From a virus (lineage: Duplodnaviria > Heunggongvirae > Uroviricota > Caudoviricetes), in the IMG/VR virus record IMGVR_UViG_3300020429_000539, positions 1-44,262 of that record: a stretch of DNA of 44,262 bases; one strand, written 5' to 3'. Positions 1 through 44,262 of this stretch are shown in pieces; within the stretch, counting starts at the first letter, position 1; each line of letters begins with the position of its first letter. The position numbers were made by a program, and so were the translations under genes. Under the pieces are notes generated by a model that had not been told where the DNA came from, searched no databases, and saw only the letters and a program-made list of their open reading frames with translations.

Positions 1-123
1 TCTGTAGGTGGTTCTGTAGGTGGTTCTGTAGGTGGTTCTGTAGGTGGTTCTGTAGGTGGTTCTGTAGGTGGTTCTGTAGGTGGTTCTGTAGGTGGTTCTG
101 TAGGTGGTTCTGTAGGTGGTTCT
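1..123. repeat. Perfect 12-bp tandem repeat (TCTGTAGGTGGT), 10 copies, coding EPPT
   Basis: Directly visible; truncated by the window start. Confidence 0.98.
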
Positions 124-200
124 ACCACATCATTAGGCACAAACACCAGCTTGATGTCGCCTTGAGGGGTGGAAAGGATGATAAATTCGTATTGCTCCAT
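1..200 (-). CDS. Partial CDS (runs off left edge) with EPPT tandem repeat linker
   Basis: ATG at 200 preceded by AAGGAG; reads MEQYEFIILSTPQGDIKLVFVPNDVV then (EPPT)n, open to the window edge; not in the ORF track. Confidence 0.8.
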   Translation of the reverse strand, partial: MEQYEFIILSTPQGDIKLVFVPNDVVEPPTEPPTEPPTEPPTEPPTEPPTEPPTEPPTEPPTEPPT

Positions 201-314
201 AAAGTAACTCCTTTTGCATGAGCTACTTACATCTTCATGGAGCCATTCTACCTGCCTTCACTGTATACAGTGATTGGAGGGGTCATTGCCACTTTATCTG
301 GAAAGATTGCAGAT

Positions 315-350
315 AAAAAAGACCCACAACTCTGTTTAGAGTCGTAGGCC
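315..350 (-). terminator. Intrinsic terminator closing the Pro/His/Met tRNA operon
   Basis: Minus strand GGCCTACGACTCT-AAAC-AGAGTTGTGGGTC followed by TTTTTT. Confidence 0.8.
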
Positions 351-388
351 TCTTGCTTTTTGTCCTGAGAAGCAAGTAAAAACTCGAA

Positions 389-462
389 TAGCGGGAGGCA
401 GATTCGAACTGCCGACCTCTTGGTTATGAGCCAAGCGAGCTACCAGACTGCTCCATCCCGCA
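389..462 (-). tRNA. tRNA-Met(CAT), initiator-like
   Basis: Cloverleaf TGCGGGA...CTTGG-CTCATAA-CCAAG...GTTCGAAT...TCCCGCTA; 1:72 mismatch; no encoded CCA. Confidence 0.9.
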
Positions 463-477
463 AACTAGGTTTTGAAA

Positions 478-551
478 TAGCGGAGGAGAGATTCGAACTC
501 TCATCGGATGGCTTATGAAACCAACGCTGGTCCTGTCCAGTCTACTCCGCG
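478..551 (-). tRNA. tRNA-Met(CAT), divergent
   Basis: CGCGGAG/CTCCGCT acceptor, loop TTCATAA, T-loop GTTCGAAT. Confidence 0.8.
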
Positions 552-621
552 ATCGATTGTACCCTCTGCCTTGACTGTCGGGCTCATGGGGTAAGCCAAG
601 ACAGAGGGAACTATTGGTAAG

Positions 622-749
622 GGATGCCGGTGGGACTCGAACCCACATCACTCGCTCCACATGCGATAACCGTCTGATCAATCGGCTCATATGAGCAAGT
701 TAGCGAACGACGACTGTATAAGCGCTTTACCAATTAAGCTACAGCATCC
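622..749 (-). tRNA. tRNA-His(GTG)-like gene with a 55-nt insertion (666-720) in the anticodon stem
   Basis: G-1:C73 pair, GATGCTG/CGGCATC acceptor, D arm GCTT-AATTGGTA-AAGC; removing 666-720 gives CTCGC-ATGTGGA-GCGAG and a normal T arm. Confidence 0.75.
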
Positions 750-753
750 ATTT

Positions 754-825
754 TAGCAAGTAAGTTGCGAAACAAGGGGTTCTAAACATGATAAGTGTTG
801 TTAACCTTGAATCTTCGACTTGCTA
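754..825 (-). ncRNA. Y-RNA-like small structured RNA, copy A
   Basis: Terminal stem TAGCAAGT/ACTTGCTA with GTCGAAG...CTTAC bulged helix; inner CAAGG/CCTTG stem. Confidence 0.55.
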
Positions 826-832
826 TGTATTG

Positions 833-911
833 TATCGGACGAGTAAGTGGGTGGGCATCGGGGTTTCACAGTTTCAAGATGTTAACCGATGACCTTCGAC
901 TCTATCCGATA
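833..911 (-). ncRNA. Y-RNA-like small structured RNA, copy B
   Basis: TATCGGA..GAGTCGAAG...CTTACTC.TCCGATA; inner CATCGG/CCGATG stem; shares GGTTAACA and AACCCC with copy A. Confidence 0.55.
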
Positions 912-913
912 AA

Positions 914-988
914 TCAGAGTGGAGGGATTCGAACCCCCGACCTCCTCCGTCCAAGGGAGGCGCGCTGACCAAACTGCGCCACACTCTG
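914..988 (-). tRNA. tRNA-Pro(TGG)
   Basis: CAGAGTG/CACTCTG acceptor; CCTCC-CTTGGAC-GGAGG anticodon arm. Confidence 0.92.
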
Positions 989-1029
989 CAAAACGATGCT
1001 CTTTACTTGTCAAAGATGCAACAAATAAG

Positions 1030-1104
1030 TCGGAGTAGTCAGATTCGAACTGACGACCTTTTGTCCCCCAGACAAACGCGCTAACCAAGCTGCGCCATAC
1101 TCCG
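1030..1104 (-). tRNA. tRNA-Pro(GGG)
   Basis: CGGAGTA/TACTCCG; TTTGT-CTGGGGG-ACAAA. Confidence 0.93.
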
Positions 1105-1106
1105 AT

Positions 1107-1299
1107 TTGAACAGGTAAGGGATGCCAAGGAAGAATCCAGCAGATATTTAGGTGGTCCCCAGCAAGCTGGGAAGCGGCTTAGATTAACCCCTGGCTCTGC
1201 TGACTATAAGGTACTATGTCCCTTATAGTTTACCAAGGAATCTTCGCCGTAACTTAGGACCGTCCGTGTATGATAATCCTTTAGCTTCGACCTGTTCAA
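1107..1299 (-). ncRNA. Long Y-RNA-like structured RNA, copy C
   Basis: TTGAACAGGTCGAAG...CTTACCTGTTCAA closing stem with the same bulged motif; internal hairpins ACTATAAGG/CCTTATAGT and CCCAGC/GCTGGG. Confidence 0.5.
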
Positions 1300-1484
1300 T
1301 ATTCAGTTTTCAAATCCATGTTGAGCTTTTTCAGACTCAACAGGATGCAACCTTCGGTCCAGCCTATACTGGCGTAGCCGGACCTCCACTTGCGCCAACA
1401 TTTCGTAACAGATGATCCAGTAAGGGCCAGAGTCTTCTGGGTCTGTTCTACTGTTGGCTTGGAACGCCTTTCGTTGTTCCTAAG

Positions 1485-1559
1485 TCAAGGTGAGAGGATT
1501 CGAACCTCCGGCCTTCTGGTCCCAAACCAGACGCTCTAACCAAGCTGAGCTACACCCTG
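1485..1559 (-). tRNA. tRNA-Pro(TGG), second copy
   Basis: TCTGG-TTTGGGA-CCAGA anticodon arm, canonical D and T arms. Confidence 0.93.
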
Positions 1560-1563
1560 ATTT

Positions 1564-1770
1564 TTAATACTGCCTTTCTTTATAGCAGTTTATCGGTGCC
1601 TGAATATCTTCAGACTTCAGATTCCTGAGTTGTTCTTTTACATCCTTCGGCAAGGCGAGATAAGTTTCGCCTGGTCGAATGTCTTCTGGTCTCTTGCAAC
1701 TGATGAAACGTAGCATACGAATACGCTCCATCACTTCATACATTGTTTTCTTCGGCGTTGTATCGATCAT
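1564..1770 (-). CDS. Small hypothetical protein between tRNAs
   Basis: 68-aa ORF (MIDTTPKK...) filling the spacer; the longer listed ORF overlaps a tRNA. Confidence 0.5.
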   Translation of the reverse strand: MIDTTPKKTMYEVMERIRMLRFISCKRPEDIRPGETYLALPKDVKEQLRNLKSEDIQAPINCYKERQY

Positions 1771-1778
1771 CTTTCCAA

Positions 1779-1852
1779 TCAGAGAGACACGAGTTGAACG
1801 TGCGACCTTCTGGCCCCGAACCAGACGCTCTACCAAGCTGAGCTACTCTCTG
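1779..1852 (-). tRNA. tRNA-Pro(CGG)
   Basis: TCTGG-TTCGGGG-CCAGA; CAGAGAG/CTCTCTG acceptor. Confidence 0.92.
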
Positions 1853-1853
1853 T

Positions 1854-1879
1854 ATTCTAGCAACTACAGGTTTCACCTG
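1854..1879 (-). promoter_or_regulatory. Repeated phage promoter-like motif CAGGTGAAA-N11-TAGAAT
   Basis: One of about 11 copies with fixed spacing. Confidence 0.6.
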
Positions 1880-2019
1880 CAAGTATCTGGATTATTTCGT
1901 GGCTGGGTAGGCCGCTGTGTTCATTGTCGGCATAAACACAATACCTTCGTAGACTTTCACACGCAAAGCGTGAGATTCTCCGAAGGACCAGATTTTGATT
2001 GTTGCGGGTGCGGACGGAC

Positions 2020-2127
2020 TCAGAGAGTCGCGGGTCCATCCTTCGGAACAGAGCGCGACACGATCCCTGAGCCCCTTGTAGGGACTGTGCCATTTGGCAT
2101 CGGGATGTTGGGGTTGCGTGTCTGCAT
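2020..2127 (-). CDS. Putative Pro-rich leader peptide (35 aa, MQTRNPNIPMPNGTVPTRGSGIVSRSVPKDGPATL)
   Basis: GGAG SD; lies between a sigma70 promoter and the tRNA-Pro cluster; 6 Pro codons covering CCC, CCG, CCA, CCT. Confidence 0.6.
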   Translation of the reverse strand: MQTRNPNIPMPNGTVPTRGSGIVSRSVPKDGPATL

Positions 2128-2163
2128 TCTATTCTCCGAGCCCTCAGAGGGGCATGAAGGGCA

Positions 2164-2191
2164 AGTATAACCCTCATACGAAGGCTGTCAA
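2164..2191 (-). promoter_or_regulatory. sigma70-type promoter TTGACA-N16-TATACT
   Basis: Near-consensus hexamers just downstream of a terminator. Confidence 0.75.
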
Positions 2192-2214
2192 TCCATCTCC
2201 TTCAAAAATCTGCC

Positions 2215-2261
2215 CAAAAAGAGCAAAAAGATAGGCGGCTCCAAACAGAAGCCGCCCATCT
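2215..2261 (-). terminator. Intrinsic terminator after the NAD gene operon
   Basis: AGATGGGCGGCTTC-TGTTT-GGAGCCGCCTATCT then T-runs. Confidence 0.8.
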
Positions 2262-2281
2262 GTGGGAGAGAAGAGACAGGT

Positions 2282-2920
2282 TTAGGTATTTACGTCTCGC
2301 GGCAGGTCTTTCATATCCGTGATTCCATGCTGTTCACGAATTTGGGTTGAACTGAGACCCAGCAAAGCTTCGTCAGGTGTTTCGCCTCGCAAGCAGTTCA
2401 TCGGCAAGCGACCATTGAACTCGCGATGATTGTGGAGTCCAAGGCGTTCTCCGTTCATTTCTCGGTCATACACGATGAACTTACCATTGATGCCTTGGAT
2501 GCCTGCAACACCATGATGCTGCAACAGCTTGACAGCGTTGTCAATGCCAATGTGAAACGTAATTGACCAGTGACAAAGAACGCCTGATTTTTGCATGAAG
2601 TAAGGCCATCGGTTTACGAGGATACTCCCCATACCGTTTGTTTGCTCAAGCCGAGGCCGCAATGACTCAAGACTCAGGAACTCTTTGTCGATGCGCTCGA
2701 TAGCGATTTCAAAGTGCTTTTCTCGGGCATCAATTTTGTTATACAAGGCACGATGCGCAGCATGCATCGGATTGAAACTGCCAGGTACGAGATGAATGAA
2801 ACCAGTCTTGAATGGAGACTGGTCTTTATAGACAGGCAGAATCTCTCCATCTCGCCACACGAAGGCGAACAGAGAATCTGCGATGACACGAGAATACGCT
2901 TCTTCGAGGGAAAGGCTCAT
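2282..2920 (-). CDS. NadD-like (HIGH-class) nucleotidyltransferase, putative NMN/NaMN adenylyltransferase
   Basis: PGSFNPMHAAH and SSTQIR motifs; ATGA overlap with the upstream gene. Confidence 0.7.
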   Translation of the reverse strand: MSLSLEEAYSRVIADSLFAFVWRDGEILPVYKDQSPFKTGFIHLVPGSFNPMHAAHRALYNKIDAREKHFEIAIERIDKEFLSLESLRPRLEQTNGMGSILVNRWPYFMQKSGVLCHWSITFHIGIDNAVKLLQHHGVAGIQGINGKFIVYDREMNGERLGLHNHREFNGRLPMNCLRGETPDEALLGLSSTQIREQHGITDMKDLPRDVNT

Positions 2921-3612
2921 ACTGACGCCTCCATTGTTCGTCGCTCGACCCATGTTGGGCCTTCAATCCATGGGTTGTCAGCGACATCGTATGTGCCATC
3001 GTCGTTCAGTGTGTAGTCCGTGATGGTCTCGCCTTCTCCGAGCCATGCAAACTTGATGTCGTCCATCAGGACGGCGAGAGCGGCCATCGTAATCTTGGCA
3101 TCTTCCATCTCTCTGACGGCCTCCACACGACCTTGAGCAGCAAGCTCAGCGTAACCTTGTTCGTCGGCCTTGCTGAGACTAAGTTGGACACGGCGCTCTT
3201 GATTGGTCTTGGGATTGAACATCCAAATCCAAGCTTCGTTGACTCCGCGACGATAGCGGGTCGTCGTAATGCTTGCATTGATGACCAGGAGCCTCGCGTC
3301 AGGACTCGCCAGCGCGTTCGCATTGATCAGTGCGTTGAGGTATAGCTCGGTTGCCACAGGGCCAACAAAAGCGACATGACCCGTGGTCAATGGATTTTCC
3401 ATTCCTTTTGGAAGCGCCTGTTGCGTAAACTGAATCGATTTGGCTTGGTTGTAGGGGATGAAGATGTCATTGAGAACGCTACTCGCGCCAGGCAGTTTGC
3501 CGATGTCACCGAATGCGAAACCACCACCCGTAATCATCGCAGAGATGCGCTGACCTTCCGATGTCTCGGCCCATTGTTCTTTGAATCGACGGATAGCAGA
3601 ATGATGATTCAT
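2917..3612 (-). CDS. CinA C-terminal/PncC-like protein
   Basis: ITGGG...LPGASSV...PY motif resembling the CinA-C TGG/PGAS signature; adjacent to NadD-like gene. Confidence 0.55.
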   Translation of the reverse strand: MNHHSAIRRFKEQWAETSEGQRISAMITGGGFAFGDIGKLPGASSVLNDIFIPYNQAKSIQFTQQALPKGMENPLTTGHVAFVGPVATELYLNALINANALASPDARLLVINASITTTRYRRGVNEAWIWMFNPKTNQERRVQLSLSKADEQGYAELAAQGRVEAVREMEDAKITMAALAVLMDDIKFAWLGEGETITDYTLNDDGTYDVADNPWIEGPTWVERRTMEASV

Positions 3613-3620
3613 GTTGGTTC

Positions 3621-4334
3621 CTATACGACCATGGGTTCAATGTGGGACCGCGATATCTGTTTCGCATGCTGAAGCTCAGCGCCTCCCCACATAAAGACCA
3701 AGAAGGCAATCAGAATGATCATGGGGTCAAACTCAACGATGCCCCATACAGCAAAGCCAGCGCAAGCTACTACGCTGACATATCTTGCGATGTATGTTGC
3801 TCTGAGATGACTGGTAAAGAACTTGCATGTTGAGCGAAGAAGCCTTCCTCCGTCCATTGGAAAAGCAGGCACCAAGTTGAACACGAGCAGGATAAGATTA
3901 ATCTTCCACATCGCGAGAAGAATAGTAGAAGGCAGGGGATTGAGGGGTACATAGGTATAGAGATGCCATGCGGCAACAAACAAGAAGGCGCTAACCATCA
4001 GGCCGCCCATCGTGATGAAGAACTCTTCCTTGGCTGTCCACAGGCTTTTGCGCTTGTTTTCGCCGATATTTGCCAGCCCACCGAAGATATAGATGGTTAT
4101 GTCAGGTGTTGAAAAGTTGTAGTATTTTGCCATGAGAATGTGACCAAACTCATGCAGCAGCACAGATACAAGCAGGACTAGCAAGACAATATAGGTCGCA
4201 ATCAGATAAGCGAAACCCTTGCCAGAGAAAATCGTTACCAAGCAGATAACCGCGAACAGCAGCAAGAACGTCCAGTTGATATGAACGGTCGTCCCAAACC
4301 ACTTGCCAAGATAGAGGGCGCGATTGCGAATCAT
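3621..4334 (-). CDS. Site-2 protease, M50 family membrane metalloprotease
   Basis: HEFGH and NLVPAFPMDGG motifs, multiple TM segments. Confidence 0.9.
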   Translation of the reverse strand: MIRNRALYLGKWFGTTVHINWTFLLLFAVICLVTIFSGKGFAYLIATYIVLLVLLVSVLLHEFGHILMAKYYNFSTPDITIYIFGGLANIGENKRKSLWTAKEEFFITMGGLMVSAFLFVAAWHLYTYVPLNPLPSTILLAMWKINLILLVFNLVPAFPMDGGRLLRSTCKFFTSHLRATYIARYVSVVACAGFAVWGIVEFDPMIILIAFLVFMWGGAELQHAKQISRSHIEPMVV

Positions 4335-5911
4335 GCTGCGCCTGCGGTCTGCATTTTCAAAAGCTCAGGAAGTTCAGCGCGTTCCCGAACCTGCTGAAAT
4401 GTCCATTCTTGGACAACTTCGCCATCGCGGAAGACTTCGACCAACAGGTCTCCACCAAAGTCATTGGGATTCTCTTCGAGCGTGTTGATGGTTCGAAGCG
4501 TGCCGTTGTCGTTGACAAGAGCGAGGAGGCCACGCTTGCTCTTCTTGCTCGAACCAGTCTTCGGGTCTTTGTAGACCTCATAGCCCTGTCCATTGATTTC
4601 GCTGTAGCAGGCCTTGAACGCACAGGCGTAGGTGTCACGATTCATCTTCTGCAACAGTGCGCCGCCACTGCCGAAGGCAAGGTTCTCAGCCGACCAACCT
4701 GCGTCCATGACGGCTTGCAAGATATCGCGGAGGCTTCGCCAGTTGATACCGTCGCCTTGGATGACACGAATGGAATCGTGCAGAACCTTGAAACCCTTGG
4801 CGTTCTCAGTGTACCCGAACTTTTCGCCAAGGACTTCAAGAACCTTTGGAACGATTTCGGTAGGCTCGCCAGAGTCAGGTCGAACCACAAGAACACCCTC
4901 GCGTTCCATGATTTGCTCACGAAGCTCGCCACCCCACACGTTTTCGCAGAGTCCGAACAGGTCGTAAGAGTCAGAAACACAGGCAACGAAGCCGGTCGGG
5001 AACTGGTCGAGCAAACGCTTGCAGACTTCTCGTTCGCCCTCCGGTCCCTTGATGGTCATGATGGAATGCTCGGTGGCGGGGATACTGAAACCACTCATCG
5101 TTTCGCTGTAGAACTTATCCCAGGCAGCAAACGAGTCATCAGCGTCCCAGTCGGAATGGGGTCCGATGCCATTGCGGTCGTATTCGAGCAGATGTTCAAA
5201 CGTATCACCCTGGTAGAACTGTGTTGTCAGTTCGATGGCAGCCATGGTGTCGGTGCCTGCGAAGTTGACAAGATGCGCTGCGCCGCCAATAGCCGCGCTT
5301 TCGACGCTCGACACGCCTCGGTACCCGAAGTCATGCAGACGACTCGGCATGAGAATAGGAATCATCTCATCCGTCGCGGTCTTTTGCATGAACTCGAAAA
5401 TGGTCTGCTTGCAAGAGCGAGACAGAGAGGCGACAGTCATCGGATACCAGACTTGGACGAGGACTGTTTCGAGAAAGTTCGTGAGCCATGCGCATTCGGA
5501 GTCGGTGTTTTCGATCATCATCAGCACGTTGGACGAGGGAACAACGGTTCCTTCGGGTACGGCGCGAATCGTAACCGGCAGTTTCCCACCGTGCTTCTTG
5601 ATGATATGACGCCAGCCCTCAGCATTGAAAATGCTTTCGTTGCCCATGAAGTGATGCTTGCAGAAAGCTCGGATGCGAGGCAGGTCTTGGTAGCTAACCA
5701 CGCCGCCTCGGAAGAATCGCTTCAAGAAGTATTGCAATCCAAAGAACACGGTTTCATCCGCGAACTCGGCACCTGCTCGGGCCTCGAAGTATGAGACCAG
5801 TCGCTCAACGCCATCGACGTAGATGCGATGATGGGAAATCTTGTAGCTGTCCGTAAAGTTGGGCAGCGAAAGATGAAGGCCATTCATGAGCATAACTGGT
5901 TCTCCTGTCAA
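4331..5911 (-). CDS. nadV: Nicotinamide phosphoribosyltransferase (NAMPT)
   Basis: TDSYKISH, LHDFGYRG, SIPATEHS, VSDSYD, VRPDSG, IQGDG, FGSGG motifs. Confidence 0.93.
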   Translation of the reverse strand: MTGEPVMLMNGLHLSLPNFTDSYKISHHRIYVDGVERLVSYFEARAGAEFADETVFFGLQYFLKRFFRGGVVSYQDLPRIRAFCKHHFMGNESIFNAEGWRHIIKKHGGKLPVTIRAVPEGTVVPSSNVLMMIENTDSECAWLTNFLETVLVQVWYPMTVASLSRSCKQTIFEFMQKTATDEMIPILMPSRLHDFGYRGVSSVESAAIGGAAHLVNFAGTDTMAAIELTTQFYQGDTFEHLLEYDRNGIGPHSDWDADDSFAAWDKFYSETMSGFSIPATEHSIMTIKGPEGEREVCKRLLDQFPTGFVACVSDSYDLFGLCENVWGGELREQIMEREGVLVVRPDSGEPTEIVPKVLEVLGEKFGYTENAKGFKVLHDSIRVIQGDGINWRSLRDILQAVMDAGWSAENLAFGSGGALLQKMNRDTYACAFKACYSEINGQGYEVYKDPKTGSSKKSKRGLLALVNDNGTLRTINTLEENPNDFGGDLLVEVFRDGEVVQEWTFQQVRERAELPELLKMQTAGAA

Positions 5912-6297
5912 TCGTCTGCATCACTCTTGAGTGTTGACAGCCGATTTAGTGGTGTTTCGGATGGGATTGAATCGATAGACTGCAACGCCTGCGAGATATG
6001 CCCGAACATCAGCGTCAGGTTTGTATCGTAACAGTCTGTTGAGGTTGTATCGCTGCTGTGAACACGAACGTATGTATTACCAGCAGCGGACTGCATTTCT
6101 TCGAGTTTCGTGATATTCCACACGGGAATAGCGGTTGTAGAATACGGGTCGTCGCCGAGCCATACATCAATCGTCAGAAAGCCATTGTTCACAGAGTATG
6201 AGTACGACTTACCTGATTCGATAGGGTCGCAGCTAACAAGCAGCATTACGGTTGAGAAGAGGACTAGAGTCAATCCGATTCGGGCAAGCTGTGTCAT
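5908..6297 (-). CDS. Hypothetical lipoprotein
   Basis: Hydrophobic signal ending in lipobox-like LLVSC. Confidence 0.6.
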   Translation of the reverse strand: MTQLARIGLTLVLFSTVMLLVSCDPIESGKSYSYSVNNGFLTIDVWLGDDPYSTTAIPVWNITKLEEMQSAAGNTYVRVHSSDTTSTDCYDTNLTLMFGHISQALQSIDSIPSETPLNRLSTLKSDADD

Positions 6298-6316
6298 GTC
6301 TTATGGCCTCAGCCCC

Positions 6317-6342
6317 ATTATCTATGTGGCTTGTTTCACCTG
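6317..6342 (-). promoter_or_regulatory. CAGGTGAAA-N11-GATAAT promoter-like motif
   Basis: Repeated motif upstream of the lipoprotein-NAMPT operon. Confidence 0.55.
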
Positions 6343-6918
6343 CAAATTGGGCAGAATGCACGAATGATCAATTCCCTGCCGTTTTTCTGCGTCCACTTGA
6401 TGCAGAAACCATGACAAGGGGTCTCGCTTTTTTCCTTCAACGCATGAATCAATGATGTTGAAAAGAATGAAAGTTCGCAGGTCTTCGATTGCATCAAGCA
6501 TTTCTGTCATGCGCTCATTGATGTCGTGACCCTTCCTGTGCTTGCGATACAGCGAGTATGGCTCATCATGTCGTTGCACCATCTCAAGCAGGTCGTGGTC
6601 ATCGATAAAGTGCGACAGAAAGTCTTTTGCAAGAGATGCATGACTGTATGGATGCATGATGGGAACACCTGGTCTGGCATGCACTTTGAGCGTATCGTGC
6701 GCATGAATCAGAAGCCTCAGTTTGGCTTCTTCTTTTTCCGAGATGTTCACTCTTTTCTTGAGACGTTCAAGGTTGCGTTCGAGTTCTTCGATATGCAACC
6801 CGATTTTGCCCTCAGGGTGCCCTCCGCGTGGTTTACCCCATTCCACACCTGCCTTATAGGTTGTGTGGTCTTGCATGGCTTTGAGCGCCTCCACTAGGGC
6901 GACAACTTCTTTGCTCAT
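6322..6918 (-). CDS. HD-domain phosphohydrolase
   Basis: GHPEG...H, HAHDTLK, H...HDE...D pattern. Confidence 0.7.
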   Translation of the reverse strand: MSKEVVALVEALKAMQDHTTYKAGVEWGKPRGGHPEGKIGLHIEELERNLERLKKRVNISEKEEAKLRLLIHAHDTLKVHARPGVPIMHPYSHASLAKDFLSHFIDDHDLLEMVQRHDEPYSLYRKHRKGHDINERMTEMLDAIEDLRTFILFNIIDSCVEGKKRDPLSWFLHQVDAEKRQGIDHSCILPNLQVKQAT

Positions 6919-6939
6919 AGTGAGATGCTCCTGTTGGAA

Positions 6940-7602
6940 TCAAGATTGCCATTGCGCGATAAAGAAGTACCTCTGTTTGATGCCCTCAAAGTTGTTATCG
7001 CCCTTGTCAAGCATACGGGCGACTTCGCCAACAATAATAGGCACCATCGAGCGGTGTTCGACCGAATGCAGAAATGCCGACACGGGAGCCATGACCGAAA
7101 AGCTGTTGAAGATTTCGAGTCTCTTAGCAATCTCGATGCGCTTAGCGGCCTCGTATGGGATGGCTTCTTCGAGGTAGTTCAGGCACCCAAGCATCGCGGC
7201 ATTTCGAGGCAGAAAACGGAAACCAGACCATGCAATAAGTGGTTTCCTGTTCCATGCATTCTCTCGTTTTTCGCTACGAAGGTCGTTGTAGAAGTATTCG
7301 TAGGTGTGTTGCTTCCATGCTTTCCTAACGCCCTTGGCGTGGTCGTGCATGATGAGGCGAAACATCTGCTGAGTCGTGACCTCTACAAACCCGAGACCTT
7401 GTGCCTTTTCGATACGCAGGTCATAGGATTGTTGACCAAGCTGATTTGTCAAACCAAGCGCACGGTATGATTCCATGCGCTTACGAACCTCGTCAACACT
7501 AGTCTCGACGCTATCATCATCGAGCTTGCCGAACAGTTTCGCAGTATTCTCGGCAATCTCATCGATTGTCATAAACTCGATTAGTTCGGTTGGCTTGATC
7601 AT
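6940..7602 (-). CDS. Hypothetical protein
   Basis: 220-aa ORF in the co-directional array. Confidence 0.7.
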   Translation of the reverse strand: MIKPTELIEFMTIDEIAENTAKLFGKLDDDSVETSVDEVRKRMESYRALGLTNQLGQQSYDLRIEKAQGLGFVEVTTQQMFRLIMHDHAKGVRKAWKQHTYEYFYNDLRSEKRENAWNRKPLIAWSGFRFLPRNAAMLGCLNYLEEAIPYEAAKRIEIAKRLEIFNSFSVMAPVSAFLHSVEHRSMVPIIVGEVARMLDKGDNNFEGIKQRYFFIAQWQS

Positions 7603-7649
7603 GCTTGCCTCCTGAAAGCAAGCGGAGGCCGTTTGGCCCCCGCGAGCGA

Positions 7650-8045
7650 TTATTCCTTGGCCTTGTTCGTGGCTTTGGCGAGCTTGTCGTAACTCTCGCC
7701 GGTGCCTGTTGTCATGGCGTTTTCGATTGCCTGGTCGAGATTGTCGAGCTTCTCCTGCTTGCTCTTGATGGTTTTGACTGTTTCGTCGCTCTGGAACTTG
7801 ACAGTCTCGCCACCGCCCATCGGATGAAGAACCTGGTCAGGCTTGTTGGCGAGTTTGCTCAGTTCACGAGCCAGCGCCTCACGAGCAGTGAACGCATCGG
7901 AAAGAACGCCGGTACGGCGGGACTTCTCATCCTCGACCAACTGGTCAATAATGCGCTGCTTGATCTCGTCGCCGCTGCCTGCGAGAGCCTCCTTCGATTT
8001 CTCGCGGATTTCGACGGCAATCGGAACCTTGGTCTCATCGGCCAT
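7650..8045 (-). CDS. Hypothetical charged/coiled-coil protein
   Basis: CAGGAG SD, 131 aa. Confidence 0.75.
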   Translation of the reverse strand: MADETKVPIAVEIREKSKEALAGSGDEIKQRIIDQLVEDEKSRRTGVLSDAFTAREALARELSKLANKPDQVLHPMGGGETVKFQSDETVKTIKSKQEKLDNLDQAIENAMTTGTGESYDKLAKATNKAKE

Positions 8046-8466
8046 AAATAAACTCCTGTTTCTTGGGCAGGTTGAAAAGACAATGCTTCACCCTACGAGT
8101 CGGATTAAAGCGCTTGCGGCAAGTGGCGCACGGACGGATGTCGCGCATTCTCATTCGAATCAAGCACAATCGAGAATAAACCTCTTCATATTTTCGCAAG
8201 AGTTCGGGTCGAGGTTCAGGAGGAAAGATGTCTCTGCCGTACCATCTTCGCTCGACTCGCTTGAGCAGCCGATGAAACTCAACATGCAGAGAAATCCTGT
8301 CGCCCAGAAGCCTTTCGTATTCTTCTGAGTTCTGAGGATAGTTGCAGTTTGGGCAGGTCACGCTTGATTTGCGAAAAGCTTCTCCGATAACGTGTCCGTT
8401 ATCGAACGCTGCGCCGACTTCGACGGCGACGAGTGTTGAGACAAGGTTGGGAAACTCCGAAGACAT
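8035..8466 (-). CDS. Hypothetical Zn-binding protein
   Basis: CPNC and CATC pairs; promoter-like motif placing it leaderless. Confidence 0.6.
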   Translation of the reverse strand: MSSEFPNLVSTLVAVEVGAAFDNGHVIGEAFRKSSVTCPNCNYPQNSEEYERLLGDRISLHVEFHRLLKRVERRWYGRDIFPPEPRPELLRKYEEVYSRLCLIRMRMRDIRPCATCRKRFNPTRRVKHCLFNLPKKQEFIYGR

Positions 8467-8473
8467 CGTGTGA

Positions 8474-8500
8474 ATAATAGCCGATGGATTTCTTCACTTG
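8474..8500 (-). promoter_or_regulatory. Motif variant CAAGTGAAG-N12-TATTAT, leaderless
   Basis: -10 element ends 7 nt before the ATG at 8466. Confidence 0.45.
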
Positions 8501-8769
8501 AAAGAGAAAAGAGCTTTGATTCGCTCGCCGAGCGTTTTCTTGTACGGATTGCCTTCGTCGTCAGGCAGTGACTCGGGGTCAGGTAGCTTGGGCAGATTGC
8601 CCTCGGCTAGTAACTCAATCTGCGCGACCTTAATGAGGAGCGTGTCTCCGTCATAGAACTCTTGGAGTTGTGAGGTCTTGCACAGGTACCGAACTTGCTT
8701 CGGATGAATATTGAGCCTTTTGGCTGCTTCATCCACTTTCATGAACATTTTCATTTTGTAAAATCTCAA
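8494..8769 (-). CDS. Excisionase-like helix-turn-helix protein
   Basis: MKVDEAAKRLNIHPKQVRYLCKTSQL matches the HTH_17/MerR-like pattern. Confidence 0.65.
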   Translation of the reverse strand: MRFYKMKMFMKVDEAAKRLNIHPKQVRYLCKTSQLQEFYDGDTLLIKVAQIELLAEGNLPKLPDPESLPDDEGNPYKKTLGERIKALFSFK

Positions 8770-9200
8770 AATGTTGCTGATTCATCATCGCCAGCATCAA
8801 GATATTGAACTTCGGCATATGCAAACTCTGCTGTGTCTTGATGCATTGTGATGAGAGATTTTGGTTTGTTTGCTTGCCGCGATTTGTTCCTGGTAATCAT
8901 TTTGATTGCTTTGGTGAGTCCATAATCGAAGCATTTGCTAAGGAACAAATTTCGCCAATAAGAGTTCTGTAATCTTAGACCATCTCTGCCAATGTCAACT
9001 CGTAAGATTTCATGCGCAAAAATACGGAATGTTGCAGCTTCACCGCAATCCGTATGCAACAGTTCTTCTTTCAGTTTCTCCCAAAGTTGCTCAAGCTCTT
9101 TGCCGTTTTCAAGATTGGGACCAGTCATCGCTCGTGCGACAACCTCGTGATTCTCAGCGATACAGCGTTGCTCGACTTGAGCAGCAAGTATATGTGTCAT
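8766..9200 (-). CDS. Hypothetical protein
   Basis: Overlap-coupled ORF. Confidence 0.6.
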   Translation of the reverse strand: MTHILAAQVEQRCIAENHEVVARAMTGPNLENGKELEQLWEKLKEELLHTDCGEAATFRIFAHEILRVDIGRDGLRLQNSYWRNLFLSKCFDYGLTKAIKMITRNKSRQANKPKSLITMHQDTAEFAYAEVQYLDAGDDESATF

Positions 9201-9796
9201 TGCGAACTACCGTGCATAACGGTGTCAAAGGGGCCAAGCCTGCCAATAATAGAAGGGCATTTGCCCATAAGGGGCTTATCGTTCCACCGCTTCATAGCCC
9301 ACCTTTGATATTCTTCTTGTGTATCAATCCAATGCAGGCCAAACTCTTCGCGAAGTTGCCCCATTTTCATGTTTTGATAACGAGGAGACCTGAAAGGCAC
9401 CTTGGTCAAGTCTGGGCAGTCTGAGCGCAGACCGTAAGACAATCCTTCATCAAAATGTTCGCGGTCTACGCAAGACATTTTGTAAGTGCCAGGATATGTC
9501 CGTGACCAGACTTTGAGCAGCGCAGCATGCCATGGCCGCAGGTCATGTGCTGTGCCCATCGTGAAGCCAATGGTCCACGCTTCGCATTCGCTATAGAAAG
9601 AGGTACATAGAATCGCATGAATACAATCATGCGTAAAGAGGTCAACTGCGCCAGGCAAAGCGAATTTACTCTCAGGATTCTCAAATAAACGGACCTGCCA
9701 CGGAATTTTATCAGGTGGGTCGCGAGGCATGGTCGCCAGAACTTCGGCGAGAGTTTTCTCGCAGTTCAGTTCAGGTTTCCAAACTCGCCAAGGCAT
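9197..9796 (-). CDS. Coq4-like metal-binding protein
   Basis: HDCIH-x11-E resembles the Coq4 HDxxH...E motif. Confidence 0.45.
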   Translation of the reverse strand: MPWRVWKPELNCEKTLAEVLATMPRDPPDKIPWQVRLFENPESKFALPGAVDLFTHDCIHAILCTSFYSECEAWTIGFTMGTAHDLRPWHAALLKVWSRTYPGTYKMSCVDREHFDEGLSYGLRSDCPDLTKVPFRSPRYQNMKMGQLREEFGLHWIDTQEEYQRWAMKRWNDKPLMGKCPSIIGRLGPFDTVMHGSSQ

Positions 9797-9805
9797 GTCG
9801 CCTCC

Positions 9806-10510
9806 TTAGAAGAGTTTCAACGGCTCAAGCAGTTCGTGAATGCGACGAGCAAGATCAAGGCTCTTGGGGTCATCAGAACGGAATCGTGCGTGCATGTAGG
9901 AGTCGAGAGCAATACGAACCAGGTCAATAACCACTTCATCTTTGATGATGATGCCCGGCATCTCTCCCTTCGCTACCATCTGTGCGAGGTCTTCCATGTC
10001 AAATCGCTTCGCATAAAGCGATTTGTCATAAAGAACAACGAATCCGCCTTCGTCATACGTTTCGCCGTCTTTCATGAATACTACGGCTTTGAGTTCATCA
10101 AAGTCCATTTCAGGACTTTCTTCAGCATCAATCATCTCTTGAATGAGGTCAACGCCTTGACGGACCTGCATCGCAGAGAAGTCAACACCTTCTTTTGTCT
10201 TTTCGACAGGCGTCACAAAGTCGAAATCCGTGCCTTCGCTTGCGTCCTCGTGGACATATTCGCCACCATGGACGATGTTGACCAGACCACCAGGCACTTC
10301 TGTGACTTCAACCGTATCCCCCTTTGAAATGCCGTCTTGGGGATAATCATGAAGCGCCGTCGCTTTGTAGTAGGCAAATGATTCCATAAAGCAACCGTCA
10401 GGAAGCTTTGTTCGTGGCTTGCGTTGTGTTTCCTTACCTGTTACGTCTTTGTGGACCCAATCATTCTTGTCGATTGACCATTCGCCAGCCGCCATCAGTG
10501 GATTGCTCAT
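9806..10510 (-). CDS. Hypothetical acidic protein
   Basis: 234-aa ORF, leaderless promoter-like motif upstream. Confidence 0.75.
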   Translation of the reverse strand: MSNPLMAAGEWSIDKNDWVHKDVTGKETQRKPRTKLPDGCFMESFAYYKATALHDYPQDGISKGDTVEVTEVPGGLVNIVHGGEYVHEDASEGTDFDFVTPVEKTKEGVDFSAMQVRQGVDLIQEMIDAEESPEMDFDELKAVVFMKDGETYDEGGFVVLYDKSLYAKRFDMEDLAQMVAKGEMPGIIIKDEVVIDLVRIALDSYMHARFRSDDPKSLDLARRIHELLEPLKLF

Positions 10511-10516
10511 AGCTGT

Positions 10517-10543
10517 ATTCTACCTCGATCTGACTTTCACCTG
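10517..10543 (-). promoter_or_regulatory. CAGGTGAAA-N12-TAGAAT, leaderless
   Basis: -10 ends 6 nt before the ATG at 10510. Confidence 0.65.
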
Positions 10544-10544
10544 A

Positions 10545-11333
10545 TTATACGAGAATCAAGTCATTGATGTTGTTGAGTCCCTCAGTAAGAACAACTGGTC
10601 CATCATCGCTGATATAAACGTCATGTTCATAGTGGACAGCGATGGAACCATCAGCCGTATAAATAGGCCAGGTGTTCTTTTCATGACGAAGCTTTCCGGT
10701 TCCAGCGCACACCATTGGTTCAACTGCAAGGAACATGCCTTCTTTGAACTTCATATCGTCGGTTGAAGTACCTGTAACTGTGTTGGGCAAGAATGGTTCC
10801 ATATGCAGCTTTCTGCCGTACCCATGACCGCCCAAGCCTTCGGCGCAATGAAAGCCTGCATCTTCGACAGTTCGCTGAATAGTTTTAGACCAGTTTCTAA
10901 ACGGAGAAGTTGGCGTCATCATGTAGATACCGCTTAGAATGGCATCTTTAGCGCAAGAGGTAAGCTTTGAGACTGTTTCAGAGGGCTCGCCAAAGACGTA
11001 TGTCCATGCAGCGTCACCAATGAAGCCTCGATACGACACACCAATGTCGATGCTCAGAACATCGCCTGCTTTAACTGGTTCAGTGTAGGAGGCTGCCGTG
11101 CCATGCACGATGCAATCATTGATACTCAAGCAAGAGTATGATGGAAAAAGAGGTTTTATACCTGATGTTCTATAGCCTCGGAAGCATGACTTGCTATCAA
11201 GGTCTGCGAGTTGATGCCGAACGAAAGCATCTATCTGCGGAAGCTTAACGCCGATTCGCAGCCATTGGGAAAGTCGTTCATGAATTTCAACAACCCTGTT
11301 TGCTGATTCGGTTGCGCGTTCAAGGTCAGTCAT
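10545..11333 (-). CDS. map: Methionine aminopeptidase type I
   Basis: CLSINDCIVHG, IDIG, GDAA, GHGYG...H.EP, VEPM, HYEH metal ligands. Confidence 0.92.
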   Translation of the reverse strand: MTDLERATESANRVVEIHERLSQWLRIGVKLPQIDAFVRHQLADLDSKSCFRGYRTSGIKPLFPSYSCLSINDCIVHGTAASYTEPVKAGDVLSIDIGVSYRGFIGDAAWTYVFGEPSETVSKLTSCAKDAILSGIYMMTPTSPFRNWSKTIQRTVEDAGFHCAEGLGGHGYGRKLHMEPFLPNTVTGTSTDDMKFKEGMFLAVEPMVCAGTGKLRHEKNTWPIYTADGSIAVHYEHDVYISDDGPVVLTEGLNNINDLILV

Positions 11334-11962
11334 TCGCCATACTTCTCCCAGCCCACGCCGAAGACTTCCTTGAGCTTCGCGATGTAGGCGTCTGTCTTGA
11401 TTTTCGCCATCCAAAGAGAATGACCCGACCCGCCCTTACAGACAACGCCTTCTTCAATGCCATCGCCTGTATTGTAGTCGCCTCGTTTCACGGCTGCGAT
11501 GAAGTCTTCGTTGAGATTGCCCTCGTAGACAACCTCAGCGGCATTGCATTCGCCAACGAAGCGATTGACAAAATCACGAGGCGAAACAAGTCCCTGCTGA
11601 TGAATATTGACATCAAACAGAACAAGTTCCATTGGATTGTCAGGTTCAAGATCATGAAGACCAGCGAAACTCTTAGGGCCGACAAACTCTGCGTAGGCTG
11701 TTACCCGCCGCGTTCTTCGCCAGTGCTTGTTTGATTTGATGATGTTCAGAACATCATCTGCAAGAGTTGAACGAAAAAGAGCAATGGCAGGTCCAAAGAC
11801 CTCATCGCTCTCATCGAACAACCTTTTGCGTGTCCCGAACTTGTGCCAGCCCTGTTTGGGCGACCATTCGAAACGGATATTCGACCCATCGTATTTCTTG
11901 AACGCAATGCAAGGCTTACGGGGTGCTTGAGAAGAACCTGGAATGGAGGGGTAGAGTTTCAT
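11330..11962 (-). CDS. ATP-dependent RNA ligase-like nucleotidyltransferase
   Basis: Motif I KYDGSN, III AEF, IIIa LFD, IV EGVV, V AKIK; no OB domain. Confidence 0.7.
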   Translation of the reverse strand: MKLYPSIPGSSQAPRKPCIAFKKYDGSNIRFEWSPKQGWHKFGTRKRLFDESDEVFGPAIALFRSTLADDVLNIIKSNKHWRRTRRVTAYAEFVGPKSFAGLHDLEPDNPMELVLFDVNIHQQGLVSPRDFVNRFVGECNAAEVVYEGNLNEDFIAAVKRGDYNTGDGIEEGVVCKGGSGHSLWMAKIKTDAYIAKLKEVFGVGWEKYGE

Positions 11963-12037
11963 AGATGATTTATTGTGATATTGTTTGCCCACAGTCCTGT
12001 AAGCATATTAGTAATACCTGTATCAACTTTTGCTCTT

Positions 12038-12346
12038 TTAATCTGCTTCTTCAGAGCGAGCAAGTTTACCCATAGATAAGACATGAGTTTTTTTAGCGAG
12101 AGATTCGAATTCATTCAAATATATCTTGATCTCTTCGAAACTCATATCTGTTTCATCTTTATGGTAAAGCTCGTTTGCTTTATTGAGAATTTCTGAATCG
12201 GACTCATAATGACGTATTATATCTTCAAGATATGTGGAGACATATGAAAGAAACTCAATAGGTTCTTCGATTTCATCGCCACAATCTAGTCCAAGAGAAT
12301 CCCAGTATAAAGCAAGTTTTTCAAATTCAGCTTGATCGTATTTCAT
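12038..12346 (-). CDS. Hypothetical acidic protein
   Basis: AT-rich 102-aa ORF. Confidence 0.6.
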   Translation of the reverse strand: MKYDQAEFEKLALYWDSLGLDCGDEIEEPIEFLSYVSTYLEDIIRHYESDSEILNKANELYHKDETDMSFEEIKIYLNEFESLAKKTHVLSMGKLARSEEAD

Positions 12347-12352
12347 TTTGCT

Positions 12353-12724
12353 TCAATCTTTAATTCCATAGACGTACCTGTATCGTTCTGCACTGATTTT
12401 GCCATTGCGTTCAATCCATCCGAACTCAATAGCACCATTGAACTCGCTAGCGCATTCGGTGTTAGAGCAGGCCATGTTCTGCGAGCATCCTCCACAAGGA
12501 CCAGGCAAAAGCTTGCTGCCGCAATCAGGGCAGCAGCGTGTATTACAGAGATATAGCGACTCATCACGAGACAAAGAGTCGTGAGAGTTAGGATCAGTGC
12601 GTTCTTTGATGTTGTTGTGATCTCGAAACGTGTTGTATTTAACAGGTTTCATTGGGGGTGGGAACAGTTTGAAGGAAAGAAAACCTTCCGCGATGCTTTG
12701 GAGTCCTTTGATGATTGATTTCAT
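12353..12724 (-). CDS. Hypothetical Zn-ribbon protein
   Basis: CPDCG...CSNTEC. Confidence 0.6.
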   Translation of the reverse strand: MKSIIKGLQSIAEGFLSFKLFPPPMKPVKYNTFRDHNNIKERTDPNSHDSLSRDESLYLCNTRCCPDCGSKLLPGPCGGCSQNMACSNTECASEFNGAIEFGWIERNGKISAERYRYVYGIKD

Positions 12725-12912
12725 CCTCTACCACACTCATTTCTGCAAGAACAATCGGGCCAAAAATCGCATACACCCTTCTCTCGCCAGGTCGTTTTTG
12801 CCTCATCGCTGAATTGTCCACATGCCTTTTCAATCAGCGCAAGACGAAACTCGTCATTGGTCTGATGCTGCTTCAGCGCTTCGGAAAGTCGTTTGGCTTG
12901 TTCTCTGGTCAT
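12721..12912 (-). CDS. Small hypothetical protein
   Basis: ATGA-coupled at both ends. Confidence 0.5.
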   Translation of the reverse strand: MTREQAKRLSEALKQHQTNDEFRLALIEKACGQFSDEAKTTWREKGVCDFWPDCSCRNECGRG

Positions 12913-13172
12913 TCTTGCGAAGTATCCTTGAAGAATGGAGCATAATGCTCTATTGAGGACGAAGCAACTTCGCATCGCTCGAAGTCAGGACATACGCCTG
13001 TAAAATGGATACTCAGTTGACGAACATCGCCTGTATGCTTTTCATGCTTGTAGGAGTGCTTATTACACGTTCCCCATGTTTGACCGTTGAAGTTGCCATG
13101 AGCGCAGAGGCCGCATGCCGATTGAAGTCGGTAATCAATTTGGCCGAGTGTGATGGCTTTATTGCGGTCCAT
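12909..13172 (-). CDS. Small Cys/His-rich protein
   Basis: CGLCAH...C..H...CPDF. Confidence 0.55.
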   Translation of the reverse strand: MDRNKAITLGQIDYRLQSACGLCAHGNFNGQTWGTCNKHSYKHEKHTGDVRQLSIHFTGVCPDFERCEVASSSIEHYAPFFKDTSQE

Positions 13173-13184
13173 GATATTTCTCAA

Positions 13185-13259
13185 TGACCCCAGCGGGATT
13201 CGAACCCGCGTTACCAGGATGAAAACCTGGTGTCCTGGACCAGACTAGACGATGGGGCC
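13185..13259 (-). tRNA. tRNA-Glu(TTC)
   Basis: CCAGG-TTTTCAT-CCTGG; typical Glu D arm GTCTAG...AGGAC. Confidence 0.93.
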
Positions 13260-13484
13260 TCTAAAAATCATTGACAATCGCTTTCGCAACGAACAATGTT
13301 TGTTAACGAGACATCTCCAAAGACCAGGCCAAACTTTGTAGACTGCGTTACCCGCTGTGCCTTTGGCAACATTTTGCCATGTGCCTGTATTGCAGAGCTT
13401 ACAGTCTTTGTCTGGGATAGCGTGTCTACTGCAAATCGAGTAGAAACGCTCTTTCCTTAGTCCTTTTCCTCGTTCTCTCAACAT
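13245..13484 (-). CDS. Small basic hypothetical protein between tRNAs
   Basis: 79-aa ORF filling the spacer, slight overlap with the tRNA. Confidence 0.4.
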   Translation of the reverse strand: MLRERGKGLRKERFYSICSRHAIPDKDCKLCNTGTWQNVAKGTAGNAVYKVWPGLWRCLVNKHCSLRKRLSMIFRGPIV

Positions 13485-13487
13485 GAA

Positions 13488-13561
13488 TGATGCAGTCGGG
13501 ACTCGAACCCGATAGGCCGTACTTGAAAGGTACGCTACTCGACCACTTTGTATTCTGCACC
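13488..13561 (-). tRNA. tRNA-Glu(TTC), divergent
   Basis: GGTGCAG/CTGCATC; CGTAC-CTTTCAA-GTACG; atypical D arm. Confidence 0.8.
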
Positions 13562-13562
13562 G

Positions 13563-13588
13563 ATTCTATCAGACAGGCTTTTCACCTG
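13563..13588 (-). promoter_or_regulatory. CAGGTGAAA-N11-TAGAAT motif abutting a tRNA 5' end
   Basis: Repeated motif. Confidence 0.55.
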
Positions 13589-13593
13589 TTTAA

Positions 13594-13667
13594 TGACCCC
13601 AACGGGATTCGAACCCGTATCCCAAGATTGAAAATCTCGATATCCTAAACCGTTAGACGATAGGGCC
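13594..13667 (-). tRNA. tRNA-Glu(TTC)
   Basis: CGAGA-TTTTCAA-TCTTG anticodon arm. Confidence 0.9.
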
Positions 13668-13675
13668 AACATCAA

Positions 13676-13749
13676 TGCTCCCAGGGGGACTCGAACCCCC
13701 GTTACCAGATTGAGAGTCTGGCGTCCTGGACCTGCTAGACGATAGGAGC
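13676..13749 (-). tRNA. tRNA-Glu(CTC)
   Basis: CCAGA-CTCTCAA-TCTGG. Confidence 0.93.
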
Positions 13750-14259
13750 TTATTTGTTTCCTTTTTGAAGGTTATCTTTTGCCCAAAGGGGCTGTAAATT
13801 ATTCAGGGACCAGCACTTTTTGAAATCATCAGAGTTGATTCCATTTATGTTGAAAGACGAGATAGGCTTGATATGATCGATATGCCATTTCCCATAATTA
13901 TCCCAAGTCATTCCTGGTTGAAATTGTTTTTCAAGATGCGATTTGAGTTCATCGAGTGAATATCCAACAACTTCTTCCCACTTGGCCCCATTCTTGTCTG
14001 TTCCTAATGACCTCCTGATTTGTCTTGACATATTGTATGCCAAGCTGTGTTTCCTGTAGTTCCTAAGTGCCTTGCGTTTTGCTTTTCCAGGATCTCTGTC
14101 GTATAGCTCTTTTTTGTAGGCTTTGCCTTTATTGGTTTTGTAGTATTTCGATACTTGTTTTGATTTACAGGCTTTACACCATGATTGAAAGCCATCTTTG
14201 CTCTTCTTGCATTTGAAGAACTCTCCGGTTTTACCGCATTTTGCGCAGGTTTTTGTCAT
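13750..14259 (-). CDS. HNH homing endonuclease inserted in the tRNA-Glu cluster
   Basis: N-terminal CxxC/CxxC, GMTWDNYGKWHIDHIKP...NLQPLWAKDNLQKGN; AT-rich relative to flanks. Confidence 0.88.
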   Translation of the reverse strand: MTKTCAKCGKTGEFFKCKKSKDGFQSWCKACKSKQVSKYYKTNKGKAYKKELYDRDPGKAKRKALRNYRKHSLAYNMSRQIRRSLGTDKNGAKWEEVVGYSLDELKSHLEKQFQPGMTWDNYGKWHIDHIKPISSFNINGINSDDFKKCWSLNNLQPLWAKDNLQKGNK

Positions 14260-14265
14260 AATAAA

Positions 14266-14339
14266 TGACCCCTATGGGATTCGAACCCATGTTACTAGAT
14301 TGAGAATCTAGTGTCCTCGGCCAACTAGACGAAGGGGCC
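14266..14339 (-). tRNA. tRNA-Glu(CTC), second copy
   Basis: CTAGA-TTCTCAA-TCTAG. Confidence 0.93.
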
Positions 14340-14403
14340 TACAGGTCGGGTCCACTGAGCATGGCGCTCTCTTCAGTTGTATGTGGGTAGAAGGAGAGCC
14401 TTG

Positions 14404-14454
14404 TCAGTGAACCTGACGTTCCATGCGTTCGAGATGTTCAAGGAACATGGTCAT
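14404..14454 (-). CDS. Putative Glu leader peptide (16 aa, MTMFLEHLERMERQVH)
   Basis: AAGGA upstream; three GAA codons; lies between the promoter and the first tRNA-Glu; 3' end pairs with 14345-14358. Confidence 0.5.
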   Translation of the reverse strand: MTMFLEHLERMERQVH

Positions 14455-14498
14455 GGTTTGCTCAATCCTTCTGAGGGTTGGTCCCTCTTTATTCGGCA

Positions 14499-14527
14499 AG
14501 TATACCCCACTACCTTCAAGAATTCAC
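14499..14527 (-). promoter_or_regulatory. sigma70-like promoter GTGAAT-N17-TATACT
   Basis: Follows a terminator and precedes the leader and tRNA-Glu cluster. Confidence 0.55.
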
Positions 14528-14575
14528 CCCACGCCACCAAATTTCTTGCATTTCGGCCAAAAACTTTGGCGCAGC

Positions 14576-14605
14576 AAAAGAGGCCACCGATAAGCGATGG
14601 CCTCT
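14576..14605 (-). terminator. Intrinsic terminator
   Basis: AGAGGCCATCG-CTTAT-CGGTGGCCTCT-TTT. Confidence 0.75.
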
Positions 14606-14627
14606 AAAGTCGAGCGGAGGGGCCGCT

Positions 14628-15299
14628 TCAGCCGTCCGCGTCGGTCTTGAGGTCGTCCATGACGCCCTCGAAGGCCTTGTTCGCCCGCGACTGAAGCATC
14701 GAACCGATGCCGTTGTAAATCGCGTCCCATGCGCCGACGATGATGTCATTGGCGAAAGTCCAGAAAGCGTCAAACGGCCAATATGACATCCAAAAGAGAA
14801 TAGTGGCCTTGTGTGTGCGAACACGGGGCGTAAGAATAGTTTGGACCTGCGTTGAGGTAGTCTGGTCTGCTCGGATGTGACGGGGGCAATGCTTTCCGCA
14901 GATGTCTTCTGCGTGGTTCTTAACGTAGGTCGTCCATTGTGACTTCAGTTCATCGGGAACGCTCTTTTTACCCGCATGTCCTTTTTCTGCAAGCCACTCA
15001 TCTCGCAGTTCGTTGTACCTCTGCTTTCTTCCGCGACAAAACATTTCCCATCGCGGAAAAACCCAGAGAATGCCGCAGACGAAGTAGATGCCGAGCATTG
15101 CAAGCAACCACAGCGGATTTGCCAGAATCGTACCGAGCATATTGAATGGAGAGAAGATGGCAATAATAAACAGGTAGATGATGAAAGAGGTAGTTGCCAA
15201 CCATCCTTCTTCACGAGCCACGCCTGCAACCATCACTGCCGCAGCGATGGCAGTAAGGATCCAGAAAGCGATTCCGCCAACTGCGATAAGTTCAAACAT
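14628..15299 (-). CDS. Membrane protein, hypothetical
   Basis: Three to four hydrophobic helices. Confidence 0.8.
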   Translation of the reverse strand: MFELIAVGGIAFWILTAIAAAVMVAGVAREEGWLATTSFIIYLFIIAIFSPFNMLGTILANPLWLLAMLGIYFVCGILWVFPRWEMFCRGRKQRYNELRDEWLAEKGHAGKKSVPDELKSQWTTYVKNHAEDICGKHCPRHIRADQTTSTQVQTILTPRVRTHKATILFWMSYWPFDAFWTFANDIIVGAWDAIYNGIGSMLQSRANKAFEGVMDDLKTDADG

Positions 15300-15303
15300 G
15301 ATG

Positions 15304-15618
15304 CTAGTCTCCTATCTGTTCTTCAAGAGCTTTTTTCAGGTTATCCTTACTTTGCAAGCCAGTGAGGCGATTGACTTCTTTCCCGTCTTTGAAGATGATG
15401 ATTGTGGGCAACGCTGAAACAGACAGAGTAGCGATTGCTTCGTTATGGTCGTCGGCGTTGAGCTTGCCAACGATTGCGCGTCCCTCAAACTCTTCTGCGA
15501 GTTCATCAATGGTAGGCGCAAGCATGCGGCAGGGCATGCACCACTCAGCCCAGCAGTCAATGAGCGCAACACCCTCTCCAATTTGTTCGGCGTAGTTATT
15601 GTCAAATTCAAAAGCCAT
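15304..15618 (-). CDS. trxA: Thioredoxin
   Basis: WAEWCMPC active site, ALPT cis-Pro, FKDG. Confidence 0.92.
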   Translation of the reverse strand: MAFEFDNNYAEQIGEGVALIDCWAEWCMPCRMLAPTIDELAEEFEGRAIVGKLNADDHNEAIATLSVSALPTIIIFKDGKEVNRLTGLQSKDNLKKALEEQIGD

Positions 15619-15626
15619 GGTTTCTC

Positions 15627-16655
15627 CTATCTTTTAGCCCCTGTTGTTCCTTCAAAGAGGGCGCTGATTGATCTATCTTCGTGGATTCGAGTAATCGCTT
15701 CGCCCAACATCGGAGCAATGCTTAGCTCGACCAGTTTATCTCCAAGATGTTCAACAACATCAGGTCTGTTGGCCGCAGGAATCGTGTCGCTGATAATAAC
15801 TTTGCTGATAGTTGGTTGAGTGAGACGTTCAACTGCTTCTCCAACAAACAGCGGATGGGTTGCAGATACCATAACGCTCTGTGCCCCGTTATCTAGGCAG
15901 ATTTCGGCTGCTTTACAGACGGTGCCTGCTGTTGAAATCATATCATCGACCATCAAGATGTTCTTGTTTTTGACTCTGCCGATGATTTGTGAGTCCATAT
16001 CGATTTCGGTCCCACTCTTGCGTCTTTTGTTGATGATAGCAAGTTCCGCGTCAAGTTCATTGGCATAGCCCTCAGCAACCTTGACGTTCCCCACATCGGG
16101 CGAGACCAGGCACAGGTCTCCAAGTTCCTCTCGGATACTCTTAAAATAGTTGACGAAGACAGGGGCCGAATGCAGGTGGTCAACAGGGATGTCAAAAAAG
16201 CCCTGAATCTGAGCGGCATGAAGATCAACAGTTACAACACGGTCAGCGCCAGCCGAAACAACCTGATTTGCAACCAGTTTTGCTGTTATAGGCGTCCGTC
16301 CCTTGTCTTTACGGTCCTGCCTTCCGTAGCCGTAGTAAGGCATAACAGCCACGACTTGACGAGCCGATGCCCGCTTGAGAGCATCGATAAAGATGTAGAG
16401 TTCCATCAAGTTATCGTTGACAGGATTACAGGTAGAAATAATAACGTAGCAATCTTTGCCTCGAACGTCTTCTTTAAGGCGAACAAGAATCTCGCCGTCA
16501 GGAAAAAACTCGGTTGCAGAAGTGCTGAGCGGAAAGTCAATTGATTCGCAGACGCGCTCGCCGAGGATGAGGTTATTTGCGCCAGCAAATATCTTCTTAC
16601 CGTTACCGTGATTGCTCATATCATGCTCCTGCAAGGGCTCTCCATTCAATTTCAT
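15627..16655 (-). CDS. prs: Ribose-phosphate pyrophosphokinase (PRPP synthetase)
   Basis: FPDGE, PYYGYGRQDRK, DLHAAQIQGFF, SPDVG, VDDMISTAGT; alternative start 16619. Confidence 0.95.
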   Translation of the reverse strand: MKLNGEPLQEHDMSNHGNGKKIFAGANNLILGERVCESIDFPLSTSATEFFPDGEILVRLKEDVRGKDCYVIISTCNPVNDNLMELYIFIDALKRASARQVVAVMPYYGYGRQDRKDKGRTPITAKLVANQVVSAGADRVVTVDLHAAQIQGFFDIPVDHLHSAPVFVNYFKSIREELGDLCLVSPDVGNVKVAEGYANELDAELAIINKRRKSGTEIDMDSQIIGRVKNKNILMVDDMISTAGTVCKAAEICLDNGAQSVMVSATHPLFVGEAVERLTQPTISKVIISDTIPAANRPDVVEHLGDKLVELSIAPMLGEAITRIHEDRSISALFEGTTGAKR

Positions 16656-17479
16656 CGGCTAGAGGTTTTGAGTTCCTTGAGAGGGGTCATGATGTGATCA
16701 AGTTCGATGTTCTGAATCATCTTTTTGTGAGCGAGTTGACGCTCGCTCTCAAGCTTGGATTCTCCTTCTGCGGTCTTGAGCCATTTGTCAACTTGCCTGA
16801 AGCTTCTGATGATATTTGATGAGTTAATAGGCTCATCGAGGACGCTGAGTCTCCAATCAAAAGCTATAGAGCGTGCGATGCGATTGAGGCGATAATCGAA
16901 ATCAGGTATAGATTCGATTACTCTTTGACACCACCCATAAAAGAAAGAGTCTTGTTGAATGCGAATGATGAGCGGACCCATATCGCAAGCCTCTTCCCAA
17001 ATCTTGCCTCGTTCTTCCCATTCTTCATCTGTGACATCATCGGGCTGGTCCGTATTGTTCCAGTATCCATATTCTTCGACGCCCTGAATTTTTCCGATAG
17101 CCTCGATAACGTCTTGTTGTTCGCAAATAGGGAACAACAGCGTGTAGTCATCAAATGGGTAAACGCTGAGCGAAAACGTGAAATCGTGTTCAGGGTCTCG
17201 GGCTCTTAGCTCTCTGGACATTTCTTTGGCGTTATCCAACAAGAACTTTGTAACAACTTCTGCGACAGAACTGTCAGACTTTTCAGAGTCGAGACCTTCA
17301 GGTATCTCTCCCCTAACCATGAAGCGGTCGAGTATATCGACGCATTTCATGGCGACCATCCGGTCATAGCCCTTCCTCAGCAGAGGCTCAGCGGTGTCAA
17401 AGACTTCTTTGCGAAAACGGAGCATCCCCTGACCTTCAGGTGTTGCAACTCGTAGGCCTTCATAGATTTTGGTACTCAT
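16652..17479 (-). CDS. Hypothetical protein
   Basis: 275 aa, YGYWNNTDQPD..WEERGKIW segment. Confidence 0.75.
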   Translation of the reverse strand: MSTKIYEGLRVATPEGQGMLRFRKEVFDTAEPLLRKGYDRMVAMKCVDILDRFMVRGEIPEGLDSEKSDSSVAEVVTKFLLDNAKEMSRELRARDPEHDFTFSLSVYPFDDYTLLFPICEQQDVIEAIGKIQGVEEYGYWNNTDQPDDVTDEEWEERGKIWEEACDMGPLIIRIQQDSFFYGWCQRVIESIPDFDYRLNRIARSIAFDWRLSVLDEPINSSNIIRSFRQVDKWLKTAEGESKLESERQLAHKKMIQNIELDHIMTPLKELKTSSR

Positions 17480-17487
17480 AGTGTGAC

Positions 17488-17982
17488 CTATGCAAAATGG
17501 TCTGTGCCGTACTTCGCGTCATGCGCTCTGATAATCGCATCAGCCTTCTCCCGACATTGTTTATCGTAGGCTTCTTTTTCTTCGAATCCCGCGTATGCAG
17601 GACTGTCGGGATGATTGGTCAGGGTAAACGTGTTGTCGCCTCTAACAGGAAAAACCTGTTCAGTCCCGCCTCCAATGAGGATGGGGATGCCATCGGAGAT
17701 TTTCATACCTGTTTCGCCGGCGACCTTGTAAGCGAGGTCTTTTTTATTCGCAGGGATGGAGAGCAGAAAGAACGGAAGCCCATCAAAGGACATCTGCCAT
17801 ACGAGGAAGTCATTGTTGGCATCGGTGCCTGGAATGAAGTAAGTGTATTCGAGCTTGATCATGAAGAGAGTAGCGCCGGGCCGCGAGAGCATGCAGACGA
17901 TATTGAATCGGTCAGGAGATTGACAGGTCTTGATAATCTCTTGCTCGGTTGTCGCTTCTGCGAAGGGCTTTTCATCGCTCAT
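17488..17982 (-). CDS. Hypothetical protein
   Basis: 164-aa co-directional ORF. Confidence 0.7.
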   Translation of the reverse strand: MSDEKPFAEATTEQEIIKTCQSPDRFNIVCMLSRPGATLFMIKLEYTYFIPGTDANNDFLVWQMSFDGLPFFLLSIPANKKDLAYKVAGETGMKISDGIPILIGGGTEQVFPVRGDNTFTLTNHPDSPAYAGFEEKEAYDKQCREKADAIIRAHDAKYGTDHFA

Positions 17983-18793
17983 CAGAATCTCCTAGTGGAT
18001 AGTCTTTATCTGGAGTAAGACGGCGGGCTACATCCCAGTGGTCAGGCATAAACTGAGGGTTCATGTTTTCAATGAAATCGAGACGCCATCTGATCATGAA
18101 AGCATGCAACTCCTCGTCATCCATTCGCTCGATAACAGCTTTACCATGTGGCTCGTAGTCATCGGTATGAACGTAGTAGGAGATTTTGTCAGATGCTAGA
18201 GCTTGCAGTTCTTTCTCTGATGGCTCATGCCCAAGCCATTCAACAACATCTGACATCAAATCATCTTTGCGGTCTTCAGGAATTTTGTCGCCATGCTTGA
18301 CCAGTGTGCTTGCTGACCGTTGAGCGAAGAACTCAGCGCCTTTACTCTTCAACACACCAATGCCGTGCAAAGGGATGCCAGTTTCTTCGGCAATCTTCTT
18401 TTTCAGTTGATGCCCAAACACTCGTTCGTAACGGATATGGCACTCTATGCAGAGCGGCAGGATGTCATGGTTGTCTCCTCGCTTCAACCGTTCATCGATG
18501 AACTGTCTATACATGCGAGGCACGACATGGTGTCGTGTTAGGTCATCTTCTGAACCGCAGCAAACACAAACGTTCTTACGCTCTTGAAGATGGAACGGGT
18601 CGCCGTAATGACCTTTGCCATTTGGCTCAAAGGTCAAACGAATGGTTTTTTCATCAACCCATTCAGCCAGGTCACGAATAATGTAGTGGTTGGCCCTACG
18701 CTCGCTGCAACGAAACATCGGTTCGCCATCAGGCGTGACTACGAGGTAGTTGCCGTAGATTTCATTATTCGACTTGTTAGAGGCCAGAGTCAT
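17972..18793 (-). CDS. HNH-like Zn-binding protein resembling the EXD2 C-terminal domain
   Basis: IRLTFEP, CVCCG...TRHHVVPRMYR...HDILPLCIECH. Confidence 0.65.
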   Translation of the reverse strand: MTLASNKSNNEIYGNYLVVTPDGEPMFRCSERRANHYIIRDLAEWVDEKTIRLTFEPNGKGHYGDPFHLQERKNVCVCCGSEDDLTRHHVVPRMYRQFIDERLKRGDNHDILPLCIECHIRYERVFGHQLKKKIAEETGIPLHGIGVLKSKGAEFFAQRSASTLVKHGDKIPEDRKDDLMSDVVEWLGHEPSEKELQALASDKISYYVHTDDYEPHGKAVIERMDDEELHAFMIRWRLDFIENMNPQFMPDHWDVARRLTPDKDYPLGDSDER

Positions 18794-19017
18794 TCTTGTT
18801 CGATTTCTGTGATGAGTTCGCCGTTGCTGATGAATCTGTGTTCTTTGAAATCGATTCGAAGGCTAAATGCCTTCCATCCATTGCCGATGTCTCGGACTCT
18901 GCATGCTTTCTTAGGCATCCAATTTTTCTTACGGCGAGATTGGTATGCTTCGAGCAGCAGTACGGCAGCCACGATCGACAGTGCGCATGCAACGAATGTT
19001 GTCAAGAAGAAGACCAT
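18790..19017 (-). CDS. Small membrane protein
   Basis: N-terminal TM helix; coupled ORF. Confidence 0.5.
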   Translation of the reverse strand: MVFFLTTFVACALSIVAAVLLLEAYQSRRKKNWMPKKACRVRDIGNGWKAFSLRIDFKEHRFISNGELITEIEQE

Positions 19018-19911
19018 TTACAGCAGCGTCCGTCCAAGCTCTTCTTCAGGGAGCTTGAAAATGTCATCATCGAACCCACGCAGTCGCGTGATTTCCTCTC
19101 CCAAGAGGAAGGCGCGAATTGCAGAAATGGTCTTGCGGTACAGGTCTTTGCGCTCGTCGCCCTTCTTGGGGCGCTTCTGGATGACATGGTTGCGCAGTCG
19201 GATGGCTGCGATTTCGTTCTTCTCCTCGGTCATGCCGTCATTGTAGACCTCGCAGAAACGATGCAAGCGGTTCATCTTGACATCATCGCCGAGGCAACTG
19301 TAGTAGGCGCGAATGACAGCGGCGAGGACAGGCGCGTTGACGAACTTGATGCGGCTGATACGGTCTGAAGCCCATTCAGCAGCATCACGATGCCGTTCGT
19401 GGAAATGGATCTGGTCTGTACGGCTTGCTCGCGCTTTGAGGCTTTTGACTTCAAGCAGGTAGTTTGTAGCCGAGACTGCGTTCTTGCTGGTATCAAGGCC
19501 AAGGATGTTGGCAACGTCTTTTGTCGAGCGAGGGCGACCCTCATCAACAGCGATCATTGCTTCGGGATCCATGCCGAACGCGACCATCATTTCGACTGGT
19601 CGTTCTGCTTCAACGATAGCCGCGAGACGGTGCTGACCGTCGAAGAGATTTCCGTTCCAGTCGAAGGCGAGCCCTTGGTGGGTGACTTTCCATTGACCTG
19701 CGACAATCTCTCGTGTGTACTTGAGAACACGCCCACGGTTGAGCGGTCGGTTGGTCACGTTGCGCTCTTCGAGAATCTGTTTGGCGAATGCAGGCGTGAT
19801 CGTTCGCTTTTCGCTCATCGGCAGTTGCATATCCGGACGAACTGCACGATGGATTGCAAGCCACTTCAGGTCAGTGTTGAAAAAGGGAATCTGGTCAGGG
19901 GTCTTTGGCAT
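19018..19911 (-). CDS. ParB/Srx-like (DGQHR) domain protein
   Basis: NRPL...Y...W...GNLFDGQHRLAAI. Confidence 0.75.
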   Translation of the reverse strand: MPKTPDQIPFFNTDLKWLAIHRAVRPDMQLPMSEKRTITPAFAKQILEERNVTNRPLNRGRVLKYTREIVAGQWKVTHQGLAFDWNGNLFDGQHRLAAIVEAERPVEMMVAFGMDPEAMIAVDEGRPRSTKDVANILGLDTSKNAVSATNYLLEVKSLKARASRTDQIHFHERHRDAAEWASDRISRIKFVNAPVLAAVIRAYYSCLGDDVKMNRLHRFCEVYNDGMTEEKNEIAAIRLRNHVIQKRPKKGDERKDLYRKTISAIRAFLLGEEITRLRGFDDDIFKLPEEELGRTLL

Positions 19912-19955
19912 GGGTTGTCCTTACTTTGCTCTATACAGTAGAGCGATGATTCGGC

Positions 19956-19981
19956 AATATACCCCAAACCAGTTTCACCTG
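19956..19981 (-). promoter_or_regulatory. CAGGTGAAA-N11-TATATT motif
   Basis: Repeated motif in an intergenic gap. Confidence 0.6.
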
Positions 19982-19985
19982 TTTC

Positions 19986-20783
19986 TTAGGCAGCGAGGCG
20001 CTTGATTTCTCGACTGTTCAACTGGCGCTTTTTGTGAGGGATGATCAGCTTGCCGTAATCCTCTTCGATGTCGCGGAGAGCGCGACTGTGGGTCTTGGTG
20101 ATGCAGTCGAAAGCCGTGCAGTAAGAGCCCCAGTACCCGAGCGGGCGACCCTTCGAGTCTCGCTTACGAACTTCCCACGACTGAGGCTGGCGGAACTCGA
20201 CTTCGTACCAGATGCCTTCGATTTGGTGGAACTGAATCATCTCATCCTTGGGATGGGCGATTCCTTTGATGGTCTTCTTCTTGCGCTTGAATCGCTTGCG
20301 CTTGGGAGCGAACTTCAGCTTGCCATCACGAGGGTCCACGTACATCCGGCGGTAGCTTCCGCCGCGAGTGTAGTCGCTGATGCGAGTGTACCCGTCGTCC
20401 TCTTTGTTCCACCGCCAGTAGTGTGCCTGTTTGTAGCAAGGCTCGCCATTGACAATGATGACATCCTTCTCAACGATATCATCAACGTGCTGAAGAATGT
20501 GCAACTGCGTAGCGCTGTCAGGTTTGACCTGTTCGCAGATTTCCGCGTAGACATCGTTCCACAGACGCCCCACCTGCTTGTTCAGCCAACGGAAGAGCGG
20601 GTTCAGGTTTTCGTTGAGTTCTTTCGCATCGCCCCAGTTCATCTTGTGGAGTTTGCGCATACCACGGATGCAGGGGGCGTTTTCGGGATCCTGCTTGGCT
20701 TTGCGACGGTGCTTGCGGGTTTGGGTTTTGCCACCGCCGTAGCGGGGCCGTTCAACAATCAAATGCTCCATGTCATCGCGCAT
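19986..20783 (-). CDS. Hypothetical basic protein
   Basis: 265 aa, very K/R-rich; ENLNPLFRWLNKQVGRLWNDVYAEI segment. Confidence 0.8.
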   Translation of the reverse strand: MRDDMEHLIVERPRYGGGKTQTRKHRRKAKQDPENAPCIRGMRKLHKMNWGDAKELNENLNPLFRWLNKQVGRLWNDVYAEICEQVKPDSATQLHILQHVDDIVEKDVIIVNGEPCYKQAHYWRWNKEDDGYTRISDYTRGGSYRRMYVDPRDGKLKFAPKRKRFKRKKKTIKGIAHPKDEMIQFHQIEGIWYEVEFRQPQSWEVRKRDSKGRPLGYWGSYCTAFDCITKTHSRALRDIEEDYGKLIIPHKKRQLNSREIKRLAA

Positions 20784-20793
20784 AGAAATTCTC

Positions 20794-21123
20794 TCAAAAC
20801 TTAGCTCGGCCTCGCGTTAATACTGACTGGTTCGCGTAGGCAAAATCTTTTGTTAGTACGGTTTTGACCCGTACTCCATGCTCTTGCTTAGAGCATACCA
20901 AGATGATTTCTTGTCCCGGCTCTCCAACAGATGCTTCGCATAACAGCATGAAATCTTTGCCGCATGCCCCTCCGAATGGCAAGCCTTTGGGATACATTTC
21001 TTCAATAGCGGCACGGATGCTCGCGTTGCTTTTGGCTGGTCCCTTCAAGCCATTGACTCGTTCTCGAAACCGTTCGCATGCGTGAACAGGGATATACACC
21101 GCATGCTGCTTTTGCGTAGACAT
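20794..21123 (-). CDS. Hypothetical protein with HAxERxxER motif (possible RelE/DUF4258-like nuclease fold)
   Basis: AAGGAG SD; HACERFRER...VKTV. Confidence 0.5.
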   Translation of the reverse strand: MSTQKQHAVYIPVHACERFRERVNGLKGPAKSNASIRAAIEEMYPKGLPFGGACGKDFMLLCEASVGEPGQEIILVCSKQEHGVRVKTVLTKDFAYANQSVLTRGRAKF

Positions 21124-21176
21124 TGCCGCTCCTTGTCTAGGAGGCATAGGTGCCCTGCTCAAGTATCGGTCACGAA

Positions 21177-21202
21177 ATCATATCAGAAAAGACTTTCACC
21201 TG
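21177..21202 (-). promoter_or_regulatory. CAGGTGAAA-N11-TATGAT motif
   Basis: Repeated motif right after the valS stop. Confidence 0.6.
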
Positions 21203-22567
21203 TTAGGCGGTTTGTGTTTGAGCGATTGTTTGCGTAATCTCTTTTCCAATACCTGGCAAAAACATATCGAACCAATCCATCATGCCAAGCATAATCGAGC
21301 AGAGCGTTCCCTTAGAGGGTCGTTTCTTCGAAGCCTCAATCCAGTCGCTACAAAACTCGTTCCAGAAGAATGCTCGCAAAGCGGAAATAGCGCTAGACCA
21401 ATCGAGGGCTTCCATATTCGCAAAAAGCTCTTGCTCGACTTCTCCCCATCTTTCGTGCCATTCGGTCACGATTCCTTCATCCTCTGTTTGCATGGAGATA
21501 AATCTTGCTGCGTTTCTGATCTTGTTGACCAGTTTTTCTCCCTTTTGCATCGCTGATTCAGTGATTCGCGAATCGGTACCTGGTTTATTGAGGGCAGCCC
21601 AGTACCTCACGCCGTAGGCCCCATACTTGTCAATAAACTCCGAGGGTGGCACAAAGTTACCAGCGCTTTTGCTAATCTTGTGCCCCTTGGGGTCAAGGGC
21701 GTGACCAGTAACCACGATATCAGTCCAAGGGATTTGGTCGTTGTGGTAAAGGCTCTTGACGATAGTGAAAAGCGCCCATGTTCTGATGATATCGTGGCCT
21801 TGAAATCTCAAGTCGAAGATGGGACACTCAAGGGTGGGTGCCTGTTCTTGATATGCTGCCCATGCAAGCTGCGGAGTCATCGAAGAGATGAACCATGTAT
21901 CAAAAACGAGACCTGTTTCGCCTTCAATGGGAACTCCGAAGTTTCGGTCACGAGCGATGGACCAGTCGTATTCAATGTTATCAACCCATCGCAGCAACCT
22001 TTGTTTGAACATATTTGGGTGCCAGTTGATCTGGTTGATTGCGTCTCGAATGATATCGAGATGGTCTTTCATGTTGATAAAAAGACCTTCGCTCTCTCGT
22101 TCTTCTACGAGTGCGCCGCTTCGCTCATATCGACCATCTTTCGTGACTTCTGCCTGAGACACAGCAATATTGTGTTCAGGACACCATAGCGTTTTTTCTG
22201 TTCCCTTGTAGGCATATCCTTTGTCAAGCAGGTTTCGCAAAGATGTATTGGCAAGCTGCCGAGTTTCGTCGCTCAGCGTGCAGTATGAAGGGTTATTCGC
22301 AAAATCGAATCGCATGCTCGAAAACAGGTTGCGGTATCGCTCTGCGTAGGCATGCGACATCTTTTCGATTTCTTGCGGGTCTTCGATACCTTCTTGAGCA
22401 GCGAGCCGAGCGGTAGGAACGCCGTTATTGTCAAAACAGAACGGGTAAACGACTTTGCCCCTTGCCATGTGGAAGCGTGCGAGAAAATCCATCTGCGCAT
22501 ACGAAAAGACATGGCCCATATGCAGCAGACCGCTGATGGTCGGTGGAGGAACGTCGATGAGATACAT
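21203..22567 (-). CDS. valS: Minimal valyl-tRNA synthetase-like protein lacking the CP1 editing domain
   Basis: DVPPPTISGLLHMGH, DNNG, DWSIAR..FGVPI, DTW, QGHDIIRTW, KISKS, FFWNEFCSDWIE; only about 454 aa. Confidence 0.8.
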   Translation of the reverse strand: MYLIDVPPPTISGLLHMGHVFSYAQMDFLARFHMARGKVVYPFCFDNNGVPTARLAAQEGIEDPQEIEKMSHAYAERYRNLFSSMRFDFANNPSYCTLSDETRQLANTSLRNLLDKGYAYKGTEKTLWCPEHNIAVSQAEVTKDGRYERSGALVEERESEGLFINMKDHLDIIRDAINQINWHPNMFKQRLLRWVDNIEYDWSIARDRNFGVPIEGETGLVFDTWFISSMTPQLAWAAYQEQAPTLECPIFDLRFQGHDIIRTWALFTIVKSLYHNDQIPWTDIVVTGHALDPKGHKISKSAGNFVPPSEFIDKYGAYGVRYWAALNKPGTDSRITESAMQKGEKLVNKIRNAARFISMQTEDEGIVTEWHERWGEVEQELFANMEALDWSSAISALRAFFWNEFCSDWIEASKKRPSKGTLCSIMLGMMDWFDMFLPGIGKEITQTIAQTQTA

Positions 22568-22577
22568 AGCGAGTAGA

Positions 22578-22838
22578 TTACTCGCTAGGCTTTTCACTCG
22601 TAGGAGTTTTGAGCGTTTTCCTGCGATATTCTGATATAAGAATGATGTCTGTTTCGGTTACTATTTGACCCAGGTTTTTTGTGGAGTGAACATGGGGTAC
22701 AACATGCTTAACAGTATATCCGGCTTTGCGAAGATCGACGATGGCTTGTTCGATACGCTCAGGTTGAGCCCCCACGACTTTTGTAACCAGTGTTTGCTTT
22801 GGGCTCTTAGGCTTCTTGGTCGCTTTCTTTTTGCTCAT
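22578..22838 (-). CDS. Small basic hypothetical protein
   Basis: 86-aa ORF. Confidence 0.55.
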   Translation of the reverse strand: MSKKKATKKPKSPKQTLVTKVVGAQPERIEQAIVDLRKAGYTVKHVVPHVHSTKNLGQIVTETDIILISEYRRKTLKTPTSEKPSE

Positions 22839-23259
22839 TGATCAGTTCCTTTCGCACTTGCATCCAAGCTTTGCCCAGAAGGTTTTGACCTGAGCCGTCT
22901 TTACCAAGACCCCAAATATAGTCGTATGGGCTGTCTTCTGCTAACTCTTCATCCCCTGACTCGATAAGAGCATCTCGAATAAACTCGTATTGGGACGCCT
23001 TCGCTCTGAGGGCATCAAGCATGACATCATACTTTACGTTTTCCCAATCTTCGCGAAGCGGCAAAGAATGAGCAAGCGTTTTGCTTTGCTTTGCTCCTGC
23101 CGCTTTTCGAACTTGTTCTTGATGAAGTTCATCGGTGAACTTCATTGCTTGATAGTAATGCTCGGTTGTGGGCCATCGTTTGCCATCGATAGTGACAGGG
23201 TGTTTCGAGAAGTTCGAAAGGAATCCGTATTCATCTCTTGTCCGCCAAAACTTTATCAT
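22807..23259 (-). CDS. NADAR (YbiA/DUF1768) family N-glycosidase / ADP-ribosylhydrolase
   Basis: FLSNF, WPTTEHYYQAMKF, EDSPYDYIWG, GQNLLGKAWMQVR. Confidence 0.92.
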   Translation of the reverse strand: MIKFWRTRDEYGFLSNFSKHPVTIDGKRWPTTEHYYQAMKFTDELHQEQVRKAAGAKQSKTLAHSLPLREDWENVKYDVMLDALRAKASQYEFIRDALIESGDEELAEDSPYDYIWGLGKDGSGQNLLGKAWMQVRKELINEQKESDQEA

Positions 23260-23573
23260 TCTCCGCACTCCTGACACGGACGGCCATGAAGACCGTCAGC
23301 GATGAGTTCATCATACTCTTCTTTACTTATGCCTTCGAGGTGATAAGGCCCGCTAATAAGAACTGGTCTTCCTGTATGTAGTTCATAGAAGGTGATGTGC
23401 GATGCATTGACAGGCAGGTTTATGAGTGTACCATCAGTAGTTGATAGTGAATCAGGGTCCGCTAGCCATTCACGAAGAACTGGACCCGACGAGAAAGTTA
23501 CTAGGTAACAGTATGGCTTCTCTCGTTCCTCGTTCAACTTCTCTTGTTGACCCATAGTTTCGCTCATCGCCAT
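23256..23573 (-). CDS. Hypothetical protein
   Basis: ATGA-coupled to NADAR. Confidence 0.55.
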   Translation of the reverse strand: MAMSETMGQQEKLNEEREKPYCYLVTFSSGPVLREWLADPDSLSTTDGTLINLPVNASHITFYELHTGRPVLISGPYHLEGISKEEYDELIADGLHGRPCQECGE

Positions 23574-24339
23574 CTTCCGTCCATTGGATAAGTTCTATCT
23601 CTCCCTCTTCTGTTTCGACCAAAGCAGAGCAGTTCGCTATGTCAGTCCAACATCCAGAGTTCAGGTAAAACTTGCCGTCTATCTTCTTGATTGCTGGCTC
23701 GTGAATATGCCCAACTACAATTCCATCGCAATCTTTGTCTTCTACATACTTAACCACATTATCTTCGAACCGATTGACGAAATCGACGGCCTTTTTCACT
23801 CTGACTTTGATGTATTTGCTCAAGGACCAATACTTGAGATTCATTTTTCGCCTTGCCCAGCGGTTCACTTTATTGAGCCAAATCATAAAGTGATAACCTT
23901 GGTCTCCGAGCTTTGCTAGCCAAGGACTGCAACGAGTGATGAGGTCAAACTGGTGGCCGTGCATAACAATTAGCTTTGTTCCGTTTGCAGTAACATGCTC
24001 GGTCTCGCTGCATATGACAAGGTTTCCAAATTCGGTAGAATCAGAGTCAACAAAATGCCCTAGAAACTCATCATGATTTCCTAATACATAGATTATCTCT
24101 GTGCCCTTTTTGGACATCTTGAGTAATCGTTGCAATACGTTGATATGGCTTTGTGCTTTTCTTTTGCTCAAGAAACCAGCTTTGTTTAGACGCCATATAT
24201 CAACGATGTCTCCGTTGAGATAGATTTTATCAAACCTGTTGGTTTTGAGAAAATCGTATATGATATCTGCGCAAGAACTATCGCTTCCTAGATGAAGGTC
24301 TGATATCCAACAAGTTCTATAATGCCTTTTACTGCTCAT
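23470..24339 (-). CDS. plcP: PlcP/LpxH2-type metallophosphoesterase (phospholipase C-like)
   Basis: SDLHLG, GDIVD, GNHDE, HGHQFD, YWSLSKYIK..VKKAVDF, GHIH; adjacent GT4. Confidence 0.75.
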   Translation of the reverse strand: MSSKRHYRTCWISDLHLGSDSSCADIIYDFLKTNRFDKIYLNGDIVDIWRLNKAGFLSKRKAQSHINVLQRLLKMSKKGTEIIYVLGNHDEFLGHFVDSDSTEFGNLVICSETEHVTANGTKLIVMHGHQFDLITRCSPWLAKLGDQGYHFMIWLNKVNRWARRKMNLKYWSLSKYIKVRVKKAVDFVNRFEDNVVKYVEDKDCDGIVVGHIHEPAIKKIDGKFYLNSGCWTDIANCSALVETEEGEIELIQWTEDGDERNYGSTREVERGTREAILLPSNFLVGSSSS

Positions 24340-24343
24340 AGAG

Positions 24344-25357
24344 TTATGCTTTTGCAAGACTATCATAAAATACCTGAGCGGAGGTCTCCCAAGTGTAGTT
24401 TTGTTTTACAAACTCTACACATTTTTCCCTTCGGCACTCTGCCAGGCACATCAGGATTGATTGGCGCAAATCAGGTCCGATTCGGCCTATATGTTTGTCA
24501 GTAATGATATCCTTTGGCCCTGGAACTTCGTAGGCGGCTACAGGAGTTCCGCATGCCAAGGCCTCAATTATGACAAGACCAAAGGTATCAGATTTACTTG
24601 GGAAGACAAATACATCTGCGCTTGAGTAGTATGCAGCAAGTTCATCGCCTTTTTTGACGCCTACAAAATCGACTTCTCTATATTTCTTTTTCAATGATTT
24701 GCGAAGAGGCCCATCTCCGACAACGACTTTCGAGCCTTGAAACTCTATATCTAAGAACGCTTTCAGGTTCTTTTCACGAGAGACACGACCGACGTACATG
24801 AGGATAGGTCGTTTGTTATCGAGTTTCCTGTGCCTCGGATAGAAAACCTTAGTATCTACACCACGGCCCCAAACGTGAACATTTTGAAATCCACGGTTTT
24901 CGAGTTCCTGCTTTATCGAATCAGAAGGAACAAGAACACGTTCAGAAGGGGCATGAAAACCTCTCAGAACGCGATAAGAGATGCTCGTCGGCACAAGAGC
25001 TATTTTGCGGAGATATTCAGGAAATCGCGTGTGGAATGATGTTGTAAACGGAAAGCCTTGACGGAGGCAATATTTGCGGACAGCTTTACCAATCGGACCT
25101 TCTGTTGCTATATGCACGCAATCAGGTTGAAAATCTTGGAAGTGCCTGGCTATTGACTCTTCAGAAGTAAGAGCAAGCCTTATTTCTGGATAAACAGGAC
25201 ATGGAAAGTTGCGGAACTGACTCGGGTCAACTATCCGTGTTTCAAGGCCTTTATCACGCGCAAGAATATTGGTCACAGTCGATAGCGTGCGGACCACGCC
25301 GTTGACTTGAGGATACCATGCATCTGTTGCGAGTAAAAGGCGTTCCATATACTTCAT
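24344..25357 (-). CDS. GT4 glycosyltransferase (Agt-like diacylglycerol glycosyltransferase)
   Basis: TDAWYPQVNGVVRTL, HIATEGPIG, FTTSFHTRFPEY, DTFGLVIIEALACGTPV. Confidence 0.85.
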   Translation of the reverse strand: MKYMERLLLATDAWYPQVNGVVRTLSTVTNILARDKGLETRIVDPSQFRNFPCPVYPEIRLALTSEESIARHFQDFQPDCVHIATEGPIGKAVRKYCLRQGFPFTTSFHTRFPEYLRKIALVPTSISYRVLRGFHAPSERVLVPSDSIKQELENRGFQNVHVWGRGVDTKVFYPRHRKLDNKRPILMYVGRVSREKNLKAFLDIEFQGSKVVVGDGPLRKSLKKKYREVDFVGVKKGDELAAYYSSADVFVFPSKSDTFGLVIIEALACGTPVAAYEVPGPKDIITDKHIGRIGPDLRQSILMCLAECRREKCVEFVKQNYTWETSAQVFYDSLAKA

Positions 25358-25381
25358 TTACGCGGTTCACAGCGTATCCCT

Positions 25382-25732
25382 TTATCGCTTTCTGCGAGTA
25401 AGCATACAAAGCCCTGCAAGGGCTATTGCAACACCCGAAGGCGCGGGAATAAATATGGGAGCAGGATTAAAGTAGATATAGGCCCCCATATCCATATAGG
25501 TAGGTTCATGAACAACAGGTATGTATCCATTGAACTCCAAAATAGGCCAGTTCATCATATGGTCAGAGACATCGCCCTCAAGACGCAGAGTACCATAGTT
25601 TACGACGCCATGAGCATTCGTAAAGTGATTATATATTGGCTTGTTTGAGATTGATGGAAGTTCCCAACTAGAAAAACTAATATTCTCAGTTAGGGGCAAA
25701 TCCCACCTTTGATCTACTGAAGTCTGCGCCAT
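25382..25732 (-). CDS. Small protein with PEP-CTERM-like C-terminal sorting signal
   Basis: Ends IPAPSGVAIALAGLCMLTRRKR (motif-TM-basic tail); start uncertain. Confidence 0.55.
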   Translation of the reverse strand: MAQTSVDQRWDLPLTENISFSSWELPSISNKPIYNHFTNAHGVVNYGTLRLEGDVSDHMMNWPILEFNGYIPVVHEPTYMDMGAYIYFNPAPIFIPAPSGVAIALAGLCMLTRRKR

Positions 25733-26933
25733 TGTCTTTTTCCTCTTGGTTCTGTGACATCTCCTCGTGAGCAGTCCTGAAGTCCCAGGGCTTCTCATCA
25801 ATGATGTGGTTCGTGACCATGTTCGCACGTATGGCATCTACTTCAGCGAATGAATGGCCTTCGCACATCTTTACAGCTTCTTCGATATCGATGCCTTCTA
25901 GCATTTCTTTCGGCCAGGATTCAAGAAGCCTACGGATACCCTCGTTTGTTGGCTTCTTGAAATGATACACCTTGTCGATGCGACCTGGACGCCTGAATGC
26001 TTCATCCATATCGGACAGATGCTCGTTTGTCGTGAAGATACGGATAGAGTTGCCAGTTGTCTCTACGCCATCCATTGCCGCAAGGAGTGCGCAAGCCATT
26101 TTGTCATTCGATCCACCAGTTCTACGCGAAAAGAATGAGATGTCAATATCATCCAAGAAAATGATACCGTTGTCGCTGAATAGGCTTTCTAGAACATTTT
26201 CTGCATAAGCGTTCTGAATTTCGCCTGCTCTAATAGTGCGGTGATAAATATGGTTCTTGTTGCAGATGCTTTTGAGATATCTGCAAACCATGCTTTTCCC
26301 ATTGCCCGGAGGACCGCTCAGCACGATTCCTCGGCGAACGTTAACGCCGAATGAGGCAATCTTCTTCTTTTTCGTCAAGAACTCGACGCTGTTCTTGAGA
26401 ATATCTTCGAGAACGCCATCAGGAAGAACAGGCGGCTCCATCTCCGTGTTTTTAGCAATAACTCGCTTCCAATGTCGTACAAGCCTGAAGTAATCGCCTT
26501 TTCGTGTAGCTAGTATACCTTCGTATCCGCCCGATGGCGTATGAAAACAAAGCATAGCATACTTGATGGGTTGTTCAAGTCCACGGGTTTCATAAACCTG
26601 AATACCAATGCCAGCCCAGTTTAAGGGGGCATGAAGCCCTCTTCTATTGCTTATCCGAGCAAATCCGAGTTCTTCGGTTAGACCGTGCGTTGATATAATA
26701 GGGTCGCGACTCTCGGAAATTGCTACTGATTCTCGCACACAGTCTCGGATAGTATACTCTATGTCATCTACATTTGCGCCTAGTATCTCAGCAATTCTGG
26801 GCCTATTATACTGCATTGTTAGCAACATGCTTGTAGGAAGAAAGTTTTCCGAGTTTACGTTGATAACAGTTCCATCCGCCAGAACTTCTTTAGCTCCAGC
26901 AGTCTCCGCTTGCCAACCTGAACAACATGGCAT
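25686..26933 (-). CDS. AAA+ ATPase (paralog 1)
   Basis: GPPGNGKS, IIFLDDID, FTTN, AFRRPGRID. Confidence 0.88.
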   Translation of the reverse strand: MPCCSGWQAETAGAKEVLADGTVINVNSENFLPTSMLLTMQYNRPRIAEILGANVDDIEYTIRDCVRESVAISESRDPIISTHGLTEELGFARISNRRGLHAPLNWAGIGIQVYETRGLEQPIKYAMLCFHTPSGGYEGILATRKGDYFRLVRHWKRVIAKNTEMEPPVLPDGVLEDILKNSVEFLTKKKKIASFGVNVRRGIVLSGPPGNGKSMVCRYLKSICNKNHIYHRTIRAGEIQNAYAENVLESLFSDNGIIFLDDIDISFFSRRTGGSNDKMACALLAAMDGVETTGNSIRIFTTNEHLSDMDEAFRRPGRIDKVYHFKKPTNEGIRRLLESWPKEMLEGIDIEEAVKMCEGHSFAEVDAIRANMVTNHIIDEKPWDFRTAHEEMSQNQEEKDNGADFSRSKVGFAPN

Positions 26934-26934
26934 A

Positions 26935-27501
26935 TTAGGAAGCCTTTCTTGAGTATCTATTCCACACTTCAAGGTCGAGTGTGGCAATGTCCTTGCCAAC
27001 CTCATCACAATGTTCAATAAACGCTTTCTCAAGCTCTCGATATCTTTTACCTGTAGGAGTGGTTTTGGGGACATCGTGCCCAAGCTCTCCTAGGTACTTG
27101 AGAACATGAGTATCAAGACATGCGATTCTTACTTTTGGCTGCGTATGCAGGATGAAGAATCTACTTGTCTTGGGACCGACGCCGTGAATCGTCTCAAGCT
27201 CGTCGGTCGTGATTTTGGGCAAGTCAAAGTCGGCTTTGACAAGCTCTGTAAAAGCTCGGGTCAACTTATTATGCTGACCGAGCTTGGACTCTATGATCGC
27301 TTCTCGCAGTTTCTTCTTCTTGATAAGGTAACGCACCTTATCGAAAGGGGAAACCGCTTCAGGACCGTTTGCGAGAAAACGCTCAAGAGCCACTGAGATT
27401 TGACTAGCAGTTTTACCTGCTACTGCAACACAGAATAGTAAAAACTCTTCGAGTTCAGCTTTGTTGCGGTCAAATTTAGTTACGTCAGTAGGGTCAACCA
27501 T
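26935..27501 (-). CDS. Helix-hairpin-helix DNA glycosylase/lyase (Ogg-like)
   Basis: IHGVGPKTSRFF HhH with catalytic-position K; ACLDTHV; YRELE; LDLEVW. Confidence 0.75.
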   Translation of the reverse strand: MVDPTDVTKFDRNKAELEEFLLFCVAVAGKTASQISVALERFLANGPEAVSPFDKVRYLIKKKKLREAIIESKLGQHNKLTRAFTELVKADFDLPKITTDELETIHGVGPKTSRFFILHTQPKVRIACLDTHVLKYLGELGHDVPKTTPTGKRYRELEKAFIEHCDEVGKDIATLDLEVWNRYSRKAS

Positions 27502-27517
27502 CTTTGTTCCTTCCAAT

Positions 27518-27554
27518 GAAAAACAGCCTCAGCTTCGAGAGCTTTGAGACTGTT
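27518..27554 (-). terminator. Possible intrinsic terminator
   Basis: AACAGTCTCA...TGAGGCTGTT-TTT. Confidence 0.45.
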
Positions 27555-27608
27555 ATATGAGAAGAAGGTTGTTGCTAAAGATGATTGAGGACAGTATAGC
27601 TTATTTTG

Positions 27609-28850
27609 CTAGCACTTCCAACCGTTTGCAGTTCGGATCGGAGCCGGCGAGCAACCGACTTCTGCGACTTCATCAGTTTCGATTTTGGCTTCGGCGACTT
27701 CTTTCTTGAGGACTTTGCCCTCTTCAAAAAGCTCCATTGCTCTGTCGAGATTCCATGTTTCATCGCCGAACAACTTGTTCGTGACCAGCATGTCTTTGAT
27801 GGCGTTCACTTCGGCGAACGAATAGCCTTCAGTGCGCCGTGCGACCTCAGATGCATCAATTTCGGCCAGAATCTCCGGATGCCATGTATCGACAAGTTGT
27901 TTTCTCAATCCAAGGCTCGGAACCTTGAACTCGAACACGCGGTCAATACGACCAGGGCGTTTGAAAGCGCGGTCCATGTCTTCGATGCGCTCGTTAGTCG
28001 TAAAGATTCGGATGCAGTGCCCTTCCTGCATCATGCCGTCCATAGCAGAAAGCATCGCGCAGCACATTTTGCCATCGCCGGTTGTCCTGCTGCTATCGCG
28101 GTTGAAGAATGAGACATCGATGTCATCGAAGAACATAACAGTTGCAGATGCCATCAGTTCATCAAGCTCGCCTTTTTTGTAGGCGTGTTCGATGTGCGCT
28201 CCATTGACGCTATTGTATGAGATGTCGTATTCGTCGCAGAGTTCGCAGATCCAACGGCAGGTCATTGTCTTGCCGTTGCCGGGGTCTCCACTCAGGACGA
28301 TACCTCGCCTCAGCGAAACATTGTATTTCTCGATTTCGTTTGCGCGAAGCAAGAACCCCACGCTGCTGTTCAGGATGTCGTCAAGGAAACCAGGCTCCAA
28401 AATCGGAGGAGTTGGGTCGAATTCTCGCTGATTCCGTAGTCTGCGCCAGTACCGTTCCAGACGGAACAGTTTTCCTTTTTCGCAGATGATGAAATGCTCA
28501 TTCTCTTCTCCAGGGCCATCGCCTGCTGCGAATACAACATACTTGATGGGCTTCTTTAGTTGCTCATCAGTTTGTGTTTCGTACAAGCTCAGACCGACAC
28601 AGGGATGAGTAACGAAGCTTGAAGATTGCATACCTGCGCGATAGCGGATAGGAGGCATGCCCTTGACTAGTCCCTCCCACTTGATCAGTCGGTCTCGCTT
28701 GTTGCCATGCATGTGCCTGCGCATGGCATTTTCGAGAATATGCATATCTTCGATCTTGATGTTAAGCATTTCAGCAACGCGAGGCAGTTGCTTGTAAAGC
28801 TCATGCACCGAGGGCGAGCTTGCTTTCAGGTTGAAATCTTTGTTCGACAT
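27609..28850 (-). CDS. AAA+ ATPase (paralog 2)
   Basis: GDPGNGKT, MFFDDID, FTTNE, AFKRPGRID. Confidence 0.9.
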   Translation of the reverse strand: MSNKDFNLKASSPSVHELYKQLPRVAEMLNIKIEDMHILENAMRRHMHGNKRDRLIKWEGLVKGMPPIRYRAGMQSSSFVTHPCVGLSLYETQTDEQLKKPIKYVVFAAGDGPGEENEHFIICEKGKLFRLERYWRRLRNQREFDPTPPILEPGFLDDILNSSVGFLLRANEIEKYNVSLRRGIVLSGDPGNGKTMTCRWICELCDEYDISYNSVNGAHIEHAYKKGELDELMASATVMFFDDIDVSFFNRDSSRTTGDGKMCCAMLSAMDGMMQEGHCIRIFTTNERIEDMDRAFKRPGRIDRVFEFKVPSLGLRKQLVDTWHPEILAEIDASEVARRTEGYSFAEVNAIKDMLVTNKLFGDETWNLDRAMELFEEGKVLKKEVAEAKIETDEVAEVGCSPAPIRTANGWKC

Positions 28851-28880
28851 CTAGGCCAATCCTTATCTGATATGCGACTG

Positions 28881-28906
28881 ATTCTAGCCGAAAAAGGTTT
28901 CACCTG
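28881..28906 (-). promoter_or_regulatory. CAGGTGAAA-N11-TAGAAT motif
   Basis: Repeated motif right after the gyrA stop. Confidence 0.65.
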
Positions 28907-31384
28907 TTATTCATCTTCGGCATCGGCGGCGATCTTGGCGAGCTTGATGACTTCATCTCCATCGTTCAGAGTAACCACCTTGACGCCACCTGTCGTCCGT
29001 CCAGTGTTCCGAATCTCACTTGCTCCAAATCGAATAACCTGTCCAAACTTGGTCATTGCAAGCAATGATTCTCCGTTGTAAAGCGCAGCGCCTCCCACCA
29101 GTTTGCCTCCGCGCTTGGCGAGAGCGTTCTTCTTGAGAACTGCATAGCCCTTGACGGCTCGACTTCCAAGACGGCGGTATTCAGTCGCAGGAGACTTCTT
29201 TCCGTATCCCGCAGAAGTAATGACAAAGATGTCAGGTTTGTCTTTGGGCTTGAGCGTAAAGATTTGAGCAACACGGTCGCCCTCGTTGAGCTTCATTGCT
29301 CGTGAGCCTCGCGTGACTCGTCCCTGAACAGGCACCACTTCTTCTGAGTAGCGAATAGCGTTGCCTTGCTCCGTGATGATGAAGACATCTTCAGATCCAG
29401 TTGTCGGCAGCACGAAGGCTACGCTGTCATCGTCTTCCAGTTTGATTGCGTTGATACCAGCAACCTTGCGAGCCGTATCGTAATCTTCGACCTTGCTTCG
29501 CTTGATGTACCCTTTCTTCGTAATCATGACAAGGTGCCCGTTCTTTGGCACGCTTGCCATCGAGACCATATTCGTGACATCCTCCTCTTGCTTGAGGCTC
29601 AGAAGGTTCGAGACATGGGCTCCGCGAGCCGTTTTGGAGACTTGAGGAATCTCGTAGGCCTTGCGGCGGTAGACAGCGCCATGTGTCGTGAAGAACAGCA
29701 AGACATCTTTTGTAGAGGCTTCGAAGACTTCGACAGGAGCATCTTCGTTGTCTTTCTTTGCCACTCCCCGCGAGCCTTTGCCTCCGCGAGATTGAACACG
29801 ATATTCGCTGAGAGGAATACGCTTGACGTATCCTTCGCCCGAGAGCAGGACGACAACCTTTTCTTCGGCAATCAGGTCTTCATCATTAATATCGGTCGGG
29901 TCGGCTTCAATCTGAGAGCGCCGGTCATCTCCGAACTTTTCGATCAGTTCATCGAGTTCTTCAACGATGATGTCACGAGTTTTCTTTTTGTTGCCGATGA
30001 TTGTGTCGAGCCACTTCTTACGTTCCACTAGTTTCTCAAGTTCCTCCTTGAGCTTACCGGCTTCGAGCTTGGTCAGCGAACGAAGAGTCATAGACAGAAC
30101 GGCTTCTGCCTGATTTTCTGTCTTGATGATGCTCGCTGCAATCAGCTTTTCTTTAGCATCCACTGGGTCTTCGGCGTTTCGGATAATTTTGATCGCATCA
30201 TCGAGCCGTTTCGTAACAGCAATCAAGCCCTCAACAATTTCGGTACGAGCGATATTTTTACGACGCTCTGCCTCGTATTTGCGGGTAAGAACAAGTTCGC
30301 GATGCTCCACGAATGCCTTGAAGAGTTGAATGATCGAGGCGCATTCAACAACCTTACCATCAATCAATACCGTACTATTGATGCTGAACGAGTCTCTCAG
30401 GCACGTTCTCTTGATAAGCGTATTGAGGACAATCTCTGCAACAGCAGCTTGTTTGACTTCGATCCAAATACGAAGACCGTCCTTCTTAGAAGACAAGTCT
30501 TTCATATCGCTGATACCGTCAATCTCGCCCTTTTTGATCAGGTCAACAACTTGGTCAATGAATTTTGTCGGACTCGCCATATAAGGGAGTTCGGTAATGA
30601 TGATTTCTGACTTCTTCTTGCGACCTTGAGCGTTCTTGATTTCCCAGACGCCTTCAAGCTTAACAGAGCCCCTGCCCTCTCTGTAATAATCAAGGACACC
30701 GCTGCGCCCCAGGACTTTGCATCCATTGGGGAAATCGGGACCAGGCATGATGTCGAGAACTTCTTCAGGAGTCAGGTTCTCATTTGCGATGTAGGCCTTG
30801 ATTGCGTTGCATGTTTCGGACAAGTTGTGAGGCGGCATGTTCGTCGCCCAGCCAACCGCAATTCCCGCACAGCCATTGAGAAGAAGGTTTGGAGCCTTGG
30901 CAGGAAGAATTGTAGGCTCTTCCATTTCTTCGTTGTAGTTTGGCTCGTAGTCAACAACATCTTTATTGAGGTCTTGCAGGAGCAAGGCTCCCGACTTGGC
31001 GAGTTTGGCCTCCGTGTATCGCATGGCGGCGGGCGGGTCGCCGTCTCGGTTGCCGAAGTTTCCCTGCGGAGCGATAAGAGGATATCGCATGACCCAAGAC
31101 TGAGCCAAGCGAACAAGGGTTGGATAAATAACAGCTTCGCCGTGCGGATGGTAGTTACCTGAAGTATCGCCACAAATCTTGGCGCACTTCTTTGTGTTGC
31201 CACCAGGCGAGAGCTTGAGGTCATCCATCGCGACGAGGATACGGCGCTGCGAGGGCTTGAGCCCGTCGCGAGCATCGGGCAGCGCACGGTCTTCGAGCGA
31301 CATGAAGGCATATTGCGTGAACTGCTGGTCGAGCTTGTCGGCAAGTTCGCCAACAATGATTTTGTCGTTTGCTGTCTTTGTCAT
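28907..31384 (-). CDS. gyrA: DNA gyrase subunit A
   Basis: [24 protein letters not shown] catalytic Tyr, GyrA-box QSRGGKG, beta-pinwheel repeats. Confidence 0.96.
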
Positions 31385-33297
31385 GCAACCACCGAGTTGA
31401 TGTTATTCTTGATATGGACCTTACGCGCCTGAACATTGCTTCCCATGAGTGTTGAGACCATTCGTTCGGCTTCGCCAAGGTCGCTGATGGACAAACGAAT
31501 CAGTCGCCGATTATCTTTGTCCATTGTGGTGTGTCCCAGTTCTTCTTCATCCATTTCGCCGAGACCCTTAAATCGGATGATGTCGGCTTTGGGACTGTCT
31601 TTCAGAATTTCTTTGAGTTCAGCGTCATTCCACGCATACTTTGTCTTCGTGCCTTTGCCAACCCTATACAGGGGAGGGCAGGCAAGGTAAAGGTGGCCTT
31701 CTACCGCAAGCTCCTTCATGTAGCGGAAGAAGAAGGTAATGAGCAGTGTGGCGATGTGGCATCCATCGTCGTCCGCGTCAGCCATGATGATGATTTTATC
31801 GTATCGCCTTTTATCGATATCAAACTCATCTTTGATACCAGTTCCTACGGCTTTGATAATCGCCTGCACTTCCTCGTTCTTGAGCAAAGATGTAATGGCG
31901 TTCTTCTCAGCGTTGATGATTTTGCCTCGAATGGGAAGGATGGCCTGAGTCTCTGAGTCTCGCCCACCTTTAGCAGAGCCAGCAGCCGATTTGCCTTCGA
32001 CAATAAAAAGCTCGGTTGACTTGCGGTCATTCGAGCGGCAGTCCCAGAGTTTATCAGGCATGCCTCCACGGTCGCCGAAGATACTCTTACGCTTGATGAG
32101 TTCAGCTTGCTTTTTGGCGGCTGCTCGTGCTTTCTGAGCAAGCTGAGCGCGACTGATGATCTTCTTGACAACGGCTGCATTCTTTTCAAAGTATTTCGTC
32201 AGTTCATCATAAACGATGGTACTCACGATACCTTCTGCTTCAACGGTTCCGAGCTTGGCCTTGGTCTGCCCCACAAATTCAGGCTGTGGAACAAGGACAC
32301 TAATGACTGCTGTCATGCCTTCTTGGATGTCATCGCCAGACAGGTTTGGGTCTTTGTCTTTCTGAATGCCAAGGCTTTTATAGAAGGCGTTGACAACACG
32401 AGTCATAGCTTTCTTAAAGCCAGTCAAGTGTGTTCCACCATCAACAGTCTTGATGTTGTTAGCAAAAGACAGCAAAATGCTGTCATCTTCTTCGCTGTAG
32501 AGCAGTGCAACTTGAACGCGGATATCGCCGTCTGCATCTTCAAGATAGATGGGCTCGGTTGGGTAGTTATTGCTACGATTTTCTGCGAGATAGTCTACAT
32601 AGTCAGCGATACCGCCATTGAACTGAAAGTTAACTTTTGTTCCAGTTTTCTCGTTGCTGTATTCAATCGTGAGTCCGCGATTCAAGAACGCTGCTTCACG
32701 AAACCTGTTGAGCAGCGTTTTTTCGTTGAACTCAACACCGTTCTTGAAAATCTCAATGTCAGGTCGAAACTCAATGCGAGTGCCTGTTGACTCGCCCCGT
32801 TTCATATCGCGTGTCTTGCTGATTTGCTGCGTGACTTCGCCACGCGAGAACTTCATCTCATGGACGCCACCGTCTCGTCTGACAGTGGCGGTCATCTCTG
32901 TTGAGAGAGCATTTACACAGCTAGCTCCAACGCCGTGCAAACCACCAGAGGCGGCGTAGCCGCTTCCACCAAACTTGCCGCCAGCATGAAGCGCAGTCAG
33001 AACCAGTTGTAGCGTGGGAATCTTTTCAGTCGGATGCATGCCAACAGGAATGCCTCGACCGTTATCCTCGATGCTGATGCCTTCGCCGTCAGCGTGGACA
33101 TTGATGCGTATATGGTCAGCATGACCGGCCATCGCTTCGTCAATTGAGTTATCAAGGATTTCCCAAACGAGATGATGAAGGCCTTGAGTGCCTGTGTCGC
33201 CAATGTACATGGCAGGACGTTTGCGCACGGCCTCAAGACCTTTGAGCGCTTGGATATCCGATTCGCTATATTGACTGTCGATTGGTTTCTTTGCCAT
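31381..33297 (-). CDS. gyrB: DNA gyrase subunit B
   Basis: EAVRKRPAMYIG, EILDNSIDE, DNGRGIP, GGLHGVG, Toprim VEGKSA and DADDDG, RFKGLGEM. Confidence 0.96.
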   Translation of the reverse strand: MAKKPIDSQYSESDIQALKGLEAVRKRPAMYIGDTGTQGLHHLVWEILDNSIDEAMAGHADHIRINVHADGEGISIEDNGRGIPVGMHPTEKIPTLQLVLTALHAGGKFGGSGYAASGGLHGVGASCVNALSTEMTATVRRDGGVHEMKFSRGEVTQQISKTRDMKRGESTGTRIEFRPDIEIFKNGVEFNEKTLLNRFREAAFLNRGLTIEYSNEKTGTKVNFQFNGGIADYVDYLAENRSNNYPTEPIYLEDADGDIRVQVALLYSEEDDSILLSFANNIKTVDGGTHLTGFKKAMTRVVNAFYKSLGIQKDKDPNLSGDDIQEGMTAVISVLVPQPEFVGQTKAKLGTVEAEGIVSTIVYDELTKYFEKNAAVVKKIISRAQLAQKARAAAKKQAELIKRKSIFGDRGGMPDKLWDCRSNDRKSTELFIVEGKSAAGSAKGGRDSETQAILPIRGKIINAEKNAITSLLKNEEVQAIIKAVGTGIKDEFDIDKRRYDKIIIMADADDDGCHIATLLITFFFRYMKELAVEGHLYLACPPLYRVGKGTKTKYAWNDAELKEILKDSPKADIIRFKGLGEMDEEELGHTTMDKDNRRLIRLSISDLGEAERMVSTLMGSNVQARKVHIKNNINSVVA

Positions 33298-33304
33298 TGT
33301 CTAT

Positions 33305-33331
33305 AGTATATCGACTCGATTCGTTCACTTG
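33305..33331 (-). promoter_or_regulatory. Motif variant CAAGTGAAC-N12-TATACT, leaderless gyrB
   Basis: -10 ends 7 nt before the gyrB ATG; no SD. Confidence 0.55.
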
Positions 33332-33375
33332 TTGGAAGATGCACCATCGCTTTTCAACGATGATGCATCGAGTGA

Positions 33376-33942
33376 TTAGTTGCGGTCAAGCCAATCAGAC
33401 AGGTCAGACATCATCGCATCAATCTGCGCGAGAGGAATGATGAGAGGCCTGACATCTTCGGGAGACTTGGCAGGAATGCGTGCCTGTCGATACGCTTCCT
33501 CAATGGCGTGGCTGCGAACAACCACGGTTTTGTCATGGTTCCGACCCGTAGACTTCTGTCGCGTGTAAGTGCCCCACGATGCTTTGACTTCTTCAGGCTC
33601 ATAGCCCATGGGGATTTCGTAGGCATATGCCGTACCTTTGTCGGTCTTAAGCCATGTCGAATGCATGGTTCGTTCGTTGCTGTAAGACCTAATTCCCTGC
33701 GAAGGAACAAGCTCGTTGAAGACGGGCAAGACCTGCGGCTCGTTGCCCTTGCGGTTACGGTCCATCTTGCGAGCCCAGCGGAACCATGCCTTTGCTCGGC
33801 TCTGAGAGGCGTGATACGCCTTGTAGAGCATTTTGAGCTTGAGGAAGGTTTCGTAGTTACAGGGATGGTAGCCCCAGTTCGAACGGTAGGTCTCAAGGCC
33901 CTGGTCGTTGATTTCAATAACGTTCTGATCTTTGGTTGCCAT
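33376..33942 (-). CDS. Hypothetical protein
   Basis: AAGGAG SD overlapping the stop of the upstream Pth2-like gene. Confidence 0.75.
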   Translation of the reverse strand: MATKDQNVIEINDQGLETYRSNWGYHPCNYETFLKLKMLYKAYHASQSRAKAWFRWARKMDRNRKGNEPQVLPVFNELVPSQGIRSYSNERTMHSTWLKTDKGTAYAYEIPMGYEPEEVKASWGTYTRQKSTGRNHDKTVVVRSHAIEEAYRQARIPAKSPEDVRPLIIPLAQIDAMMSDLSDWLDRN

Positions 33943-33955
33943 AGCTTTATTCTCC

Positions 33956-34330
33956 TTATGCATTAGGCGCACTGACAGCAGCCGCTCCCATGAGCGGATA
34001 GCCAATAAACAAACGTCGTTGCTCGCCACACACGGGCTTACAAGCGATCGCAGTCAACTCATTGTTGAGGTCTGGTTCTCTGAACGCACGAAAAGAAATA
34101 CCGGCGCGTTCGAGCTTCTCGGCAGTTCGTTGCAAACTGCGCTCGCCGCCAACGTTCAGAATAATCAGGTGGGGATGCTCATTTGCCTACGGGTCGTAGA
34201 AGGCAGAGCTAGCCTCAATCAAAGCGTGTCCTGACTGGACCGCTTGTTGCGCGGCCGTCAGGTCTCGCCGCACGAAGACATAAAGGTAAGGGGTGGTCTC
34301 ATCAAACTGCTGGTTCTACGTGAATCCCAT
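33956..34330 (-). CDS. Pth2-like peptidyl-tRNA hydrolase with two in-frame TAG codons (readthrough candidate)
   Basis: TAAGGAG SD; MGFT*NQQFDETTPYLYVFVRRDLTAAQQAVQSGHALIEASSAFYDP*ANEHPHLIILNV...FREPDLNNELTAIACKP; TAGs at 34316-34318 and 34187-34189; ends TAA. Confidence 0.7.
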
Positions 34331-34360
34331 CGTGTGTCTCCTTATGAAAGGGGTTCGAGT

Positions 34361-34390
34361 ATTCAAGCAGCCCCACAAGCCGCCTGTCAA
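34361..34390 (-). promoter_or_regulatory. sigma70-like promoter TTGACA-N18-(TGn)TTGAAT
   Basis: Perfect -35 and an extended -10-like element upstream of the Pth2-like gene. Confidence 0.5.
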
Positions 34391-34427
34391 GTCTTCATCG
34401 GACATTTTCTGCTTGAACTTGCTGAGT

Positions 34428-34949
34428 TCACTCAGACGAAGCAGCGTGCGCTCGCTGCCTCGCTTCTTCTCGCTCTTGTTCGATATCGACTTCAACGATA
34501 TCCCAGCCTTCATACCGCTTCTTGAACTCTTCTTCTGGCCCCCACCAGCATTCAGCGCCCCAGACGCCTTGGCCGTTATCAAGCTCAATGTAAGGGTTTG
34601 ACCTGGCAGTCTTGAGCATTGTTTCGACATCTTCTTCAGTGTAAGAAAACTTGCCTTCTTCACGAAGCTTTTGCTCTTCAGCGAACTTCTTGTCAAACTC
34701 TGCCTGCTGTTCAGGATCCATCTTGGAGCGGTCGAATAGCTTCTCAATGCCTTCGCGCTCTTTGCCCAAGAACTCTTTCTCGATGGCTTGTCGATACTGC
34801 TCTTCGTTTCCACCCAGCATGTAGTGGTCGGGCGGCAGCATCTTGCGACCCTGGTAAACTCCGTACCCAAAAATGCGCACGGTTTTATCTTCTGCATTCG
34901 CGTCCATGATAGCAACAACGCGAGTGCCTGCTTCGTATTGATCAATCAT
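34428..34949 (-). CDS. Hypothetical protein
   Basis: FGYGVYQG...NPYIELDNGQGVWGAECWWG; ATGA-coupled. Confidence 0.75.
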   Translation of the reverse strand: MIDQYEAGTRVVAIMDANAEDKTVRIFGYGVYQGRKMLPPDHYMLGGNEEQYRQAIEKEFLGKEREGIEKLFDRSKMDPEQQAEFDKKFAEEQKLREEGKFSYTEEDVETMLKTARSNPYIELDNGQGVWGAECWWGPEEEFKKRYEGWDIVEVDIEQEREEARQRAHAASSE

Positions 34950-35167
34950 CCGTCCATCCTTCGTGTTTCTGACCGAGGCACTGCATGGCATTCAGGACAG
35001 CATGGTACGATAAATCCATACCACCGAACCATGTTGGAATTTAGGTCGTGCATAAACTGATGTCCACAGAAGCACACGACTTCGCCAGACATCTTGGGTC
35101 CATTTTCTGAAATGACCTTTTCAGGTTCCTTGATGCTGATGTCTTGAGGAGCTTCAGGTGGAATCAT
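34946..35167 (-). CDS. Small Zn-finger protein
   Basis: CFCGH...CPECH. Confidence 0.5.
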   Translation of the reverse strand: MIPPEAPQDISIKEPEKVISENGPKMSGEVVCFCGHQFMHDLNSNMVRWYGFIVPCCPECHAVPRSETRRMDG

Positions 35168-35834
35168 TCTTTTTGCCCTCATAATCAACAGGAACACGAA
35201 TCGGGTTCATGATTTCGTCTATGTCCACGCCCAGCGACTTGGCTTGCCGATGAACGACCAATTGTAACGGAAAGTTCATCGAGCCTGTGAGTGCAAAAAA
35301 GCGGTAGGTCAGCGCGTTGACGAGCAGCACGCCGTCTCTCGCGTAGCCGAGCTTCGCGTCAGAATGCCACTTGGCATTCTCAAGCGACCGCATGTTGTGG
35401 AGGCGGTCAGCGGCCTTGACCCACACGGCTTGCTCATCCATGACAGCAGCTTTGTAGTGTTGAAGCGCAGCCTTGACGGTAGCCTTCTTGAGCGGCTGAC
35501 AGTCTTTGGGGATGTTGTCATTTGACAGTTGGTGAATCCACCTGCGAACATGAACACCGAACCACTTCTCGATATGCTCCGAGAAAATACCATCGCAGTC
35601 TTCAACAACATCATGAAGCCAAGCTGTGACCAGAATGTTTTCATCGCGGATACCGAACTCGTTGCGAAGGATATCCACAACAGCAGCAGGATGCGTGATG
35701 TAGGGCTCGCCTCCGCTGCGTGTCTGACCCTCGTGCGCAAGCGTAGCGACAAGCTCAGCCCTTTCGAGCATCGTCTGAGGGTCCGCGTCTCGCAGAGCTT
35801 CCTCAATCTGCTTGTCGAGATATACGGTCGTCAT
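35154..35834 (-). CDS. SpoT/Mesh1-like HD hydrolase (small alarmone hydrolase family)
   Basis: AHEGQTRSGGEPYITHP, WLHDVVED, KAADRLHN. Confidence 0.85.
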   Translation of the reverse strand: MTTVYLDKQIEEALRDADPQTMLERAELVATLAHEGQTRSGGEPYITHPAAVVDILRNEFGIRDENILVTAWLHDVVEDCDGIFSEHIEKWFGVHVRRWIHQLSNDNIPKDCQPLKKATVKAALQHYKAAVMDEQAVWVKAADRLHNMRSLENAKWHSDAKLGYARDGVLLVNALTYRFFALTGSMNFPLQLVVHRQAKSLGVDIDEIMNPIRVPVDYEGKKNDST

Positions 35835-36444
35835 CTTTGGCCCTTCTAAATCTGATGCGTCGCTCTACTGGTTTCCATTCATACCCATATTCAGCAGGTT
35901 TGACCTGGACTCGCTCATAGACAAACACAAAGCCACCACTGAAACGAGTACTTCCGTCAAGCCCTCCATTGCCGTAGTTGTAGCGGATATGAGAGAACTC
36001 CATTGCATATTGAGGGTCAGCAACCTTGACTTTTACTCGGCGGTACACCGCAGAAGGAACCTCTCTCAGCGATGCTGCGCCGAGCAGTTCCTTTGCAGAG
36101 ATGGGTTCTGCATCCTCATCCATATAGAGAGGTCGCCATTCCTTTTCAAGACCCGTTTCGAGGTTGTACCACCGCTCAAGAACTTCGCCACGAATCTTCT
36201 CTTTGAAATGATACCAGAGTTGGCCTCGATTGTCACGATAAATGTCTTTTGCAGTTTGCTCAAGAGCGCGTCGAGTCGTGCGAGGTTGAATCTCCCACAG
36301 AGATTCGCCTTCGGCTATGTCAAGTTCGCTCTGTGGCGTCGTGACATACCAATCGGGTCGCCAGTCGGTCGGCATAATTTCGCTCTGCCCGTGAGCGAGA
36401 GAAGCGAGGAGCAAAATGAAGAGGGTTGCAGTTTTCATCGCCAT
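35803..36444 (-). CDS. Secreted hypothetical protein
   Basis: Signal peptide MKTATLFILLLASLAHG. Confidence 0.65.
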   Translation of the reverse strand: MAMKTATLFILLLASLAHGQSEIMPTDWRPDWYVTTPQSELDIAEGESLWEIQPRTTRRALEQTAKDIYRDNRGQLWYHFKEKIRGEVLERWYNLETGLEKEWRPLYMDEDAEPISAKELLGAASLREVPSAVYRRVKVKVADPQYAMEFSHIRYNYGNGGLDGSTRFSGGFVFVYERVQVKPAEYGYEWKPVERRIRFRRAKDDDRISRQAD

Positions 36445-37595
36445 CTTCTATGGAATCGTGACCTGTATTCGCCTTTGGGGTTGTCTTCGGTGTAGTTGTT
36501 CGAGGCGGCGAACCAAACCACACCCGCCGATGCTGCCATGGTCACGAAGTAGTTGAGCAGAATGGCCCACATCGGCGTGGGTACTTTGATGTAGTTGAAG
36601 TCGGCAAACTCTTTTCGTTGCCATCTCCCAATATTATCGTCAAGCCAATCCAAGACAGGAGTCAGAGAAAGCTCCTCGCCTTTCATGCCTGCAATTGTGT
36701 TACGCAACTCAACCTTGAAATCCTCTCGTTCTGTCCATGAAAATACATGACCCCATTGAACCTGTCTCTGACCATTGACGCCGATGCAAACAACAAGTTC
36801 GTTCTTGTTGCCGCCTTTCCAATGCGACTCTTGAGCATAGGCGGTGTCAAGCGTGTCATCCTCAAAAACGAGGAACCACACGCGAATTTGTTTCGGCTTG
36901 CCCCAGCGGGCATTGAATAGCGCCAGACGCCTCGCTTCTTGCGGATCAATGGGAACCTGCGAGAGATAATGGTCGTCGTCGATAGCCCATCCGCTGTTAG
37001 GGTAATCAAAGATGTCCCAATCGTCAGGATTGATTTCCTCGAAGTCAAAGACATTTTCGGAGGCTGCAACCTTGTTCGTGTAGGTATGTGTTGTCGTAAA
37101 AACAAACGTGCTTCGATCGCCGCCAGGAAAAACGGCATAATACATATCGCCATCGTTTGTATGGTAATCACGGCGCAGGTTTCGGAATTCTTCATTATCC
37201 CATCTTCCCACGATTCGCTTGTAGTCGCTCCTGTCGATGCGAGTTTCGATACCGTTGCTGTCTTCAAGCGTCCAGTATTCAGGATGGTAGTCGATGCGCG
37301 TTCTGGTCACGGTTCGCGTGCCCAAGCTACCATCAGACTTTGTGTAGGTTTCGGTCGTCGTGTAGGTGACTTTCTCGTTCCAGTCTTCGTAGTATTCGAC
37401 TCGTTCGACTCGACCCGTCCACCATTCCGTATCAGCTACCATGGCAAATGCCACGGTAAACTTGATGATGGCCGCAGGAATGATGCATGCAGCAAAAGGA
37501 AGCAGATACTCCCACCATGCTGCTTGCTCGCGGAATCTGAAATACAGAACCAGAACCGCGATGAGGGCAAAGAAAATAGAGCCGTAGATGACCAT
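36435..37595 (-). CDS. Membrane protein with large extracytoplasmic domain
   Basis: Two N-terminal and one C-terminal TM; QESHWKGGNKNELVVCIG. Confidence 0.8.
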   Translation of the reverse strand: MVIYGSIFFALIAVLVLYFRFREQAAWWEYLLPFAACIIPAAIIKFTVAFAMVADTEWWTGRVERVEYYEDWNEKVTYTTTETYTKSDGSLGTRTVTRTRIDYHPEYWTLEDSNGIETRIDRSDYKRIVGRWDNEEFRNLRRDYHTNDGDMYYAVFPGGDRSTFVFTTTHTYTNKVAASENVFDFEEINPDDWDIFDYPNSGWAIDDDHYLSQVPIDPQEARRLALFNARWGKPKQIRVWFLVFEDDTLDTAYAQESHWKGGNKNELVVCIGVNGQRQVQWGHVFSWTEREDFKVELRNTIAGMKGEELSLTPVLDWLDDNIGRWQRKEFADFNYIKVPTPMWAILLNYFVTMAASAGVVWFAASNNYTEDNPKGEYRSRFHRRWR

Positions 37596-37606
37596 GCGAT
37601 GTTTCC

Positions 37607-38164
37607 TTACCCGTCGCTAGGGAAGAGATCGAGGTCGGCCTCGTTTTCTTCTCCGGTTTCGAACGTGCGCTGAGTTCTGCCGCTTGTAACGACGGTGATG
37701 TCGATTTCGGTGCGACCAAAGATGCCCGCATAGACGCTGTTGGGGAACGTCTGAATGTGGTCGCGGTGCGCGGTCCACTTCTGAATCAGGGACTTCTGCT
37801 CTCGCTCGAAATCACGACGGTTCGACTCGATGCTTGCTTGCAGGTTCGTGAACGACGACTGGTCGAATGTGGGGTTGACGCTCTGCACGAAGGCGAGTAG
37901 GCGACTATTGCCGCCAGCCGAATCGCTCATGATGTCCGTGTAGATTTCCTTGAAGGCATCCTTGTGACGCTCGGCCACCTGTGCCTGTTGCGAGAGAACC
38001 TTCCACACACGGTCGAACGTAGCCTCATTCGCCTTCTGTTGCGCCTCAACGCCGTTGCGCAGGCGAACCTCGCTGTTGTGGAAGCCAATGGCAGGTCCAA
38101 CAATCAGCAAACCGAGAACGACGACAACGATGCCGACGACGATAAGAACAGTCTTGCCTTTCAT
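37607..38164 (-). CDS. LemA-like membrane-anchored helical protein
   Basis: N-terminal TM, helical body, IQTFPNSVYA motif; AAGGAG SD. Confidence 0.6.
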   Translation of the reverse strand: MKGKTVLIVVGIVVVVLGLLIVGPAIGFHNSEVRLRNGVEAQQKANEATFDRVWKVLSQQAQVAERHKDAFKEIYTDIMSDSAGGNSRLLAFVQSVNPTFDQSSFTNLQASIESNRRDFEREQKSLIQKWTAHRDHIQTFPNSVYAGIFGRTEIDITVVTSGRTQRTFETGEENEADLDLFPSDG

Positions 38165-38166
38165 GG

Positions 38167-38868
38167 CTACTCCTTGTTTCTGAACCTGAGTCCCGAGATG
38201 GCCCACCGACCACTCGTAAACTGCGGGTCTTCAATGTATTCTTTGTGAGCAATCGTGATGATGTCACAGTTTTGTGGGTTGGCGAGGCTCTCAAACTGCT
38301 CGACGCTGAGATGCATGAACCTCATGACAAAGCAACGAATCGTCAGCCCATGAGACACGATCAAAACATTGCGGTCGCGGTCAGTCCCATCAAGGGACAG
38401 CCGCATACTCGCGGGAACAGGTGGAAATTTGCGGTAGACTTGCCGCATCATGCTTTCGAGGAAGTGGCAGCAGCGGTCAAAGCAATCGGCAGGCGATTCT
38501 CCGCCTTTGAAGCGGTAATAGAACCAGCCATGCTCGGCACGCATTGCGTCCTGCGCCTCAACATCGCTGTAGCCGTGGTCAACCTCACGGAGACGAGGGT
38601 CTTCGTAACTCGTGATGGTTGAGGCATCTTCAACACCAGCGCCTTGAAGAATCGACGCAAGGGTATCTCTTGCTCGGCGATAAGGTGACGAGTAGATGAG
38701 AGCATTGTGCAGGTCGAAGTTTGGGTCGTCATCGAGAGCGCGACCAGCTTCTTGCGCCTGAGCCACGCCATCGCCGGTCAGTTGAATCTTGTGGTCTCCA
38801 ACGGAGCCATGCACAACAACACCAGCGTTAGCTTCTGATTGTCCATGCCGAACAAGTTTGATGATCAT
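38167..38868 (-). CDS. Histidine phosphatase (phosphoglycerate mutase family)
   Basis: RHGQS, SSPYRRARDT, LRE, GES, VSHG. Confidence 0.92.
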   Translation of the reverse strand: MIIKLVRHGQSEANAGVVVHGSVGDHKIQLTGDGVAQAQEAGRALDDDPNFDLHNALIYSSPYRRARDTLASILQGAGVEDASTITSYEDPRLREVDHGYSDVEAQDAMRAEHGWFYYRFKGGESPADCFDRCCHFLESMMRQVYRKFPPVPASMRLSLDGTDRDRNVLIVSHGLTIRCFVMRFMHLSVEQFESLANPQNCDIITIAHKEYIEDPQFTSGRWAISGLRFRNKE

Positions 38869-39242
38869 TTGTTTGATTCCTCTTCTTTAACGACCACCAT
38901 ATGCATTCGGTTGCAATCGTCGATACTCGCCCAGAAGCGAGGTTGTACCTCGAATTTTGGACATTTTGTGACAATAAAGCTGATGTTCCAAGAGTCTTCT
39001 GAGATGCGCTTTATTGCCAGGACTGTTCCTTTGGGAAGTCGAACCCGTTCGGGTGGTGGAAATGAAAAGCGATGTGGCTCGCTTGTCCTCTTATACTCCA
39101 TGTCCCGCCATCTAAGATAGCTAATGTATTCAAGGCCAAGTGCATGAAATAGCCACTTGTTATGCTCTCTATGTTGCAGGTCAAAAAACCACGGCTTCGT
39201 GAGTCGGAGCTTTGTGTTTGGTGGCGGGATAAAAAGCCTCAC
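38865..39242 (-). CDS. Hypothetical protein
   Basis: Overlap-coupled ORF. Confidence 0.6.
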   Translation of the reverse strand: MRLFIPPPNTKLRLTKPWFFDLQHREHNKWLFHALGLEYISYLRWRDMEYKRTSEPHRFSFPPPERVRLPKGTVLAIKRISEDSWNISFIVTKCPKFEVQPRFWASIDDCNRMHMVVVKEEESNK

Positions 39243-39910
39243 CGTTTGCCTCCGCCATCTGAAACCATGTCGAGACTTTCGAAGTCTTGCATACGCAGAC
39301 TTGCTCGGTCTCCGCGAAGCAGGTCATCCATGCTCTCGGTGACGATTGCGCCGCTTTGAAGCAACTGCATCTGACGATCCCAAAGAATCGTAGATGCGGC
39401 AGTTGCCAGGTTCAGGCAATGCCGCACGGGTATGTAGACAAACTGATGGCAGTGGCGCGCCAGCCGGTTGATGCTGCCATCTTCGGGTCCAAAGACATAG
39501 ATGGCTTTTTCAGGATGCTCAAACTCATGCAAAGGCATAGCGCCTTCACGGAGTTCGATACCGATGACGGGAGTGCCTGATGCAAAGCAGTCAAAGGGCC
39601 GCTGATGGTGGCAGATTTGTACCTTCTGATAGCCTTTCATACGCTCTTCGCGAGGAAGGCGAGCTTTGCCCTTACCCTTCTTGCCACCTTTGTTTCCACC
39701 GCGACCATCAATGTTTTTGGTCGGGTCTTCGAGGTCAACACGGTTGCCTGTAAAGAAGACCTGTTTGAAATCATAGCCCGAAGCTAGACGAACGATCTGC
39801 GAGACATTGCGAGCATACTTCGGGTCTTCAAGGATGATTGAAGGCACGAGACCAGTTGTCGGCGCATTCTTGCCGATCATCTTGGTTTCAATGTGTCCGT
39901 TGGTTTTCAT
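39239..39910 (-). CDS. SpoU/TrmH-family (SPOUT) RNA 2'-O-methyltransferase
   Basis: NVSQIVR, VFGPEDGS, IP...CLNLATAA. Confidence 0.85.
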   Translation of the reverse strand: MKTNGHIETKMIGKNAPTTGLVPSIILEDPKYARNVSQIVRLASGYDFKQVFFTGNRVDLEDPTKNIDGRGGNKGGKKGKGKARLPREERMKGYQKVQICHHQRPFDCFASGTPVIGIELREGAMPLHEFEHPEKAIYVFGPEDGSINRLARHCHQFVYIPVRHCLNLATAASTILWDRQMQLLQSGAIVTESMDDLLRGDRASLRMQDFESLDMVSDGGGKR

Positions 39911-40308
39911 TGTCTGATTGTCCAACGCGGCGACGTTGCCCCTCTGTTGAAGTCTTTAACCAGTTCCCAGAAGCTCTTAAGCTCGCTTTCCATGAAGTAG
40001 GGGATGTCGAGCGTTGTGCAGAGAACGATTTCTCGGTCACGACCAGAAGATGCACCATAGCGGAAAACAGCAAGGTCGCAGGTTGCAAGTTCATGCAAAC
40101 AAAACAGGGTTTGCGATTCATAGTTGCTGACGCATACTGTTCCCCACATGAATGTATCGCACATGGGGCAAACAGTATGGACAAGACCAGAGTTCTGAAG
40201 CTGTGTGCGCAGATGAAGCGTGGCGTTGATGTTCGCCAGAGGGTCAGGCTTACTCCATGGGCCACCCACAAAGACACGAGGAAGTTTAGTGTTGATCTCG
40301 TCGCTCAT
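39907..40308 (-). CDS. Nucleoside 2-deoxyribosyltransferase-like protein
   Basis: VFVGGPW...CDLAVF..GASSG.DRE...IP pattern. Confidence 0.55.
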   Translation of the reverse strand: MSDEINTKLPRVFVGGPWSKPDPLANINATLHLRTQLQNSGLVHTVCPMCDTFMWGTVCVSNYESQTLFCLHELATCDLAVFRYGASSGRDREIVLCTTLDIPYFMESELKSFWELVKDFNRGATSPRWTIRQ

Positions 40309-40477
40309 CTTTGCCTGCCGTTTCTCTCAAAGAGTCCTGAATGCGCTCAAGCATTTCGCGGCGAGCCAAGCCCTTGCGATAGGCGTCTGAGCCGTCGCCA
40401 GGTTCGCCACGGACACCACGACCATACTGGTCTTGCGCTTCACGAATGCGATTGATGTCTACGTCTGAGCGGTTCAT
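40286..40477 (-). CDS. Small hypothetical protein
   Basis: MNRSDVDINRIREAQ..., starts right after the tRNA. Confidence 0.5.
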   Translation of the reverse strand: MNRSDVDINRIREAQDQYGRGVRGEPGDGSDAYRKGLARREMLERIQDSLRETAGKDERRDQH

Positions 40478-40479
40478 AA

Positions 40480-40552
40480 TGCCTCGGAGGAGATTCGAAC
40501 TCCCAACCAGCGGAACTAGAAGCCGCCGCTCTACCATTTGAGCTACCGAGAC
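40480..40552 (-). tRNA. Amber suppressor tRNA (anticodon CTA)
   Basis: GTCTCGG-TA-GCTC-AAATGGTA-GAGC-G-GCGGC-TTCTAGT-TCCGC-TGGTT-GGGAG-TTCGAAT-CTCCT-CCGAGGC-A; C31:U39 mismatch. Confidence 0.8.
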
Positions 40553-40579
40553 GCCAAGGAGATGCCCCATGACCTCAGC

Positions 40580-40614
40580 ATTGAATCGTATGTGGGCTTC
40601 ACTTGCAAGTGAAG
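40580..40614 (-). promoter_or_regulatory. Motif variant CAAGTGAAG-N11-TTCAAT inside an 18-bp perfect palindrome
   Basis: CTTCACTTGCAAGTGAAG at 40597-40614, upstream of the suppressor tRNA. Confidence 0.4.
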
Positions 40615-40634
40615 GGGCGCTTGTTTGGGTAGCG

Positions 40635-41198
40635 TTACCCATCCTTGACAAGGGCGTGTTTGTCCCAGAACTCAACCGCCTCCATGTATGCTTCACGGTC
40701 CACAGGAACGCCGCTGCCGCCTTCTTCGATACCGAGCGCATTGCGCATCATCGTGACCGGCGACATGGGCTGAGGCTTGTCTTGGTTCTGTCCAAGGATA
40801 GCGACCACACCCCAAGGGGCATCGATCATTTCGCCTTCTTTTCGCATCTGTTCTTCGTCATACACGACAACGCAGAGATATTTGGCTTGAGGCGCGAGAA
40901 TGCCTTCGAGCCACCTGCTCAGGACAGGAAGTTCGCCTTCCTGTCGAGCTTCGTAACCCGTCTTGACGAAGAATGCATTGTCTTCGGTAAGCGGCATGAC
41001 GCCAACTTTGGCATCGGTCCAGTTTTCGAAGATCAAGAGCTTACAGAATGGAGCGTACCCATCGAACTCTGCGACAGGCTCGCGGTCGTTGAGCATGTAT
41101 TCGAACTGGTCAGGCGTGTAGTTGGTGATTCTCGTGCCCTTGTGGTCACTCTTGAATACCCGCTTGACGAACTCAGATAGGACGTATTGCTTTGGCAT
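40635..41198 (-). CDS. DUF3228-like protein
   Basis: GYAPFCK, GYEAR..ELPVLSRW, PMSPVTMMRNALGIEEGGSG. Confidence 0.7.
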   Translation of the reverse strand: MPKQYVLSEFVKRVFKSDHKGTRITNYTPDQFEYMLNDREPVAEFDGYAPFCKLLIFENWTDAKVGVMPLTEDNAFFVKTGYEARQEGELPVLSRWLEGILAPQAKYLCVVVYDEEQMRKEGEMIDAPWGVVAILGQNQDKPQPMSPVTMMRNALGIEEGGSGVPVDREAYMEAVEFWDKHALVKDG

Positions 41199-41204
41199 GA
41201 GAGC

Positions 41205-41229
41205 ATTATAGCCCTCATTCTTTCACCCG
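41205..41229 (-). promoter_or_regulatory. CGGGTGAAA-N10-TATAAT, leaderless
   Basis: Consensus -10 ending 6 nt before the ATG at 41198. Confidence 0.55.
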
Positions 41230-41235
41230 TAAGGC

Positions 41236-41841
41236 TTAGAGCTTTTGTTCGACCTCTTCTTCGGTCATGCCTTTTGGTTTCCATCGCTCACGACCTGCCA
41301 AGGGGTCACGCCAGTTGACCTTCTTGAAGAGGTCATGGATTTCAAGCAAAGACTTCGGCTCGAAGTTATGCTTGTCAACTCCGATGTCCATGCGATACTT
41401 GTCAGGCTCCATTCCGTGCGCACCACTGCGAGACCCGTGAACGTGACCATACAGATGCCAAGAGCCCCTGTGTGAGCCATTCCATTCAAGAATCGGATAA
41501 TGGAAAAGGCAAACAAGCTTGGCTCTCTTTTCGCCGGGAAGTTGGAACTTCTCTTCGTGATAAGGGAGAACCTTTGCGAAACCCATTCGTGTTGATGGTC
41601 TCTTATCGTGGTTGCCTGTGATGAGCCAGATATTCTGGCAGTTCAGCCTTCGGAGGTAGTTTGGAGCAAGATGACCCCAAGCAAAGTCTCCGAGAATAAA
41701 CAGCCTGTCGCTATGTTTGACTTTGCGGTTGAAAGATGCGATCATATGCTCGTCCATTTCTTCGGTGGACGAGAAAGGCCTCTTGCAGTACCTAATGATA
41801 TTGGTGTGCCCGAAATGCGGGTCTGCACTAAAGTAGTCCAT
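41236..41841 (-). CDS. Calcineurin-like metallophosphoesterase
   Basis: DPHFGH, LGDF, GNHD, HYP, GHVH, DIGVD. Confidence 0.88.
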   Translation of the reverse strand: MDYFSADPHFGHTNIIRYCKRPFSSTEEMDEHMIASFNRKVKHSDRLFILGDFAWGHLAPNYLRRLNCQNIWLITGNHDKRPSTRMGFAKVLPYHEEKFQLPGEKRAKLVCLFHYPILEWNGSHRGSWHLYGHVHGSRSGAHGMEPDKYRMDIGVDKHNFEPKSLLEIHDLFKKVNWRDPLAGRERWKPKGMTEEEVEQKL

Positions 41842-41858
41842 CTATTGTATTCCTTTTT

Positions 41859-42797
41859 CTATTCTTCTTGTATTATCGGCGTAGTTGGGTCTTCAAATAA
41901 AGGAAAGACCGGATTTGGCAGTTCAGGACTTTTTACAGGTGCATCATCGTCAAACTGGCCGGGACTATCAAGCCTGATAATATGGTCAGAACGGAACATA
42001 ATCAAAAAGAACTTCACTCGCTCGATTTGTCCCGCTGTCAGCGTGCGCGTGTCGCCTTTGCTGTAGTTCATGAGATTGTTGTAAGAAGCATATAATCCCT
42101 GCTCTTCTTCATTCCACTCGTCCTGGTCGTAGGTATCGCGAACAAAGTCGCCCTTGATTGGACCTTCGTCAAAAGTGTGGAACAATCCGAAGTAATGACC
42201 GATTTCATGCGCAAGAGAAAAATAGTCTGCATATTTCCCATTCATGATAATGCCGTGTTTTTGGTCATCCCAAGGAAACGAGGATAATCCAAGCGGCGTT
42301 AACCAACTGTGACCAAAGATATAATAAACAGACATATGATCGCTATTCATCATAGCGTCGTTGCGATAGTCTCTCATTCTTGGGATATCTTTATCGATAG
42401 ATACTTCGGCTTGTTCTTGTATTACAAAAACCATGCCAGCACGTATAAAGAACTGCGCAGCTACATTGAAGTCTTTAGCTATGTCTTCCGGCGTTCTTGC
42501 AGGAACGCCTTCGCTATTGACTTCAACAATTACTCTAACCTGAATAGCGTATGGAGGAGCAGGTATGTCAATAGATGACAGCGCATTGTGCATAAATACG
42601 TTGCTAGCATGTTCTTCTGGTTCTGTATCGATTTGTAGACTAAACGGGTCCCAGTCTAGTGGTTCAACAAAATGATGGGGGCCGTCTGATTCAATTATAT
42701 CAGGTGAATATACTGTTGAGCAAGATGTTATGATACTGAAAGAAGTTAGAGAAACTATAAACAAACTTGCATAAAAGATGGTACTTTTACGAAACAT
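41859..42797 (-). CDS. Secreted/lipoprotein metzincin metalloprotease (M43-like)
   Basis: HEIGHYFGLFH zinc motif, NLMNY Met-turn, N-terminal signal. Confidence 0.8.
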   Translation of the reverse strand: MFRKSTIFYASLFIVSLTSFSIITSCSTVYSPDIIESDGPHHFVEPLDWDPFSLQIDTEPEEHASNVFMHNALSSIDIPAPPYAIQVRVIVEVNSEGVPARTPEDIAKDFNVAAQFFIRAGMVFVIQEQAEVSIDKDIPRMRDYRNDAMMNSDHMSVYYIFGHSWLTPLGLSSFPWDDQKHGIIMNGKYADYFSLAHEIGHYFGLFHTFDEGPIKGDFVRDTYDQDEWNEEEQGLYASYNNLMNYSKGDTRTLTAGQIERVKFFLIMFRSDHIIRLDSPGQFDDDAPVKSPELPNPVFPLFEDPTTPIIQEE

Positions 42798-42856
42798 AAC
42801 CCCTTAAATACATAAGAGGTTAAAAGCAATCCTTGATTTTGTGATGAAATGGTAGC

Positions 42857-42899
42857 AAAAAAGAAAAAGACCCGCCTCCATGTTGCAGGAAGCGGGTCT
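42857..42899 (-). terminator. Intrinsic terminator
   Basis: AGACCCGCTTCC-loop-GGAGGCGGGTCT-TTTTCTTTTTT. Confidence 0.85.
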
Positions 42900-42926
42900 G
42901 CATGGGCGAGCCCAACGCGAGTGGTA

Positions 42927-43313
42927 TCAGTCGTCGCCGAACACACCGGGCTTGCCGGTACCAGCGGGAAGCTGGTCGTTCCTCACGGTCTTGACACGAG
43001 GCGTCGGCAGCGCAGGTGTTGTGCCGTCATCAGCATCATCGCCTGTGCCCACAGCGGTATCGCCAAGGGCAATGCGGCCATCTCCGCCGATTTCAGGAGG
43101 TCCAGCGCCTTCCACGAAGTCAGAGAAGTTGACTTCGATGGTCTGCATCCCCTTTGCGCCTTCATCATCAGCGCACTCGATGGTGATCTTGCCCTTCACA
43201 CGGACTTTCTTGAAGCCCTGATTTGTGAGATGCTGTCCCAGCATATTCGCACGGCGTTCGATGCTGATGCGACTTTGCTGCACGGTCTGTCCCAATTGCT
43301 TTCCGCCCTTCAT
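42927..43313 (-). CDS. Hypothetical protein with acidic low-complexity tail
   Basis: AGGAG SD, 128 aa. Confidence 0.7.
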   Translation of the reverse strand: MKGGKQLGQTVQQSRISIERRANMLGQHLTNQGFKKVRVKGKITIECADDEGAKGMQTIEVNFSDFVEGAGPPEIGGDGRIALGDTAVGTGDDADDGTTPALPTPRVKTVRNDQLPAGTGKPGVFGDD

Positions 43314-43355
43314 GGTCGGTTCTCCTAAATGGGTACAGTTGCGGTTGTTGATACG

Positions 43356-44262
43356 TTACGCTTCGTATTCAACAAGATACCGCAGGTTGATATTGCTTGT
43401 GTCGAATGTAATCCATTCGTTGTTCTGCACGCCGCTCTTGCCGCGAAGTCCAGCGACGCTATCGCACCCTTTCGGAGGGGCAGTATAGCCTCGCGGACCA
43501 GGCGCGACAAACGGTTTTCCAACAACGACATCCGCGAGGAACATGAATGCGCCTCGACCTTGGACATGGCCTCCACCCCGCGCCCAATATGTCCCAGGAC
43601 GAGATGTGTAACCGTCGCTTTTCTTCCAGTCATCAGCAAAATAGCTACCAGGACCAAACATAGCGCCCGTGATTGCCACGCCCACAAGCTGCCTAGGCAT
43701 CCTCAATCCTTCGCGAAGGATGCCGGGGACATTGACCGATCGCGTTCCATGGAACAACAGGCTCGTGTTTGTCTTGTGGAACTTCTTCTGGTCAGTAGCG
43801 CTCAAGTCATGTCGTGCATCGGGCTGAAACGCAGGTCGCTCGATCTCACCCAAGCGACGGCCCTTGAAGCTTTCGAGCATCTGGTCAAAGCGGGGCATGA
43901 GGTCAACTTGACGGAATGCCCACATATTGAGAATGCGCATCTTGCCGACATGACCATGACGATTTGCGGTTGCCTGTGGCAGCCAGTTCTTGATGAAGTC
44001 GCCTTCGCGAGTCGCGTCGGTCATGTGCTTCATTTCGATACGAGCGCCATCGAATGGGTCTTGAACGACTTCGGTTGCATCGTCGTCGCCAATGCTAACA
44101 GCAACCAGGGCGTTCTCATATGCATCGAGGTCAGATCGCCAGCCGACGATGTTGTTTGAGCCCAGGATCCAGTTCTCGTCGCCGATGCGCTTGGTCTTAG
44201 GAATCAACCCATAAACAGCGCTCGTGATGTCAACGAGTTCGGCGTCATTCTTCTGGTCATCA
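43356..44262 (-). CDS. Poly(ADP-ribose) polymerase-like protein (5' partial)
   Basis: LLFHGT, GAMFGPGSYFADDWKKSDGY, MFLADVVVG, NNEWI give an H-Y-E triad; upstream YGLIP resembles the PARP regulatory domain; frame open to the window edge. Confidence 0.88.
   Translation of the reverse strand, partial: DDQKNDAELVDITSAVYGLIPKTKRIGDENWILGSNNIVGWRSDLDAYENALVAVSIGDDDATEVVQDPFDGARIEMKHMTDATREGDFIKNWLPQATANRHGHVGKMRILNMWAFRQVDLMPRFDQMLESFKGRRLGEIERPAFQPDARHDLSATDQKKFHKTNTSLLFHGTRSVNVPGILREGLRMPRQLVGVAITGAMFGPGSYFADDWKKSDGYTSRPGTYWARGGGHVQGRGAFMFLADVVVGKPFVAPGPRGYTAPPKGCDSVAGLRGKSGVQNNEWITFDTSNINLRYLVEYEA

Follow-up and report, generated by a model that had tools for sequence, protein, structure and literature searches.

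Leader-peptide attenuators (trpL, hisL, leuL, thrL, ilvL and pheM) govern amino-acid operons and pheST. A Rho-dependent leader attenuator with Pro codons is found at mgtL/mgtA of Salmonella, while T-box riboswitches regulate termination according to how far a single tRNA type is charged. At stop codons, prfB, which encodes RF2, is autoregulated by a +1 frameshift at CUU-UGA-C. Host tRNA loss during infection has been proposed as a reason for phage tRNAs.

It is an open question why tRNAs are carried by large phages, and equally why phages with the standard code retain amber suppressor tRNAs. Jumbo phages combining tRNAs, an RNA ligase, phosphoesterases, PTH2 and Ro/TROVE in one genome have been described and read as counter-defence (PMC7824862); the accessible part of that text makes no mention of suppressors, attenuation or leaders, nor does it describe an in-frame UAG or a link with tRNA-CUA. 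The XacN1 paper, in its accessible portion, presents suppressors without an identified target gene (PMC5852040), and a 2025 paper, as far as accessible, raises the purpose of "non-functioning" suppressors (PMC12386605). The phage genome analysed here probably holds five tRNA operons led by ribosome-operated attenuators, together with two stop-codon gates, the purpose of which would be restored decoding.

Results

The window, i.e. the whole stretch of 44,262 nucleotides that was analysed, is part of a 488-kb phage genome, treated here as a circular map; the records that contain this DNA are in most cases marine metagenomes. Its features are collected in Table 1, where the tRNA-Glu copy at 13488 was called by ARAGORN alone. 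Outside the window the genome holds three further tRNA clusters (Leu, Gln+Ser and a 12-kb mixed array) and a second tRNA-CUA (genome positions 46542-46618). A tmRNA and NAD-salvage genes are also encoded. TAG is an ordinary stop, ending 26 of the 212 long ORFs, and recoding of TAG (code 15) is not indicated, as in most 25-kb blocks read-through of TAG gains no more ORF cover than read-through of TGA.

Table 1. Features located in the window (nucleotide positions)
Feature	Position	Strand	Basis
Pair of tRNA-Met(CAU) genes, plus tRNA-like RNA carrying a long insertion	388..748	-	
Three Y-like small RNAs	~1108-1300, 836-912, 753-831 (within 753..1300)	-	GUCGAA(N)G 5' motif, CUUA bulge
Four tRNA-Pro genes (CGG, UGG, GGG, UGG)	914..1852	-	tRNA gene calls
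Second-class promoter-like motif directly 5' of first tRNA-Pro	1854..1876	-	GTGAA-N12-TAGAAT; 1 of 33 genome sites
Pro switch hairpin (predicted), spanning leader 3' half and stop, then C-rich tract	1990..2085	-	z=-2.2
Pro leader ORF, 35 aa	2020..2127	-	6 Pro in 34 codons, P=3.6e-3
Sigma70-type promoter, Pro unit	2164..2191	-	TTGACA-16-TATACT, 11/12
Intrinsic terminator of upstream gene, insulating Pro unit	2229..2261	-	14-bp stem and T run
Map and RNA-ligase-like genes, without leader	10545..11962	-	TIGR00500 above cut-off; PF09414 E=6e-7
tRNA-Glu cluster, five calls (CUC x2, UUC x3)	13185..14339	-	tRNA gene calls
Second-class promoter motif inside tRNA-Glu cluster	13585		
Endonuclease ORF inside tRNA-Glu cluster	13750-14259		
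Glu long hairpin (predicted), from leader's last codons to first tRNA-Glu, enclosing C-rich tract	14340..14420	-	-35 kcal/mol
Glu leader ORF, 16 aa	14404..14454	-	3 Glu (GAA) in 15 codons
Partial promoter, Glu unit	14499..14527	-	Sequence: TATACT box, weak -35
Shortened ValRS-like synthetase, 454 aa	21203..22567	-	Best models ValRS, under their cut-offs
Pth2-fold gene, 124 aa if read through	33956..34330	-	In-frame TAG codons 5 (34316-34318) and 48 (34187-34189)
TTGACA box upstream of Pth2-like gene	34385..34390	-	Conserved in two near relatives (L125, L126)
Stand-alone SpoT-type HD hydrolase domain	35154..35834	-	PF13328 E=5e-16; spoT_relA N-terminal part
SPOUT methylase, DUF3228 and calcineurin-like phosphoesterase, flanking tRNA-CUA	39239..41841	-	
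tRNA with CUA (amber) anticodon	40480..40552	-	tRNA gene call

All five tRNA clusters are headed by a cognate leader ORF. The preliminary description had paired Pro codons with tRNA-Pro and Glu codons with tRNA-Glu in the window; the Pro pairing is confirmed, the leader using each Pro codon (CCC, CCG, CCA, CCT) and being equalled or bettered in 31 of 3000 random windows, while the Glu pairing is present but weak when its leader is taken alone (P=0.07). The same search across the genome, which that description had called for, brought cognate leaders to light at the remaining clusters. Leu occupies 6/15 codons of the Leu leader (P=5e-4), and Gln or Ser 13/24 codons of the Gln/Ser leader, with all six Ser codons present (P=1.5e-7). 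The 35 residues of the mixed-array leader are devoid of Pro, Glu, Leu and Ser (P=3e-5) and include each of the remaining 16 amino acids. The amino acids are thus partitioned among the five leaders with 20/20 covered, and the true leader-cluster arrangement ranks best of 120. Random windows match the Glu and Leu leaders in 72 and 57 of 3000 cases, about 2%. A weak indication from one study is that RNA-run contigs (1291-2117 and 14234-14452) begin at the Pro and Glu leader starts. Since the leaders spell the amino acids of their clusters, and jointly all twenty, the tRNAs are likely made only upon stumbling of ribosomes at the matching codons.

Sigma70-like promoters had been attributed to three units of the window, which holds for Pro but not in full for the others: the promoter scanner did not list the Glu unit, where a -35 of proper spacing is absent, and the Pth2 unit lacks a consensus -10, although its TTGACA is retained in both near relatives where the sequence farther upstream diverges. 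A second promoter class is indicated in the genome by a peak of 20 sites at spacer 12; control spacers other than 11-13 gave 0-4 sites. Judged by its sequence, the copy downstream of the Pro leader would provide a route bypassing that leader.

Intrinsic terminators lie between leader and tRNAs in the Gln/Ser unit (-16.9) and the mixed array (-20.4), and the Leu unit has a weak one. In the folding model, the former two display the layout of classical attenuators, with an antiterminator which overlaps the terminator and whose 5' strands begin at codons 36 and 19, directly past the cognate runs. The modelled probability of the antiterminator in nascent RNA is ~1.0 with the ribosome inside the run and 0.0 once it is past. 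For the mixed array the terminator is still favoured at full-length equilibrium (P 0.65-0.99), and the switch therefore requires co-transcriptional kinetics. The Pro and Glu units feature a hairpin with neither U-tract nor intrinsic terminator. None of 200 shuffles is as stable as the Glu hairpin (z=-6.2), which is modelled as lost once the ribosome passes approximately codon 13. Spacers hold 22 C to 13 G (Glu) and 43 C to 37 G (Pro); the folding model predicts exposure of their C-rich tracts, and Rho may act there. No Rfam match to a T-box riboswitch was obtained in the window or in L042-L046.

The expected co-occurrence in other phages is borne out in part. When the best ORF was chosen blindly at 24 cluster heads, 0/20,000 permutations were as good, and for the 16 external heads only, 12/20,000 were, with 11/16 of these heads scoring under 2. 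In a hold-out of 15 heads from five other phage records one clear leader was seen but no overall signal (12,784/20,000); because tracking is absent there, the design is not universal. In unrelated phages the leader composition shifts along with tRNA cluster content, as in phage G006, where a Glu/Arg leader stands ahead of a cluster of Glu x3 and Arg. Several external leaders have the same antiterminator layout, and the Ser/Leu/Tyr, His/Pro/Tyr and Lys units show no clean switching in the model.

UAG had also been coupled with a peptidyl-tRNA hydrolase. In-frame TAGs and a Pth2 fold are indeed found, but the association is with an amber suppressor, not with general ribosome rescue. The ORF scores just under the PF01981 cut-off (E=1.5e-4, 22.4 against 23), its profile matches 2zv3 (E=6e-9), and the top PDB matches of its structure model (pLDDT 89.6) in Foldseek are Pth2 (E=1e-5, probability 1.0), so that profile and predicted structure concur on the fold. 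Among the catalytic residues of Pth2 (Lys, Asp, Thr), the Lys position is Gln or variable in the phage family and the Asp position is an invariant Glu; hydrolase activity is therefore not assured.

Within the window the nearest tRNA-CUA lies 6 kb from the gene. Across 99 homolog clusters, an M-x(1-3)-TAG start occurs in 41, 32 of which have tRNA-CUA within 2 kb. This early UAG, at codon 3-5, is dispersed on the tree, where well-supported branches force no fewer than 5 label changes. An internal TAG without an early one is found in 7/99 clusters, and short stop-free forms in 33/99, of which 22 stay next to a suppressor tRNA. Where the stop is TAA, tRNA-UUA is nearby in 2/3 clusters, versus 0/96 of the others. 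The suppressor is the nearest tRNA at 32/44 multi-tRNA loci, against 14.7 expected, and suppressor acceptor stems are very diverse. Homolog loci are mostly not TAG-recoded (median ORF cover gain 0.03), and two near relatives retain the pair of TAGs alongside 13-14 synonymous changes. Cultured phages share the arrangement: in mycobacteriophages Cali and Myrna the order is start, UAG and gene, followed by tRNA-CUA at a distance of 130-310 nt downstream, in Acinetobacter phage ME3 the UAG is accompanied by a tRNA-CUA close by, and the UAG is present in Serratia phage BF and Pectobacterium phage CBB. Their annotations choose a downstream start or miss the gene, and no description of an amber-gated Pth2 was found in the literature.

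The proposed search for further stop-interrupted genes recovered the phage release factor (GGQ), which has a conserved prfB-type frameshift site. In 9/10 full-length homolog loci (7 distinct sequences) the CTT-stop is correctly framed and the release-factor ORF continues in +1, the stop being TGA, TAA or TAG. The protein is nearer RF1 by score and most of its N-terminal domain is missing.

The accessory genes named in the preliminary description (RNA ligase, Map, SPOUT methylase, ValRS-like synthetase, SpoT-like HD hydrolase and two metallophosphoesterases) are all present. As for its phosphoesterases, the calcineurin-like one was recovered, but the HD-motif ORF at 6322-6918 has no match in the profile library. 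Its Y-like RNAs carry the bacterial Y RNA motif GNCGAAN0-1G, as given in the accessible text of PMC4201824, near the 5' end (copies at 900 and 819), but no YrlA tRNA-like domain or Rfam hit at E<=5 was found, and they are therefore termed Y-like, not YrlA. On the circular map, a Ro60 gene (484520-485461) lies on the same strand at a distance of ~3.5 kb.

Discussion

The idea of a single co-regulated system is not supported: the accessory enzymes have no leaders, such enzymes already belong to the known RNA-repair cargo of jumbo phages (PMC7824862, as far as accessible), and a bypass promoter follows the Pro leader. What the preferred reading retains is the set of switches. Slow decoding of leader codons would let transcription proceed into the cognate tRNA genes. 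In the Gln/Ser unit and the mixed array, a stalled ribosome would leave the antiterminator free and the intrinsic terminator blocked; for Pro and Glu, such a ribosome would let the hairpin mask a C-rich tract on which Rho probably loads. Synthesis of the full-length Pth2-fold protein would require UAG read-through, most likely via the phage's own tRNA-CUA, on which it likely acts as a feedback brake or recycler, and that of the release factor a +1 frameshift at UGA upon slow termination. The switches likely serve to restore decoding when infection destroys tRNA, because extra tRNA cures tRNA loss and not amino-acid shortage.

More tentatively, the switches may constitute a genome-wide decoding monitor, in which five attenuators audit the 20 amino acids and activate just the tRNA set that is failing, the stop-codon gates serving the release factor as well as a new enzyme of Pth2 fold which forms a dedicated module with the amber tRNA. 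If true, the monitor would be an inducible countermeasure against tRNases of the host and a shut-off of termination, much as first suggested, and would explain orphan suppressor tRNAs in standard-code phages. An equally tentative alternative gives the same switches a homeostatic purpose, with tRNA supply tuned to demand in a starved host or as the phage degrades host RNA, and no link to immunity. The even coverage of 20 amino acids, which goes beyond the few tRNAs cut by known anticodon nucleases, the mostly marine origin of the DNA and the proposal that phage tRNAs answer host tRNA loss in infection all fit homeostasis. Amino-acid shortage, however, would presumably not be relieved by extra tRNA. 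Moreover, the RNA ligase, Ro60, tmRNA, SpoT-type hydrolase and NAD-salvage genes are typical of counter-defence in the accessible text of PMC7824862.

For the Pth2-fold protein and tRNA-CUA, back-up termination is conceivable, although rather unlikely: at UAG the chain would pass to the tRNA and then be released by the enzyme, the early UAG providing prfB-like autoregulation when host RF1 is disabled. The gene adjoins the suppressor even when stop-free, acceptor stems are diverse, active-site positions are unlike those of Pth2, and the release factor gene follows the same logic. Against this, no biochemical example of such a route was found, a charged suppressor would normally extend the chain rather than dropping off, and the phage already encodes a GGQ release factor. 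It is highly improbable that the leaders are chance or vestigial ORFs, that the second promoter class drives constitutive expression of the tRNAs and that the Pth2 gene is a decaying pseudogene. The negative hold-out set, the frequency of ORFs of Glu or Leu quality in random windows and the bypass promoters point that way, but pairing, permutation and Pth2-cluster results strongly disfavour it: leaders match at 5/5 operon heads and divide the code in complementary fashion, leader spelling follows cluster content in unrelated phages, the early UAG recurs across the tree, and where the stop is TAA its type goes with the anticodon.

Under the preferred reading, the spelling of a leader tells which tRNAs the phage expects to lose, and the phage-tRNA question therefore becomes testable by simple reporters. 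Likewise, the conserved amber-gated Pth2-fold gene is a concrete target for suppressors, and it occurs in cultured phages.

Comparison with known systems

As in the attenuators of amino-acid operons, a promoter and a short ORF of cognate codons precede the regulated genes, joined in the Gln/Ser unit and the mixed array by a predicted antiterminator just past the run and an intrinsic terminator, and multivalent leaders serve multivalent operons. In contrast, the regulated genes are phage tRNAs rather than biosynthetic enzymes or a synthetase, and five leaders split 20 amino acids, one of them reading 16. The Pro and Glu units resemble mgtL/mgtA in their alternative hairpin, C-rich tract, lack of a U-tract terminator and, for Pro, Pro-rich leader; they differ in controlling tRNA genes, and their use of Rho is presumed. 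Unlike T-boxes, the phage units would sense through a translated ORF. The release-factor gene has the heptamer of prfB and an upstream SD-like AGGAG, but encodes a truncated protein nearer RF1, its relatives vary in the stop, and most of them lack the SD-like element. The Pth2-fold family shares with archaeal and eukaryotic Pth2 (PF01981; 2zv3, 3erj, 1xty) the fold (TM 0.66-0.73) and the QxxH motif, and departs from it in the replaced Lys and Asp, a FREPDLNN motif, in-frame amber codons and suppressor linkage. The gene set, with tRNAs, RNA ligase, phosphoesterases, PTH2 and Ro60 together, is like those in the accessible text of PMC7824862. Finally, a phage tRNA-CUA reads UAG in stop-recoded phages too, as far as accessible in bioRxiv 10.1101/2021.08.26.457843, whereas the standard code applies here and at most homolog loci, and the UAG sits in one gene rather than in a gene block.

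Leader ORFs ahead of the tRNA clusters

The 488,051-base virus record (G000:C1), which bears direct terminal repeats and whose bases 1-44262 form the window, carries 71 tRNA or tmRNA genes according to ARAGORN, and the runs containing window DNA are for the most part marine metagenomes. In the window, the Pro unit consists of an upstream terminator, a strong sigma70-type promoter, a leader of 35 aa with six Pro codons representing all four codon types, and four tRNA-Pro genes. In the Glu unit, five tRNA-Glu calls come after a leader of 16 aa in which GAA occurs three times. Contigs from an RNA run (contigs only, from one study) begin at 2117 and 14452, at most 10 nt from the Pro and Glu leader starts, and extend through the tRNA genes. 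Neighbour-gene searches found no close relative carrying either unit. An EPPT tandem-repeat ORF, a Pro-rich repeat downstream of the tRNA-Pro operon, spans the contig ends (window 1-200 and the end of G000:C1).

The preliminary description had proposed searching for cognate leaders at other isoacceptor clusters, and such leaders precede all three further units outside the window. The leader of the five tRNA-Leu genes at 174783 has Leu at 6 of its 15 codons. In that of the cluster from 67587, which holds three Gln and four Ser tRNAs, 13 of 24 codons are Gln or Ser, with all six Ser codons used. Ahead of the 12-kb mixed array from 87906 stands a leader in which the 35 residues following Met lack Pro, Glu, Leu and Ser (P=3e-5), the amino acids having their own tRNA clusters, and include all 16 remaining ones (probability 3.5% once the avoidance is granted). 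A small blemish is that ARAGORN, under relaxed settings, calls three weak Ser-like genes within or next to the array. When the five leaders are matched to the five clusters, the true pairing ranks best of 120, and individual leader scores are matched by 4 to 72 of 3000 random 330-nt windows. No cognate leader precedes the single tRNAs (Met, both CUA, Arg, Lys, the internal Ser pair, Val/Met) or the tmRNA. A point inside the mixed array scoring 3.0 under the blind rule described below involves a long, implausible ORF and was put down to chance.

Leaders in other phages

tRNA regions were collected from nine other large phage records, found via homologues of Pth2, gyrase and neighbouring genes. 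There the spelling of the leader tracks the cluster: a Gln run precedes four tRNA-Gln, a Lys run five tRNA-Lys, Tyr-Pro-Tyr-His-Pro repeats a His/Tyr/Pro cluster, and a Ser/Leu/Tyr leader a Ser/Leu/Tyr cluster. A Glu/Arg leader ahead of three Glu and one Arg tRNAs resembles the weak Glu leader of the window, and both lack a U-tract. A blind rule took the best ATG/GTG ORF of 9-60 aa, ignoring composition, at every cluster of at least 3 tRNAs, and kept the misses. Over 24 cluster heads the score was 44.3 against a permutation mean of 19.2 (0 of 20,000 permutations as good); for the 16 external heads, 12 of 20,000 were as good and 5 heads scored at least 2. The hold-out set of 15 heads in five further records gave no overall signal (12,784 of 20,000), and its one clear leader belongs to the head whose terminator is much the strongest. 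To judge from these sequence comparisons, the design is real but patchy across phages. At L246 1880-2048, a cluster in which a tRNA-CUA lies among Lys tRNAs has a Lys-rich leader, which hints that this suppressor may carry Lys.

Predicted switching of the leaders

Both the mixed-array and the Gln/Ser unit have an intrinsic terminator ahead of the first tRNA, and its 5' arm can pair with an antiterminator beginning right after the cognate run (12 bp, -22.5 kcal/mol, from codon 36 in the mixed array; 9 nt from codon 19 in Gln/Ser). When modelled, a ribosome footprint placed inside the run leaves the antiterminator free to form in the nascent RNA (P about 1), and one placed beyond the run prevents this (P=0). 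At full-length equilibrium the folding model still favours the terminator of the mixed array, therefore kinetics must matter. The Leu unit has a hairpin plus a weak terminator. U-tracts are absent from the Glu and Pro units, whose hairpins (z=-6.2 and z=-2.2, respectively) each start in the last codons of the leader; here, ribosome advance would remove the hairpin and expose a C-rich tract. Leaders of the mgtA type are a model for Rho-dependent termination, and by analogy the Glu and Pro units may be terminated in this way. Among the 10 external units modelled, switching is clean in some and not in others. Overall, the tRNA operons of this phage are probably controlled by attenuation.

Sigma70-like promoters had been attributed to the Pro, Glu and Pth2 units. 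The attribution stands for Pro; the Glu unit has a -10 box only, and the TTGACA upstream of the Pth2-like gene, although kept in two near relatives, lacks a consensus -10. The promoter scanner covered the window outside 16000-30000, and pattern scans covered those positions. A second promoter-like motif, GTGAA-N11-13-TAnAnT, occurs at 33 genome sites, among them one immediately upstream of the first tRNA-Pro and one within the Glu cluster, which counts against strict inducibility. A sigma factor of the phage may read this motif, with up to four candidates among the sigma70-region-2 matches in the genome (one clear, three weak).

Coordinates of features in the window and in the full record (G000:C1); L043 is a region of the same genome
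Feature	Location	Strand	Source
tRNA-like RNAs with long insertions in or near the anticodon arm	window 622-748; G000:C1 84290-84413, 84653-84774, 176900-177022		Rfam or ARAGORN, introns allowed
tmRNA with its own sigma70-type promoter	G000:C1 50171-50520		
Shortened LysRS-like and HisRS-like genes, before Gln/Ser unit	G000:C1 about 68950-71140		
MetRS, before mixed array	G000:C1 88346-89900		
NAD-related set: NAMPT, PRPP synthetase, NADAR, PARP-like domain	window 2282-5890, 15627-16655, 22807-23259, 43356-44261		
RF1-like release factor, prfB-type CTT-TGA-C +1 frameshift	G000:C1 about 65485-66232; L043 2233-1486	-	homologue loci
GTGAA-N11-13-TAnAnT motif	window 1876, 10540, 13585, 19978, 28903, 33328, 41226		pattern scan

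A probably amber-gated Pth2-fold gene

The Pth2-like frame of 124 codons is interrupted by TAG at codons 5 and 48. Homologues were gathered from 78 loci on viral contigs, the best 80 of 508 metagenome matches, six phage records and two further loci, and these 166 loci form 99 clusters at 80% identity. An early gate (Met, one to three codons, TAG) is present in 41 clusters, 32 of them with a tRNA-CUA within 2 kb, and 7 have an internal TAG only, mostly at the position of the second TAG of the window. Short forms without a stop account for 33 clusters (22 beside a suppressor) and long forms with neither stop nor suppressor for 13; TAA is found in 3 and TGA in 2. The long forms (0/13) are a weak control, as their loci hold almost no tRNAs; the better control is the nearest tRNA, which is the suppressor in 32 of the 44 loci having at least 2 tRNAs (14.7 expected). 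tRNA-UUA lies nearby in 2 of the 3 TAA clusters and in no other (Fisher P=6e-4, counts from the cluster survey). Both TGA cases are weak: in L047 an ATG directly follows the stop, and L099 may be TGA-recoded. The distant phage L047/L001, whose Pth2 has TGA and a tRNA-UCA, carries from 4330 onward a homologue of the gene directly after the Pth2-like gene (window 33376-33942), at the same position.

On the survey, together with the near-relative comparison, a pseudogene was rejected. Genome-wide recoding of TAG was likewise rejected in this phage, where TAG ends 26 of 212 ORFs of at least 250 aa as an ordinary stop and no recoded block stands out; in the homologue loci, reading TAG through raises ORF cover by more than 0.12 in just 4 of the 31 long loci with an amber gate, which does not exceed the figure for TGA. 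In a quick tree with many open forks (98 of 99 rows, L119 omitted), the early TAG is scattered, with 8 label changes, at least 5 of them forced. Cultured phages with the gate include Cali (ATG-TAG-GTG), Myrna (GTG-TAG-GTG), BF, CBB and ME3, and in the first two the downstream GTG could serve as start instead. The Pth2 genes of cluster C mycobacteriophages (L254 2460-2480, L255 1960-1980) have TAG straight after the start codon, and their annotated start is the following GTG; the family has matches in 206 Mycobacterium phage records. A conserved and functional amber gate is, on balance, very likely. The gene does not explain the suppressors of XacN1, whose homologue is fused to an upstream domain; the homologues in RaK2 and Aeromonas phage 65 have an open frame. 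As 185,579 prokaryote genomes yielded only six MAG contigs, four beside tRNA-CUA, the family looks viral.

The predicted fold is that of Pth2, with differing Lys and Asp positions (the alignment-based model was used, the single-sequence fold having pLDDT 58). Given that the gene keeps its place next to the suppressor even in forms without a stop, its product would act on the suppressor tRNA. In the simplest loop, UAG suppression would make the Pth2-fold enzyme, which would deacylate or recycle the suppressor; back-up termination by the protein and suppressor together is a bolder rival.

A release factor with a prfB-type frameshift site

An extra pair of the kind suggested earlier, with a stop-interrupted gene, is provided by the phage's release factor (PF00472, E=6e-31), which retains GGQ and is nearer to RF1. 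It opens with a 21-codon frame ending AGGAG-CGT-CTT-TGA-C, from which a +1 shift links to the main frame. CTT-stop occurs in the right frame at 9 of 10 full-length homologue loci (7 distinct sequences), the stop being TGA, TAA or TAG; this we take to be the prfB design. A genome scan for SD-ATG-short-stop genes, whose rule did not detect this frameshift, gave 24 candidates, the Pth2 gene alone being convincing by eye. At G000:C1 176826-176896 (+) lies a tRNA-like gene whose anticodon is UCA (opal) and whose body is atypical; apart from the release factor, no gene with a TGA gate was identified.

Scope of the system and relation to known systems

The preliminary description combined these units with accessory enzymes into one inducible counter-defence against host shut-off of translation. 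Its core is right: sensors of decoding are paired with remedies in this phage, in a pattern that reaches beyond the window. The listed accessory genes are indeed present in the window, but their inclusion in one inducible system overreaches, as does the choice of host defence for the trigger; the list also omitted NAMPT, PRPP synthetase, NADAR, PARP, gyrase and two AAA ATPases. Two ORFs (2282-3612) downstream of NAMPT may complete an NAD salvage path. The Y-like RNAs match no Rfam family and bear the Ro60-binding motif given in the accessible text of PMC4201824. That a tRNase or shut-off from the host is the chief trigger is about as likely as not.

The accessible literature, mostly open-access articles, yielded no paper describing leaders on tRNA operons or an amber gate on a Pth2 gene. 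Orphan suppressor tRNAs are called unexplained in the accessible parts of PMC5852040 and PMC12386605. The available text of PMC7824862, in which suppressors, leaders and attenuation go unmentioned, treats phage tRNAs, RNA ligases, phosphoesterases, PTH2 and Ro60 as counter-defence cargo.

Follow-up and report, generated by a model that had tools for sequence, protein, structure and literature searches.

A proline-codon leader heading a phage tRNA-Pro block, and its sister leaders, as candidate attenuators of tRNA genes

Why phages carry tRNAs is a long-open question, in which codon compensation is weighed against the replacement of destroyed host tRNAs. The attenuators of amino-acid operons and of pheST (trpL, hisL, thrL, ilvL, pheL and pheM) combine a promoter, a short ORF with cognate codons and alternative helices. 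T-box riboswitches bind tRNA directly without translation and control transcription according to whether a specific tRNA is charged, and T-boxes have reportedly been found before tRNA-Ala genes in clostridia. The leader-peptide attenuator pheL is covered in PMC3082878. In mgtL, as described in PMC6335274 and PMC12360218, a leader with Pro codons uncovers a rut site when it is translated fast, and stalling hides the site in a stem-loop. Phage tRNAs, according to PMC10264068, replace host tRNAs that were destroyed by defence nucleases.

The window studied here is the whole 44,262-nucleotide stretch of DNA that was analysed, and represents the start of a complete 488,051-base phage record (G000) with direct terminal repeats. 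A sequence-only reading of the window had proposed that a Pro-codon leader peptide heads a tRNA-Pro operon and senses the depletion of tRNA-Pro. All elements it had named were found on the minus strand: the terminator, the promoter hexamers, the GGAG site, the 35-codon ORF with six Pro codons, the four tRNA-Pro genes and the hairpin followed by a C-rich tract, which turned out to be one of three competing helices. The features of the block are as follows.

2261-2229, minus strand: intrinsic-terminator-like hairpin, 14 pairs plus a T-run, kept in three close relatives
2191-2164, minus strand: sigma-70-type promoter-like site TTGACA-N16-TATACT, 11/12 matches, hexamers invariant in four sequences
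2137-2134, minus strand: GGAG Shine-Dalgarno-like site, 6 nt before the ATG, invariant across the four aligned sequences
2127-2020, minus strand: leader ORF MQTRNPNIPMPNGTVPTRGSGIVSRSVPKDGPATL, 35 codons; frame, start and stop kept in the relatives L049-L051
2074-2016, minus strand: helix A, predicted long hairpin that spans codons 19-35 plus the stop, -33.2 kcal/mol
2048-1978, minus strand: helix C, predicted long-range duplex between 2048-2038 and 1988-1978, with the C-rich tract enclosed in between
2041-2012, minus strand: helix B, predicted hairpin across the leader stop, GGATGGAC (2041-2034) with GTCCGTCC (2019-2012), -13.7
2019-1990, minus strand: tract rich in C and poor in G, no T-run; candidate site for Rho loading
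1852-1779, minus strand: tRNA-Pro (CGG), first tRNA of the block
1559-1484, minus strand: tRNA-Pro (TGG)
1104-1029, minus strand: tRNA-Pro (GGG)
988-914, minus strand: tRNA-Pro (TGG)
748-622, minus strand: tRNA-like RNA with an extended arm (Rfam tRNA, 46.1 bits) within the Pro/Met block
552-388, minus strand: two tRNA-Met (CAT), end of the Pro/Met block

The hairpin at 2261-2229 is a candidate terminator that may close the upstream gene and insulate the tRNA unit, and the promoter-like site is the best among four such sites in 1-6000. Pro codons stand at positions 6 (CCC), 9 (CCG), 11 (CCA), 16 (CCT), 28 (CCG) and 32 (CCC) of the leader, and the first four thus comprise each Pro codon once, as had been noticed before. 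By eye, a hairpin with a T-run is seen at about 350-315, after the tRNA-Met pair. The spacer between the first two tRNA-Pro genes holds a 68-codon ORF (1770-1564) without a Pfam match, which is missing there in L051. At 200-1, an ORF with a long exact PTEP tandem repeat runs off the window start.

The spacers also carry repeats of the form GTCGAAG...GGTTA(A/T)C on the minus strand, at 900-840, 819-757, about 1294-1110 and about 1960-1876, and the same repeats occur at 87056, 84354, 80690 and 76748 of the record. They fit the bacterial Y RNA motif GNCGAAN0-1G given in PMC4201824. The tRNA-like RNA at 748-622 is possibly a YrlA-type Y RNA, and several 'intron-containing' tRNA calls, this one among them, may be YrlA-type mimics; the Y-RNA-like element did not reach the Rfam YrlA threshold (E = 2.1). 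A TROVE/Ro60 gene lies at 484520-485461, about 3 kb downstream of the Pro block across the record end. Another small ORF, MPTMNTAAYPATK (1933-1892), was weighed as a further sensor but set aside, as its stop is lost in 3/3 relatives and it overlaps the Y-RNA-like element.

The three close relatives L049, L050 and L051, whose upstream protein is 90-93% identical to its counterpart in the window, were aligned with the Pro leader (four sequences, 94% identity). Promoter, SD, start, frame and stop are kept in all three and indels are confined to the flanks. Within codons 2-18, the first four Pro codons did not vary (0/12 columns), compared to 10/39 columns of the other codons (p = 0.05); six amino-acid positions were changed in this part of the leader, all of them non-Pro. 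The proposed uORF is therefore conserved, including its first four Pro codons. Codons 19-36 vary at 2/54 columns versus 10/51 in codons 2-18 (p = 0.011), as is expected of paired RNA. The idea of one Pro codon per isoacceptor holds in the window only: no GGG tRNA was called in L050 and L051, yet all four Pro codons are retained there, and a one-to-one match with the isoacceptors is thus not strictly tracked. Outside these relatives, a blastn search of 380-2300 against 50,697 phage records gave matches to tRNA pieces only and no close isolate, and scans of viral contigs with the upstream gene, the tRNA-Pro pattern and the Pro-leader pattern gave no match.

Taken alone, the Pro leader is not clearly above chance and is weak evidence. 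Six Pro among 34 codons gave a raw binomial p of 0.0036, four different Pro codons a p of 0.078, and a comparison with 300 dinucleotide shuffles of the 400 nt upstream, using the best ORF each time, a p of 0.090. The case therefore rests on the other four blocks and on the relatives. The shuffle result would fit an ORF that arose by chance in the 5′ leader, structured and C-rich, of a tRNA precursor made constitutively, or a small peptide with a function of its own, and an NCBIfam search with the putative peptide returned no family. We consider this explanation very improbable: the indels spare SD, start, frame and stop and are limited to the flanks, the six changed non-Pro residues speak against a peptide function, and a matching of leaders to blocks across the genome, as described below, cannot come from such a cause. 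In metatranscriptome data, one 827-nt contig with zero differences spans 1291-2117, which is most of the leader and two tRNA-Pro genes, and one contig spans 14234-14452 at the Glu leader. These RNA contigs were set aside as expression evidence, since they give no strand, ends or level and 26 contigs lie across 9000-28900 in the same run. The lack of contigs over 2189-2890 was given no weight either.

ARAGORN made 71 calls in the record, and the tRNAs are grouped by amino acid. There are five promoter-headed multi-tRNA blocks, namely Pro/Met, Glu, Gln/Ser, Leu and a mixed one for 16 amino acids, the tRNA types of which together cover all 20 amino acids. All five blocks (5/5) carry a short ORF in the codons of their own amino acids, whereas by eye no such leader was seen at the single tRNAs, the tmRNA and the Val/Met pair. 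The sister leaders, with those of related phages discussed below, are listed here.

14454-14404 of the window, minus strand: Glu leader MTMFLEHLERMERQVH, heads five tRNA-Glu genes (14339-13185), no intrinsic terminator
Same record: Gln/Ser leader MLMQQQQSQSSQSSSSFGWPCALAP, terminator/antiterminator layout complete
Same record: Leu leader MTMQSVTLHLGLLLLA, no intrinsic terminator
G010, Val/His/Ile block: leader MQQIIVHVGIVITT
G010, Gly/Thr/Met/Gln/Ser/Cys block: leader MKTMTSTTGHMTTTQSGGSCGGTSSCAMAGSGPSGP
G005, Trp/Val/His/Ile block: leader MNNKIVHQVIWHVITFRGKGC
G004 (distant), His/Tyr/Pro block: leader with a YPYHPYPYHP run

Read from its third Met, the mixed-block leader has cognate codons at 37/38 of the first codons after the start, and all 16 amino acids occur in it. 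This leader and the Gln/Ser leader possess a classical intrinsic terminator with a U-tract and a competing antiterminator. When the five leaders were assigned to the five blocks in all 120 ways, the true pairing ranked first, and it was still first with a longer start of the mixed-block leader. An orthologue of the Glu leader with 4 Glu is present in G010; a scan of viral contigs with the Glu-leader pattern gave this record and one chance match in an unrelated gene.

Several other features lie around the tRNA genes. tRNAs with a CTA (amber) anticodon are found at 40552-40480 of the window and 46618-46542 of the record, as well as in G004, G005, G007 and G010, and TAG ends 76/504 crude ORF calls. 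ORFs that appear HNH-like by eye are inserted in or between tRNA genes (14259-13750 of the window, L039 1750-2160, and L043); the one at 14259-13750 had no Pfam match, and HNH-like insertions from about 5140 in L049 and about 4420 in L050 cut short the first tRNA-Pro. Genes for tRNA synthetases lie at 22597-21203 as well as immediately upstream of both the Gln/Ser block and the mixed block. The motif GCCGATA recurs at the promoter position, upstream of 176560 and 65336 in the record and at leaders of G002, G005, G006 and G010, and is possibly a phage-specific promoter element; matches to sigma-70 region 2 are present in the record.

Related records were found by searches with GyrB, terminase and NAMPT, and 14 of them were searched for tRNAs. 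Matches were obtained in 9/14 (a single one in 2) and none in 5/14. In G010 (499 kb) the amino acids are split differently among the blocks and the leaders follow this split. Its Pro-block leader, 559 nt from the first tRNA, could not be aligned by eye to that of the window. The mixed-block leaders of G005 and G006 are orthologous; they differ by an indel of 3 nt, which preserves the frame, and by an A-U pair of the terminator stem that is replaced by G-C. The true pairing ranked 1 of 720 in G010, where the boundary between its two mixed blocks was set at an internal leader plus terminator, and 1 of 24 in G005.

A survey of tRNA clusters for uORFs enriched in cognate codons versus shuffled controls, as had been suggested, was performed on 22 blocks from six records; single tRNAs, G006 (orthologous to G005) and G007 (a near-copy of G005) were excluded. 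The clusters passed it, with 15/22 blocks beating the shuffles at p < 0.05, although the blocks are not independent and the leaders were chosen after viewing. Thirteen of these 15 passed on the promoter-proximal leader and in the other 2 the best ORF differs from the promoter-proximal one. The remaining 7/22 blocks failed, the Pro leader of the window among them, and the Thr/Ser and Cys blocks of G004 and the mixed block of G001 showed none within 400 nt. Post-hoc choice of leaders affects the pairing test less than the shuffle survey. With the true pairing first in three genomes and the Pro codons conserved, the reading of the ORF as a cognate-codon leader is supported. We regard the Pro leader as very probably a cognate-codon attenuator, the direction of control being assumed along with translation.

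An intrinsic terminator ends 10/18 leaders, and 8/18 are without one, including the Pro, Glu and Leu leaders of the window's record. When the 10 terminator leaders were folded at full length and equilibrium, 5 switched clearly and 2 partially, and 3 showed no switch. As equilibrium folding of whole leaders is a poor test, transcripts truncated before the 3′ arm of the terminator were folded by ribosome position. In 10/10 cases the 5′ arm was captured by leader RNA when the ribosome was upstream (maximum 0.72-0.91), and capture fell to 0.05-0.57 with the ribosome at the stop. Every tRNA type of the block is present in the capture zone in 10/10 leaders, counting the start Met for Met, and cognate codons make up 154/214 inside the zone versus 34/86 after it (Fisher p = 2e-7). 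The terminator-less leaders are more C-rich after the stop (C minus G of 8, 9, 7, 8, 9, 8, 3 and 5) than the terminator-bearing ones (2, 5, 2, 1, 2, 6, 2, 3, 2 and -1; p = 0.0007). Several terminator-less leaders also have the motif AACTGAA after the stop, which we take to resemble boxA.

The Pro leader has no intrinsic terminator, with no T5 run within 110 nt, and Rho-type rather than trp-type control is therefore predicted. The hairpin at 1987-1944 was rejected as an intrinsic terminator, because 3/3 relatives have broken pairs in it and the T-rich tail is not conserved. Folding of the region 2127-1976 is more stable than that of shuffled sequences (z = -2.87), and codons 27-31 are able to join the three mutually exclusive helices A, B and C. 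Helix A is predicted with the ribosome at codons ~11-15 and has no broken pair in the three relatives, with one A-U to G-U change; it could refold after ribosome release. Helix B is predicted with the ribosome at codons ~25-26 and is likewise unbroken, with a U-G to U-A change in L051. For helix C, the duplex energy is -18.6 in three sequences; L051 reaches -19.2 with the register shifted. Helix changes among these four sequences (94% identity) are all one-sided.

Folding of the leaders of the window and L051 by ribosome position gave helix A or C with the ribosome at codons 2-24 and almost no structure from codon 31 on, the RNA ahead of the ribosome going from about -51 to -26 kcal/mol at codons 2-24 to -10 from codon 31. 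With codons 2-24 as the predicted zone, Pro 6, 9, 11 and 16 lie inside it and Pro 28 and 32 outside, so that only the first four Pro codons are predicted to sit where a stall would matter. Of the 23 codons in this zone, just 4 are Pro and 1 is Met, so the leader would answer other stalls too. A general sensor of translation stalls (ribosome slowing, antibiotics, EF-P or m1G37 status), with a secondary Pro bias, would account for a tract that is predicted to stay covered by stalls anywhere in codons 2-24, and PMC6335274 describes mgtL as reading Mg2+ via m1G37-dependent Pro codons. Pro is, however, the only enriched residue and Pro-Pro runs are absent, the Pro codons are the invariant ones, and each of the other four leaders is matched to its own block, which makes such a general sensor quite improbable.

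Rho sites are usually 60-80 nt long. The open C-rich stretch of the Pro leader, with about 30 nt, is short for such a site; its best 30-nt C minus G is 8, against a background mean of 3.3, and the 40 nt after the stop contain 15 C and 8 G. This shortness would agree with a cognate-codon sensor that has an output other than Rho. The helices would then govern a pause, the maturation or degradation of the tRNA precursor, or how the first RNA downstream folds. Also in line with such an output, no conserved T-run follows the downstream hairpin that is broken in the relatives, and helix C takes a strand otherwise paired with the start of the Y-RNA-like element (about 1960-1876; weak YrlA match). We nevertheless think it unlikely, since terminator-less and terminator-bearing leaders can be told apart by how C-rich the RNA is after the stop, as Rho sites predict, and the sister leaders are predicted to act on termination.

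Concerning the host, the ten best matches to the phage PRPP synthetase were all from Planctomycetota in the one of 64 parts of the genome collection that was scanned, and the host therefore probably belongs to that phylum, judging from this one gene. The gene is one of several NAD-related or conflict genes of the phage (NAMPT, a weak NadD-like gene, PRPP synthetase, NADAR and a PARP-domain protein; 5911-2282, 16655-15627, 23277-22807 and 44207-43356). A domain search of the phage genome found no Rho, and Rho is present in 5/5 Planctomycetota genomes nearest to the phage PRPP synthetase. This presence and the mgtL-like layout lead us to favour Rho-dependent attenuation with tRNA feedback. We lean towards the Rho route as the way in which the Pro leader acts, with Rho an assumed host factor and the helices computed.

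In the Rho-dependent model, the 35-codon ORF would be a translated leader that senses ribosome speed and gates the tRNA-Pro block. When charged tRNA-Pro is plentiful, the ribosome would reach the stop and break helices A, B and C, which would leave the C-rich tract bare; Rho could then load and end transcription before the first tRNA. A shortage of tRNA-Pro would hold the ribosome up at codons 6-16; with the tract then under helix A or C, transcription would run on into the tRNA genes. Newly made tRNA-Pro would speed up the ribosome again, in a negative-feedback loop. Likewise, each tRNA group is likely made only when its matching codons are read slowly. Because extra tRNA is no cure for a missing amino acid, the loss of tRNA molecules would be the more sensible trigger. 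Hosts deplete tRNAs on infection according to PMC10264068, and tRNA is degraded in starving E. coli as reported in PMC5314770. Replacement of destroyed host tRNAs is the likely purpose of the Pro block. A wider proposal, for and against which we see the balance as about even, is that this phage clade runs a decoding-surveillance panel: 4-6 leaders would split the 20 amino acids, each inducing the block for its unread codons by intrinsic or Rho-type attenuators, and would detect and replace tRNA destroyed by a host anticodon nuclease.

The remark that no such sensing was known for phage tRNA arrays agrees with the literature searched: leader-peptide or attenuator control of tRNA genes was not found in full-text searches that covered mainly non-subscription journals. 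For the phage tRNAs of PMC10264068, on-demand control is not described, and 'attenuat' and 'promoter' are absent from that paper. Leaders that induce tRNA blocks on slow cognate reading would point to supply on demand, which is testable by reporter fusions. If true, the reach of ribosome-mediated attenuation would grow to include tRNA genes and phages, in the form of a feedback loop that is closed. How the leaders divide the amino acids could also show which tRNAs hosts attack together.

Compared to the described systems, the Pro leader is closest in layout to Salmonella mgtL, the Rho-dependent uORF attenuator of mgtA. Both have a short leader with early, spaced Pro codons (here 6, 9, 11 and 16) and a C-rich, G-poor tract after the ORF, which in the phage is about 30 nt only. 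The target of mgtL is a Mg2+ transporter on a bacterial chromosome, whereas here it is tRNA genes in a phage, and the predicted product is a tRNA that reads the sensing codons and would close a loop. No Rfam match to the mgtA leader or another described leader family was found at gathering or E <= 5. The T-box resembles the phage leaders in tRNA-specific gating of transcription, predicted in our case, but the phage leaders rely on translation, and the Rfam search of the leaders gave no T-box covariance-model match. With the trpL/thrL type, the Pro leader shares a short ORF with a ribosome-binding site just after the promoter, predicted alternative helices, and cognate codons that are enriched or conserved when taken within the five-leader set. 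In contrast to that type, it lacks the intrinsic terminator that the Gln/Ser and mixed-block leaders of the same phage have, and the targets are tRNA genes rather than amino-acid biosynthesis or synthetase genes. Unlike amino-acid operon leaders, a single phage leader serves 16 amino acids, and the set of five accounts for all 20. This locus adds to the described systems a full partition of the 20 amino acids, seen in three genomes, two attenuator designs side by side, and a Pro member that is conserved and resembles mgtL.
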